NCBI RefSeq assembly: GCF_020745735.1
Contig: NC_083415.1
Span: 31,610,964 to 31,674,963, forward strand
Origin: Hemiscyllium ocellatum
Taxonomy: Eukaryota
Direction of reading: 5' to 3'
Length of the DNA stretch: 64,000 bases
Shown piece after piece: positions 1 to 64,000 of the stretch. Every line of letters starts with the position of its first letter. Within the stretch, counting starts at the first letter, position 1. Position numbers and translations under genes: made by a program. The notes below the pieces were generated by a model, which worked only from the letters and a program-made list of their open reading frames with translations, searched no databases and had not been told where the DNA came from.

Positions 1-3000
1 GGCTATCAACTACCTCTCATTACCTTGTACACCTCGATCAGGTCACCTCTCTTCCTCCTTCTCTCCAGAGAGAAAAGTCCAAGCTCAGTCAACCTCTCCT
101 CCAGTCCAGGCAACATCCTAGTAAACCTTCTTTGCACCCTCTCCAAAGCCTCCACATCTTTCCTATAATAGGGCAACCAGAACTGGACACAATATTCCAA
201 GAGTGGTGAGACCAGGGTCTTGTAGAGCTGCAGCAAAACCTCATGGCTCTTAAACTCGATCCCCCTGTTAATGAAAGCCAAAACGTCATATGCTTTCTTA
301 ATAACTCTATCCACTTGGTTGGCAACTTTGAGGGATCTATGCACTTGAACACCAAGATCCCGCTGTTCCTCCACACTGCCAAGAATTCTGTCTTTAATCC
401 TATATTCAGCATTCAAGTTCAACCTTCCAAAATGCATTGCTTTGCATTTATCCAGGTTGAACTTTATCTATCATTTCTCAGCTGAAAAGCTAAGATAACG
501 CTTGGCACACTTTCCTCATTCCTGAAGAAGGGCTCATGCCCGAAACATCGATTCTCCTGCTCCTTGGATGCTGCCTGACCTGCTGCGCTTTTTCAGCAAC
601 ACATTTTCAGCTCTGATCTCCAGCATCTGCAGTCCTCACTTTCTCCTATCATTTCTCAGCCCAGCTCTGCATCCTGTCTATGTCGTGCTGCAGCCTGCGA
701 TCGTCCTCAATAGTAGCAATGGCACCTCCAAGCTTTGTCATCGGCAAGCTTACTAACCCACCCCTCAAACTCCTCATCCAAGTAATTTTAAAAAATTACA
801 AAGGACAGAGACCCAAGAACAGAGCCCTGCAGGATGCCACTCACCACGGACCTCCAGGCAGAATACTTTCCATCAGCAACTTCTCTCTGCCTTCTGTCAA
901 CCAACCAATTCTGTATCCAAACAGCCAAATCTCCCTGTATCCCATACCTCATGAATTTATGAATGAGCCTACCGTTGGGAACCTTATCAAATGCCTTGCT
1001 GAAATCCATGTACACCACATCCACTGCTCGACTTTCATCACCCTGTCTTGTCACTCCTCAAGGAACTCAAAAAGGTTTGTGAGGCATGACCTGCTCCTCA
1101 CAAAGCCATGCTGACTGCCTTTAATCACGTTATGCTTTTCCAAATAGTCATAAATCCTATCCCTCAGAATTCTTTCCAAACCACAAACGTAAGATTGACA
1201 GGTCTGTAATTGCCAGGGATTTCCCTAATCCCTTCTTGAAGAGCAACAACATCCTCCTCCCTCTAATCCTCGGGCATGTGGAGAGCGAGGAAGCAAAGAT
1301 CTTCACCAGCAGCTTAGCAACCTCCTTTCTCACGTCCCAGAGGAGCCTATGAAAAATCTGTTCTGGCCCTGGGGACTTACCAATTTCAATGTTTGCCAAA
1401 ATTTCCTGCACATCAACTTCATCAATCTCAATCTGTTCAACCCTGTTTCCCCACTCTTCAAAGTTCTCATTCACAACAAGGTCCCTTTCTTTAGTGAAAA
1501 CTGAAGCAAAAAATTCATTTAGGCCTTCTCCTATCTGCACAGACTTCACGCACAAGTTCCCTACGCTATCCCTGATCGGCCCTACCTTCTCCCTGATCAT
1601 TCTCTTCTTCCTCATGTATGAGTAAAATGCCTTTGGGTTCTCCCTAATCCTTCCTGCCAAGCTTTTTCTCGTGCCCCCTTTTGGCTCTCCTCAGTCCATT
1701 TCTGAGCTCCTTTCTAGTAAACTGTAATCCTCTAAAGCCATGCTAGACCCTTGCTTCCTCCACCTCATGTAAGCTGCTTTCTTCCTTTTGAAGAGAAACT
1801 CCTCTGTTCTCCTCATTCGAGGCTCCTTAATCTTACTCCTTCTTGCCTGTCTCAGAGGAACAAATTTATGCATCACTTGCAACACATTCTCCTGACACAA
1901 ACAAACAGTATCCACATGTCTGTTGTGCCCTTTCCGTGGAACAGTGCTCCCAACCTATACTTACCAAATCCTGTCTGATAGTGTCATAATTACCTTTGCC
2001 CCAATTAAATATTTTCCCATGGTTACTGCTCCTTTCCCGCTCAATGGCTGTGGTAAATGGGAGGCAGTTGTGGTCACTGTCACTAAAATGTTCTCTCACC
2101 ACGAGATCTGACACCTGCCCTGGTTCATTGTCAAGCACCAAATCCAAAATGGCCTCGCCCCTCGTCGGCATGTCTACGTAATGAGCAAGGAAACTCTTCT
2201 GAACACACTTGACAAAAACGGCCCCATCCAAATCATCTGCACTGAGGAGGTTCCAATCAATATTGGGAAAGTTGAAGTCACCTATAACAATAACCCTGGT
2301 ACGTCTGCACTTTTCCAAAATCTGCCAGCCTTTGAGTTCTTCAATCTCTCTACAGCTACTGGAGGGTTTGTAGAAGACCTCCAATAAGGTGACTGCCCCC
2401 TTGCTGTTCCTAACTTCCACCCGTTCTGACTCAGTAGACAAACTTTCCTCAACAACCTTCGTTTTTGTAGCTGTGATGCACTCTCTGATTATCAATGTTA
2501 CACCCCGCCTCTATTTCCCCCCCATCCCTGTTCTTTTTAAACGTTCTAAACCCTGGAACATCCAGCAACCATTCCTGCCCCGTGAAACCCACATCTCCGT
2601 TATGACCACGACATCATAGCCCTAAGTACTGGTCCATGCTCTAAGTTCATCACTCTTATTCCTGACACTCCTTGCATTAAAGCAGACATACTTTAACCGA
2701 ACCCTTTGTTCCATCAAATGAAAAACTTTCCCGATAAGATGCAGTGAATCTATTACGGCCTCATCTACAACTACTCCCCCTCAGATGTGTAGTTCCGGTT
2801 CCCACCTCCCCGCCAAACTAGTTTAAACCCACCCAAACCACTCAAGGAAATCTCCCACACAGGACATTTGTGCCCCTCTAGTTCAGGTGCAACCCATCCC
2901 TCATGTACAGGTCCCACCTTCCTCAGAAGGCATCCCAATGGTCTAAGTATCTGAAGTCCTCCCTCCTGCACCAGCCGCACAACCAAGAGCTAAGCTGCAC

Positions 3001-3755
3001 TCATTGACCGTTCCTCACCTCACTGTCTCAGGGCACCAGTAGCAAACCTGAGATCACTACTCTACTCGTCCTGATCTTCAGCTTCCAACCTAGCTCTCTG
3101 TAGTCACTTTTCAGCTCCTCAATCTCTTTCCTGGCTATATCATTGGTACCAATACATACCACGATTTCTGGCTGCTCACCTCCCCCTTCAGAATCTTGTA
3201 AACCTGATCGGCGATGTCCTGGACCTTGGCACCTGGGAGGCAGAACACCACAGTGCCAGCTCAGTGCCAAAGACTTGACAACTATGGCTTTCCCCTGGTA
3301 GTCTGTCCCCACCAGCAGTATCCAAAACAGTATACTTATTACTGAGGGGAACTGCCACAGAGGATCCCTGCTCTGTCTGTCGGTTCCCTTTCTGCCCTCT
3401 GACTGTAACCCAACTTCCCTTATCCTGCCCCTGAGGAGTGACCACCTCTCTGTACATCTTCTCAACTTTCCCCCAGCCTCCCGGAGGATCCGCAGTTCAT
3501 CCAGCTCCAGCTCCAGTTCCCTAACTCTGTTTTCATGGAGCTGGAGTTGGGTGCACTTCCTGCAGGTGTGGACAGCAGAGGCATGTGTCATGTCTCTCAC
3601 TTGCCACATTCTGCAGGAGGAACATGAAACTGCCCTAACATCCATACCTCACTACTCTGAAAATCCACACAGTACTAAACAAGGAAAAGAAGAAAAAAAA
3701 GAGAAAATCTGAAAAACTTACCGAATCTACAGACTCTTATGAAGGTTAGAGGAGG
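1..3755 (-). mobile_element. Degraded near-full-length CR1-clade (HER1-like) LINE in an ARFRP1 intron: ORF1 (zinc finger plus SGNH esterase) and ORF2 (APE endonuclease plus RT), broken by frameshifts and stops
   Basis: ORF 3028-3645 has CSSCRMW..CRKC and VVCIGTNDI; 1866-2495 has GDFNFPNIDW, LDLVL and SDHN (endonuclease); 788-1054 has YMDFSKAFDKV and QGSVLG (RT); 6-437 has LEYCVQFW and LERVQRRFTRM (CR1 C-terminus). Confidence 0.92.
483..645 (+). mobile_element. Short PLE family A terminal-repeat (pLTR) insertion with hammerhead-like motif, nested in the CR1
   Basis: Matches the 3' end of the PLE at 11870-12022; perfect 15-bp TSD ctatcatttctcagc at 468-482 and 646-660; CTGAAGA-A-GGGC-TCAT-GCCC-GAAAC at 522-546. 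Confidence 0.85.
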
Positions 3756-4515
3756 TTGCTCTAACATTGAATGAACCAACATTCCAGCTGGTTTGAGAAA
3801 TTACTGAAGATTGCTCTAATCATAGGCTTAAGAGTCTCTACCTTAATTGTGCCTCAGAGTAAGCAATAAGGAAGAAAGGAGCAACTTTCCTGGGTTTGCT
3901 GTATACTTAATAGATTCTAGGTATTCTATGATCATGTAGACTCCTATTCTTACTTCCTTAAACAAAATTCCATCTCCTCGTGAAACTTCATTCGCTGTGT
4001 GGTTTGTTATACCATTCCATCCTGCAGTAGTACATGGATTTTGACAGTAGGTGTCGCACATTTTCCTTGTGATTATAGAATTCCACTCCAGGTTTTTCCT
4101 TTCAGTTTCCAAAAGATCTATTTACTCATGTTGGCTACTTGCTGTTCAACATATTTATTATTCAGACGATATCCGTATTTAGTGCTTAAGATCTCCAGAT
4201 TGATGCTCGCAATATCTTCATATTTTGATTTTTGCATCTAAACTGACCATTGTTAAAAGTTAAAGATTAACTGCTGTACAAGCTGGGTTTGTTATTTTAT
4301 GATTAACACTTTCAAACATTCTTATTTATTAACTCCTGCAATACTTGATTTTCTTTTGGGGGGAGAAAGACCTATATTTGATGCACAAATTTTCAGTTTT
4401 ATGTAGACAAAATTCAATATATTCTCCAAACCTCTACCATATTGTCATAATGGATCAAAACCAGCAATACGTACACTCTGGAAAGAAACACAAAAAACTT
4501 AGTCTACAAACTTAC

Positions 4516-4603
4516 TGTTTAAGCCAACTGTAGTAGTGATCTTTGATAAGTTCATTCCTTTGTAGTTACGGTTAAACTTGGTTTTTGTCTGCTCCAAGAA
4601 GGT
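4516..4603 (-). CDS. ARFRP1: ARFRP1 second coding exon (88 bp)
   Basis: Translates TFLEQTKTKFNRNYKGMNLSKITTTVGLN; ttgtag acceptor and A|GTAAGT donor; continues the phase-0 end of the previous exon. Confidence 0.96.
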
Positions 4604-4894
4604 CTACAAAGGTTGGTCAAACAACAAAAAAGTAAATTTAAGATTATGCCGCAATGAAATTTGAATATCACTGAACAAGAACACTACTTTTCCATTATTT
4701 GTTCCTTATAACTAAGTAATATGAATAGTTGATGAAGTCGACAACTTGATAAATAGCAGTAATCTGCAGAGCATTTTTAATCGGAGACAGCATTTCATTC
4801 TTTTGGATCTAATTTTGTCAACACACATTACAGATATAAAGGTCCATACAAATTAGAAAAAAAATGCTATTCCCAAACTGTGCCATTTTGCTCC

Positions 4895-5070
4895 GAATTT
4901 GCTGGAAAAAAAGTCAGCAGATTTAAGACCCTGCTTCAGAATGTTCTGAACAAGCGTCACTGGATTTGAAACGTTAACCTGCTTTCTCTTCACAAATGTT
5001 ATCAGACTTGCTGCATTTTTCCAGCAATTTCTTTAGGATTTTCAGTATCTGCAGTGTTTTTGGGTTTTTA
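4895..5070. mobile_element. Old head-to-head pair of PLE family D pLTR fragments
   Basis: gaatttgctggaaaaa and tttttccagcaatttc inverted; ttcagaa-tg-ttctgaa centre; decayed CTGAA..GTCACTGGA..GAAACGTTAAC motif. Confidence 0.55.
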
Positions 5071-5681
5071 GATCAATCTTTAGCATTTATTAACTGCTTA
5101 TGTATAAACAATATACACGTCACTCTTCTTAATTAAAAGTCACTTGTTCATTTGAATATCTAATCCAATTTTTAAGCACTACATTTACTTCAATTAACTT
5201 GAAATATTGCACAAAACTTGTGATTGCTGTTAAGAAAACAGTTTCTACTTTTTGCCAAATGATACTGTCATCACTCACATAACACTAAGCTATTGCTTTT
5301 TGTTTAGGGTAAACATGGTTAAATACTGACTTGTTGCTTTTTAAATTCGGTTTACAAATATTGGTTAAATTGCAATGTTACAAAAAGCAATATAGCTCAA
5401 AATCAAGAACTCAATGGTATGAAATGGAAGGAGGAGGATGAAATCACCATTTCACCAAAGGCAAGAATGCGCCATTTAAATCAATGCTCTTCTTTCATGG
5501 AGGAGTTATAATGGGAGGTAGAGGGCCCAGATGCACGTGCATGGATGATATAATGGAAATGCATGCAGCATGAGAGAGAAAAAGAAATTAGAAAAGTGAG
5601 ACACATGTAACAGCTATACTGACTAATCACAAAGCCAAATAGTATGTGAAGGCAAGCTAAATGCTATAAATATCATCTCAC

Positions 5682-5774
5682 AGTTTTGCCTGCATTGTCC
5701 AATCCCAGGATCAGAATGCAATACTCATCCTTCTGGAACATGTACTTCCACAAACCAGATAGTAGTGTGTACAT
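5682..5774 (-). CDS. ARFRP1: ARFRP1 (ADP-ribosylation factor-related protein 1) first coding exon (93 bp)
   Basis: Translates MYTLLSGLWKYMFQKDEYCILILGLDNAGKT (P-loop GLDNAGKT); preceded by acceptor ttttgtttttacag|G-ATG; donor ACT|GTGAG. Confidence 0.97.
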
Positions 5775-6404
5775 CCTGTAAAAACAAAATAGGTCTTTAA
5801 AATATTTCCATTAGAAATAAATCGGTCAATGTCATTCCCTCAATATTACAAGAAGATCATAGACAAGGTTGGAATCTGACAGCAGTGATGTCAGCAGTTT
5901 GTAAATGAAGTGGTATGAGTGTTTTCTGTGAAAGGTTCCTCTGCTGCCATTGCTGATACTACACAATAGCTTTAACAAACTGAGGCAATCATGATAAATC
6001 CAAGATTACCTTACATTTAGATTATTCCTGTCGTCTAACTTTGCTGTGGAGGGCAATGTAAATTTGGAAGACAGGAGTGATATTGCTGACTACAGAGATC
6101 TGAACTGCAGCTTATTCACAAGTCCATCCATTTAACTGACACCTAATGCAAATCTTGTGAATGCTTTTCATTTTTGTTGTGCAATTTGTTACTCTTAAGT
6201 GTAAATGTTCTTTCTGTTCCACTCTTACACCACAGAATCCTACTTTTCAAAAAAAGATTGACAAGAGCAACTTGAAATACTCACTCACACACCACTATTT
6301 GCAGAAAATGTTGCTTAATTTTTGTCCTCTCTCCCACCTGTTGGCTTTTCTGGTCTCATTCTAGGCCCACTGTTTACCACATTTTCATCTACCTCCACCT
6401 CAAG

Positions 6405-6872
6405 ATTTGTTGATGCTGATGTCAGACTGGGGTGTACAAAGTTAAAAATCACAGAACACCAGGTTATAGTCCAACAGGTTTAATTGGAAGCATTAGGTTT
6501 CGGAGCACTGCTCCTTCATCAGGTGGTAGTGGAGGACACAATTGTAAGGCACAGAATTTATAGCAAAAGTTTACAGTGTGATGTCACTGAAATTATACAT
6601 TGAAAAATACCTTGATTGTTTGTTGAGTCTCTCATCTGTTAGAATGATCATATGTAAATCACAAAACTTTTTTTAAAAGTTACATTCTCAGATTAACTGT
6701 AACAATTGGTGTCAGCCAGAAAAGATGTTAAGATGTTGATGGTGTTAGCCCCCGTGTTCCCTGTCTGTGCCATAATGTTTAGACCGATTCTAATCTAAAA
6801 AGTGAGTTAACAGTCTTACAGGGATTTATGCAGAGTACAATGTAACTCTGCAAGTACAAATTCACCCCACAA

Positions 6873-6954
<82 letters not shown>

Positions 6955-7103
6955 GTGTAAATTGGTCTAAGTCTGTGAGAGGGTGCATGTGAGAGTGTAG
7001 GTGTGTGTATGAGTGTCTGTGTGTGTGTGTGTGTGCGCATATATGTCTGTGCGTGCGTGTGCGTGTGTATAGAAGTGCCTACAGACACACACACTCCCAC
7101 ACA

Positions 7104-7148
<45 letters not shown>

Positions 7149-7150
7149 AT
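6405..7150 (-). mobile_element. PLE family C 3' region (pLTR with hammerhead motif plus microsatellite-rich tract)
   Basis: Collinear with 62140-62760; reverse strand reads cacCTGATGAAGGAGCAGTGCTCCGAAACCTA at about 6491-6525. Confidence 0.8.
6878..7150. repeat. (GT)n(GA)n and (CA)n/(CT)n microsatellites
   Basis: Directly visible dinucleotide runs, at the position where PLE family C copies carry GT-rich tracts. Confidence 0.95.
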
Positions 7151-7219
7151 TTCCTTTGTTTAATCTACCTCGCCTACATTTCCCTGACCTGGAAATAATA
7201 CCAATTGACAGTGATGTGT

Positions 7220-7500
7220 TTAGAGTCATACAGCATTGAAACAGTCCCTTTGGTCTAATCAGTCGATGTTGACCATGTCCCAAGCTAAACTAGTCCTACC
7301 TGCCTTTGCTTGGCCATATACTTCCAAACTTTTCCTTTTCATGCACTTATCCAAACATCTTTTAAACATTGCCACTGAACCTGCATCACCACTTTCTCTG
7401 GCAGTTCATTCTATGGATGAGTCACACAGTACAAAAAAAAAAGTGCCCCTCGTGATTTTTAAACTCTTTCACTTCTCATTTTAAAAATATGCCCCTCGGT
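7220..7500 (-). mobile_element. CR1 LINE 3' end fragment
   Basis: agagtcatacagca tail; similar to other CR1 3' ends in the window. Confidence 0.75.
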
Positions 7501-7504
7501 TTGG

Positions 7505-7667
7505 ACAATGTAGTATACCCAATCCACCTATCCTGCACATCTGGGAGAAAATTCACACAGAGACGGGGAGAATGTGAAAACTCCACACAGACCATCACAC
7601 AAGGCTTGAATCGAACCCAGGTCCCTGTGAGACAGCAGTGCTAACAACTTCACCACCATGCCACCCA
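7505..7667 (-). mobile_element. Partial HE1-like (V-SINE) SINE
   Basis: Reverse complement of the head of the SINE at 16670 (gcagtgctaac..caccatgccaccc). Confidence 0.75.
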
Positions 7668-7684
7668 TAAAAAGATGCGCTTCT

Positions 7685-8710
7685 CATACAGGACTTATAC
7701 AATTAACAGTGAGCCTTGGGCAGTGTTACAGAACAGAAAGACTGAAGGGTTCAAGTACATAATGCATTAAAATTTGAGTCACACATAGATATTTGGTTAA
7801 GAAGGCATTTAGCATGCTTGCCTTCATTGCTCAGAGCTTTGAGTATATGAGTTGGGACGTCATATCAAGGTATTTCAGGCTTCTGGGGAGGTCTCTTTTG
7901 CAGTATTATGCGCAGTTCTGGTCACCCTGCAGTGAAAAGATGTTATTAAATTGGCAAGAGTTCAGAAAAAATTTGTCAGGATGCTGCCAGGAATGGAGAA
8001 TTTGAGTAATAAAAATAGGCTGGAAAGACTAGGACTTCTTTCACTGGAACGTAGGAGGTTGACGGGTTACTTTAAACATATGATCACTCCCAAATGGACA
8101 TACCATAACCCATATGCCATATATTTAGTTAACTTACATTATTTTGCTAACATCACAGGAGATCTAATTATCTCCCAGACTCAGGCATCATTTAATCTTG
8201 ATCAATGTATGAGAAATAACATAACGACATATAAGAATGTTATGAAACTTGAAGGGGTTTAGAAAAAGATTTACAAGAATGTTGCCAGGGTTAGAGGGTT
8301 TGAACTATAGGGTGGAAGCTGAATAGGCTGGGACTGTTTTCCCTGGAATGTCGGAGGCTGAGGGGTGATCTTATAGAGGTTTATAAAAATCATGAGGGGC
8401 TTGGTTAGGGTGGACAGACAAGGTCTTGTCCCTAGGGTGGGGAAGTCCAAAAACAGAGGGCATAGGTTTAAGGTGAGAGGGGAAAATTTTAAAAAGAACC
8501 TAAGGGGCAACTTTTTCATGTAGAGAGTGGTGCGTGTATGGAATGAGCTGCCAGAGGAAGTGGTGGAGCCTGGTACAATTACAGCATTTAAAAGGCATCT
8601 GGGTGCATAATGAATGGGAAGAGGTTAGAGGGATATAGACCAAGTGCTGGCAAATGCACCGGCAAGTTGGACCGAAGGGTCTGTTTCTGCGCTGCACATC
8701 TCTACGGAGA
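7685..8710 (+). mobile_element. Two CR1 LINE 3' fragments (about 7685-8065 and 8230-8710)
   Basis: ORFs with QYYAQFWSP, RVQKKFVRMLPG and LERRRL; 3' UTR similar to the other copies. Confidence 0.8.
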
Positions 8711-8984
8711 TATAAAATTCCAAAGCTCCAAATAATGTACCATATGTTTTTACAGATACACGATCCTGAGGAAAGAATTAGGACACCTTACAACGTTTAA
8801 TTATTCGTGTTTAAAAATGTAAGATAGTCCAACGCTCATAAAATTATCTGTTATACTCTGGATTTAATGACTATAACGAAGTATAAAACTTTTGAACATC
8901 CCTCTTGCATGCCCTAGAGTGATGATTCTCAATTTAAGAACCACCTTTTCGCTGCCAATAATGCCTGGTAAATGGATCTCTTAC

Positions 8985-9250
8985 CTTTACACCTTTGTAT
9001 CCATTTAAATCGTTCTGATATATGTCAGACTCCAAATTGTGAAAACGACACAAACCGGGGGTTTCCACTGATGAAACCGGATGTACTGGCGCCCCTTGGC
9101 CTTCTGGATGATGTAGTTATTCTGTCGCTTTCTTCTGAGTGAAGGCGGAGAGTTAAAACTACAATACCCATAATCCCTTGTGCCCCGGGGCGGGGAAGCT
9201 TGGCGATGATGAGGCGGACATGCGCAGAGCAAGCCCTCTGCCATTTTAAA
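8985..9250 (-). promoter_or_regulatory. Probable ARFRP1 promoter and non-coding exon 1
   Basis: Local CpG-rich patch with ETS CCGGATGT (9077), ZNF143/SBS-like AACTACAATACCCATAATCCC (9157-9177), GC box (9187-9195), NRF1-like CATGCGCA (9219) and YY1 GCCATTTT (9240); - strand donor AAG|GTAAG at 8985/8984; the ATG exon has an acceptor, so an upstream exon is required. Confidence 0.7.
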
Positions 9251-9398
9251 TTGTGAAAGGTCACAGCTCCTATGTTGAGTGTAGACATTGCTTAACCTGC
9301 TGGGTATTTTATACACGACATAATATTGTAACATGCATGTGTCATGAAAACAACATTTAAAAAATGTAATTTCAATGTAGGACTAATATAGTCCTCAG

Positions 9399-9547
9399 TT
9401 GAAAATGTGTTGCTGGTTAAAGCACAGCAGGTTAGGCAGCATCCAAGGAATTTCCTGTTCCTTGGATGCTGCCTAACCTGCTGTGCTTTAACCAGCAACA
9501 CATTTTCAACTGTGATCTCCAGCATTTGCAGACCTCATTTTTTACCT
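9399..9547. mobile_element. Palindromic short PLE family A (subfamily 2) insertion; perfect 55-bp inverted repeat
   Basis: Arms 9396-9450 and 9458-9512 are exact reverse complements; 15-bp TSD taatata(g/a)tcctcag at 9384-9398 and 9548-9562. Confidence 0.88.
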
Positions 9548-9555
9548 TAATATAA

Positions 9556-12022
9556 TCCTCAGCAGAGGCCTCACCTTCATTCCCCTATGCTCCCAGATTA
9601 ACGAGTTCAGCACGCGGCGAGACATCGAACAATTCTTTCGCTGCCTTTGTCTCCGCGCCTAATTCTTCAATCAGGACTCTCGCCACCCTCTGATGACCCC
9701 TTTTCCTGCCTCCAACACACCCCATCCACCTGGACACCCTGTGCTGGCTTCTTACCTGCCCCCGATCTCTTTACAGCCAACTGCTGCCATGACATTAACC
9801 GCCTCAACCTCTCCAGCCCTCTCACCCACTCCAACCTCTCACCCTTGGAATGTGCAGCCCTCCACTCCCTCCGTTCCGACCCCAACCTCACTATCAAACC
9901 GGCAGACAAGGGAGGCGCGGTAGTATTTGGCGCATCGATATTTACACCGCTGAGGCTAAACATCAGTTCGCGGACACCTCCTCCTACTGCCCCCTTGACC
10001 ATGACCCCACCTCCCACCATCAAACCATCATCTCCCAGACCATCCATAACCTCATCATCTCAGGGGATCTCCCATCCACCGCCTCCAACCTCATAATCCC
10101 ACAACCCAGCACTGCCCGTTTCTACATCCTGCCCAAAATCCACAAACCTGACTGCCCTGGCTGGCCCATTGTCTCAGCCTGCTCCTGCCCCACCGAACCC
10201 ATCTCTGCATACCTCGACACTGTCGTGTCCCCCTTAGTCCAAGAACTCCCCACCAATGTTCAGGACACCACCCACGCCTTCCACCTTCTCCATGAATTTT
10301 GCTTCCCCGGTCCCCAACGCCTTATCTTCACCATGGACGTCCAGTCCCTGTACACCTCCATCCCCCACCACGAAGGACTCAAAGCCCTCCGCTTCTTCCT
10401 TTCACGCCGTACCAACCAGTACCCTTCCACTGACACCCTCCTTCGACTGACTGAACTGGTCCTCACTCTGAACAACTTCTCTTTCCAATCCTCCCACTTC
10501 CTCCAAACCAAAGGAGTAGCCGTGGGCACCCGCATGGGCCCCAGCTATGCCTGCCTCTTCGTAGAATATGTGGAACATATCTTCCGCAGCTACACTGGCA
10601 CCACCCTCCACCTTTTCCTCCACTACATCAATGACTGTACTGGCGCTGCCTCATGCTCCCACAAGGAGATTGAACAGTTCATCCACTTTACCAACACCTT
10701 CCACCCGACCTCAAATTTACCTGGACCGTCTCAGACTCCTCCCTCCCTTTCCTAGACCTCTCTATTTCTATCTCGGGCGACCAAATCAACACAGACATTT
10801 ACTATAAACCGACCAACTCCCACAACTACCTAGACTACATCTCCTCCCACCCTGTCCCCTGTAAATACGCCATCCCATATTCCCAATTCCTTTGTCTCCG
10901 CCGCATCTGCTCTCAGGAGGACCAGTTCCAATACCGAACAACCCAGATGGCCTCCTTCAAAGACCGCAATTTCCCCCCAGACGTGGTCGACAATGCTCTC
11001 CACCGCATCTCCTCCACTTCCCACTCCTCCGCCCTTGAGCCCCGCCCCTCCAATCGCCACCAGGACAGAACCCCACTGGTCCTCACCTACACCCCACCAA
11101 CCTCCAAATACATCGTATCATCCATCGTCATTTCCGCCACCTCCAAATGGACCCCACCACCAGAGATATATTTCCCTCCCCTCCCCTATCAGCGTTCCGA
11201 AAAAAACACTTCCTCCGCGACTCCCTCGTCAGGTCCACACCCCCCACCAACCCAACTTCCAGTCCCAGCACCTTCCCCTGCAACCACAAGAAATGCAAAA
11301 CTTGTGTCCACACCTCCCCCCTTACTTCCCTCCAAGGCCCGAAGGGATCCTTCCATATCCGCCACAAATTCACCTGCACCTCCACACGCATCATTTAGTG
11401 CATCCACTGCACCTGATGTGGCCTCCTCTATATTGGGGAGACAGGCCGCCTACTTGCGGAACGTTTCAGAGAACACCTCTGGGACACCCGGACCAACCAA
11501 CCCAACCACCCTGTGGCTCAACACTTCAACTCCCCTTCCCACTCCACCAAGGACATGCAGGTCCTTGGACTCCTCCGTCGCCAGACCATAGCAACACGAC
11601 GGCTGGAGGAAGAGCGCCTCATCTTCCCCCTAGGAACCCTCCAACCACAAGGGATGAACTCAGATTTCTCTAGTTTCCTCATTTCCCCTCCCCCCACCTT
11701 GTCTCAGTCCCAACCCTCGAACTCAGCACCACGTTCCTAACCTGCAATCTTCTTCCTGACCTCTTCGCCCCCACCCCCACTCCGGCCTATCACACTCACC
11801 TTGACCTCCTTTCACCTATCGCATTTCCAACGCCCCTCCCCCAAGTCCCTCCTCCCTACCTTTTATCTTAGCCTGCTTGGCACACTTTCCTCATTCCCGA
11901 AGAAGGGCTCATGCCTGAAACGTTGATTCTCCTGCTCCTTGAATGCTGCCTGACCTGCTGCGCTTTTCCAGCAACACATTTTCAGCTCTGATCTCCAGCA
12001 TCTGCAGTCCTCACTTTCTCCT
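9556..12022 (+). mobile_element. 5'-truncated, degraded Penelope-like retroelement, family A (Neptune-like): RT, GIY-YIG endonuclease and 3' pLTR
   Basis: LSRGLTFIP, IKPADKGGAVV, FYILPKIHK, TMDVQSLYTSI, GVAVGTRMGPSYA, YINDC (decayed YIDD); Cys-rich linker CKTC then YIGETGR..RFREH; very C-rich sense strand; hammerhead-like motif at about 11897-11925. Confidence 0.92.
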
Positions 12023-12814
12023 GATATGGATTTGTTTCTACATGTAGGAGAGACCTTAACAGAGAATTGAGGAAAACTCTTACCCCATAGAGCGGTTAGC
12101 ATATGGAAATACTAATCAAAAAAGGTATTTGAGACAAATGCTGTAAACGCATTACAACAAAGGGTAGATGAGTATTTGAGAGGAAAATGATTAGAAAGTT
12201 GTGCTTTTAACGAGCATTGAGGTTGTCCATTAGAATATAAACCTTTATTGGGCTGAATGGCCTGATTGTGTGCTCTATATTTTATGCAATAATAAACCAA
12301 ACAAAATAAATTCTTTACATCTATTGAATTTATCTCCCTCAAGTTGCATGGAATTTCCCTGTTACAAGTTCAAATACATTACAGAGGTGGAAATTTTAAA
12401 AAAGAAATTTCAAAGTACCATGGCACTGACTCTGGAAAATAATGCATTTGAAAGGAGACTAGCTTTAGAAGAACAATCAGCCTACAGCAGCTGTAATACC
12501 ATTAGAACAGCAAGACTGCCAGAGGAACCTTGGAACACATTTCATGGATTTAAACTTCTTTACAACTTCACCTCTATTACCCTTTTAACTTGTGTTCTGG
12601 ATGCTACAGCATGTGCATGTGTATATTTTACTTTTTAAATTAGTTTTATTATACACGCAAGTAAATTTTGTTGATTCAAGAAATCCATCAGGCTGAAATT
12701 TTCATGTAGCTTTTATATACTTTCAATCATATGCTGAATTGAAAAAAAAATTAAAATTCAAACTAATGAAACTTCCAGATTGAGAAGTGAGGAATTTATT
12801 CATCTGTCTGGATT

Positions 12815-13090
12815 CGGTTGTAACAATGTATTCAGAACACTCCAAGTGCTTCATAGCCAATTGCTGATTTTTGAAGATTCAAATTATTTGAAAGGCACAT
12901 ACAACAGACAACTTGTATACACTAAGATCCCAGAGCAGCAAACGAGTGAATTTATGGTGGTTGTGCAAGGCTAGAATGTTTGTCAGGGCAACAGGAGAAC
13001 TTTTGTGTCTTTGAATAGTGACCACCAGAGATCATTGACACCACCTGAGGATACAAGTGTGGTTTAAAATCTCATCTGAGAAAGAAATGG
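12815..13090 (-). mobile_element. Old Deu-domain SINE remnant (SacSINE1/AmnSINE-like)
   Basis: aagatcccagagcagca..ctttgaatagtg..ccacctgag..ggtttaaaatctcatctga resembles the reverse complement of the Deu domain; similar to 49640-49975. Confidence 0.5.
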
Positions 13091-13559
13091 TATTACATTG
13101 ATTTAGATAAGTTTTCAATAATAAAGGAAATAAATAAAAGAGATAATGTGGTTATGATATTAGACTTAAAATCCAGATAAAAAACATGAAAGATCCCACC
13201 TTACAATGACAATTGATCATTTTTAAAAAATTTTGTAAATAGAAAGCTGGCAAAAGTGAAAAGAATTATTTAATTTGCTTATCTATTTAAAGGACAGAAG
13301 TCCTTTATGTTACCCCAGCCGAACATTTATTCTTTGATCAAACAATTTTTGTTCACTTTATAAAAATATATACCCTTGTAAACAGATTAATTAGTCTGTA
13401 TTGCTGCAACATTAATTTCCAAATCATCAGCTTATTTGTTCCTTCCATGAATGCTCCATATTTTTCTTTCTGTTTTTCGTTTGGCTCATGCATCTTTCAA
13501 CTCCTGGCTGTTTGCGGTATCTTGCTACATTGTTGCCTTGAATGCATGCGACTGTATTT

Positions 13560-14620
13560 AGAACATAGAACATAGAACATTACAGCGCAGTACAGGCTCT
13601 TCAGCCCTCGATGTTGCGCCGCCCTGTCTGACTAATCTGAATCCATCCCACCTACACTATTCCATGTACGTCCATTTGCTTGTTCAATGACAACTTAAAT
13701 GCACAAAAACTTGGCAAATCTACTATCGTTGTAGGCAAGGCATTCCATACCCTTACTACTCTCTGAGTAAAGAAACTACCTCTGACATCTGTCTTATACC
13801 TATTTCCCCTCACTTTAAAGTTGTATCCTCTCTTGTTTGCTGTCCCCATACTTGGAAAAAGGCTGTCCCCGTCCACCCTATCTAACCCTCTGATTATCTT
13901 GTATGTCTCTATTAAGTCACCTCTCAACTTTCTTCTCTCTAACGAGAACAGCCTCAAGGCCCTCAGCCTTTCCTCTTAAGACCTTCCCTCCATACCATGC
14001 AATATCCAAGTAAATCTCCTCTGCACCATTTCCAAAGCATCCACATCCTTCTTATAATGCGGTGACCAGAACTATACACAATACTCCAAGTGTGGCCGTG
14101 CCAGAGCTTTGTACAGCTGCAGCATAACCTCCTGGTTCCGGAACTCAATCCCTCTATTAATAAAGGCCAAAACACTGTATGCCTTCTTAACAACCCTGTC
14201 AATCTGGGTGGCAACTTTCAGGGATCTGTGTACATGGACACCAAGATCTCTCTGCTCATCTGCACTCCCAAGAATCTTACCATTAGCCCAGTACTTTGCA
14301 TTCCGATTACTCCGGCCAAAGTGTATCACCTCACACTTGTCCACATTAAACTCCATTTGCCACCTCTCACCCCAGCTCTGCATCCTATCTATGTCTCTCT
14401 GCAACCTACTACATCCTTTGTCACTATCCACAACTCCACCAACCTTAGTGTTGTCCGTAAATTTACTAACCCACCCTTCTAAGCTCTCATCCAGGTCATT
14501 TGTAAAAATGACAAACAGCAGTGGACCCAACACCGACCCATGCGGTACGCCGCTCGTAACTGAACACCAAGATGAACATGTTCCATCAACTACAACCCTC
14601 TGGTTTTTTTTCAGCAAGCC
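13560..14620 (-). mobile_element. CR1 LINE 3' portion with (TTCTATG)n tail
   Basis: ORFs 14072-14617 (GVPHGSVLGPLLF, KFTDNTK) and 13652-13957; gaacatagaacatagaacat tail on the + strand. Confidence 0.9.
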
Positions 14621-14977
14621 AATACTTATGAGCTGAAGATCTTGAATGTTTAAATTATGAATTTCTGTTTTTAGTTGAGTTGGAGTAATGTTACCTTACT
14701 AAAGCTGTGAAGGTTGAACTGTTTCTTTTTTAATGGGAGAATTGAATATTGGATTTGAAGAAAGTAGTCAGTGATTAATATTTAGGGTGTCTTGAAACAG
14801 AAAAGATGCTATTTAAACAAACTTTATTTAATGAAATACGTGGAATTAGAGGGTGACGACAGGACGTGGAATGGAATTAAAACAGAAGATGGGCAGAAAT
14901 TTAGAAAAAAAATACCAAAAATTTTGGATAGAAACTAAAATAAACCACGGAAAGTAGAAGTGCAACATTTTGGAAAT

Positions 14978-15194
14978 TTTTGCAAGGTTTGTAGCTCAGG
15001 TTGAGGTTTAGGGTGTAGGTAAGCTCGCTGAGCTGTAGGTTTCATATCCAGTCGTTTCATTACCTGGTTAGGTAACATCATCAGTGGCGACCTCCAAGTG
15101 AGGCTTGGCGGTCGCCACCGATGATGTTACCTAGCCAGGTAATGAAACGTCTGGATATCAAACCTACAGCTCAGCGAGCAAACCTACACCCTAA
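14978..15194. mobile_element. Palindromic PLE family B pLTR insertion with a hammerhead motif in each arm
   Basis: Arms 15007-15098 and 15104-15195 with about 7 mismatches; 11-bp TSD attttggaaat at 14967-14977 and 15195-15205; homologous to 33080-33190 and 55795-55870. Confidence 0.88.
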
Positions 15195-15287
15195 ATTTTG
15201 GAAATGTAAGAGAGTGGGGTTTATTGTGATGTTTTTCCTGCTCCTAATTGAAAGCTGAACTATTTCTCCAGGTGCATGGCAATGTGA

Positions 15288-15430
15288 CCTTTTGTTATAA
15301 ATTCTGTGTCTCATGGTCCTGCTCCACAACTACCTGATAAAGGAGCATCGCTTTGAAAGCTAGTGTTTCCAGATAAACCTATTGGACTATAACCTGGTGT
15401 TGTGTGATTTTTGAACACTTTTCCCCAGTG
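15288..15430 (+). mobile_element. PLE family C pLTR fragment abutting the ZGPAT 5' region
   Basis: ctacCTGATAAAGGAGCATCGCTTTGAAAGCTAgtg..ctataacctggtgttgtgtgattttt is the reverse complement of about 6425-6570. Confidence 0.8.
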
Positions 15431-15439
15431 TGAGTTCAG

Positions 15440-16101
15440 CCACAGGTCAGAGGTTGCTCGCTGCCTTTTCCTTCCGGAGTTAATGTTCCTGTTGAGGGAT
15501 GGCGGCGGGAGCTGAACAGTTTTGATCGCTGTCAGTGTGGCTCCGTATCGCCGGCCATGGACGAGGCGAGCCTGGAGGCGGCCATCGAGGTGTACAAGGC
15601 CCAGCTGCAGCAGGTGGAGGCGGCGCTGGGATCCGGGGCCCAAGCCGATGCTCAGGCCGACCTGCTCCAGCTCCAGGCCGACCTGCAGCAGTTGGTCGCC
15701 CTGACCGAGTCCAGCCTCCTCTCGGTCCGCAAGAGCCAGCTCCTGGAGCAGCTACAGCGAGGCGCCTCGTCGCCGGAGCCCGAGGCCCAGCCGGGGCTCG
15801 ACGCCGAATACGCCGCTTTCCAGGCGGCCCTGGGCGAGGCCGAGGGGAGCCGGGAGCCGGGGAGCGGCGATGAGGCCGAGGCCGAGGCTGAGGCTGGGGA
15901 GATGAGCGGCGCCAAGGTGCGGGCTCCTTACCGCCCTGCCTGGGGCCCTGTGCAGTATCACAACGCCATGGTGGTGGGTGTGGAGGCTGACCAGCCGCCC
16001 GAGCCCACAGTCCGTGTCCTGTGGATCCACCCGACCCAGAGAGCCATGAAACCCTGCCCCTTCTACCTGAGTGGGAGCTGCCGCTTCCTGGATTCATGCA
16101 G
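15440..16101 (+). promoter_or_regulatory. CpG island covering the ZGPAT 5' end
   Basis: High GC and CpG density; CTTCCGG ETS site at 15471; YY1-like GATGGCGGC at 15498. Confidence 0.75.
15557..16101 (+). CDS. ZGPAT: ZGPAT (zinc finger CCCH-type and G-patch domain protein) coding exon 1
   Basis: MDEASLEAAIEVYKAQLQQVE.., YHNAMVVG, KPCPFYLSGSCRFLDSCR (CCCH finger); gccATGG context; donor AG|GTAACT; 545 bp, phase 2. Confidence 0.96.
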
Positions 16102-16221
16102 GTAACTCAGGAAGGAAAGGCTGAACACATGGACAAACATCATTGGGGGGAGTTCAAAGTTAGGGTCAGTCATAATCACTGGTACAGCCCATGAAAACAT
16201 TCAGGAGCACATTACCAAGAC

Positions 16222-16390
16222 GCTGGAGAAACCCGGCAGATCTGCCAGCATCTATGGAGGAAAAACAGTGACCGTTTTGAATCCAGTGACCCTTCCAAAT
16301 GTTAACTCTGCTCTCTCTCTTCTCAGATGTTGCCAGACCTGCTGAGTTTCTCCAGCAATTTCTGTTTTCATTTCAGACTTTCAACATCTA
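16222..16390. mobile_element. Head-to-head PLE family D pLTR pair (decayed hairpin)
   Basis: gctggagaaacccggcagatctgccagcatct pairs with agatgttgccagacctgctgagtttctccagc. Confidence 0.65.
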
Positions 16391-16669
16391 AGGTTTAATT
16401 TTAGAGTTCGTGATATGTTTACCTCCTACAGGAGTAATTGAGACGCATTGTGTTGAGGAGATGTTACTTAAAAAAGGCTAGTGCAATGAATACAAGGTGA
16501 TGCCATGAAGAAGGATGACTTTATGCTCGTATGGAGCACCATGGGCAAGTTGGCCAAATGTTATTGTGCTGAAAATTTGAAGTAATAAAGAGTTAGTTTG
16601 ATCTACCTCAAAGGCCGCAGAACGATGCTTACTAATAAATATGCATTTTTACAGTTGTATATCTTTTGT

Positions 16670-16958
16670 GGGCGGCACGGTGGCACAGTGGTTAGCACTG
16701 CTGCCTCACAGCGCCTGAGACCTGGGTTCAATTCCCGACTCAGGTGACAGACTGTGTGGAGTTTGCACGTTCTCCCCGTGTCTGCGTGGGTTTCCTCTGG
16801 GTGCTCTGGTTTCCTCCCACAGTCCAAAGATGTGCGGGATTGCCCGTAGTGTTAGGTAAGGGGTAAATGTAGGGGTATGTGTGGGTTGCACTTCGGCAGG
16901 TCGGTGTGGACTTGTTGGGCCGAAGGGCCTGTTTCCACACTGTAAATAATCTAATCTA
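16670..16958 (+). mobile_element. HE1-like tRNA-derived V-SINE
   Basis: A box tggcacagtgg, B box ggttcaattcc, V-domain tgtgtggagtttgcacgttctccccgtgtctgcgtgggtttcc, CR1-like tail ending aatctaatct. Confidence 0.9.
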
Positions 16959-16989
16959 TTTAAACATAGTCTCAGTTTTGTTAAGAGTG

Positions 16990-18220
16990 GCCACAAATTC
17001 AAAAAGAAATTATGGAAATAATCATTCTCATTCTCAGCAGGTTTGTAGACTGTGACTAGAAGGGTACTGCAAGGATTAGGCTTGGATCCCAGCTATATAT
17101 ATTGGGCATGAGGACCGAATTTAATATTTCCAAGTTTATTCATGACACCAAACTAGGTGGTAATGTGAGTTGTGAGGATGATGCGTAGAGGCTTCAAGGA
17201 TATTTAGACCGGCTGAAAATGAATGGTACTTGGAATATCATGTGGAAAGTGTGAAGCTATTCATTTTAGTAGGAAAAATGGAAAGGCAAAGTATTATGTG
17301 GTGAGAATGAGAAATGTTGATATTAAAATAGATTGGGTAACCTTGTTTGTATATCACTGAAGGTAATGTACAGAGTCAGGAGGCAGTTGGGAAGGCTAAT
17401 GGTATGTTAGTTTTGTTGCAACAGGATTTTGCAGGGGTCATGCTACAATTAGATAGAGCCTTGGTGAGACTGCACCTTGCATATTGTGTGTAGTTTTGTT
17501 TCATTTCCTCAGGGATGATGCACTTGCCATTGTGGTATATAAAGCAAATATTCATTAGATTTATTCCTTAGTGGGTAGAATTTAGATTAGGTTAGATTCC
17601 TGACAATGTGGAAACAGGCCTTTCGGACAAACAAGTCCACACCGACCCACCGAAGAGCAACCCACCACTCCCTTCTGACTAATGCACCTAACAACTGTGG
17701 GCAGTTTAACATGGCCAATTCACCTTTGGAATGTGGGAGGAAACCGGAGTACCGGAGGAAACCCACGCAGACATGGCAACCGGGACCCTGGTGCTGTGAG
17801 GCAGCAGTGCTAACCACTGAGCCACCATGCCGCCCATTGTCTTAGGAGGACAGATTGAGGGAACTGGACCTATATTTTAGAATTCAGAAGAATGAGATTT
17901 GATCATATTGAAGCATATAAAATAATTACAAGACTTATTACAGTTGATGCAAGAAAGTGTATCTATAACAAAGGAACAGTCTCAAAATAGAAGGTTGTCC
18001 ATTGGGGGCTAAGATGAGGATGAAGTTTTTCACTTGGTGAATTATTTTTTTCAGAGAGCTGTGGAGGGTCAGTCATTGATCATATTAAAGACAGAAATAT
18101 TTCTAGGTCTAAGATACATCAAGGGATATGTGGATTGTGTGGCAAAATAGTATGGAGGTAGATGGTCAGCCGTGATTTGATTTGAATGGTGGAACAGGCT
18201 TGATGAGCCAAATCAATGCT
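16990..18220 (+). mobile_element. Old CR1-type LINE RT/3' fragment interrupted by a SINE
   Basis: Decayed KF.HDTKLGG and LHLAYCV motifs; sequence resumes after the SINE at 17836. Confidence 0.6.
17583..17835 (-). mobile_element. HE1-like SINE
   Basis: Reverse complement of the 16670 family with internal deletions. Confidence 0.85.
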
Positions 18221-18769
18221 TAAAATATATAGTGGCAGTGGGTGAATGCATTTCCCCTAATCACAAGAAAATATAATAGGGTGGCTGATCAGTGAAAAGC
18301 TGCTCTTGTATATAGATTGTAAGGAGTGTCTCTAATCAGAGGCTAGCTCTCTTGTGCTTGCTGTTGTTAGGCTCACTTCTATCAATAGTACAGCAATGAG
18401 AAAGCTGCAAAGGGGTGGGGGAGACGAGGGATAGCATAGCCTACAAAGAGGCGGGGGGAAGGTTTGCAAATGGATTGGAGGTCGAAGAGGTTTAAGGCTA
18501 TGAAAAGGGACTGAGTAGGTGGGAAGCTGGGGACATGGATTTAGGTGGGAAAAGGAGGTTTAAAGGGCAGTCAGAGACCAGAGGCATCTGAAGGGGCAAC
18601 AAGGGAGGTGGGAGTGACAGGGAGGAAACCGGTGTTGCAAAGAGAGCAGGCTGTTAACTGGGAAAATCACAAGATAATAAAATACTTGCAAATGAATTTG
18701 GAATTCCCTTGTTCAGTGCTGCATATGTTCAGGAGATTTTTGCAAAAATTGCAGCAGATATTATTGTGA

Positions 18770-19970
18770 TGAACATAAGAGCTAGGAGTAGGCCATTGGC
18801 CCTTCCAGCCTGCACCACCATTCAGTAAGCTCATGGCTGATCTTTTGTGGCCACAGCTCCACTTACCCACCCTCTCACCATAACCCTTAATTCCTTTGCT
18901 GTTCAAAAAAATGATCTATTTTTAGCTTTTAAAACATTTACTGAGTAAGCCTCACGACTTCACTTGGCAGGGAATTCCACAGATTCACAACCCTCTAGGT
19001 GAAGAAGTTCCTTCTCAATTCAGTCCTAAATCTGCTCCCCCTAATTTTGAGGCTATGCCCTCTTGTCCCAGTTTCACCCATCAGTGGAAACATCCTTTCT
19101 ACTTTTGTATCTTATCTATTCCAATCATAATTTTATAAGTTTCTATATGATCCCCACCCATTCTGAATTTCAAGGAATATAATCACAGCCTACTCAGCCT
19201 CTTCTCATAAGTCAATCCCCGCAACTTCTGAATCAACCTAGTGAACCTCCTCAGCACTTCTTTTAGTCCCTGTACATTCGTTCTCAAGTAGGGGCAGTTC
19301 AGAACTAGAAGGCATAGGTTTAGGGTGAGGGGAGAAAGATATAAAAGGGACCTAAAGGGCAACCTTTTCACACAGAGGGTGGTGCATGTATGGAATGAAC
19401 TGCTAGAGGAAGTGGTGGAGGCTGGTACAATTACAGCATTTAAAAGGTATCTGGATGGGTGTATGAATAGGAAGGGTTTAGAGGTATATGGGCCAAGTGC
19501 TGGCAAATGGGACTAGATTAGTTTAGGATATCTGGTTGGTATAGATGAGTTGAACCATAAGGTCTGTTTCAGTGCTATACATCTCTATGACTCTGTGTGG
19601 CCTCATCAACACCCTATACAGCTGCAGCATAACTTCCCTGATTTAAAAACTCAATCCCTTTAGCAATGAAGGACAAAATTCCATTTGCCTTCTTAATTAC
19701 CTGTTATACCTGCAGACCAACCTTCTGTGATTCATGCACAAGGACAGCCAGCTGCATTTGCACAGCAGCATGCTGCAATTTTTTTACCATTCAAGTATTA
19801 ATCCTTTTTACTGTTATTCCTACCAAAATGGATAACTTCACATTTATTAACATTGTACTCCATCTGCCAGGCCTTAACCCACTCACTTAAACTATCTGTG
19901 TCCCTCTGCAAACTTCCATAGTCCTCTGCTGATTTTGTTCTACCACTCATCTTAGTGTCATCCACCAACT
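18770..19970 (-). mobile_element. CR1 LINE 3' portion with a younger + strand CR1 3' end nested at about 19290-19595
   Basis: gaacataagagctagg tail; nested ORF 19325-19516 RGERYKRDLKGNLFTQRVV with ctatgactct tail. Confidence 0.8.
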
Positions 19971-20199
19971 CTTGGTTGTTAAACTTAACACTGAGGTGAA
20001 GTAAGTAGGGTTAGTCACTGCCTGGTTGAAATATTCCAGCTTTGAATATGCAATGAGTACGTATTAGCTGTAACTTCACTATTCTAGAGGATGTATTTAG
20101 GGTGAAAGCTTCTTGTGTATAGAAGTATGTCAGTTATTTTGATGAAAGAAACATCGCTGACTTTTGTCATTGTGCAATACCGTGTCTATAAAATTAATG

Positions 20200-20781
20200 A
20201 TTTGGAGGTGTTGGTGTTGGAATGGGGTGTACAAAGTTTAAATATCATACAAGACCAGGTTTATTTGGAAACCCTATCTTTCGAAGCGCTGCTCCTTCAT
20301 CAGGTGGTTGTGGAGTATAAGGTCGTAGAACACAGAATTGAAAGCAAATGTTTACAGTGTGATGTAGCTGAAATTATATATTGAAAAAGACCTGAATTGT
20401 TTGTTAAGTCTCATCTTTAGAATGGGTGAATTGGTTTCAGTTTTTTCATATGTAAGTTACATTCTAAATTGAACTTTAACAGTAGGTGCCATGTTGGCCC
20501 AGATATTGCATTGAAGGTGTGAGGTTGCTGTGCCCCTCTGTTCAGACTTATTCCAATCTAAAAAAGGGATTTACAGAATCTTAGATGGATTTATTAAGTT
20601 TTTGAGCAAAATACAACATAATTCTGCAAGTACAAATTCATCCCACAAACTTATACATGTGGGTGTATGCATGCAGAGGAGGGTAGGGGATAGTATGAGT
20701 GTATGTGTGTGAGGGTGTGTGTGAGTGCTTCCAGATAAACCTGTTGGACACTGTAGCCTGGAGTTGTGTGGTTTTGAACTG
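20200..20781 (-). mobile_element. PLE family C 3' fragment with an inverted pLTR piece at 20725-20781
   Basis: Homologous to 62140-62700; 13-bp TSD tataaaattaatg at 20187-20199 and 20782-20794. Confidence 0.8.
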
Positions 20782-20954
20782 TATAAAATTAATGCTTTCT
20801 TTGTCTGTTGTGGCTTTAAGTTTAATGGAAAATTGATAACACTGGAAATATTAATGGATTTTTCTAATTCTGTGAGGTGTCAGTCACTGGGTTGGGGATT
20901 GGGAATGGAGAGAATGGATTCACAGGACAGCCTCTGAAGAGTCACCACAGGGAA

Positions 20955-21262
20955 TTGATGGCCTAGTGGTATTATCGCTGGACTGTTATTCAAGACGGTT
21001 AGATAAAGTTCTGGGGACCATTGTTCAAATCCCGCCATGGCAGATGGTGGAATTTGAATTCAATAAATATCTGGAATAGGAACTTAATGTCTTCTATATA
21101 TATATCCATTGCCAATTATTGGGAAAAAAATATCTGGTTTAGTAATGTCCTTTAGGGAAAGAAATCTGATTGACTCTCAACTGCCCTCTGGGCAATTAGG
21201 GATGAGCACTAAATGCTGCCTAGCCAGTGATACACTCATTCCGTGAATGAATAAAGAAAATA
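20955..21262 (+). mobile_element. tRNA-derived SINE, second family
   Basis: A box tggcctagtgg, B box gttcaaatcc, tail gaatgaataaag; an older copy lies at about 24330-24720. Confidence 0.7.
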
Positions 21263-21264
21263 AT

Positions 21265-22235
21265 TTTGATAAAGAGGAACCCTTTGATGTACTGTACTTG
21301 GATTTCCAGAAGACATTTGACAAAGTGGCTTGGAAAGGTTGTTGTTGAAAATAGTCATTCATGGTGTAGGGAGTGATTTATTTGCAAAGATAGAAGACTG
21401 GCTAGCCAGAAAAAGAGTTTATATGTAAATTCATTTATTTTTCAACACATTGGCAAGATGTGACTGTGGGGTCTCCATCTTTTCCAATTTAATTTTAAAG
21501 ATAGTGAATGGCAGGTGGAGTTTAATTTGGATAAGTGCAAGTATTGCATTTTGGTAAAACAAGAAGGGTAGGACTTTAGCAATTTAAAATTAGGGCTGTG
21601 GGTGGTGTTGTAGAGCAGTGTGACCTTGAGGTTCAGATACATTATTCTTTGAACTTTGTGTCACGTGAAAATGGAGTGATTAAGGTGTTTAGCATGCTTG
21701 CCTTCATTGCTCGGATCTTTGAGTACAGGAGTTGGGATGTCATGTTGAGGTTGTACAGGACATTGGTGAGGCTTCTCCTGGAGTACTGTGTTCAGGTCTG
21801 ATCTCCCTGTTGTAGGAAAGATAGAAAAGATTTACCAGAATGTTGCTGGGATTGGCGGGTTTGAGTTCTAAAAATAGGCTCGAATTTTTTTTTACTGAAG
21901 TGTAGGAGGTTGAGGTTTATAATGTCCTGAGGTACAGTTAAGGTGAATGGCAGGTGTCTTTTCCCTGGAATGGAGGATTTCAGAACTAGGGGGCATATTT
22001 TTAAGATGAAAAGAGAAGAAGAGAACTTTTTTTCACAGTGTTTTTTGTGTGGAAAAGTGGTGGATGCAGGTATAGTTACAATGTTTTTAAAAGACATTTG
22101 GATAAGTCCATGAATAAGAGAGGTTTGCAGGGATATGGGCCAAACATAGGTAGTTGGGACTAGTTTAGTTTGGGATTATGGTCGGCGTGGACTTGTTGGA
22201 CAAAAGGATCTGTTTCGATATTGTACGACTCTAAA
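21265..22235 (+). mobile_element. CR1 LINE fragments
   Basis: YLDFQKTFDKV; ORF 21598 LYRTLVRLLLEYCVQ; CR1 3' UTR. Confidence 0.75.
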
Positions 22236-23248
22236 TGCTTCATAATTCAACACAAACATAGAAAGCAATGATACTACATGCCTGCATTTTCTAATAAAAG
22301 GTAGTAAGAATCTGAAAATAAACCTCAAAAATCAGAGTAATGCTCAAGAGTAAAACTTGAAATGAGGGAAATTGGCCTGCTTCTGATCCTGTGATGCGTT
22401 TATATGAACAATGTATTAGCATACAAGTCAGCAGCGAGAGAAAGTCACTTGAACACAATCTTCTAGATATCCTATCAAGATGAAAGATAAAACTGAAACC
22501 ATACATTTGAGTTATCAGTAATATTACCTCAGTGTTTGTGGCTGTGTCAGCTGCTGCTTCCTACCCTTTCCTAAAAACGTGCTTATCTTTGCCCTAGGCT
22601 TTTATTGCTCCAGCTTCACCCCCTCACCCCATTCATAATCAAGTAATTTCTGCTGTACTTGTTTCTTCATCCAACTATCTTGACCCAGCACTAATTAACT
22701 TATTAAAGTTCCTTTACAAAGGCAACATTTTCCTTACCTTCAAAACTGTCATCATTAGCTGCTTCCTCAAAGAATGTTACAAATGCTATTACCTACAAAA
22801 TCATCACTTCTCTTTTCTTTAAATAATTTCAATATATTGTCAACAAAATTCCTTATTCACCTTTTCCATGACTGTTTAAATTACTTTCCCCTTATAGTAC
22901 ATTACTGAGATTTTTCTGGATATCCTTTGCAAATTGCAGCTTTGTCTTGGTATTGCTCCATAACTTATTCTGAGTATTTGACACGATCAACCATTCCAAA
23001 CACTACTTCCATGAGCTCCATCTTTGTTCAAGTGTCCATGCATAGTTTCACTTTCCTCCAGTGTGGACTGGGCATCTTTAATATTGGCTTTTCCTATTAT
23101 CTCCAGAATGCCACACAATTCACTTTTTCGGTCTTTTAATTAATGTTTGTGTTTAGCAACATTCAGTTTCTTTGGCATTAATGATACTGTATGATGGCCT
23201 CACCACTATCTCATTTGATTTCATGATCATCTCATTACTGGGTTAAGT

Positions 23249-23445
23249 GTCAAAAAGTGTGGTGCTGGAAAAGAGAGTTGATAGAGTATAAACTCTTCAT
23301 CAGTAAAGCCAATATTCTGAAGAAGAGCTTATGCTCAAAACATTGATTCTCCTGCTCCGTGGATGCTGCCTGACCGGCTGTGCTTTTCCAGCACCACACT
23401 TTTTGACTCTAATCTCCAGCATCTGCAGTCTTCTCATTCTCCTCA
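23249..23445. mobile_element. PLE family A pLTR with inverted 5' segment
   Basis: Perfect 25-bp inverted repeat at 23249-23273 and 23383-23407; CTGAAGAAGAGCTTATGCTC motif on + and CTGATGAAGAG on -. Confidence 0.75.
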
Positions 23446-23538
23446 TTATCAGGCTTACTTGGTATAATTATGTTAGAGCATTGGGGTACAGAATGTGTCC
23501 TGCTATTCCTCTATCTATTATCTCTAATAGAGATAAAA

Positions 23539-23828
23539 GGGAGGCAAGGTGGCTCAGTGGTTAGCACTGCTGCCTCATAGCAGAAGCGTCCCAGATTCAA
23601 TTCCAGACTTGGGTGAATGTCTGTATGGAGTTTGCACATTCTCCTCATGTCTGCGTGGGTTTCCTCCGGGTGCTCCGGTTTCCTGTCTCAGTGCAGAGAT
23701 GTGCAGGTGAGGTAAATTGGCCATGCTAAATTGCCCATACTGTTAGGTGCATTAGTTGGAGGGGGATGGGTGGTGTGGACTTGTTGGGCCAATAAGCCTG
23801 TTTCCACACTGTCGGAAATCTAATCTAT
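23539..23828 (+). mobile_element. HE1-like SINE
   Basis: Same family as 16670. Confidence 0.88.
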
Positions 23829-24329
23829 CACCTCTGCATTATTGCCCTTGCCTCAATCTCACTGCCATTGAGACCCTTGTCCAGACTTTATCTCCACACT
23901 TTCCTTGTTTAATGTCTTTCTTGTTGACTTTCTGGTTTCTTTAGATGCAAACTCGGTCATACAAAACTCTGGAGTAATATATTTTCCTTTAATTAGATGT
24001 TCCTGCAATGAAATAGGACGTAAAGCATCATACATATACCACTGTATTTCTTGACAAGAACCACCGCATCTATTTCCATACTTCAGCTTATACTTTCATA
24101 TTTCTCCATCCTTCTTTGATGTCATATTTTTCAAACTATTATGCAAAACACTATTGGAAAAGAAATTGCGTACTCTGTCCAAGCATTAATTTGCAGTAAA
24201 GCAAAGCAGTTTGTAGCAACTTTTCATACAAAGACATTTTCTAATCTTGTTTAATTTTTTCTTTATTCACATTAACATGCTGACTACTTCTTCATCAAGA
24301 TGTTCATAATTTTGAAGACGTTAATTTGT

Positions 24330-24720
24330 GGGAAATGGTGGCATGCTGGTAATGTTATTGGGTTAGTATCTATAAGCCCAGCCTGTCATGATTTCAAATG
24401 CTATCATAGTAGCAGGTGAAATGTAAATGCAATTAATAGTCATGGAACTAATATAAAAGGTTAATCTCAGCAATGGTGATTGTGAAACTATTATCAATTT
24501 TTGTTTTAAAAAAAAACATCTAGTTCATAAATATCCTTCATGGAAGGAAATTTGCCATGCTTTCCTGATCTGGCCAATGTGTGACACCGTATCCACAGAA
24601 ATATTGTTGACCTTTTAACTATCTTCTGCAGCAATGTAGCAAAACAAGTGCACTGAAAAATGAGCAATAAATGATGGCCTTCCACTGGCTTTCATGTCCC
24701 ATTAAAGAGTAAAGAAAAGC
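24330..24720 (+). mobile_element. Old tRNA-derived SINE (family of 20955)
   Basis: catctagttcataaatatccttcatggaaggaaatttgcc and gcaataaatgatggcc match the younger copy. Confidence 0.55.
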
Positions 24721-24839
24721 TCAATTCTCTTATTCACTATACCAGATTGTAGAAAACCAAGCTAATGCCTGAATCCTTGCTTCACAAATGAAGCCAGATA
24801 ATGTTGCTGAATCTGTGTGATGTCTTCCATCGTTTTTAT

Positions 24840-25005
24840 ATCTGTGGAGAGAAGTCAGGGTTAACATAATCGGTCCAGTGACCCTTTTTCAGAATGTTAC
24901 TCTGCTTTCTCTCCTCAGATGCTGCCAGACCTAATGAGTTTTTTTCAACAATTTCTGTTTTTATTTCTGATTTCCAGCATCCATGGTTCTTTGTCGTTTT
25001 TTACT
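24840..25005. mobile_element. Head-to-head PLE family D pLTR pair
   Basis: atctgtggagagaagtcagggttaac versus gttactctgctttctctcctcagat; same layout as 16222. Confidence 0.6.
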
Positions 25006-25012
25006 GCAGATA

Positions 25013-25198
25013 CAGGTTGTTCTGCTATAACACGATTGATGAATTGGGGACAGTGTTTTTAAAAAGGATACCTTTTAAAACATGTGTTGGCTGTGACACT
25101 ATTACATTGCCAAGACTTTAAGTGCTGTTTCTGAAGTGTAATTTTTCTATAATACAGAGTTGCACAAAAATGCAATCATCACATTATAAAACTACCTG
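25013..25198. mobile_element. Tc1/mariner-pogo (Tigger-like) MITE
   Basis: TA|caggttgttctgctataac ... cattataaaactacctg|TA: imperfect terminal inverted repeats (TIRs) with TA duplication. Confidence 0.7.
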
Positions 25199-25439
25199 TA
25201 GGCTGTGTTAAATATTTGTAGTACTAAGTGATCAGTTGAATTGGTCTATGGGTATATTTCACGTTGTCATTGAGGCTGTCATTAAATGAATACAAGATGT
25301 CCTGGACTAACATGCTAATTAAAATGACTCCTATTTCCTGTATTACTTCTTTGTTTTGTATTGTGAGTACAGAACAAAGGATTTAATTTTCCTTTAGTTT
25401 TGTGTTTATCAACAAATGCTATTGCTTTGAATAGTGTAT

Positions 25440-26520
25440 GTTCCTGCACACCAAAATTGCCCTTTTCTACCTATTTAGAATGTCGAGTCGCTCTCGCACA
25501 TTTGTGATGCTTGCTGTCCCCTTCAGCACATCCAAAATATACTTGCTCTTTTCCAGCTCACTCTGTAGTCCCAATATATCTTTCACCAGTCCTCTCATAC
25601 CAGGCTTTTCTACATTATTACTACCTCACTCACTGTTATGCCCAAAATTCTCAAGTTTGCTTCCTGACAATCTTTAAAACAGTCCTCAAAACTCTTAAAC
25701 TGTCCTTTTGATCATTTGTCCTAAAATAATTTCCTTCTTTTTGTGTAAATTTTAGTCTTGAATATGTACCTGTGAAACACCCACGTCCAACATTTGCTCT
25801 TTTACAGCTCCCTCTCTAGTGTCAATATATTTTGTACCATATATTTCACCTGTGTTCTGATACTAGGCTTTTCTGCATTGCTACCTCACTGTGTTGTACC
25901 AAGGACAATGGAATTTTCCATCCCCATCAGGAGTTTGAGTTTACTGATTCCATTTGCCCCATCCAAGTTCCCAGTCAGAAGCAGATTTGGATATTTTATT
26001 TGTTTGGAACCTTTAATTCCAACTGCATTCTCTCCAACACAAAGAACTCCGAATTGCATATAGCTCATCTCTGGCTAAACTGCACTAAGATTCCTGTCCC
26101 TGCTTTCTTAACTGCAGAATAAATTATTCCTTCACCTTTTGGTTTCCTGCCACCTTCTGTCTATTAATAAACTTATCAAAATTCTGTTGCTTACATCAAA
26201 GCCTTCCCAAGTCCCGTTCACCTACTTATGCCCTCTGATTGCTATTGATTCCCAGCCTCCCAATGATTTTTTTTCCCAATATTGTGTTAAGATTCATCCA
26301 TGTCCCAGAAATTCGGCATTCCTCTAACTGCCACCTCTTATGCATTCTGTGCTACTTTCCTTTTCCCTACTCAGTATCGCTAGCAGCAGTGCCTTTGACC
26401 ACTTATATCCAAAGATCTAGAGTTCGCTTCCTGACCCAGTCTTTAAAGTTCTCAAACTATCCTTTTGGTCACTAGTCCTAAAATAATTTCCTTCTGTTTT
26501 GTCTTGAATATAACTTGTCA
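25440..26520 (+). mobile_element. Old L2-like LINE 3' remnants (two similar 3' ends)
   Basis: CT-rich decayed sequence; repeated tcctttt(g/gg)tca..gtcctaaaataatttccttct at about 25700 and 26460. Confidence 0.4.
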
Positions 26521-26580
26521 TTGCCTCAGCCCTACTCTCCCTAAGTCCAAATTTTTGTTCATCCTTCTGCTTGCCAGCTC

Positions 26581-27361
26581 ATAGTCATAGAGATGTACAG
26601 CATGGAAACAAACCCTTCGGTCCAACCCGTCCATGCCGACCAGATATCCTAACCCAATCTAGTCCCACCTGCCAGCACCCCGGCCAATATCCCTCCAAAC
26701 CCTTCCTATTCATATACCCATCTAAATGCCTCTTAAATGTTGCAATTCTACCAGCCTCCACCGCTTCCTCTGACAGCTCATTCCATACATATGCCACCCT
26801 TCTGTGTGAAACAGTTGCCCCTTAGGTCTCTTTTATATCTTTCCCCTCTCACCCTAAACCTATGCCCTCTAGCTCTAGACTCCCCGACCCCAGGGAAAAG
26901 ACTTTGTCTATTTACCCTATCCATGCCCCTCATAATTTTGTAAATCTCTATAAGGTCACCCCTCAGTCTCCGAAGCTCCAGGGAAAACCATCCCAACCTA
27001 TTCAGCCTCTCTAGAGATCAAATCCTCCAACCCTGGCAACATCCTTGTAAATCTTTTCTGAACCCTTTCAAGTTTCACAATATCTTTCTGATAGGAAAGA
27101 GACCAGAATTGCACGCAATATTCCAACAGTGGCCTAACCAATGTCCTGTACAGCCGCAACATAACCTCCCAACTCTTGTACTCAATACTCTGACCCATAA
27201 AAGAAAGCATACCAAACGCCACCTTCACTATCCTATCTACCTGTGACTCCACTTTCAAGGAGCTATGAAGCTGCACTCCAAGGTCTCTTTGTTCAGCAAT
27301 ACTCCCTAGGACCTTACCATTAAGTGTATAAGTCCTGCTAAGATTTGCTTTCCCAAAATGC
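26581..27361 (-). mobile_element. Young CR1 LINE 3' 0.8 kb
   Basis: ORFs 26998-27276, 26778-26996 and 26585-26797; nearly identical to 60797-61571. Confidence 0.92.
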
Positions 27362-27850
27362 TATTTCTCTTCTACAAATATATGGGGACATAACTTACAA
27401 ACATCTCATTTACTTTGTCTAAGTTAGTAGCAATCCTGGCTGTTGTATATAACATTAATATATATAGATTTTCATTTCAAGGCTTTGTTATACTTTATCC
27501 TATACTGCTAAAGTTTTGAGGAGAAAAGCATTTGACTTACTGAAAATTAGGCCTTTCCTTCGTACATGTTTATCAGTTATAAACTTTTTCATATCTTAAT
27601 GTGTGTTGCAGTAGCACTTACTTCTGATTAGCTTCAATACTAACTTTCAATCACAAGATTTCCAAAGTAATTGCTTACTTTTGCAAGCTGAGGAAGTTGT
27701 TACTGCAAGATGCAGTCTTTAATCTTTACATGTGCCTGAGAAGCTCTGAAATTTGTGATAATGAGTATCCGAGCTGCTGGTCGTGTAAAATTTCAGCCCT
27801 GATTGATCTCAGTTATAAAGCAAACTTTGTTTTTATAACTTAATGTCAGG

Positions 27851-28313
27851 TAGGTGACCAGATGCCCTGATAGTAGGGACAGTCACAGATTTTCATTAAA
27901 TATTCCAGTGTCCTAACGGATTCCAAAATGTCGCTTGTGTTGTGGTTTTAATCTTTTCCATCTTTGTCAAATATAAACTGAGTTGGTCACGGGGTAGTAG
28001 GATATGAGATTTTGTCCTTCTTCCTATAAGCACTTATCATGTATTGTACTCTATTCCCTCTACCCCTCCAATGTCGCCAAAGGGGTTATCCCTACCATTT
28101 TGTCAATGACAGCACCATTGTTAATGACTCCTTAAAGTGATGTATTGGGTAAGTTTGCCAACCCTCACTGGACACTCTCCAAGAGATTTCATCACATGAT
28201 CTCCCACCTTCAACTGACCCGTTTCTTAAAATTATCTTAATTTTGGAGCTCCACCTCACAGTAGCTTTTCAAGATGTGTACATTTTGACTTTTTTGGAAA
28301 TATAGTCACCCTA
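27851..28313. mobile_element. hAT (Blackjack-like) non-autonomous DNA transposon remnant
   Basis: taggtgaccagat ... atatagtcacccta termini resembling AGGGTGACCA TIRs; TSD not recognisable. Confidence 0.5.
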
Positions 28314-28559
28314 ATATAGTTAATCTCATAGTATAAACTCCCTTTCAAGATTAAAAATGCATAGTATATTAAACTTAGCTATATAGACTAGGAAGGTCTA
28401 TGTATGGATTCCCAGATTGTGTTGATAATATGATCTCACTAACAGTAAGAAGTGCTGAGTTAACTTTAAAATTATCCAGAGTTGCCCTTTTGTATTCAGT
28501 GGGCCCTGATGGACTATGTGTGTGTATATATTAAAAACATTGGTTTTGATAGCCTGTGA

Positions 28560-29228
28560 AAAGATATAAATTAGAAGCAAGATTAAGCCATTCAGTCTCT
28601 CGCGACTGACTGCCACCATTCAGTAAGCTGATGGCTGCTCTGATTACTGCATGTTCCCACCTACTTTGATTAACATAACAACCCCTGCGTTACAAAGTAC
28701 ATATCTACTTTTGCCTTAAAATATTGAAATACACTTCTTGCGCCACCTTTTGAGAAAGAGAGTTGAAAGGCAATCAACCTTCTGTGAGAAAAATATTCTC
28801 CCGATCTATGTCTTAACTGAGTGATGACTTAATAGAGTCATAGAGATGTACAGCACGGAAACAAACCCTCGGTCCAACCCATCCATGCCGACCAGATATC
28901 TCAACCCAATCTAGTCCCACCTGCCAGCACCCGGCCCATATCCCTCCAAACCCTTCCTATTCATATACCCATCCAAATGCTTCTTACATGTTGCAATTGT
29001 ACCAGCCTCCACCGCTTCCTCTGGCAGCTCATTTCATACACGTACCACCCTCTGTGTGAAACAGTTGCCCCTTAGGTCTCTTTTATATCTTTCCCCTCTC
29101 ACCCTAAACCTATGCCTTCTAGTTCAGGACTCCCCGACCCCAGGGAAAAGACTTTGTCTATCCTATCCATGCCCCTCATAAATTTGTAAACTTCTATAAA
29201 GTCACCCCTCAGCCTCCGATGCTCCATA
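28560..29228 (-). mobile_element. Old CR1 3' end with a young CR1 3' end (28832-29228) adjoining or nested
   Basis: agagtcatagagatgtacagc tail; matches the 26581 family. Confidence 0.85.
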
Positions 29229-29420
29229 GAGAGTTGCCATTTTCTCAGAGGACCATAGGGTTGCTCTTCCATTAGTGGGTGACAATCTGCGGTGGTTGAA
29301 TTTCATTATTGCTTTAGGCGAGGGGTAAGGTTGAGAGGACCTTCATGTTGGCCTCAGTCAGTACAGAAATTGTCAGTATCACTGCATTACAAACCAGCTA
29401 TCCAGACAACTGAGCAACAC
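29229..29420 (-). mobile_element. tRNA-derived SINE, third family
   Basis: Reverse-complement similarity to 48895-49105. Confidence 0.5.
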
Positions 29421-29952
29421 ACATGCAAAGCATTTATTCACCAACCACTCAACTTCACAACTTTCCCATGTCAGTTTTTCTTCAATGCCATGTTCCCCTA
29501 AGGCTGCAACAGACAGATGCCTCATGCTCGTTTGTCTGCAAGGAAAAGGATGGCCTTGATGCTGGCCCTCCAGTAATTCTTTATCCTAGGTTTATTGGTT
29601 CCCTTTCATATCCTTCTGTGCCTCCTAACTCTCTGTTCTGTCTGCAAAGTAAATGAAAGCCCCAAGTTGGGGCCTCAATTTATTATCTTTCCCTCGTTTT
29701 AATGATTCTCTTCCTGGTATGCCTTAGCATCCTTCTGCCTGAAAAGTCATGTGGTTGATTGGCCTGCTATCACTCACTGCCTGTGGTCTCACGTGAAACG
29801 TAACTGTTTGCATGAGGTATAGACATGGCTGGTGCATGTGGAAGAGAAAAGGAGGAGGTAAAATTTTACTAAAAACATATAATGAAAGACTTTTGAGAAT
29901 AATGGATTTTAGAGGAGACTTTACAGTGCTGGAACTAATTGTGTCTGACTAG

Positions 29953-30086
29953 ATACTCCCATGGAGAGGTGGTAGCTGTGTCTGAACTACGTGAATTTGA
30001 AGAACTGGACCTAAGTCCACTTGAGGTGGGGTCAGCCTGTTTAGCGAAATATGAAGATGAGATTTGGTACCCAGCTAAAATCCTAG
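29953..30086 (+). CDS. ZGPAT: ZGPAT coding exon 2 (134 bp; end of CCCH finger, start of Tudor-like domain)
   Basis: (R)YSHGEVVAVSELREFEELDLSPLEVGSACLAKYEDEIWYPAKIL; ctag acceptor and G|GTAAGT donor; phases 2/1 fit. Confidence 0.95.
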
Positions 30087-30244
30087 GTAAGTACAACGTA
30101 CTTACATTTCCTGACTGATTTCATCTAATGTAATTTACCTGCTGGGAAAACAAAAAATAATATTCTTGTGTTACTACACGATCCACCATTAAAATACATG
30201 CATGGTCACACACCCACATATATATTATACCTCTGTGCAGATTT

Positions 30245-30534
30245 TTTTAATATAGATATTTTTATTGGGAATTTAACATTTTGACAAATTTACAAAAATA
30301 AGCAGAATTTTCAAGCACAAACATTAATATAAAAATAGATCTTAAATATATAATCATCAAAATTCAACTAATCCACAATCATCCAGAGTGTATAGTTGAG
30401 TCGCTTACATCCTTCAAATAAGAGAAAATGTTCTCTAATACACTCATAACAGTATGATAAAAAGGAAGCTATTTCCAAACAATCAGAACAAACAAAAAAA
30501 AATTAAACATGTTTGAATGGAGATCTTCCCCCTT
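30245..30534 (-). mobile_element. Retroposed A-tailed 3' fragment (L1/Tx1-like)
   Basis: 14-bp TSD ctctgtgcagattt at 30231-30244 and 30535-30548; - strand AATAAA followed by an A-rich end. Confidence 0.65.
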
Positions 30535-31103
30535 CTCTGTGCAGATTTGATATTGAACTACAGTATTTCACAAGTCATAATGAAAGTATTCCTGGATTGA
30601 AAGTAAAGATTCTTTGAATGAGTTGGTTTTCAATAAAACACTTCTGTTTAAAAGTTTTTTGTCTTTTCAAACTGTCCATGTTTACTCTTTGGAGGCCTCT
30701 TGCTTTTTTTGCTCCACAGCATTCCGCCCCCCCCCCCCCCCGCCCCACCCCCACCCCCGGAACAAAAAACCTCCTTCACCTGAGACAGTCACCCCATTTC
30801 TAGCTTCACTCAACAGCTCCTCATGAATTATGCCTTGCCTCCGGCTGCAAAATATATTAAAACATAGATTACTATTCAGCCTACTTTTATCTCCAAGCTT
30901 CAACTTTATTGAATGCAATTAGTTTTTTAAATGGCCGGACAGAGGTTAGGTGAGAGATGAAAATGTGGCAATAGAGATTATCCAAATCACAAAGATAGAA
31001 TGAGGCAAGGAGTCAACATGAGCAACTCATGTAATTTTAGAAGTTTTTGAGAAATTCATATGTAAAAACTTGTTTAATCATGGAAATGGTTTCTGTCTTT
31101 CAG

Positions 31104-31253
31104 ATATTGACAATGGTTATTTTACAGTAAAATTTGATTCCTTGCTTCAAAAGGAGATTGTAGTGGAGGGAGATGGGATCATGCCAATACCTCAGGCTGA
31201 TGAGTCTTCCTCATCTAGCTCTGAGGATGAAGGAGAGCTTGGTTATGCAAAAG
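31104..31253 (+). CDS. ZGPAT: ZGPAT coding exon 3 (150 bp)
   Basis: (D)IDNGYFTVKFDSLLQKEIVVEGDGIMPIPQADESSSSSSEDEGELGYAK; ctttcag acceptor and G|GTAAGT donor. Confidence 0.96.
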
Positions 31254-31272
31254 GTAAGTACTTTTGTTTTTG

Positions 31273-31460
31273 ATAGAATCCCTACAGTGTGGAAACAGGC
31301 CATTCAGCCCAATGAGTCCACACTAATTCTCTGAAGAGCATCCCACCCAGACTTATCCCCCTACCCTATTCTCTAACCTTGCTAACACACCTAACCAACA
31401 CATCCCTGAACACGATGGATAATGTAGCTGACCAACCCAGCTGAAGTGCACATCTTTGGG
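31273..31460 (-). mobile_element. HE1-like SINE 3' half
   Basis: cagtgtggaaacaggcc tail and cacatctttgg. Confidence 0.7.
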
Positions 31461-31563
31461 CCAGGAAACCTGTGAAATGGGTTTCAGTTTTCTTTGCAAA
31501 ATCCACAAAAGACTAGATTTTCTAATGGAGGATGTTACGGGGAGCTGTGCCATGTAGCAGGTT

Positions 31564-31697
31564 AAAATCTTCGAGTAAAAAATGAGGTCTGCAGATGCTG
31601 GAGATCACAGCTGCAAATGTGTTGCTGGTCAAAGCACAGCAGGTTAGGCAGCATCTCAGGAATAGAGAATTCGACGTTTCGAGCATAAGCCCTTCAT
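31564..31697 (-). mobile_element. Short PLE family A (subfamily 2) pLTR insertion
   Basis: Perfect 14-bp TSD ccatgtagcaggtt at 31550-31563 and 31698-31711; - strand begins GATGAAGGGCTTATGCTCGAAACGTC. Confidence 0.88.
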
Positions 31698-33079
31698 CCA
31701 TGTAGCAGGTTGTCAATTTGTTAGTTAACAAAGCGATTACTGGTGTAAACTTGTTCTTTGGTCAGGGAGAGGGAACTAGCAAGAATTTAAGGGCTGTGAA
31801 AGAGTCAACGTGGCTGTGGGAAGGAATCATTGGAGTGAGCCTTAATACTGAAGATCTATTTTGGGTCTTTCTAAGACTGTGGGAAAGGAACTTTGGATAT
31901 GGGTGCTGCAGTTCTTGAAACAGGAAGACATGAATCTGTCGGAACCTAACAGTGACAGATATTCTATAAAGTCCTATGGAAAGTGTGTTGTGAAGTATAA
32001 ATGTGGCATTGGATTTTGGGGAGTGGTACTCTGTGTTTGATACCTTTGCTGAGATACAAAATTAACATTGATGATCACTTAAGCAATTTTTGTATTTTAT
32101 GCAGTAGTCCCAAATTTAATTTAATAGTTCCTTTATTCCAGTCTTTGCATACAGGCGTAGTCCAGAGAACAAGAAAAAACATTGTTAGTAAAGAAATCAT
32201 TAACTTTTTCCATAAAACAAATATTATTTTTACTTCTTGTTTAAATAATGACCTTAACTGGTAAAATATTTTTAAAAATATTCTTTGATGTAATCATGTT
32301 AAAGATGATTATCTTTTCTGTAGTTTCAAGTTATGGTTGCCTACTTAGTAATGTTTAGTCTGTATATTGCTTTTAGTTTATTTGCAGCAAAAGTATTTAG
32401 AATTGAAACTTTTCATGAGTTTCCTTTAAGTTGGCCGTTGGGAAGTCAGATAGCTTTTTAAACTTCAATAATTGTAACAAAGTTCTGCTACTGTATAAGG
32501 AAGTACACTGGCAGCAGACTGCTACATTAGTACGTTTAGATTTATCCAGCAGCTGAGCAAACTAAGCCCTTTGTATTCAACTAAATGCACATTCATTGCT
32601 GAGTAACTACACTGGCTTGTGAGTTAGCTTGTTGGCTACTTACTTTCAAAGTAATAATGTTTGGATCCTGTTGATCCACTATCCATTACAGTCACTAGGT
32701 TTATATAAAAAAAGAGTCTGCTAACACTACCATTTTATTTGTGTTCAAATTATTAGAAGGAGTCATGAATGAATCTCTTGACTAGAAATAATTTTCATTG
32801 ATTAGTGGTTTGATGTTAACATGTATTGACATGCAACCTATTGCAATTATGTACTAAAATAAATCTGAGGAGATGAGCTAGAAAACTATATATATGATTT
32901 ATGGGGCCTATTTTCATGTTCGCTGAATGACAATATGGCAGAGTTTATCCGTTCTTGATAGAATCTGCAGGATTTCACTGAAATTAGTTCTATGATTTCT
33001 GTTTAAAGAATGAACGATAAAACTAATCTTACATAATGCATAAAACAGGTTTTATAAATGTCAGGAGATCCTTCTGTTA

Positions 33080-33353
33080 GATGATGTTACCTTGTATGGT
33101 GATGAATTGTCTGAAAACAAACTTTCCAGGTCAGCGAGCAAACCTGCATCCAGAACATTAACCTGAGCTACAAATCTTCTCCAAACTTGCTAACACCTAT
33201 GGGAGCAATCCACTAAAACTGGCCCGAAGATGGGAAACCAACGCCATCCGACAGAGTGCCACCCGCGCAGAGCTCACTGATATGTAACCTAGTATGGTGA
33301 CAAAATATCTGAAAACAAACCTTCCACTCAGTGAGCAAACTTGCATCCAGATT
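33080..33353 (+). mobile_element. PLE family B: two tandem pLTR copies around a short ORF-start remnant
   Basis: Direct repeats gatgatgttacc..ctgaaaacaaac..gagcaaacctgcatccaga at 33080 and about 33277; the spacer reads YGSNPLKLARRWETNAIR. Confidence 0.7.
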
Positions 33354-34169
33354 CCTGTCGATAGTAGACAGGCAGAAGGCTGGAAGAACACAGCAAGCCA
33401 GGCAACATCAGGAGATGGAGAAGTCTAGGCAATGAATGCAAGATTAACTCTCACGTCACTATTTAAATCTCTAAATTTTGTCATTTTTGCAACCAAATAC
33501 TGAATTATTTTTGGTAAATTGATTTTCATGAAGAAACACTTTACCTATATGTGTCAATCAATGTCCCTGCAGATTTGACTAAGCGTTTTGCCAAACAAAG
33601 TTTATCCTAAATATAACGATAATGGTAGATTTTAAGAATAATTAACAGTGTTGTCTTCCAACATTTTGATTTTGATTTTAAAATTTGAATTGAAATTTCT
33701 CCAGAGCCTCTTCTGGTCCCATCTCTGCATAATTCTTCAGCCTTAAATCTTAGTTTTTGTTTTGCTGTTTCAGTCCCATTGCTTCCCTTTCTTGCCTGTT
33801 TTTCACAGCATTTTTGCAGAAAATCAGAATTGTCACAGTGCAGAAGGAGGCCTTTTGGCCCATTCTATCTGCAGTAGCACTTGGTGAATTGTCACATACC
33901 ATGTTTCAGAATTTTCAAGAACTGTCTTTTTAAAATAAATTTCATCCTCCAAGATTTACTGTAAACATATCACTTCAGCTGTGGTTTCATTCACTTCTGC
34001 TATTTTGTTGCAAGCTTCCTGTTTGCTGCATGCACTTCTTCCTGTGGAATTACTGGTGGTATATTGCTATTTATATCAATATATGTTATCTTGATTAAAT
34101 ATCTTAAGGTCACAAAAATAATTTAAAGGTGTAATGAAACCACTCCTATTTTATATTTTGATATCACAG

Positions 34170-34301
34170 TTTTGGATGAAAAGTCTGTGTCATGGGGAAA
34201 TTGGAGTCCAGCTTGCAGCTCTTCATTTGCTGGTTGGGAAGCTCATACTCGGGGGATAGGATCTAAATTAATGGTTAAACTGGGTTACGAATTTGGAAAA
34301 G
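34170..34301 (+). CDS. ZGPAT: ZGPAT coding exon 4 (132 bp; start of G-patch)
   Basis: (V)LDEKSVSWGNWSPACSSSFAGWEAHTRGIGSKLMVKLGYEFGK; tcacag acceptor and G|GTAAGA donor. Confidence 0.96.
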
Positions 34302-34592
34302 GTAAGAATTTATTAACTTGCCTTACTGCGTTGCTCTCAAATGGTGACCTTCTGTTTGAAAACTGCCATGTGTTTGATAGCTTTGTTGAGATACAAAATG
34401 AACACTGGTGATTATAACTGAAGCAATTTTCTATTATGTGTAACAATCCCAAATTTATCTTACTATTTCCTGTACTCCAGTCTTTGGATATTGGTGTAGT
34501 CTTGAAAACGAGGAAGATATTGTTAGTAAAGAAATCATTAATTTTTTTTGAAAAACAAATATTGATATTTATCATTGAGAAGCTATCACTCT

Positions 34593-35232
34593 TGTTCTGG
34601 ACCAGGCCAGACCCCTTAAAACATTTCAAGAAGGTAGCCCAGACCCTAACTTTTCTACTTGTTTTAAGCAGGTGTAAAGTGAATATTCCAGGAGTGACGC
34701 AGCTGGTCAAACCACTCTGTTTTAGCAAAACAATTCATTTATAGGTTTTTAAATGAAACATGAACAAAAGAGAACATAATATAGGATAACTTAACCTATC
34801 TGAAAACTCAACAGACTCTTATTGCAACTTAAGGATGCTGCTCCAATTTCCTGTTATGTCCCCATAAATATACCTCTTGGCAAAAAAGTAAATTCAAACA
34901 CAGGTTCTCACAAAGAGAGATGTCAAAGAGAGAATCAGCACAAAGCCTCTTTCAGCGTAACTGTTTCTGTGGGTCCCCAGCACTTTCTAACTGCTAAACT
35001 AAACCAAACTAAAGAAATCCCCTAACTGGAAGAGCTGGCCACTCCCCTTTCATTGTGCAAGTGTTTTAAAGAAAACATAAAAGCCCTTTTCCCTGATTGT
35101 TGCCTGAGGAGTATCTGTTAGCCATGATCAAAGTGGCCTAACCCTGACAAATAGTTACCTCTGCCTTTTACAACCCCCTTTGGAGAAAAAAAAGGGACAA
35201 CGTAACCTTGTTAAAGGAGCAGCATCGTCGCA
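34593..35232 (-). mobile_element. Probable solo LTR
   Basis: TG..CA termini; both ends match the termini of 53810-54782 in reverse orientation. Confidence 0.6.
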
Positions 35233-35269
35233 CATAAACTGGTAACATTTTTCAAGTTTTTTCTTTGAG

Positions 35270-35635
35270 TGTATGTAGGTGAATTAGCAATTCTTGCCTA
35301 TCCCTAATTACTCTTCAAAACCTGGTGATGACCCATTTTTGAAGCACTGGAATCCATATGACGTAGCTTTTCACAGTGCAGTTGGGAAGTAAGATCCAGG
35401 ATATTGACACAGTGGTAGTGAAGGAACAGTGATATTGTTCCAAGTCAGCCTAGTGTATGCCCATGAGGAAAACTTACAGGTGATGGTCTCTCTGCATATA
35501 TTGCTGTTGTCCTTCTAGGCCATAGAGATTTCAGGTTTGGAAGCGGCTTTTGAAGGAGCCTTGATGGGTTGCTGCATAGCAGCTTGTAGGTAGTACACAT
35601 TGCTGCCTCTGTGTTACTGATGGACACCGTGCATG
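35270..35635 (-). mobile_element. Old LINE 3' fragment (clade unassigned); same family as 51530-52200
   Basis: Shared gtccttctagg..ggtttggaag..gttgctgca..cttgtag..cacactgctgcc blocks. Confidence 0.55.
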
Positions 35636-35669
35636 TTTGAACTGATTTGGAGGGCATGCTCTCTTTTAG

Positions 35670-36093
35670 GTTTGGGGAAGAATGCTGATGGTCGAGTGGA
35701 GCCTGTACAAGCAGTGGTTTTACCTCCGGGAAAATCCCTGGATCAATGTGCTGAAATCCTGCAAAAAAAGCGGGAAGGAAAACTGAACCATCTGCACAAA
35801 AAGAAGCACAAGCGGAAAAGCGAAGGAGGCTCCCATGTTGTTAAAGAAAGAAAACCTTGTCAGACTGTATTTGACTTTTTGAATGACAAACTTCAAAGTA
35901 CTGGACAGACTAGCAGTTCACCAATTCCGACTGGATTCCCCATGAGAGAAAAAAGTAGCAAAGAACGTTATAGGGGTACTAAAAGCACAAAGAAAGCTCT
36001 AAATATCCATCTTTTTCAAATAACAGAGAAGATTGAACATACAGAAAAAGACATTGCAAAAATTATGGAGGCACTTGCAAGAAATGTTGGAAG
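35670..36093 (+). CDS. ZGPAT: ZGPAT coding exon 5 (424 bp)
   Basis: (G)LGKNADGRVEPVQAVVLPPGKSLDQCAE..VFDFLNDKL..EALARNVG(R); cttttag acceptor and AG|GTATCT donor. Confidence 0.95.
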
Positions 36094-36439
36094 GTATCTT
36101 ATGTACTGCTTTGTTTACAGTTTTGGGCTTAATTCAGTTCATGGGCCTGATTTTGATTAGTTGCAGTATTGTGTATAATAGTAGATGGTTACCCATAAAT
36201 CCCATTTGAAGTACACCTACACCTCCACTCCACCTTCCATTTCCATTCCATAATCATCTGCTCACTGTGTGACGTAGGGAGTAAGTTTCATACATGCTAC
36301 TTCGAGAGTAACACAAGAATGGTTCATCATTGTAAGAACTCTCATAACTTTTCTCCATTAAAAATGCAAGCTAGTCCCTAAGAAGGGATAGTGAGAATTA
36401 CCCCCTTGATGTTTTGTTCTTGGCTGAACTTCAAATTCT

Positions 36440-38120
36440 AAATTAGTATTTTGCATCAGTATTTACTGTGGAAAAGGATATGGAAGATATAGAATGTAAG
36501 GAAATAGATGGTAAAACCTTGAAAAATATCCATATTACAAAGGAGGAAGTGCTGGATGTCTTGAAATGCAAAAGGTGGATAACTCCCTCAGGACCTGATC
36601 AGGTGTACCCAAGAACTCTGTGGAAAACTAGAGATATTTGTATCATCAATAGTCACAGGAGGTTTGCTAACGTGGTACCACTGTTTAAGAAGATTGGTAA
36701 GGACAGGCCAGGGAACTACGGACCAGTGAGCCTGACGTCGATGGTGGGTAAGTTGTTGGAGGGAATCCCGAGGGACAGGATGTACATGTATTTGGAAAGG
36801 CAAGGACTGATTAGGGATAGTCAACATGGCTTTGTGTGTGGGAAATCATGTCTCTCAAACTTGATTGAGCTTTTTGAAGAAGTAACAAAGAGGATTGATG
36901 AGGGCAGAGCAATAGATGTGATCTATATGGACTTCAGTAAGGCATTCGACAAGGTTCCCCATGGGATATAGGGAGGACTAGCCATTTGGATATAGATTAG
37001 ACCTCATGGGATATAGGGAGGACTAGCCATTTGGATATAGAACTGGCTCAAAGGTAGAAGACAGAGGGTGGTGGTGGAGGGTTGTTTTTCAGACTGGAGG
37101 CTTGTGACCAGTGGAGTGCCACAAGGATCGATGCTGGCTCCTCTACTTTTTATCATTTATATAAATGATTTGGATGCGAGCATAAGAGGTGTAGTTAGTA
37201 AGTTTGCAGATGACACCAAAATTGGAGGTGTGGTGGACAGTGAAAAGGATTACCTCAGATTACTACAGGATCTTGATCAGATGGGCCAATGGGCTGAGAA
37301 GTGGTAGATGGAGTTTAATTCAGATAAATGGGAGGTGCTGCATTTTGGGAAAGCAAATCTTAGCAGGACAAATGTACTTAATGGTGAGGTCTTAGGGAGT
37401 GTTGCTGAACAAAGAGATCCTGGAGTGTAGGTTCATAGCTTCTTGAAAGTGGAGTCACAGGTAGATAGGATAGTGAAGAAGGCGTTTGGTATGCTTTCAT
37501 TTATTGGTCAGAGTATTGAGTGCAGGAATTGGGAGGTCATGTTGCGGCTGTACAGGTCATTGGTTAGGCCACTGTTGGAATATTGCGTGCAATTCTGGTC
37601 TCCTTCCTATCGGAAAGATGTTGTGAAACTTGAAAGGGTTCAGAAAAGATTTATAAGAATGTTGCCAGGGATGGAGGATTTGAGCTATAGGGAGAGGCTG
37701 AACTGGCTGGGGCTGTTTTCTCTGGAGTGTCGGAGGCTGATGGGTGACCTTATAGAGTTTTACAAAATTGAGGAGCATGAATAGGGAAAATAGACAAAGT
37801 CTTTTCCTTGGGGTGGGGAAGTCCAGAAATGGAGGGCATAGGTTTAGGGTGAGAGGGGGAAGATATAAAAGAGACATAAGCGGCAACTTTTTCACACAGA
37901 GGGTGATACGTGTATGGAATGAGCAGCCAGAGGAGATGGTGGAGGCTGGTACAATTGCAACATTAAAAAGGCATTTGGATGGGTATATGAATAGGAAGGG
38001 TTTGGAGGGATATGGGCCGGGTGCTTTTAGGTGGGACTAGATTGGATTGGGATATCTGTTCGGCATGGACGGGTTGGACCGAAGGGTCTGTTTCCATGCT
38101 GTACATCTGTATGACTTTGA
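36440..38120 (+). mobile_element. CR1 LINE 3' 1.7 kb (RT domain, frameshifted)
   Basis: SQHGF..YMDFSKAFDKV, GVPQGSMLAPLLF..KFADDTK, LEYCVQFWSP; atgactttgactct tail. Confidence 0.92.
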
Positions 38121-38968
38121 CTCTATTTGGCTGCAATCTTCTGCTCTAATCATCTGTTGCTTGCCCATCCCCACCTGTGCCTCACTTAGATGGCCATTCA
38201 GATGTTTTGCCACAACTTTGTTCAGTCCTGGGGTCAGCATTTTTGAAACCTTCAATTCTACTTTTCAGCCTGTTAACATGTCATTCCCATCCACATTAAT
38301 CTGTGATAGCTTTCTATTCCTCAGAGTACTGATTCTCCAATCCTCCTATTCTCACTGCCGTATTTCTGTATACTACTCATAGTCGTTCACACCTATTCAC
38401 TGCCTGTTCTCCTAAATTTGGATTTACTGCAAGTCTCCTTCACCACCCTGACTTTTATAGCAGTTAACATCATCACCTTGCCATCTACAGATCCCTTCGA
38501 AACTCATCCTCCTTGCTGTGTGACTTCAAGATCTGCCTCATTTACATGCCTTTGAGCTAAATGTTTGAACTGTCTTTGGAACCTTGCCCACAAACCCAGC
38601 TTCTCATTGGTGCACAATCCCTATCTACAGGGAATCTCCACTTCTCTACCAAAGAGAGCAAGTAAATGCAAGTTGCATCTTCTTGTATGTTGGTAATCTC
38701 TCGGTACACATCGAAAACTGAATCATATTGTTGGGCTTTGCAGATAGTCTCAACAAAGACTTTCTAAAATTACTGCAGATAATTTAATCCTATGTCAGAG
38801 TTTGATTCATTGTGTAGAATCCTTATTTGTCCATTGGTGTACAAGTAAAGTTACACTGAGCAAGGATCAAGATTCACCTCCATTATTAAGGAATTTCAGT
38901 GGGTATTGTCTCCACAACATCACTTGGTAATCCGGTTCAATTTTCTTTACTTTTTTTTTAAATCACAG

Positions 38969-39107
38969 AGACAAAGCAGTAACCACCCATCTGGAAGAGA
39001 AGTTATCTAATGCAAAGAAGCAATTGTCCTATCTAAAATCTCAAGAATCAGGGGCCCAACAAGAACAAAGGAAAGCAGACACACACAAGAAAATGACCAA
39101 ATTCTGA
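38969..39107 (+). CDS. ZGPAT: ZGPAT last coding exon (139 bp including stop)
   Basis: (R)DKAVTTHLEEKLSNAKKQLSYLKSQESGAQQEQRKADTHKKMTKF*, matching the conserved C-terminus QRKADTHKKMTEF; spliced CDS 1524 nt, 507 aa. Confidence 0.96.
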
Positions 39108-42100
39108 TTTAGTAATTCATTGTTCTTTGGTATATTTCAAAAATAGACAGTGTGCACAGCATTTTTTGCTGTAAGGTGTATCCGTTTTAATTAAATGTAA
39201 AATGGTTCTTGTGGTTTGTGTTATTTTGTATTTGTTGTTTTGAACGTTTTGCAATTCAGCGCTAAGACTAATGATAAAAATCATTTGTGTTATTAGACAA
39301 GGTTGCAGCACCATCCTGATCACAACTGCTTTGATAACCCTTTAAAAGCTGATATTATTTAAGTTGATATTGTAAATTTATTCCGTTGGCAATATAACAT
39401 TGCTGCCTTCAATGCCTTTTCTTCTGTACTTAAAATAACCATCTACTGAACTTGAGCCAGATTTGAATTGTTCTGATAGTACTTGAGAAATAACAGGCTG
39501 TAATACAAAACTTTCCTTTTTGAAGTGGCAATGTTTCTGCCGCCATGTCAATATCTTTGAAAATTCATTGCACGTGCAAAATACCACGTTAATTCAAAAA
39601 TGTAATTTAAGGTTTTAGGCATTGCCTCATTTCCAAGTGGACATGTAATATATTTATATTGTACTGGAAACTTATAGCTGTTTGATATTACAAAATAGAT
39701 ATTATTTAGTTTTGACTTTGTGTGATAAAGTACTCAATAAGAACATGGAAGGGTCATCCACAAATGATAAAGTAGAGAGAGAGATCCAAAAGTAATAGCA
39801 GTCAGGGTGAGACACAAGGGATGTTGCAGAGGTAGAGTGAGACAAAGTCATGATTAATTTTGAACATGGATTTTCTATGAAGAAAATAATGTTTGTTTTT
39901 TTTTCTTTGAAAATAATGAGGTGGGTGAGAATATGGAGTTATCAGATCAGCTATGATTAATTGAATGGCCAAGTGGACTGAGGGGGCTGAGTGGTCTACT
40001 TCTGCTCGTAATTTGTGTGTTGATGCTATTGTTCAGGGACTAAAATGGAGGTGTGCATGTGCAGGCAGTAGATGATTAGGTTGTGAGTGGACTTTTTTTT
40101 AATTAAGGAGGAAGTTGATGAGCACATTTTAGAAATCTGGAGGCAGCAGTAATATAAATGAATAATCACTTTTTTGTGCCTCAAGATGTCTTCCACTGAA
40201 CAGGTTTTGGTGTTTTAGAGATTAACTGACAGATTTCAAGCACTAGATGGAAAATGATTTCAGGAACCTTTATGATATTTAGTCAACAATGGCAAATGTA
40301 AATGAAAAGTTATAAAATTTAATAAACACATTTAGGAAGAAAAACAGTAAAGAAAGCAGATTTGCCTCACGCCCATTTTAGCTGAAATCTGCTTGTACCT
40401 TTCCACATTTAATCATCTGTACATTTTGAAATGATGACTTCTGTTCCAAGTCATTAATTATTTTCCACTATTCTTGCTTTCTGTCTGAAGCAATTTCATA
40501 GGATTAAAGGTAATGGCATTTTAACTAAGTACTTCAGTTTTGCTTATAAGTCTCTTGCATGGCATTTAGGAAATCCAACACCATGCCAGTGAAAAAAAGA
40601 AAAACAATTCCTTGTGCAAATCTGAATTAACACCAGAAAATGTTTGACGTGTAGCACATCTATTAATATCTAACTAATAAAATCCTTTTGTTGAGTTGCT
40701 ACCTATTGCTTGACTTAAACAGCAATATATTTATTTTTGTCTTCAAATGATGACAGACTAACTTTCTGTGGACTCCTTGCAGTGCCTTGTATGAAGAAGA
40801 AACTCATGCTCTGAGAATTCTGCAAGATCCAAATTTACCTGGATACATGACTAACTTAAGGGGAGGAGATCTTGAAGCAACTGCACTGTCTACCCTCCCC
40901 ACCTACACCGATAATAAAATAGTGAAGTTAAATACTACAGGACTAAGTTTTTAATTATTGTAAAATGTCGATAAGAGAAACTGGGAGTTTGAGATTAGGT
41001 TGGGAAAGAGTGAAGCTGTGGAGGGCACATCGCTATGGTCTGAGTCATAATGGTATTTTATGTGATTAGCATAGGCTACTCAACATTCAGATGCTGACCA
41101 TAATTTGCCACCCTCAGCATTGCAGAACAATGTTTTTAATTGATGTGGAAATTCATCCAGTTTCTTAGAGCTGCCTGTGATCAACTGGAGGCAGAATGGA
41201 ATCCACCAGAGATGTTCAGCATCACTGTGAAACAGGGAGCAATAGGAATATTCTCTTAAATCTACACTCAGGTAAATATTTGTTTCACAAGCTTCGCTTT
41301 TTGGTGGTAGCTTCTAGCAATTCCTTTGAAAACCATGGGCTACACTGCATGTAAACTTTTTTCCTGAACACAATTGGGCCTGGTAGCAGCTGCATTGAGG
41401 ACAAAAGGAACATCAACAGGCAATAAGCCCATATCCAATAAAATAATGACTCTTTGCACATAAAACTGGTATTTATCAACAAGTTTCTAGTTCAGTAATT
41501 CTGTTGAGAGCAAGACAAAGACATGACATGAGTTATTACAATGCGTTTTGCAACCTTGTGCCACAAAGTTCTTTGCAGCCAATGACATACTTTTGAATTG
41601 TCATCACTGTTGTAACGTAAGAAGAATGGCAGCTGGCCATATTACCCAATATAGGTATATTCAAGCCAGATAATCCTAAGATACACCCAGCTCAGTCACA
41701 CCGACAATGTCGTTCTCACTAACATGTGGGAATATCCGAGATAGTCAATTTTACAGAATCATGCCCTTCAGCAAACTTTCAACATTTCATTGTCAGCATT
41801 CCTAAGTATATCTAATCTTGCCAATAGAAAAAGTCCATGAGCTGTGTTGACACTCGATAATAATCAGGAAGACATAACCTGGAAATTCATAGCACTGTCT
41901 CGGAATCTTTTAAAGTCTTATAGCATCAGATTAAATATGGGCTAGGAAACCTGCTAGTTACTACCTACCACCCTCTGTCAGCTAATGATAAATCAGTACT
42001 TTTCATGTTTAATTTTTTTTAAGAATGAACTTGCTCTTTTGATGGCTACAGCAAATTATTCATTGAGTGAAGCAGGACCAATGCCATTTCTCATCCAATT

Positions 42101-42238
42101 CTAAAACAAGCACATTACCCTTTTATTAGTCTGTCTTGCTGAGTGACTGAAAATTGTCCATAGCCAGAATGACGAGGTATTTTTCTGACATCTTAAAAGC
42201 ACAGGAACCAGCCTGTGAAATTTGTCATGTTTGTATCC

Positions 42239-42304
42239 TTGGATTCTCTTGCTCGTCAGTTGCTGCCTGAATGGTTGTGCTTTTCCAGCATCACACACGT
42301 TGAC
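42239..42304 (+). mobile_element. Very short PLE family A pLTR insertion
   Basis: 14-bp TSD tcatgttt(g/a)tatcc at 42225-42238 and 42305-42318; body gattctcttgctc..gcttttccagcatcacac. Confidence 0.7.
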
Positions 42305-44199
42305 TCATGTTTATATCCATGCAACCCATGAGAAATACTACCATAATTTTATCCTCCTCATTATTGGAAGTACTTGCTTTGTTATTCCTGTTGATGCATA
42401 AAGCTGAGAAGGTCATTATTTACATTTTCATTTTTATTAATCCTGTTAGGATATTTATACTTCAGGTACAGAAATAAGACTGAAGTGGATTTTTGTCTGT
42501 TACCTGTCTGGAAAATGGGTGCCACAACAACTGCTTTTTACCCCTCAGACTACTTAAGCGAGATAAAATGTATTGAAGATATCATGAGGAAGTGTGTGAA
42601 AAACACTATCTATTGTCAATCTGGTGTTCATTTTTTGGAGTTACTTGTTCTGTCTTCACCAATTGTATTGACACAGTTATTACATACATAGCTCCCCATG
42701 TTTACAGCTTACAGTTGCACTGTTATTATAGTAGTGCCTGGATTTTTATTACATTTGTTTTTTGTACTTGTGGCAAGATGCAGAGTTTTGATCAATGAAT
42801 AAAACAACTGGACATACACAGGTGTAAATTTAGTGTAATAATCATTGATTTCACAAGCATGCAGTCCTTTTCAAAATAGACACTTCAACTAATTATCTGT
42901 AATAATATCCTTTCTCCAGGCAGTGTTAGGCAATGGAACGTATTTCCAGTTTTGCCACTCATCGTCACCATGAGACAGACCTCCATTAAATACAGATTGA
43001 GTGTAACTAAGATTTCTTTTGCTGTTGCCCAGCAATGTGTCTTGATCCCTCCTTTAATGCACTAGTGTGACATTTTCTTTTGGCATTAAAACTAAATGAG
43101 TGCAGAATTGCTGCCAGCTCTATTGACTGATTTCTAAAAAGAAAGAGACTACTTGTATTTCTTTTGTTCGAATGCCTTTGGGTGCTAGGCAGAGAATTGA
43201 TTTATAAACCCAATTTGCAGATGGGAAATGTTAATCCATTTACACCATCATCTTATCACCATTGACTGAAGTGGCTACATATGGCAATGCTGTAAAATCT
43301 TAGGATCTTAAAAAGCATTTAAAATAGATGAAATTGCATTTAATATTTGTCTGCACTCAGCAAGGAAGAATGAAACATTCAATATTTACTGACAGTGCAT
43401 TTGATGCAAAGATTTTGATTTATGGCAAAACATTTGATACATTAAAATTAGAATTGCACTTGCAATATTTTGTACTATTTATATGACTGCCATTCTGCAA
43501 CTGTATTCATTTTAGAAGTTAAGTTTTGAATGATTTGAAGTCAAACAGATGACATGAAATTGATTTGTATGTGGTTGAACAGAGTCTGGAGTAGTGTATA
43601 CATATTTCCACATTTAATGCACAGAAAATCCTACAGGATCATCTTGCCTCTATACCCAAGTTCCCAATAAGCACTATTAACATCCAAAAATTCACACTGG
43701 GAGTGTGAATTCATATAATCTAAACATATGCATGACCACTGACAACACTCAGTAACACACATTTTTCACCTCTTTCATTTTTTTCTCGTTTAAACTTCTT
43801 TCTCGTTTTTGCCTTATTTATTTTATGTTCAGTGCAGGATTGTCTTGACCATTACTCTGTACATACCATCAATGGGATTGCAGATTTCCAGTGATAAGGC
43901 AGATTTCAATTTGATGAATTTGATTATTCTTATGTTTATTCTCCCTGCAAAGACGTCTAGGCTTTCACAAAGTATAAACTGAAAATTGTTTCTATGGTGT
44001 TAGCAACAAAAACGTGGATTTGTGGGAGAGAATCAGATATTCACTATGTTTTGCATAAAACCTGAAAGGAATCTTTTATAAATTCATGCTCCCAACTTGG
44101 AGCTTTATTTCAACTCAAAATGTTATATTTCTATACCGGTTTATCCTTCTGTACTTTTGATTGTGGACTAAAATGAGAAAAAGGGCTCCTAAAAATTCT

Positions 44200-45070
44200 C
44201 CGATTGTGAAAGGATTGATGCACTTATTGAAAGGAAGCTACTGAAATTTGTATGTGGTGTTTATATTGCTGCTTTGTTCAACTAGTAAGGGGGTGGGGTG
44301 AGCTGGTTGCAGATGAGTTGGCAGCAGTGGGTGTGTATGACTTGGGATTTGGCCAGCAGCACGTAACTCATTGGTTTGTGGAGTTGTGACCAGTTGTTGA
44401 TAACAAAGGCCATCTGCCTGCCAGCAAATACATGGTTGGCTTCTGGGCAGCTGAAAAGATTGTAGGTGTGAACAATATTGCCAGAAGCCTTCGAAATTCT
44501 GGAAGGGGAGATGGTGTCTCTCCCTGTGGTAGAAAATACCTGAAGAAGGCCAGTTTATCTTCAACCTCATCGCTACTGTAAGCTTTTGCTTTTAATCAGT
44601 AAGACAGTTTTGTGCCTCCTGTAAGGATGTGAAAAGAACCTGCAGAATGATTGAAGTTAATTATGTCCTGACAAGCAAAAGGATCATGTCCGTGTACCCT
44701 ATGAAACAGAGCCATTGAACTAACTTCCCAGTGATCTTTCCCTCTACCCATAACACCAATGCTCTTGTCTGTCTATCTGTCTGTCTATATGTGTTTGTGG
44801 GAGGAGTTTTATTGGAGAGTTGTAGAGTTTTAACTAGTAGAATAATATGTTGATGTTCATAATTGTTTATCTGTAGCTAGAATCTATTTATTGGTAATAA
44901 ACAGTAATTCTTGTCAAGTACGGAACCCTAGTCTGTGTTTTCTGTCAACTTGGATCTAGAAAAACAGGTAAATGGGAGAATTTTTGTTTACTTTGATAAA
45001 ATCACTCTTGTGATAACTCTGGCAATAGTGGGGATTGATTTCCAGCGCACTTTCCCAATGAGGTGTTACA
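44200..45070 (+). mobile_element. Possible solo LTR (left boundary uncertain)
   Basis: Ends tgttaca; AATAAA near 44896; LTR-like composition; no TSD found. Confidence 0.3.
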
Positions 45071-45429
45071 GGTTATTGTAACAAATGAGGAAGTTGGCAT
45101 TAATTTGAGGAAATGCTAGGAAATGTAATATTCTTAAAATGAAAGTCTTTGTTCTCCTCCTCCTCCTCCTCTCATACCTCCTTAAGGTCATCCTGTTGTG
45201 AAATCCACCTACTTTATCCTTCCTTGATCCACTTTCTACTAAACAACTGATCCTCTTCACTTCCTGTCCTCTTTACCACATTGTGTTGCCACATCTTTCA
45301 TTTTACAAGGAAACCTGTTAAGGGGTTGACTCGTTTATCTAACCATTGGAGAGCTCCCTGAGAGACTGCATAGAAAGAAAGATGTGTACCAAAACAGATG
45401 TTTTTGGACAGGTTAAAGTGGTGCATCCC

Positions 45430-46238
45430 ATAGAACATAGAAAAGCACAGCACAGCACAGGCCCTTTGGTCCACAATGTTGTGCTGAGATTTAATCCTAA
45501 TGTAAAATAAAGTAACAACCTACGCACCCCTCAACTCACTGCTATCCATGTGCATGTCCAACAGTTGCTTAAATGTCCCCAATGTCTCTGCTTCCACCAC
45601 CACAGCTGTCAACGTATTCCATGCATTCACAATTCTCTGCGTAAAGAACCTACCTTTGACGTCTTCTTTATACGTTTCTCCTAATATCTTGGAACTATGA
45701 CTTCTTGTCAATCCTGCCCTGGGGAAAGACTCTGGCTATTGACTTGAACTATTCCTCTCATTATTTTGTACACCTCGACCAGGTCTCCTCTCTTCCTCAT
45801 TCTCTCAAAAGAGAAAAGTCTGAGCTTATTCAACCTTTCTCCATAAGGCAAGCCCTCCAGTCCAGGCAGCATCCTGGTAAACCTTCTTTGCACCCTCTCC
45901 AAAGCCTCTGGATCTTTCCTATGGTTGGACATAATATTCCAAGTGTGGTCTCACCAGGGACTTGTAGAGCTGCAGAAAAACCTTGCAGCTCTTAAACTCG
46001 ATCCCCCTGTTAATGAAAGAATCCTGTCTCTAATCCTATATTCAGCATTCGGGTTTGACCTTCCAAAATGCATCACTTCGCATTTATCCAGGTTGAACTC
46101 CATCTGCCATTTCTCAGCCCAGCTCTGCATCCTGTCTGTATCGCGCTGCAGCATCCCTCTATACTATTGATGACACCTCCAACCTTTGTGTCATCTGCAA
46201 ATTTACTGACCCACCCCTCAACCTCCTCATCCAAGTCA
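45430..46238 (-). mobile_element. CR1 LINE 3' portion with internal deletions
   Basis: ORFs 45708-45932 and 45951-46154; catagaacatagaa tail; same subfamily as 1-480. Confidence 0.88.
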
Positions 46239-46884
46239 TGATCTGGGACTTGGGGCCACAGTCATACTTTAGGTCATTCCTTATCTTCCGGCTGTAACAG
46301 ATTGCAGCATCTGTGCTCTGTATTTGGCTATTAATGTCTTTGAAGGAGCCTGAAGCCATGGACCTTTGCTGTTGTGTTGGTGGGGTTATTTTACTACTGC
46401 ATGTAGATCATGTTTACCTGCATTTGGACAGTGAGTTGTTAGCAGCTACATTTCTTCCAATTTTCTCTGCTATTATATGGATTTGAGGTCCATGTGCAGC
46501 AGTAGTAGCTTCTGGAATTGGACGTCAGTGTGTCAACATGCTGATCAGCAAGCACAAACCCTCCAAGCTGCCATGTGGTAACACAGCCCTCTTTCAATCT
46601 TTCTGTCCCTGCAAACAACATCTCCAATCTCTCTGAATTCTTCAACACCTTCAGCACTTCACAAATTCATGCCTATCAATCTTGCAATTCTGTTTGACAC
46701 TTTTCAATGATAATTTTTCCCCACAGTGTTGAGGTATCCCTAATTAAAGTCATAAATGACAACATCCTCTGACAGTGATCATAATGCATTAGTTTTCCTT
46801 TATTTTTATGTGGCCTTTCATATTGTCAATCACACCATCGTCCTCTAATGTCTTTTCTTAGTGGGAGCGAGCGAGCGAGAGCTT

Positions 46885-47980
46885 GGACATATCTGATCTA
46901 GTCAAAGAATCAGCATAAATTTATGGATGAAATTGCATGTTGAATTAATCTAGTTGAATTGAGTGTTAAGCAAGACACTGACTCCAACTGATTCAAAACT
47001 GGCTTAGTGACAGGAGATACGGTGGTGGTGACAGACTGTGTTACTGGAGCCCGATGTGCAGTGGAATACCCACAGGGATCAGCATTAGGTACTCTTTATT
47101 TGTAAAATTCATAAATAATGTAGATAAATTAAGTTTACGGATGATGCAAAGATTGGCTGGGTGGTTGACAGGAGAAAGGTGGTAGGTTACAGCAGGATAA
47201 TAAATAGATTTGTCAGATGGGCAGATTAGTGGCAGATGGAATTTAGCCTTTATAAATGCAAAATGATGCACTTTAGTAGAAGGAACGAGACAAGAGAATA
47301 TTCGATGAATGGCAAGACACTAGGAAACGCAAAGGGACAGATTGGTCATGACCTTATCCCTAAAAATGGCAGGACAGACTCATATGGTAGTTACGCCATG
47401 CCTTTCTCAGTCTTGGCATAGATTATAAGAGCAGGAAGGTTATGTTGGAGCTGTGGAGAACTTTGGTTAGGGCAGAGCAGGAGGACTCTGCAGTTCTGAG
47501 CAGCAAGTATAGGGAGGTTATGAACGTAGCTGGGGAGGTGCGAAGGAAATTCTTCAGCACATTGCCCAGAATGGAGCATTTCAGCTAAAAAGAGAGGCTG
47601 ATAGGCTGAGACTACTTTCTTTGAAGTAGACAAGGATGAGGAGTGACCTGTTAGGGGTGTATAAGATTATGAGGGGCATGGACAGGGTGAATAGAAAACA
47701 GCTGTTCCTCTTAGTGGAAAGATCAATAACAAAGGAGTGTAAATTTAAAGTGAAAGGTAAAAGATTCAGAGGGGTTTTGAGAAGAAAACATTTTAAATGG
47801 TGCTGAGATGCACCATGTTGGAGAGTAGTGGAGGTAGGGAACTTTAAAATGTTCTTGAATGAGCCCTTGCAATGTCATAATATTCAGTGCTGTGGGCCTA
47901 GCAAGAGAGTGGGACAGTGTGTAGTTTTGGTGGAGCAGACTCAATGGGCCAAAGGGCCTTTACTGAATTATTCTATGACC
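46885..47980 (+). mobile_element. Older CR1 LINE RT/3' fragment
   Basis: GIPTGISIR/KFTDDAK remnants, MEFSLYKCKMMHF, CR1 3' UTR. Confidence 0.75.
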
Positions 47981-48894
47981 GTGCACAGATTTGTACTAGT
48001 AATATTTAAGCATTACTCTATTTTAACTAAAACCGTACAGGAGTTTAACTATGTGGCAGTACTGACGGTAACAGTATCAGATTAGTAAATAGCCTTATCA
48101 CTCCATTTAATACTGGCAGTGGAGTTGGTTCCATTTTGAAAAGAAGCCAATTGCCAAGTGGTCTCAGACATATTATGCCCTTGACTGAAAAGCCTTTTTA
48201 ACTCTGCACACTCTGATCAGTTCCACTAGTAATGAAACAGAAGAGTGATGCCTGATTTATTTTTGGCGACCCCAGAGAAGCAGAACACTATTTGGTGTAT
48301 TCATTGGCTCTTAGCCAAACATACTATAATGAGCAACTTGATATGCGTTCAAAGCATAGGCTGCAACAATCAATTAATAGCTTTGATTGACAGCAATTTC
48401 TGAGATCATTGGGAAGAGTAAAAAGAATTCTTGGCTGGAATGCTGTGTCTGATAGGTTGATAGAGATTTTGTAAACAATCTTGATTGGTTAAACCATTAA
48501 AATGTCAAACCCGATCCCAGCTATATCTACTTCTGCTGTGATCTTGGCTAGTTTGAAATCATTCAGTAAAAGTAGTGGGTTGGTGTTTCTAACATTAAAT
48601 GAAGGCTCCATCCTTAGATTGGGGATATTTTTGAAATTAATAGCTGGGGTTCAGCTTTCTCAGGGCTCAAAATATACAGCAGTTATGGGGAGGAAGGAGC
48701 TGTCTGTGGTCTTTCGCTTTCTCCTTCCTGCTGGGCACACTGCTCCTCTCAGATGAATCCCAATCTTGACAGCCAGCCTTGATCTGTGTCTTTTGTTTTT
48801 AAAAAAAATGACCCACTTGAACATGTTCTGACACACTTGCAGGGCAGGAAGTAGTTGCGCATAGATGTTCTGGCCTAGAAGTAGTACATTGCAG

Positions 48895-49105
48895 TGAGCC
48901 GGTTACCTTGGTTGGATGGCTAGCTCGCAATGCAGCGTGATGCCAACATTGTGGTTTCAATTCCTGCACTGTCTGAGGTTACCAGTAAGGATTCTCCTTC
49001 TCAACCCATTTCCTGGCCTAAAGCACATGGTCATCCTCGGCTCAAAGAATCACCAGTCGTTTCCCTCTCAATCTGAGTGGATGTTGGTTTGGAAATTGTG
49101 CTAAA
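48895..49105 (+). mobile_element. tRNA-derived SINE, third family
   Basis: B box ggtttcaattcc; similar to the reverse complement of 29229-29420. Confidence 0.5.
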
Positions 49106-49639
49106 GATGCTAATGATATTAAATTTAGTAGTGGCTCCACATTGCTAGATTTTTTCACATTTTCTGACCTTGAATGAACCCCTCCATGTAAACATTATTG
49201 AATTGAATTTATTGTCACGTGTACGGAAGCACAATGAAAAGCTTTGCCTTGTGAGCAATACAGTAAAAAGTTAAGTAGCATAGGTAAGTAAATAATAGGT
49301 AAACAGCAGCAAAAACCAAAACAGGAGGGTGTTTATCTCACACATTTATTGCCAGCACACAGTGTACAGTTAATTTGAGAAAACTGTATTTTTATATGTA
49401 GTTTGCAGGCAAAAACATAATGTTTTTAAGTTGGCATTAACCTGGCCAGAGAAGTAGACTAGTATGAGTTTATATTAACGGTAGTTATCTGAAGGTCCAA
49501 CTTTTAAAGCAAGTTTCATCTTTTTATTAAGAATTTATAGCTCTTGTTCGTATGTCTTTTTTTGGAACTAAAACTATTGGTTCAAATCCTGTGTGACCTT
49601 GATAAAACTGTCAATCCAGTTCAGTGTTGAATAAAAACT

Positions 49640-49975
49640 TTTTAATTTATCTAGCATTATTCATGACCATGGGATGTTCCAAAAAAATGTGTTACCAATA
49701 ACATTTTTAAGTATGACAACTATGTTGTCATATAGGAATAATGGGCACTGGTTTTTGCAATATCTCACGAATCATAATGATTAACTAACAAACGGATTGT
49801 GATGTTAGTTGAAGGGTAAATAATAGCAAGAACTAGTGAGAAATTCTGTGCTGCTCTTTAAAAAGATACCATAAGTTCACTCACACCCACTCAAGTGTTA
49901 ACAGAGCTTTGAATTGATACCTTAACCAAAGGATTGAACCTCTGACACTTCAGAGCTCCCTCAGTATTGCACTGC
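49640..49975 (-). mobile_element. Deu-domain SINE remnant (SacSINE1-like)
   Basis: tgtgatgttagttgaagggtaaata..ctgctcttta..ctccctcagtattgcactg resembles the reverse complement of the Deu domain. Confidence 0.55.
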
Positions 49976-50210
49976 AACATTAACTCTGGTCCTCTCTCCA
50001 GAGATGCTACCAGACCCGCTGAGTTTCTCTATCATTTTTGGTTTTAATTTCTGATTTTCAGTATTCCTAGTATTTTCCTTTAATTTACTGGAATTATTCA
50101 TTTTGCTTTGCGTGTCTGAGTTACTTAATGGAGCACACAAGTATTGAGTTTGCTTTGTTAGTTCTGCCAAATTGTATCTTGTATGTAAACATATCACAGA
50201 AAGAACAGAT

Positions 50211-50525
50211 GGCCGGCATGGTGACACAGTGGTTAGCACTGCTGCCTTAAAGCGCCAGAGACTCAGGTTCATTTTCCACCTCAGGTGACTGTGTGGAGTT
50301 TGCACATTCTCCCTGTGTCTGCGTGGGTTTCTTCCAGGTGCTCCGGTTTCCTCCCACAGTCCAAAAATGTGCAGGTTAGGTGAACTGGCCATGCTAAATT
50401 GCCCGTAGTGTTAGTGAAGAGGTAAATGTAGGGGACTGGGTCTAGGTGGGTTGCGCTTCGGCGGATCAGTGTGGACTTGGGCCGAAGGGCCTGTTTCCAC
50501 ACTGCAAGTAATCTAATCTAATCTA
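50211..50525 (+). mobile_element. HE1-like SINE
   Basis: Same family as 16670; (AATCT)n tail. Confidence 0.9.
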
Positions 50526-50699
50526 AAAGCAGGTTAGACATATTTGAGTGAAGTTTCTCAGTAGAGGGAGAGATCATATCTTGGAAACAATTGCTGTGTG
50601 TACTACATTTATGTAGTTCAGATCACTTTGCAGAAGAGCATTCTGACACATCACTGGTACAAAATGCTGACTGCAAATACTAATGATTACAAGAATGAT

Positions 50700-51068
50700 T
50701 TCAAGCAGAGGGTGATTAGTGTATGAAACAAGTTGCCAGAGGAAGTGGTAGAAGAAGGGCTTATGCCCGAAACGTCGATTCTCCTGTTCCTTTGATGCTG
50801 CCTGACCTGCTGAGCTTTTCCAGCAACACATTTTTAAGCTCTGATCTCCAGCATCTGCAGTCCTCACTTTCTCCTAGAGGAAGTGGTAGAGGTGGGTACA
50901 ATTACAACATTTAAAAATCATCTGGATGGGTATATGAATAGGAAGGGTTTAGATGAATATGGGCCAAGTGCTGGCAAATGTGACTAGATCAGTTTAGGAT
51001 ATTTGGTCAGCATAGCCGAGTTGCACTGAAGGATCAGCTTTCGTGCTCTGTGATACTAAGACTCTATA
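50700..51068 (+). mobile_element. CR1 3' end interrupted by a short PLE family A insertion at 50753-50875
   Basis: Perfect 15-bp TSD agaggaagtggtaga at 50738-50752 and 50876-50890; the insert has GGGCTTATGCCCGAAACGTC. Confidence 0.87.
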
Positions 51069-51529
51069 AATTTACACAGCAGCCAAAAAGGTAGTATGGG
51101 CATCTTGTCATTACATGGAAGGAGGTATATTCTGCACACTAATTATGCCTAGTAAACAGAACTATTGTCTGGAGCACAGTGATATTTCTTGAAACTTCTT
51201 TGTAAATGTATAAGATGCCATACGAAAATATAAACAATCCACTTTAAAACATTTTATGAGCTTATTCTGTTGTTTCAATTATATGGATGAATTCTCACTG
51301 CAGCAATCAGTCTGTGATTAGAGGCTGTTTTTCAAGCTCCAGCTGGGGGAAAAAAAACTTCTTTCATATTGCCAGTTATGAAAGAGGATACATGGAGATG
51401 AAGAACTCCCTGAAGAGGATCAAGCAGGGGATAAATTAATGTGAAATGGATTCAAAAGCATCCAGTATTTGCAATGCAAATTTTGACAATCTTGAAATTA
51501 TCCAGACCTATCAGTATTCACGCCTGTGC

Positions 51530-52200
51530 CAAGTTTCTTTTTGATTTGGGGTCTGGTATTCCTAGCAAAGCCAGTTCTTATTTCCTATCTGGAATTGCCT
51601 TTGAGAACATCATAGTGAGTCATTTTGAATTGCTGCAGTTCATATGATGTAGATACATCTTAACACCCTGTTAGGAAGTGTGTTACAGGACTTTGACTTA
51701 GTAACAATGAGGCATTTCCAATTCAAGATGGTGTACAGCTGGGAGCAGCTAGGAGGGGAATCCAGTGGTGTTAGTGTTCCACTGCGTCTGGTGCTATTAC
51801 CCTATTAGATAGTAGAGGGTGCAGGTTTGAAGGAGTCATGGTGAGCTGCTGCAGTACATCTTGTATATAGTACAGACTGCCACTGCTGCCAGTATGCTGA
51901 TAGTGGATGGAATACCCATTTGTGTGCTAGTTTATCCTGGATGGTGCCAAGCTGCTTGAGTTTTATTGGAGCTGCACTCCTCCAGCCAAATGGAAACTTA
52001 TGACGTATGTTTTATTTGGATAGTTTTCAGGAGGCAAGAGGTGAGTTACTTGGTGTATAATTTCCAGTCTCTGATTTGCTCTTGTGATCACAATTTTTAT
52101 TTGCCAATCCACTTCAGTTTATGGAAGTTTTTGATGGGGGAATGATATGATGGCAATACTTTTGAATATCAAAGGGAAATAGTTTTTCTCTTGTTTGAAG
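51530..52200 (-). mobile_element. Old LINE 3' fragment (family of 35270)
   Basis: Sequence similarity to 35270-35635. Confidence 0.55.
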
Positions 52201-52204
52201 TTCG

Positions 52205-53770
52205 AATATAAGAATTACAGCAGAAGTAGGTCATTTGGCCTGTTGAATCTCACTATCACTCAATAAGATCATGCTGATCTGATTGTGGTCTCACATCTAC
52301 CCTCCTGTGTGGACCCCATATCCTTTGACCCCATTATGTATCAAAATGTATCTAATGCATCATTGAATAAATTTGAAGACCAAGTCTCCACTGTCTGTCG
52401 GAAATAAGAAGTCCACACACTTTGTAATGATTCTCTAACAGAAAAAAAATCTCATCTGACTTCAAAGGGAAACATCTTTTGTTTTAAGAACTTAATACAA
52501 TCCCTAGCGTGTGGAATCAGGCCTCTCGGCCCAACAAATCCACACTGACCCTCTGAAGAATAACCCACCCAGGCCCATTGCCCAAACCTATTATTCTACA
52601 TTTATTGTTCTTAAATAATTTCTCCTGGTTCAAGTCATGCCCACAGGGAAGACATCTCCAGGTGTCCACCTTGACCAGTCCACTCAAGGTCTTATGTATT
52701 TTCATTAAGATCATGTCTCATTTGTCTAAAATGTCTAAGATGTTCAAACATGACGTAACATGTTAAATCTTTCTTTGCAAGATAGCCAGCTAATCCAAAG
52801 AATGAGTTGAGAGAACCTTCTGTGAATTGTTTCCAAAGCAATTCTATTTTATTTTTAGCTAAGAAGACCAAACAGTACTCCAGATGTGGTCTCACTAACT
52901 TCCTGTACAGCTGTAGTAAAACTTACCAACTTTTATAATTCATTATCTTTGAAATGTCTTACAATATTCCATTTGTTTTCTTAATCACTTGCTGCACCTG
53001 CATACAAACTTTGTGACTGATATATTAGTAGATCTTGATTCCTCTGCAACACAGAGTTGTGCAATCTCTGACCATTTCAATAGTATACTGCCTTTCTGTT
53101 CTTACTGCCAAAGAGTACAAATTCATATTTATCCAATTGATCATACATTTGTTCAATTTTTGTTGGCATAATTGAGACTCTACTTGTCCTGACAACTTCC
53201 CACATATATTAATGTCATTAGCAAATTTAGCCATCATATATGTTATCATTTCTCCTCTGCCCCCGCCTTCCAAATTATTGGTATAATTTGGAAATTATTG
53301 AGGAACTTGCACTGATCTCTGTCACACTCCAATAGCTTGTTACACTAGGAAAGACCCATTAATCCCTATACTCTGAATTCTGTTAGGTAATCAATCCATT
53401 TTTCACATCCCCACCTCCAACAGCCAACACATCCATCACTGCCTCCACACTGTGTTCTTGTGCAGCAACCTTCCATGTAGACCTAACCATATACCTTTTG
53501 GAAATCTAAGTATACCACATCTCCTAGTTATCTTCTATCCACCATGGATGTTCCTTCATGAACAGACTCAATTAGATTTATTAAATATTATTTCCCTTTC
53601 AAATTAGATGTTAGCCTCCTTAATAATGGATTCTAGCAACTTTGTTCCAACAGATGTTGGATGATTGGATTGCAGCTATTCACTTTTGGCCTCCCTTCTT
53701 TCTTGAATGTGTTAGATTTGCTGTTTTCTAATCCACTGGAATCATTCCAGAATCTACGGTGTTTTGGAAG
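52205..53770 (-). mobile_element. Old CR1-type LINE fragment with a SINE tail inserted at about 52495-52600
   Basis: RPHLEYC and AKFAND remnants; gtgtggaatcaggcc SINE tail. Confidence 0.65.
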
Positions 53771-53809
53771 AATTAGTACTTGTGCAGTACTAACGTCAGT
53801 TGTCACTTC

Positions 53810-54782
53810 AGTGATGAAGCTGCTCCTTTAACAAGCTTATCACGTCCTTGGCTTTTTTTTTTGAAGGGTTTTAGGGCTGATATGATAATCGGGATGGGAC
53901 CATTCGCTACAGCAGGTTCGCCGCCGTCGATTAGCCACTGCCCTTTCACTGCCGAGGATGCTCAGCCACCGCCCATTGGCCACTGAAGACGATACACTAC
54001 CGCAAGTATTTGTAACTCATTTTTATATATAAACCAATAAAATGATATTTATTTTACCTTTTTTTAATCAATTTGTAGTATGTAGTTATATAAATAAAGG
54101 GGACTGAGAAGTATGAAAGAACAGGCGGGAGGGAAAACAATCAGTACATATATATGTTTTCCAATGGCGAATAATCTGCAGAGGTCAAACGACCCCCATG
54201 GAGAAACATTGGTGGCGAACCAGCAGTGGCTAATCGGCAGCAGCGAATGTGCCGTGGTGAATCGTCACCAACCCTTGATAATAGATAGCAGATACTGCCT
54301 CAAACAGAGGCTTTCAAGTTGAAAAGAAAATGTACAATGAAAGGGGTGTGACCAGTTCTCCCAGCTCAGCTTATCTGTATATTTTTTAACATTAATGTGG
54401 AAAAGCCGCTGGACCCATAGAAGCAGTTCCAGGCTCATACTCTCTCTCTCTCTCTGACCTCTGACTTCTATCCTGTAAGAACCTGTGTTTGATTTTGTGC
54501 CAGGGGGTGTTAATGGGGATTGTTGCAAATATTTGGAACAGCATCATTAAATTGGGATGATCTGATGGGTTTTGACAGAGGTTAAGTTATTCGGTATTCT
54601 GTTTTCTGTTGTTTGTGTTTCATTCGGTAATCTTGTAAATAAATTGTTTTGTTTAAACCAAGTGGTTTGACCAGCTGATTCTCTCCTGAAATATCCACTT
54701 ACACCTGCTTAAAACAACTAGCAAAGTTAGTGTCTAGGCTCCCTTCTTGAAATGTTTTGAGGGGTCTGGCCTGGTCCAATAA
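53810..54782 (+). mobile_element. Probable solo LTR (related to 34593-35232) containing a nested MITE
   Basis: Start gtgatgaagctgctcctttaacaag and end ccttcttgaaatgttttgaggggtctggcctggtcca match the other copy; AATAAA near 54638. Confidence 0.6.
53891..54274. mobile_element. MITE with about 50-bp TIRs and probable 9-bp TSD (Mutator/MULE-like)
   Basis: gggatgggaccattcg..gattagccactgc versus gcagtggctaatc..aatcgtcaccaaccc; flanks atgataatc and ttgataata; AT-rich core. Confidence 0.65.
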
Positions 54783-54864
54783 ACTTATCCATTTAATGTT
54801 GTATAGATCTTACAGCATCTAAACATTAGATGTTTCCTTATGGTTTGATGCTAAACATTGTGCA

Positions 54865-55875
54865 ATTATCAGAGGAAACCTACAACACCATCGACAATAT
54901 CCCGACAGGGATAAAAATCACAAAAGAGGAGGTGAATGACAACAGACTCCCATTCCTGGACATGACAGTTAACGGAGAGCTTCAAATGGGACAGTATAGT
55001 TAATGGAGAGCTTCAAATCAATGTCTACAGAAAAAGAACAAACACTTAAATTCAGAAGCAATCATCCCAACACCCACAAACGGAGCTGCATCAAGATGTT
55101 ATTTCAACGACTACATCACACTGCAGCACCCAAGGACCACAAACAGCAGAAGAAAAATATCAATGCAATGTTTTCAAGAAAAACAGGTACCCAATAAACA
55201 CAATCCATCGATTCCTCAGAAACAACCCCAAACAAGCAGACACAATGCAACCAAAAACTGTAGCCACATTACCTTACATCAAAGACATATGAGAAATTAC
55301 TTCCAGACTACTCAAACCCCTTGGCATCATGGTAGCCCATAAATCTACCAACACACTTAAATAGTGACAACTGAACCTAAAGGATTCATAAGATAGAATC
55401 AGCAAAACTAATGTCATTTACAAAATACTATGCAAAAACTGTAAAAAGTACTACATCGGACAAACAAGCAGGAAACTTGCCACCAGGATACATGAACACC
55501 CATTAGCCACCAGAAGACATGACCCACTATCACTAGTTTCCATACATACTGACAAAGAAGGACACCACTTTGACTGGGACAACACACACATCCTAGGACA
55601 GGTGAAACAAAGACATGCACGAGAATTCTTAGCGGCATGGCATTCTAACCAGATCTCTATCAATAAACACATTGATTTAGATCCTATCTACCTTCCTTGA
55701 AAAAAAAGAACTGGAAATGACATCACCCACTTTAAGAAATGAAGACTTATAAATAGAGAGACAGGACATACCACCAGCGCTTCACTGGAGACTCTCACTG
55801 ATGATGTTAGCTAGTCATAGAGATGAAACATCTGAAAACAAACCTCCCAACTCAGTTAGCTAACTTACATACTTA
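54865..55875 (+). mobile_element. PLE family B (Poseidon/Penelope-like) 3' part: RT thumb, GIY-YIG and pLTR
   Basis: EEVNDNRLPFLD; NVIYKILCKNCKKYYIGQTSRKLATRIHEH at about 55410-55499; CTGATGATGTTAG..GAAACATC at about 55798. Confidence 0.88.
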
Positions 55876-56104
55876 TCAGAGAATATTGCCACCACTGCCC
55901 TAATAGGGTACAGTCATGGCTGAACGAAATTAAGGTGGTTTGGCCTAAGGTACCTTTGAAACTGACTACTAATTTAATACAACATATTGTAGCTGACAAG
56001 AGGTGATTGTTTATACTCTGAGTATATACCACAAATGATGGAATGGGGGGGGGGGGCCGTGAGGGTGGTGAATTGAGAAACAGTTATGGTATGATTTATA
56101 AAAT

Positions 56105-56750
56105 AGAAATAAGGAAAATAGAAGCAGGAGGAGGCCATTCAACCTCTTCAGCTTTTTCCACCATTCAGTCTGATCATGGCTGATCATTGAGCACAAAACC
56201 TGAATCCCACCCTCCTCTCCTTCTCCCTTGATTTCTTGAGGCAAAAGAGCTATATGTTTTGGCCTCAACCGCTTTCTTTGGTAGTGAATTCCACAGGGTC
56301 ACTGTGCCTGGGTGAAGAAATTTCTCCTCAGTCCTAAAAGCATTACCTTTTCCTTTAACTCCTGTTTCTGGAATTTCCCGCAATCAGGGACATCCTTCCT
56401 GTATCTAACCTGTTTAATCCTGTTAGAATTTGAAAAGTTTCTATAAGGTAACCCTCATTCTTCTAAATTCTAGTGAATACAATTAAAATGGACTCAACTC
56501 TCCTCATACATCACTCCTGGCATCTGTGGAATCAACCTTCACCACAATCTCTCTGTAGCAAGAACATTCTTCCTCAGATAAGGAGACTAAAACTGCACAC
56601 AATATTCCAGATGTAGCCTCACCAATGCCCTGTGTCATTGCAGCAAGTCATCTTTGTTCCTGTATTGGAACCTTGTCGCTGTGAAGGCCAACATACAGTT
56701 TAACCCCTTTACTGCTTGCTGCACTTGTAATTTCAGAGAATGGTGCATGA
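56105..56750 (-). mobile_element. CR1 LINE 3' fragment
   Basis: Same family as 18770-19970. Confidence 0.75.
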
Positions 56751-57259
56751 GGATAAAGAAAGAAAGCCAAACCTTCTCGATAACCTTTTCTATGGACAAC
56801 AGAGGCCAGTGCAAAACTATGGGTCACTTTTGTTCTCATCAAGTGTTATTCTAATTTCATTACCTGTAAACCTCAGGTAGGCAAGCAACAAGTAATCATT
56901 TTTTTATCATAGTCAAAAATATTTGGAAAATGCTTAATTCACTTTTTAAAAAGTCTTAAAGGCATCTGATGCTATGAGTGAATATAGCAGATAAGCTTAA
57001 TCTTTAGTGGTTAACAGAATCCGTCACAGTTGATGTGGGAAGTGAAATATCAAACATTTTATCTTCAAAACATTCATCCACTGGCTGGTTGATATAAATT
57101 GCATAATGTCTTTGCTGTGTAAACAGTAACAATTCATTTTCATTTTTTAAGTAAGATACAGCAAATAAAAAGTCTCCAGCTAATACTGGAGTATTTTCTA
57201 GTTAGTGAACAATTAGCAACAGCAATCAACTCACACACTGTTCAACAGTATTAAAGGTC

Positions 57260-57392
57260 ATTCCTGATGGAAGAGGTTATGCCTGAAACATTGATTCTCC
57301 TGCTCCTCAGATTCTGCCTCACCTGCTGTGCTTTTCCAGCACCACACTTTTTGACTTTGATCTCCAGTATCTGCAGTACTCACTTTCTCCTA
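57260..57392 (+). mobile_element. Short PLE family A pLTR
   Basis: attcCTGATGGAAGAGGTTATGCCTGAAAC..ctcactttctcc. Confidence 0.75.
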
Positions 57393-57454
57393 GTATGACA
57401 AGACACGGTATAATTAACGAGCTCTGCTCAAATGTGGTGGCAAGTGTGCTGCAA

Positions 57455-58235
57455 CAAAAGTTGAACTGAGAAATGTGAGGTGCCACATTTTGGAAAAATA
57501 AATCAGAGCAGGACTTATACACTTAATGGTAAGGTCCTGGGGAGTGTTGCTGAACAAACAGACCTTGGAGTGCAGGCTCATAGTTCCTTGAAAGTAGAGT
57601 CGCAGGCAGATGGGACTCTATGAATCTAATTGAAATATTAAGAAAAAAGGTCTATTTACACTGAGATGGCTTCTTTAGAAACAAAATCAGAAATTGCTGG
57701 GAAAAATACTCAGTGGGTCTGGCAATATCAATGGTGAAAAATCCAAGTTAATGGTTCAGGTCCGGTGACCGTTTTTCATAGAGTCATAGAGATGTACAAC
57801 ACAGAAACAGACCCTTCCGTCCAACTCGTCCATGCCAACCATTTATCCTAACCTAATCTAGTCCCATTTTCCAGACTTGGCCTATATCTATCTGAATCCT
57901 TTCTATTCAAATTCCCATTCAGATGCCTTTTAAATGCTGTAATTGTACCAGACTCCACCATTTCCTCTGGCACCTCATTCCACACACATACCGCCATCTG
58001 CATGAAAAAGTTGCCTCTTAGGTCCCTTTTACACCTTTCCCCTTTCATCCCAAACTCTAGTTCTGGACTCTCCCATCCCAGCGAAAAGACTGTCTATTTA
58101 TCCCATCCATGCCCCTCATGATTTTATAAACCTCTATGAGGTCACTCCAGGGAAAACAGCCTAGCCTATTCAGCCTCTCCCTATAGCTGGTATTATTTCT
58201 GATTTCCTGTATCTGCAATTCTTTGGGAGTTTGTT
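57455..58235. mobile_element. Cluster: CR1 fragment (+, 57455-57612) and PLE family D pieces (57678-57778 on -, about 58190-58235 on +) separated by a CR1 3' end (-, 57778-58188)
   Basis: Similarity to other copies in the window. Confidence 0.65.
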
Positions 58236-58516
58236 TTTGGCCCATTTATAAAATTTGTGCTGGTCTTGTTGGAAATGGATGCTGAAACCTCTGCCATTCT
58301 TTTCCGTAGCTATTTTCTCCTTTAAAGGAAAAGTTATATGAGAAAGAGGAAGTCCCCGTTCAGTTGTTAATACTTCAAACGTGCACAGAAAATAATGCAT
58401 AGGCTTTTTAAAAGAGTTTATGTAGCTCGGTTAAACAGGATCAGTAACGTACGTGATAAAATACCTTTTGGTATATTTCTGAACATTTGGTCGTATGCGA
58501 TGAAGTGCTTTAATAC

Positions 58517-59545
58517 TTAAAGGTTATTAAGTAAGTTCTTTTCGGGTTGAGCTAGCTGGGCGGCAGGTGTTGAGGACAACGAACGCGCAGCTTTCCCGAG
58601 CTTTTCCACTCGTAACTTCATATCGTCTCCAGCCAGAACATAAACAAGTGGGTTGAAGATGCTGTTCAAACTGGCGAGGGCTCTGGCCACTTGGTAACCC
58701 AGATAAATGTTTTTGAAGGTTTGGATGCACTGGCCCTGGAGTTGGAAGTGCCTGGAGATCAGGTTCGCGTTTCTCAGGACGTGATAAGGAGCGAAGCAAA
58801 GGGAGAACAAGGCGGTGACGATCAGCACCAGTTTCAGGCAGCGCTCCCGCAAGCCTTGCTCCACGTTCTTGTTGCGGATCAGAACCAGAACAACGCGGCT
58901 GTAACAGCCAACGATGATGAGGAAAGGGAGGACGAAAGCCATCACGGTCAAGGCGAGATTGTACTTCGTGTACTCCCCCAGCTCCTTTATCGCGGCACTG
59001 TCCTGGCATTTGGTGCCATTGAGGTTGGTCTTGGTGAAATGGAGATCGGCCGAGGTTTGGGCTAGAACCAGCCCCCAGACCAGGAGGCTGAGGAGCAGCG
59101 AGCGGCGGCGGTTCCACCTGCCCAGCACCTTCATGGGGTGCACGATGCCCAGGTATCGCTGCACACTGATACAAGTGAGGAAGCCGATGCTGCCGTACAG
59201 GTTCAGGTGGAAGAGGAGCCTGGTCATTTTGCAAAACGCTTTCCCGAACGTCCAGCGGTGCCCGTTGGCATAGTACACCACCAGGAAGGGCAAAGTGATG
59301 ACATACAGGAGGTCAGCCAGGCCCAGGTTAAACAAGAACACGGTGATGCTGGTGAATTTCCTCCGGCTCAAGCACATGGCGCCCAGCACCCAGCAATTCC
59401 CCAGGAAGCCCAGTATAAACACGATGGTGTAGACGGTGGGCAGGAACTTCGATGTGAAGCCTTTATTAACTTTACAGTAGGTGCTGTTGCCTGGTCCGAG
59501 GGATGTGAATGATACAGAGGGAAGGGTAATGCTGGGCTCTGCCAT
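58517..59545 (-). CDS. Intronless P2Y purinoceptor 1-like GPCR (342 aa)
   Basis: Seven TM segments; FLPTVY, GFLGN, NLGLADLLY, LFHLNLYGSIGFLTCISVQRY, PYHVLRN, YQVARALASLNS..NPLVY; agcATGG start with an in-frame TGA just upstream. Confidence 0.93.
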   Translation of the reverse strand: MAEPSITLPSVSFTSLGPGNSTYCKVNKGFTSKFLPTVYTIVFILGFLGNCWVLGAMCLSRRKFTSITVFLFNLGLADLLYVITLPFLVVYYANGHRWTFGKAFCKMTRLLFHLNLYGSIGFLTCISVQRYLGIVHPMKVLGRWNRRRSLLLSLLVWGLVLAQTSADLHFTKTNLNGTKCQDSAAIKELGEYTKYNLALTVMAFVLPFLIIVGCYSRVVLVLIRNKNVEQGLRERCLKLVLIVTALFSLCFAPYHVLRNANLISRHFQLQGQCIQTFKNIYLGYQVARALASLNSIFNPLVYVLAGDDMKLRVEKLGKAARSLSSTPAAQLAQPEKNLLNNL

Positions 59546-60044
59546 GCTTCAGTCAACTCACAAATTCCCACTCTTAAACTGCATCCAGTGGCAGATCCGA
59601 TGTTACCCTTTCGCAGCAGGACAAATGAAGCCAGGCTGCCCGATGTGAACGGCGAGCGCTCTCTAATTCCCGCGCCAGCGATGCTGCCCAGTGACTGGGT
59701 GAATCCCACAATGTGTTGAATGCAGACCGGCGGGTGTTCAGCTCCGCTAAGGAGTGACACGCCACGCACTGCGTCTCTGTACATGAGGGAGAGTAAACAC
59801 AGACCCAAAAACCTGCCCATGTTCTCTCTGCCACACACACACAAAAAAACACCCTCTGCGCCTCCTGTTGTCTGTCTCTTCAACTCACCACCATATCCCC
59901 AGGACAATATTTAACTGAGGTATCGAGTTCAATAATTTTAGGGCTTGAGCACATTCTTCTAAGACCTTTACCCACATCCACCCCCAGGTTTTGTCATCAC
60001 ATGGGCAACTTTCACAACAGCCTACTCATTTCCACCCAGTGATT

Positions 60045-60277
60045 GATGTGGAGGTACCAGTGCTGGACTGGGGTGGACAAAGTAAAAAAAAATCACACAA
60101 CACCAGGTTATGGTCCAACAGGTTTAATTGGAAGCACTAGCTTTCAGAGCACTGCTCCTTCATTAGATGTTTGTGCACAACCACTTAATGAAGGAGCAGC
60201 GCTCTGAAAGCTAGTGCTTCCAAAGAAACCTGTTGGACTATAACCTGGTGTTGTGTGATCTTTAGCTTTATCCACCC
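60045..60277. mobile_element. Palindromic PLE family C pLTR insertion (about 100-bp arms)
   Basis: Arms at about 60071-60175 and 60176-60277, centred on ttgtgcacaa; degenerate duplication tccaccca(g/a)tg at 60031 and 60271. Confidence 0.85.
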
Positions 60278-60457
60278 AATGTTAGTCTCCATGAACAGGT
60301 GTTTTTTTTTCCCCTCTGGTTCACCATTATCCATCCCTTTGTTTGCCCAACTGCTGTTTCCTTCCTGTGTATTCAGTTTCCACCTTCTGTTTAATCTTTT
60401 CAATCTGCCCCACTCCCACAACATAGTGTACAGTACTACTTTTGCCCAGCTACAATC

Positions 60458-60556
60458 GGTCTGATCAAAGGTCACTGGAGGCACATGTTGACTTTACTTT
60501 CTCTCCACAGATGCTGCTGTCTGCTTAGATTCTCTAGTATTTTTCTGTTTTTATTC
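60458..60556 (+). mobile_element. PLE family D pLTR remnant
   Basis: ctgatcaaaggtcactgga..ctttctctccacagatgctg. Confidence 0.5.
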
Positions 60557-60796
60557 TACAATTTTAAATGCTGCCCAATTTAGAAAAAAAAAGATTTGAT
60601 AGTTAATAACCTGATTACTATTTTAAGTCTTAGGCAGACAACCATAGGGCTCAATTCATAAAAGTTTTGCAGAAGAAATGCAGGTAGATGACACTGTTTT
60701 TGAGGTACTGATTTTGAGGTAAAACTACTGCTGAAAAAGGCAGAAATCAGGAAGTCGCTGTTGATTTAACCTGCTCCTTCAGAAACACCAGCTATT

Positions 60797-61571
60797 TAGA
60801 GTCATAGAGTCATAGAGATGTACAGCATGGAAACAGACCCTTCGGTCCAACCTGTCCATACCGACCAGATATCCCAATCCAATCTAGTCCCACCTGCCAG
60901 CACCCGGCCCATATCCCTCCAAACCCTTCCTATTCGTATACCCATCCAAATGCCTCTTAAATGTTGCAATTGTACCAGCCTCCACCACTTCCTCTGGCAG
61001 CTCATTCCATACACGTTCCACCCTCTGCATGAAAAAGTTGCCCCTGAGGTCTCTTTTGTATCTTTCCCCTCTCACCTTAAACCTATGCCCTCTAGTTCTG
61101 GACTCCCCGACCCCAGGGAAAAGACTTTGTCTATTTATCCTATCCATGCCCCTCATAATTTTGTAAACCTCTGTAAGGTCACCCCTCAGCCTCCGACGCT
61201 CCAGGGAAAACAGCCCCAGCCTGTTCAGCCTCTCCCTGTAGCTCAGATCCTCCAACCCTGGCAACATCCTTGTAAATCTTTTCTCAACCCTTTCAAGTTT
61301 CGCAACATCTTTCCGATAGGAAGGAGACCAGAATTGCATGCAATATTCCAACAGTGGCCTAACCAATGTCCTGTACAGCCGCAACATGACCTTCCAACTT
61401 CTGTACTCAATACTCTGACCAATAAAGGAAAGCATACCAAACACCTTCTTCACTATCCTAACTACCTGCGACTTCACTTTCAAGGAGCTATGAACCTGCA
61501 CTCCAAGGTCTGTTTATTCAGCAACACTCCCTAGGACCTTACCATTAGGTGTATAAGTCCTGCTAAGATTT
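60797..61571 (-). mobile_element. Young CR1 LINE 3' 0.8 kb with an uninterrupted ORF2 C-terminus
   Basis: 205-aa open frame at 60884-61501; (CTATGACT)n tail. Confidence 0.93.
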
Positions 61572-61679
61572 ATTATGCTTCTTTTTTTTATCTCTAGCAG
61601 AACTTAAACTTTGCTGAAAAGAGGTACAAAGTCAAAATTTATTATCTTGCATTGACCAGGGCGTGTCACAAGAAAAGCA

Positions 61680-62135
61680 AAAGAGTAAAGATTGAGAAAA
61701 TAAATTTTGACATTAAACTGACAAGTACTATCAAAACTATCAGCAGGGAAACCAGGAAATGGCAGAGGTGTTGAACAAATACTTTGCCTCAGTCTTCACA
61801 ATGGAGGGCACTAATTGTATTTTAAATAATAAATAACCAAGGGCATCTGGGAAAGGAATTAAACATAATAGCTATCACTAGAGGATAAGTGCTAGGCAAA
61901 CGAAGGAAGCTGAAGGCAAATAAGTCTCCTGGCTCTAAAGGATTGCATCCTAAGATATTAAAGGATGTAGCTACCAACATACCAGATGCAGTAATAGTAA
62001 TCTTCCAGGATTCCTTAGATTCTAGAAAAAAATCCAGGGGCTTTTGGACAACTGCATTCAGTTGTGGTCTTCTAGTTACACAAAAGAGGTTGTGAAACTT
62101 GTAAGGGTTCAGAAAAGATTTACAAAAATGTTTTG
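61680..62135 (+). mobile_element. CR1 LINE internal fragments
   Basis: EMAEVLNKYFASVFT, KSPGSKGLHPKILKD, KLVRVQKRFTKM. Confidence 0.7.
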
Positions 62136-63337
62136 GAGGTGCCAGTGTTGAACTGGGGTGTGCAAAGTTAAAAATCACACAACACCAGGTTATAGTCCAA
62201 CAGATTTATTTGGAAGCACTAGCTTTCGGAGTGCCGCTCCGTCATCAGGTGGTTGTGGAGCATATGATGATAGGACACAGAATTTATGTAACTCAAATTA
62301 TATATTGAAAAAGATCTGGATTGTTTGTTAAGTCTCTCATCTTTTAGAATGGGCATATTGATTTCATATGTAAATTCCAGAACTTTCTTAAAATTACATT
62401 CTCAATTGAACTTCAACAATAGGTGCCATGTTGGCCCAGATATCGCATTGAAGGTGTGTGAGGTGCCCTGTGTGAGACTGTCCGTGCCCCAATGTTCAGA
62501 CTGATTCTAATCTAAAAAAGGGATTTACAGAACCTAACATGGATTTATGCAGTTTCTGAGCAAAATAAAATGTAATTCTGCAAGTGCAAATTCACCCCAC
62601 AAACCTACCTGTGGTGTGTGTGCATGTGGGTATGTGTGCATGTGTGTGAGTGTGAATGTAAAGGTGTGTAAGTCTATGAGTGAGTGCGTGTGGGAGTGTA
62701 TGTGTGAGAGAGAGCTTATGTGTGAGAGACAGTCTGTGTAAGAAGTGTGTGTGTGTGTGTTTGTAGTGCTGTGGGATCACCTGTAGTGTGCTATGGACCC
62801 AAGGTCCTGGTTGAAGCCATCCCCATGGGTACCAAACTTGGCTATCAGTCTCCGCTCGGCCACTTTGCGTTGTTGCCTGTCCTGAAGTCTGTCTTGAAGG
62901 ATGGTCACCTGAAGGTCTGAAGTGAAATGTCCTGGACCGCTGAAGTGTTCTCAGACTGGGAGGGAACAGTCCTATCTGGCGATTGTTGTGCAGTGTTCTT
63001 TCATCCGTTGCCGTAGCCTCTGCTCGGTCTCACCAATGTCCCATGCCTCAGGGCATCCTTGCCTGCAGCGTATGAGATAGACAATGTTGGTTGAGCCGCA
63101 TGAATACCTGCCATGTACACGGTGGGAGGTGTCCCCACATGTAATGGTGGTATCCGTGTGGACACTCTGACACGTCTTGCAGCATCTACTGTGACAAGGT
63201 TGTATAATGTTGTCCTGAAAGCTGGGCAGATTGCTACGAACAATGATCTGTTTGGTGTTTGGTGGCTGTTTAAAGGCAAGAAGTGGAGGTGTGGGGAAGG
63301 TCTTGACAAAGTGCTCATCCACATCGATAATGTGTTG
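62135..63337 (-). mobile_element. PLE family C (Neptune-like) 3' part: GIY-YIG, microsatellite tract and pLTR
   Basis: ORF 62972-63322 CCKTC..YSCGSTNIVYLIRC..IGETEQRLRQRMKEH; pLTR at the left end. Confidence 0.9.
62217..62251 (-). ncRNA. Minimal type I hammerhead ribozyme motif (best-preserved copy in the window)
   Basis: - strand cac-CTGATGA-C-GGAG(cggca)CTCC-GAAA-GCTA-gtg: stem I cac/gtg, intact core, palindromic AGCT in place of stem III. Confidence 0.65.
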
Positions 63338-63344
63338 TCGGTTA

Positions 63345-64000
63345 CAATGACAGGGTACCTTTCACTGTCCAGTATTTCCCAGGAGCCAAAAAACTACATT
63401 ATGTTCTTCGCAGACTGCAACACATTATCAGTGAGGATGAGCACCTCGCCAAAATCTTCCCCACACTTTCACATCTCGCCTTTAAACAACTACCAAACAT
63501 CAAACAAATCATTGTTTGTAGCAATCTGCCCAGCTTTCAGGACATCACCATACAACCTTGTCACAGTAAATGCTGCAAGACGTGTCAGAGCATCCACACG
63601 GATACCACCATTACACATGGAGACACCTCCCACCATGTATGTGGCAGGTATTCATGTGACTCGGCCAATGTTGTCTATCTCATACACTGCGGGCAAGGAT
63701 GCCCTGAGGCACGGTACATTGGTGAGACCGATCAGAGGCTACAGCAACGGATAAATGGGCATCGCACAACAATCAACAGACAGGAGTGTTCCCTCCCAGT
63801 CGGAGAACACTTTAAGCGGTCTGGGACATTCGACCTTGAACCTTCGGGTGGACATTCTCTATAGCAGATTTCGGGACAGATAACAATGCAGAGTGGCCAC
63901 GCAGAGGCTGATAGCCAAGTTTGGTACCCATGGGGATGCCCTCAAGTGGGACCTTGGGTTCATGTCACACTATAGGTGACACCACTACACTATACACACA
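63345..64000 (+). mobile_element. Second PLE family C GIY-YIG region, inverted relative to the adjacent copy; runs off the window
   Basis: VPFTVQYFPGAKKL, YSCDSANVVYLIHC..YIGETDQRLQQRINGH, LPVGEHF. Confidence 0.9.

Follow-up and report, generated by a model that had tools for sequence, protein, structure and literature searches.

The analysed window, a stretch of 64,000 nt from Hemiscyllium ocellatum, contains three genes, ARFRP1, ZGPAT and a single-exon gene for a P2Y1-like receptor whose counterparts in related sharks are named P2Y purinoceptor 1(-like), and each has a hairpin derived from a Penelope-like element (PLE) upstream of it (hairpins A, B and C; Table 1). The ATG exon of ARFRP1 (~5676-5810, minus strand) starts directly after a splice acceptor at ~5774, and the promoter of this gene is putatively placed by a small CpG island (CpG o/e 0.76 vs 0.30 window-wide) and the motifs within it (GC box, 9187; NRF1-like, 9218; ZNF143-like, 9158). 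The spacer between ARFRP1 and ZGPAT is about two-thirds transposon-derived. The window as a whole holds ~21 PLE events, of which 8 are hairpins, and they occupy 7.9 kb (12% of bases, ~1 event per 3 kb).

Table 1. Hairpins, other PLE copies and genes in the window.
Feature	Position	Strand	Remarks
Putative ARFRP1 promoter and non-coding exon 1	9040..9260	-	small CpG island with motifs; splice donors near 8985-8993
Hairpin A, left target-site duplication	9384..9398	.	15 bp, last 3 bases inside arm; 14/15 match 9548-9562
Hairpin A, short arm	9396..9450	-	family-A PLE terminus in antisense; tailless
Hairpin A, long arm and tail	9458..9547	+	arm 9458-9512; 35-nt tail 9513-9547
Hairpin A, right target-site duplication	9548..9562	.	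read from sequence
Decayed 5'-truncated family-A PLE	9563..12020	+	RT 9850-10755; GIY-YIG motif 11429-11476; minimal hammerhead; terminus 11875-12020
Hairpin B, left target-site duplication	14968..14977	.	TTTTGGAAAT; 10 bp, identical to 15196-15205
Hairpin B, long arm and tail	14978..15098	-	arm 15007-15098; 29-nt tail 14978-15006
Hairpin B, short arm	15104..15195	+	CCGAUGA lesion; GUC triplet intact
Hairpin B, right target-site duplication	15196..15205	.	identical to left copy
Solo family-C PLE copy	15269..15450	+	same orientation as ZGPAT
ZGPAT exon 1	15557..16105	+	ATG 15557; CCCH zinc finger; within CpG island 15401-16000
Asymmetric PLE hairpin	20199-20775		
Family-B PLE remnant	55392..55869	+	GIY-YIG reading frame 55392-55697, then family-B terminus 55782-55869
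Single-exon P2Y1-like receptor gene	58517..59545	-	342 aa, 7tm_1
Hairpin C, left target-site duplication	60031..60044	.	single copy at whale-shark site
Hairpin C, long arm and tail	60045..60175	-	tail ~26 nt (60045-60070); CUAAUGA lesion
Hairpin C, short arm	60176..60270	+	UUAAUGA lesions
Hairpin C, right target-site duplication	60271..60285	.	first 7 bases mimic element's next bases
Giant head-to-head pair of 5'-truncated family-C PLEs	62134..64000+	.	apex 63378; right arm cut by window end

The original prediction had assigned the three hairpins to different PLE families and described each as a head-to-head pair of termini, and inverted repeats were confirmed at all three places (9396-9512, 15007-15195 and 60071-60277). 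Hairpin A consists of two identical 55-nt arms (9396-9450/9458-9512) with a 7-nt spacer, hairpin B of 92-nt arms with 92% identity (15007-15098/15104-15195) and a 5-nt spacer, and hairpin C of spacerless 88-nt arms with 91% identity (60088-60175/60176-60263), which were extended by BLAST to 60071-60277 (arms of 88-105 nt, about 90%). The distances given for them also hold: 157 bp from hairpin A to the upstream edge of the ARFRP1 promoter motifs, 362 bp from hairpin B to the ZGPAT ATG, and 500-526 bp from hairpin C to the receptor ATG (59545, minus strand). They were said to be the best-preserved short hairpins in the window, which agrees with their whole-palindrome identity of 87-94% compared with 59-76% for other short palindromes (415-464, 16222-16356, 23238-23419, 53877-54291), but two further PLE hairpins had been overlooked, the asymmetric one at 20199-20775 and the giant pair, which lies 2.6 kb upstream of the receptor gene, encodes GIY-YIG in both arms and has a family-C terminus in its left arm (62134-62257).

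Each inserted element exceeds the arms that had been recognised before, because a one-sided tail (26-35 nt) and a target-site duplication of 10-15 bp (14-15 bp in hairpin C) belong to it. The orientation of the hammerhead motifs gives all three hairpins a head-to-head polarity, with 5'-truncated ends joined at the apex and 3' ends facing outward. The tail of hairpin A extends to the genuine family-A 3' end, where the solo copies 481-645 and 11875-12020 also stop. The arms of the three hairpins share no BLAST similarity and differ in the sequence of hammerhead helix II, which places them in three families.

In the window, termini of all three families also follow closely behind reading frames for a PLE GIY-YIG endonuclease. 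The family-A terminus at 11875-12020 closes the decayed element with RVT_1 and GIY-YIG motif that adjoins hairpin A and is older than it. The family-B reading frame (55392-55697) scored 24.3 bits in Pfam, above the cut-off of 22.6, with the terminus ~280 bp downstream, and the family-C reading frame gave no match in the Pfam search and matched GIY-YIG/HTH_animal/RVT_1 clusters of a protein atlas (0.96-0.97). Minimal hammerhead cores, defined as CUGANGA, one bulged base, a helix II of 4-7 bp and GAAA, are present in families A, B and C, with 7 intact cores in the window compared with 0.1 in shuffles; in families B and C, palindromic ACGU or AGCU replaces helix III. The Rfam hammerhead models gave no match to these cores, and across the window no Rfam match reached the gathering score. 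By motif architecture the cores are candidate ribozymes, as in PMC4209133. In hairpins B and C, neither arm has a core free of lesions; in the long arm of hairpin B, the CUGAUGA box is intact and the cleavage triplet is altered (GAC). A literature search found no published descriptions of the three families, which appear to be shark-specific.

The hairpins thus combine an RT/GIY-YIG parent, a hammerhead, an inverted truncated copy, a one-sided tail and a target-site duplication, as in insertions of EN+ PLEs. In our preferred reading, to which we assign a probability of about 0.7, each is the product of a single PLE insertion, and its position beside a promoter is most likely a neutral outcome, since PLE copies are very dense in this window. 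The insertions lie in CpG-poor DNA (GC 0.34-0.43, CpG o/e 0-0.26) that borders the CpG islands. The RT/GIY-YIG complex would cut both target strands with a stagger of 10-15 bp, which would produce the target-site duplication. Each of the two DNA ends would then serve as a primer, and reverse transcription of the element RNA would begin close to its 3' end, at either of two start sites ~25-35 nt apart, which would leave a tail on one arm only; both cDNAs would halt early, near the hammerhead module, and be joined 5'-end to 5'-end into a tailed hairpin of 150-230 bp. In twin priming of L1, priming occurs twice, once per target strand, and yields a retro-copy that is inverted, truncated at its 5' end and bordered by a target-site duplication, but the segments joined in an L1 inversion come from different parts of the element and a symmetric hairpin is rare; PLEs also differ from L1 in that their nuclease is of the GIY-YIG type and their RT start sites are internal. 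PLE insertions next to which a 5'-truncated copy stands inverted, with a tail on one side, were reportedly described by Evgen'ev and Arkhipova in 2005.

For the priming on two strands and for the pair of start sites, this scheme relies on in-vitro results published for a PLE of Anolis. For the PLE in PMC11167929 (Frangieh et al. 2024), both strands are cleaved and extended, two internal RT start sites define the tail, and targets are AT-rich; in the insertions of PMC8557442 (Craig et al. 2021), a 5'-truncated copy lies inverted and one end bears a tail of 30-40 bp. The shark hairpins resemble these published insertions in their head-to-head copies, heavy 5' truncation, one-sided tails (35 nt in hairpin A, slightly below the published range in B and C), duplications, moderately AT-rich targets, terminal-repeat hammerheads, and GIY-YIG and RT parents, but differ in that both copies are cut to ~55-130 nt and the whole insertion is non-coding and 150-230 bp long. 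In PMC4209133 (Cervera and de la Pena 2014), minimal hammerheads of PLE pseudo-LTRs also occur as paired opposite-strand motifs 100-700 bp apart; the shark cores share the CUGANGA box, the one unpaired base before helix II, the helix II of 4-7 bp and GAAA, and differ in the lesions of hairpins B and C and in escaping detection by Rfam. Non-LTR retrozymes, which are enriched in Xenopus intergenic DNA (bioRxiv 10.64898/2026.07.22.740005), are likewise short hammerhead-bearing pieces of PLE terminal repeats at high copy number, but they are tandem head-to-tail units thought to move via circular RNA, whereas the shark hairpins are single inverted pairs with duplications and tails and therefore fit target-primed insertion.

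The arms point to unlike ages of the three insertions: those of hairpin A are identical, and those of B and C have diverged by 8-9% (7/92 and 8/88 uncompensated mismatches); gene conversion between its arms could make hairpin A look too young. Among the three hairpins, an empty orthologous site was demonstrated for C. In the whale shark (Rhincodon typus), one CTATCAGTTGGTGGA stands where the window has two duplication copies flanking 60045-60270, and this clean empty site indicates that hairpin C is lineage-specific and arose after the split from the whale-shark lineage. The family-D solo copy at 60460-60560 is common to the window and the whale shark and so predates the split. The receptor locus of the sevengill shark (Heptranchias perlo) is free of hairpins across 10 kb upstream. 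Among the receptor genes at two whale-shark loci and one sevengill-shark locus, 0/3 have a hairpin within 1 kb upstream, and these three loci have just 1 PLE event within that distance.

The proximity of the hairpins to promoters was evaluated in post hoc tests, with thresholds and anchors set after the pattern had been seen and with n = 3 genes. Under a uniform null with 8 hairpins, the probability that all three genes have one within 0.5-1 kb upstream is 1.4e-4 to 1.1e-3, and it is 3e-5 with the three young hairpins only. When PLE events of any form are counted, 5/21 come to within 500 bp of one of the three anchors on its upstream side, measured from the near edge (0.49 expected; Poisson 1.6e-4), and 6 lie within 1 kb (0.98 expected; Poisson 5e-4), an over-representation of 6-10 times, although Poisson independence is broken because PLE events cluster (hairpin A beside the older family-A PLE) and about one such coincidence is expected because the window was picked from ~1,500 scanned windows of the genome. 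By summed coordinates, PLEs account for about half of the upstream 1 kb, compared with 12% window-wide. Palindromic copies had been expected to lie closer to promoters than solo copies, which they do not (Fisher p 0.26-0.41); the copy nearest to ZGPAT is the solo family-C copy rather than hairpin B, since it ends 107 bp before the ATG and ~20 bp before an ETS motif at 15471. The excess upstream of the genes is inseparable from chance here, and the hairpins give no sign of more than coincidence or a mild insertion bias. The PLE identity, the three families and the head-to-head pairing of the original prediction stand, and a promoter-related cause is not established.

Insertions of transposons such as P elements, Tf1, MLV and plant MITEs, which target promoters, build up just upstream of start sites. 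PLEs would resemble them if their integration, in whatever form, were biased to the CpG-poor DNA that flanks active CpG-island promoters 0.1-1 kb on the upstream side, where chromatin may be open or negatively supercoiled or insertions better tolerated. Biased insertion or tolerance would predict an excess of upstream events such as this one, which involves four families and a range of ages. We nevertheless consider such a bias possible but unlikely, as the evidence for it is three genes chosen post hoc from one of ~1,500 windows with clustered events, the comparator loci have a single PLE event, and PLE density by tally of coordinates is about equal in introns (~0.37 per kb) and intergenic DNA (~0.34 per kb). 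The insertion biases published for PLEs concern AT-rich DNA, microsatellites and intergenic regions (PMC8557442 and PMC11167929 among the sources), and a preference for promoters was not found in the literature search.

Selective retention of the hairpins, as cruciforms, boundary elements or sources of dsRNA on upstream antisense transcripts, had also been proposed, and small-RNA sources were considered with it. Their predicted RNA folds are very stable (-108, -164 and -145 kcal/mol for A, B and C), and divergent transcripts from the promoters would run through their positions. Retention is nonetheless very improbable: hairpin C contradicts it directly, as the receptor gene is conserved in sharks that lack the hairpin; the arm mismatches in B and C are uncompensated and their hammerheads damaged; the three hairpins differ in family, age and orientation; and PLE hairpins that are just as good or larger lie far from promoters (20199-20775, 62134-64000+). 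Matches of hairpin B to Rfam microRNA precursors are below threshold (best mir-2765, 42.8 bits, with a cut-off of 58; others lower) and of the kind that any long hairpin gives. Even less credible is an origin outside PLEs, with the hairpins as miniature inverted-repeat DNA transposons or as artefacts of assembly. In its favour are their short palindromic form, the duplications on either side and the perfect identity of the arms in hairpin A. Against it, the duplications vary in length, a tail lengthens one of the two arms, divergence has accumulated between the arms of B and of C, and the whale-shark empty site fits a real insertion; the same sequences also form the 3' ends of RT/endonuclease elements and are found unpaired, in one orientation, between duplications of their own (481-645). 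In the preferred reading, upstream antisense transcription, if it crosses the hairpins, would yield RNA duplexes of 55-100 bp as a by-product rather than as a selected function.

The better preservation of the three hairpins had been suggested as a possible effect of reduced CpG decay beside unmethylated CpG islands, and all three do lie 150-500 bp from CpG-rich stretches. This explanation is extremely improbable, since there is little CpG to protect in the arms of hairpins A (0 each) and C (0 and 1), just 2/7 mismatches of hairpin B (3 and 5 CpGs per arm) are in a CpG context, and the DNA right around the hairpins is itself CpG-depleted. Family D, to which the decayed hairpins in introns at 16222 and 24840 are assigned, had become active before the whale-shark lineage split off, as its shared solo copy indicates, and the gap in preservation between those intronic hairpins and hairpins A-C is probably one of age.

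Hairpins A, B and C, the inverted repeats upstream of ARFRP1, ZGPAT and a P2Y1-like receptor gene, respectively, are ordinary tailed-hairpin insertions from three Penelope-like element (PLE) families. A self-BLAST palindrome scan over the whole window returned eight palindromes and recovered the three inverted repeats at the positions of the original prediction. Palindrome-wide preservation of A, B and C was 87-94%, the highest among the short palindromes, against only 59-76% in the remaining ones (415-464, 16222-16356, 23238-23419 and 53877-54291), so that their description as the best-preserved short hairpins in the window also stands. Each is a single insertion with a target-site duplication (TSD) and a tail, i.e., element 3' sequence on one arm only. 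The orientation of the hammerhead cores places the 5'-truncated ends at the apex and the 3' ends outward, which makes the pairs head-to-head, as had been claimed.

Coordinates and anatomy of hairpins A, B and C (window positions)
Feature	Position	Details
Hairpin A, arms	9396-9450 / 9458-9512	55 nt, 100% identity; spacer 7 nt
Hairpin A, TSD	9384-9398 + 9548-9562	15 bp, 14/15 identical
Hairpin A, tail	9513-9547	35 nt past right arm, up to end point of other family-A copies
Hairpin A, element	about 9399-9547	
Hairpin B, arms	15007-15098 / 15104-15195	92 nt, 92% identity; spacer 5 nt
Hairpin B, TSD	14968-14977 + 15196-15205	TTTTGGAAAT
Hairpin B, tail	14978-15006	29 nt past left arm
Hairpin B, element	14978-15195	
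Hairpin C, arms	60088-60175 / 60176-60263	88 nt, 91% identity; no spacer; BLAST extends to 60071-60277
Hairpin C, TSD	60031-60044 + 60271-60285	14-15 bp
Hairpin C, tail	60045-60070	about 26 nt past left arm
Hairpin C, element	60045-60270	

The Penelope origin of the hairpins and their assignment to three different families were both upheld, as each family is linked within the window to an endonuclease-coding parent and to hammerheads, the helix II sequences of families A, B and C differ, and the families have no mutual BLAST similarity. The family-A parent (9563-12020) is decayed and 5'-truncated, carries the terminus (11875-12020) at its end, and contains an RVT_1 reading frame (9850-10755) with typical PLE reverse transcriptase (RT) motifs and a GIY-YIG motif (11429-11476). 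A GIY-YIG reading frame (Pfam, 24.3 bits vs. a cut-off of 22.6 bits) is followed about 280 bp downstream by the family-B terminus (55782-55869). The family-C terminus (62134-62257, minus strand) closes the left arm of a large palindrome (62134-64000), both arms of which code for the end of a PLE protein (zinc finger plus GIY-YIG). This family-C reading frame had no Pfam match; in the protein atlas it scored 0.96-0.97 to eukaryotic clusters with GIY-YIG, HTH_animal and RVT_1. BLASTP of the family-C against the family-B endonuclease reading frame gave no significant alignment because the families are too diverged. A fourth family, D, which is related to A, gave rise to two old intronic hairpins (16222 and 24840). 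Explanations of the hairpins as MITEs or assembly artefacts were considered and rejected.

A minimal hammerhead core is present in families A, B and C. The search pattern (CUGANGA, one unpaired base, a helix II of 4-7 bp and GAAA, with the published bulged base allowed) yielded seven intact cores in the window vs. 0.1 in shuffled sequences. This minimal architecture, including paired motifs on opposite strands, has been described for PLE terminal repeats (Cervera and de la Pena; PMC4209133). Rfam gave no match in the whole window at gathering thresholds, and permissive searches returned no hammerhead, just sub-threshold microRNA or snoRNA noise, as expected for minimal PLE hammerheads, which lack helix III. 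In hairpin B, the core lesions differ by arm (a changed cleavage triplet in one, CCGAUGA in the other), and in hairpin C the CUGAUGA box is damaged in both arms. The noise includes matches of hairpin B (15056-15146) to invertebrate microRNA precursor families (mir-2765, 42.8 bits, E 7e-8; also mir-5918 and mir-4856; all sub-threshold), most likely generic long-hairpin matches; they raise the question of whether some of those microRNA families are themselves PLE hairpins.

The structural plan of the three hairpins is the published signature of PLE insertion, which comprises an inverted 5'-truncated copy, a tail of 30-40 bp at one end and complex inverted structures (PMC8557442). The PLE enzyme of Anolis cuts and extends both target strands in vitro, prefers AT-rich sites, and starts reverse transcription from two internal sites that are one tail length apart (PMC11167929). 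In sharks, priming on both strands would produce two opposed cDNAs, a tailed one started at the outer site and one started at the inner site; both would halt early near the hammerhead and then be joined. The first seven bases of the right TSD of hairpin C (60271-60277) match the next bases of the element, so that BLAST carries this palindrome on to 60277; this match fits primed initiation, and three bases of the left TSD of hairpin A (9396-9398) likewise continue the element. Such microhomology at the short arm is a hint of pairing between the target end and the template RNA at the inner RT start site.

Comparison loci were the receptor orthologue (L001) and a paralogue (L002) of the whale shark, Rhincodon typus, and the orthologue (L003) of the sevengill shark, Heptranchias perlo. 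The DNA upstream of the receptor gene aligns with that of the whale shark on both sides of hairpin C; the whale shark lacks exactly 60045-60270, and the duplicated site is single-copy there. This clean empty site places the insertion of hairpin C after the split of the lineages, and runs counter to the proposed retention for function in the case of this hairpin. A family-D solo copy (a terminus in single orientation; 60460-60560) is common to both species. The arms of hairpins B and C diverge by 7.6% and 9.1%, respectively, and orthologous non-coding DNA of the two species by about 18-28%, which makes both hairpins roughly a third as old as the split. Hairpin A, whose arms are identical, is much younger, unless arm-to-arm conversion has homogenised them. 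A, B and C inserted independently of one another and at different times.

Hairpin insertion is indicated in both lineages. The whale shark has a hairpin of its own (L001 8440-8654) 1.4 kb upstream of the receptor gene, which appears to be absent from the window, where its flanking blocks abut, and a second PLE hairpin (L001 11522-11856) just downstream of the receptor coding region. None of the three comparison loci has a hairpin in the first 1 kb upstream of the receptor ATG. When shark relatives were sought with the exon-1 peptide of ZGPAT, only matches of at most 55% identity were returned, none recognisably a close shark relative. The sevengill locus (21 kb) contains almost no hairpins; a family-C-like terminus (L003 20327-20447), 74% identical to the copies in the window, implies that the family is old or widespread in sharks, as Heptranchias perlo is a hexanchiform.

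The receptor gene is an open reading frame of 342 aa (58517-59545, minus strand; 7tm_1), whose shark relatives are named P2Y purinoceptor 1 or 1-like; its protein maps to assembly GCA_020745735.1. Exon 1 of ZGPAT (ATG at 15557, plus strand) encodes a CCCH zinc finger and lies within a CpG island (15401-16000); the G-patch exon follows at 35633-36160. The first coding exon of ARFRP1 is located at about 5676-5810 (minus strand), and since its ATG comes directly after a splice acceptor, a non-coding first exon must be upstream. Judged by composition and motifs, the best candidate for this first exon and promoter is a small CpG island at 9040-9260 (CpG o/e 0.76 vs. 0.30 window-wide) that contains a GC box, one NRF1-like and one ZNF143-like site and has splice donors in the vicinity of 8985-8993. 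The near edges of hairpins A, B and C are 157, 362 and 500 bp upstream of their anchors, of which that of ARFRP1 is putative, in agreement with the predicted distances.

A catalogue of PLE pieces of families A-D, compiled by BLAST and palindrome scan, comprises about 21 events in the window that cover 7.9 kb (12%; about one piece per 3 kb), with eight PLE hairpins (9397, 14978, 16222, 20199-20775, 23238, 24840, 60045 and 62134-64000+) and 13 solo or long copies; at such a density, PLEs next to promoters are to be expected in many places anyway. Under a uniform null, a hairpin upstream of all three genes has a P of 1.4e-4 (within 500 bp) or 1.1e-3 (within 1 kb) for the eight hairpins, and of 3e-5 (within 1 kb) for the three young hairpins only, all of them post hoc values, as thresholds, anchors and window were picked once the pattern was seen. 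PLE events of any form were likewise more frequent than expected within 500 bp (5 vs. 0.49) and within 1 kb (6 vs. 0.98) upstream. The pattern is nominally unusual; the window is one among about 1,500 surveyed in this genome, and about one such coincidence is expected. On the proposal that hairpins are favoured or retained near promoters, the positions show a nominal excess over the uniform null (P 3e-5 to 1.1e-3), and hairpins were no closer to promoters than solo copies (Fisher, p = 0.26-0.41). The promoter link is unproven, and not peculiar to hairpins.

PLE integration might instead prefer promoter shoulders in general, hairpins and solo copies alike, which we rate as unlikely. In a fuller form, which we also doubt, PLE RNPs of this shark would preferentially integrate 0.1-1 kb upstream of active CpG-island promoters, in their CpG-poor shoulder, and these flanks would repeatedly gain long inverted repeats and hammerheads that upstream antisense transcripts turn into dsRNA. 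If true, the class would have its first reported case of promoter-proximal targeting; our literature searches found no report of a promoter preference of PLEs. Two further points weaken the nominal pattern. The comparator loci have one PLE event within 1 kb upstream, summed over three genes. ARFRP1 and ZGPAT share a single 6.2-kb spacer, about two-thirds of which is transposon-derived (summed from coordinates). The two genes are head-to-head neighbours also in human, and if this order is ancestral, whatever was inserted between the two must be upstream of a promoter.

The suggestion that unmethylated islands spare the hairpins from CpG decay was rejected. The arms contain few CpGs (none in A, 3 and 5 in B, 0 and 1 in C), only 2/7 arm mismatches of hairpin B are in CpG context, and the immediate flanks of the hairpins are CpG-poor. 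Family D, the source of the decayed intronic hairpins at 16222 and 24840, was already active before the whale-shark split, so that the difference in preservation is probably one of age. A function as cruciforms, boundaries or dsRNA sources found support in position and fold stability only, and is contradicted for hairpin C by the empty site in the whale shark.

The hairpins at these three shark promoters are thus normal scars of PLE insertion, and the finding is mostly housekeeping. It provides three insertions resolved in full (duplication, tail and polarity), including one for which another species has the empty site, and ties three shark terminal families to endonuclease-coding parents. PLEs are badly handled by standard annotation pipelines, and resolved examples aid their annotation. 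They are likewise in line with recent in-vitro work in which PLE enzymes were found to cut both strands of the target and to extend them. Should the enrichment at promoter flanks be real genome-wide, it would represent a target preference of a poorly understood class of retroelements and would supply promoters steadily with inverted repeats.

Several other repeats were observed in the window. Of all PLE copies, a solo one of family C (15269-15450), in the same orientation as the gene, lies nearest to the start of ZGPAT; it stops about 20 bp short of an ETS motif (15471) at the edge of the CpG island. In Drosophila, terminal repeats of PLEs are active as promoters, and so this copy could conceivably contribute to the promoter of ZGPAT. 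The family-A parent occupies much of the ARFRP1-ZGPAT spacer; since the plus strand is rich in C over 10001-12000 (GC skew -0.5) and 9601-11900 is in large part CpG-rich (o/e 0.6-0.9), it could be mistaken for a promoter island on composition alone. The giant palindrome at 62134-64000, which continues beyond the window end, is a head-to-head pair of 5'-truncated family-C PLEs located 2.6 kb upstream of the receptor gene; its apex (63378) is within the endonuclease coding region, its arms (at least 1.24 kb, 81-87% identical) both keep a readable zinc-finger plus GIY-YIG frame, and the whale-shark locus gave no orthologous alignment to it. The asymmetric family-C hairpin at 20199-20775 consists of a minus-strand copy of 530 nt whose 5' end is fused to 52 nt of inverted terminus; the roughly 450-bp stretch upstream of its hammerhead recurs at 6595-7036 and 62300-62769, so family-C copies often reach past the hammerhead, with a (TG)n/(GA)n-rich stretch. 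The palindrome at 53877-54291, with CpG-rich outer arms (about 59% arm identity) and a very AT-rich centre, seems unrelated to PLEs and could be a fold-back or terminal-inverted-repeat DNA transposon in a decayed state. Copies of an abundant repeat (about 0.8 kb; 89-90% identity) are present at 60782-61574, 26573-27379 and 37340-38133, and a related one is found elsewhere in the whale-shark locus (L001 6594-7328); the copy at 60782-61574, which is upstream of the receptor gene, splits a stretch that is unbroken in the whale shark, and was apparently inserted in the epaulette-shark lineage only.
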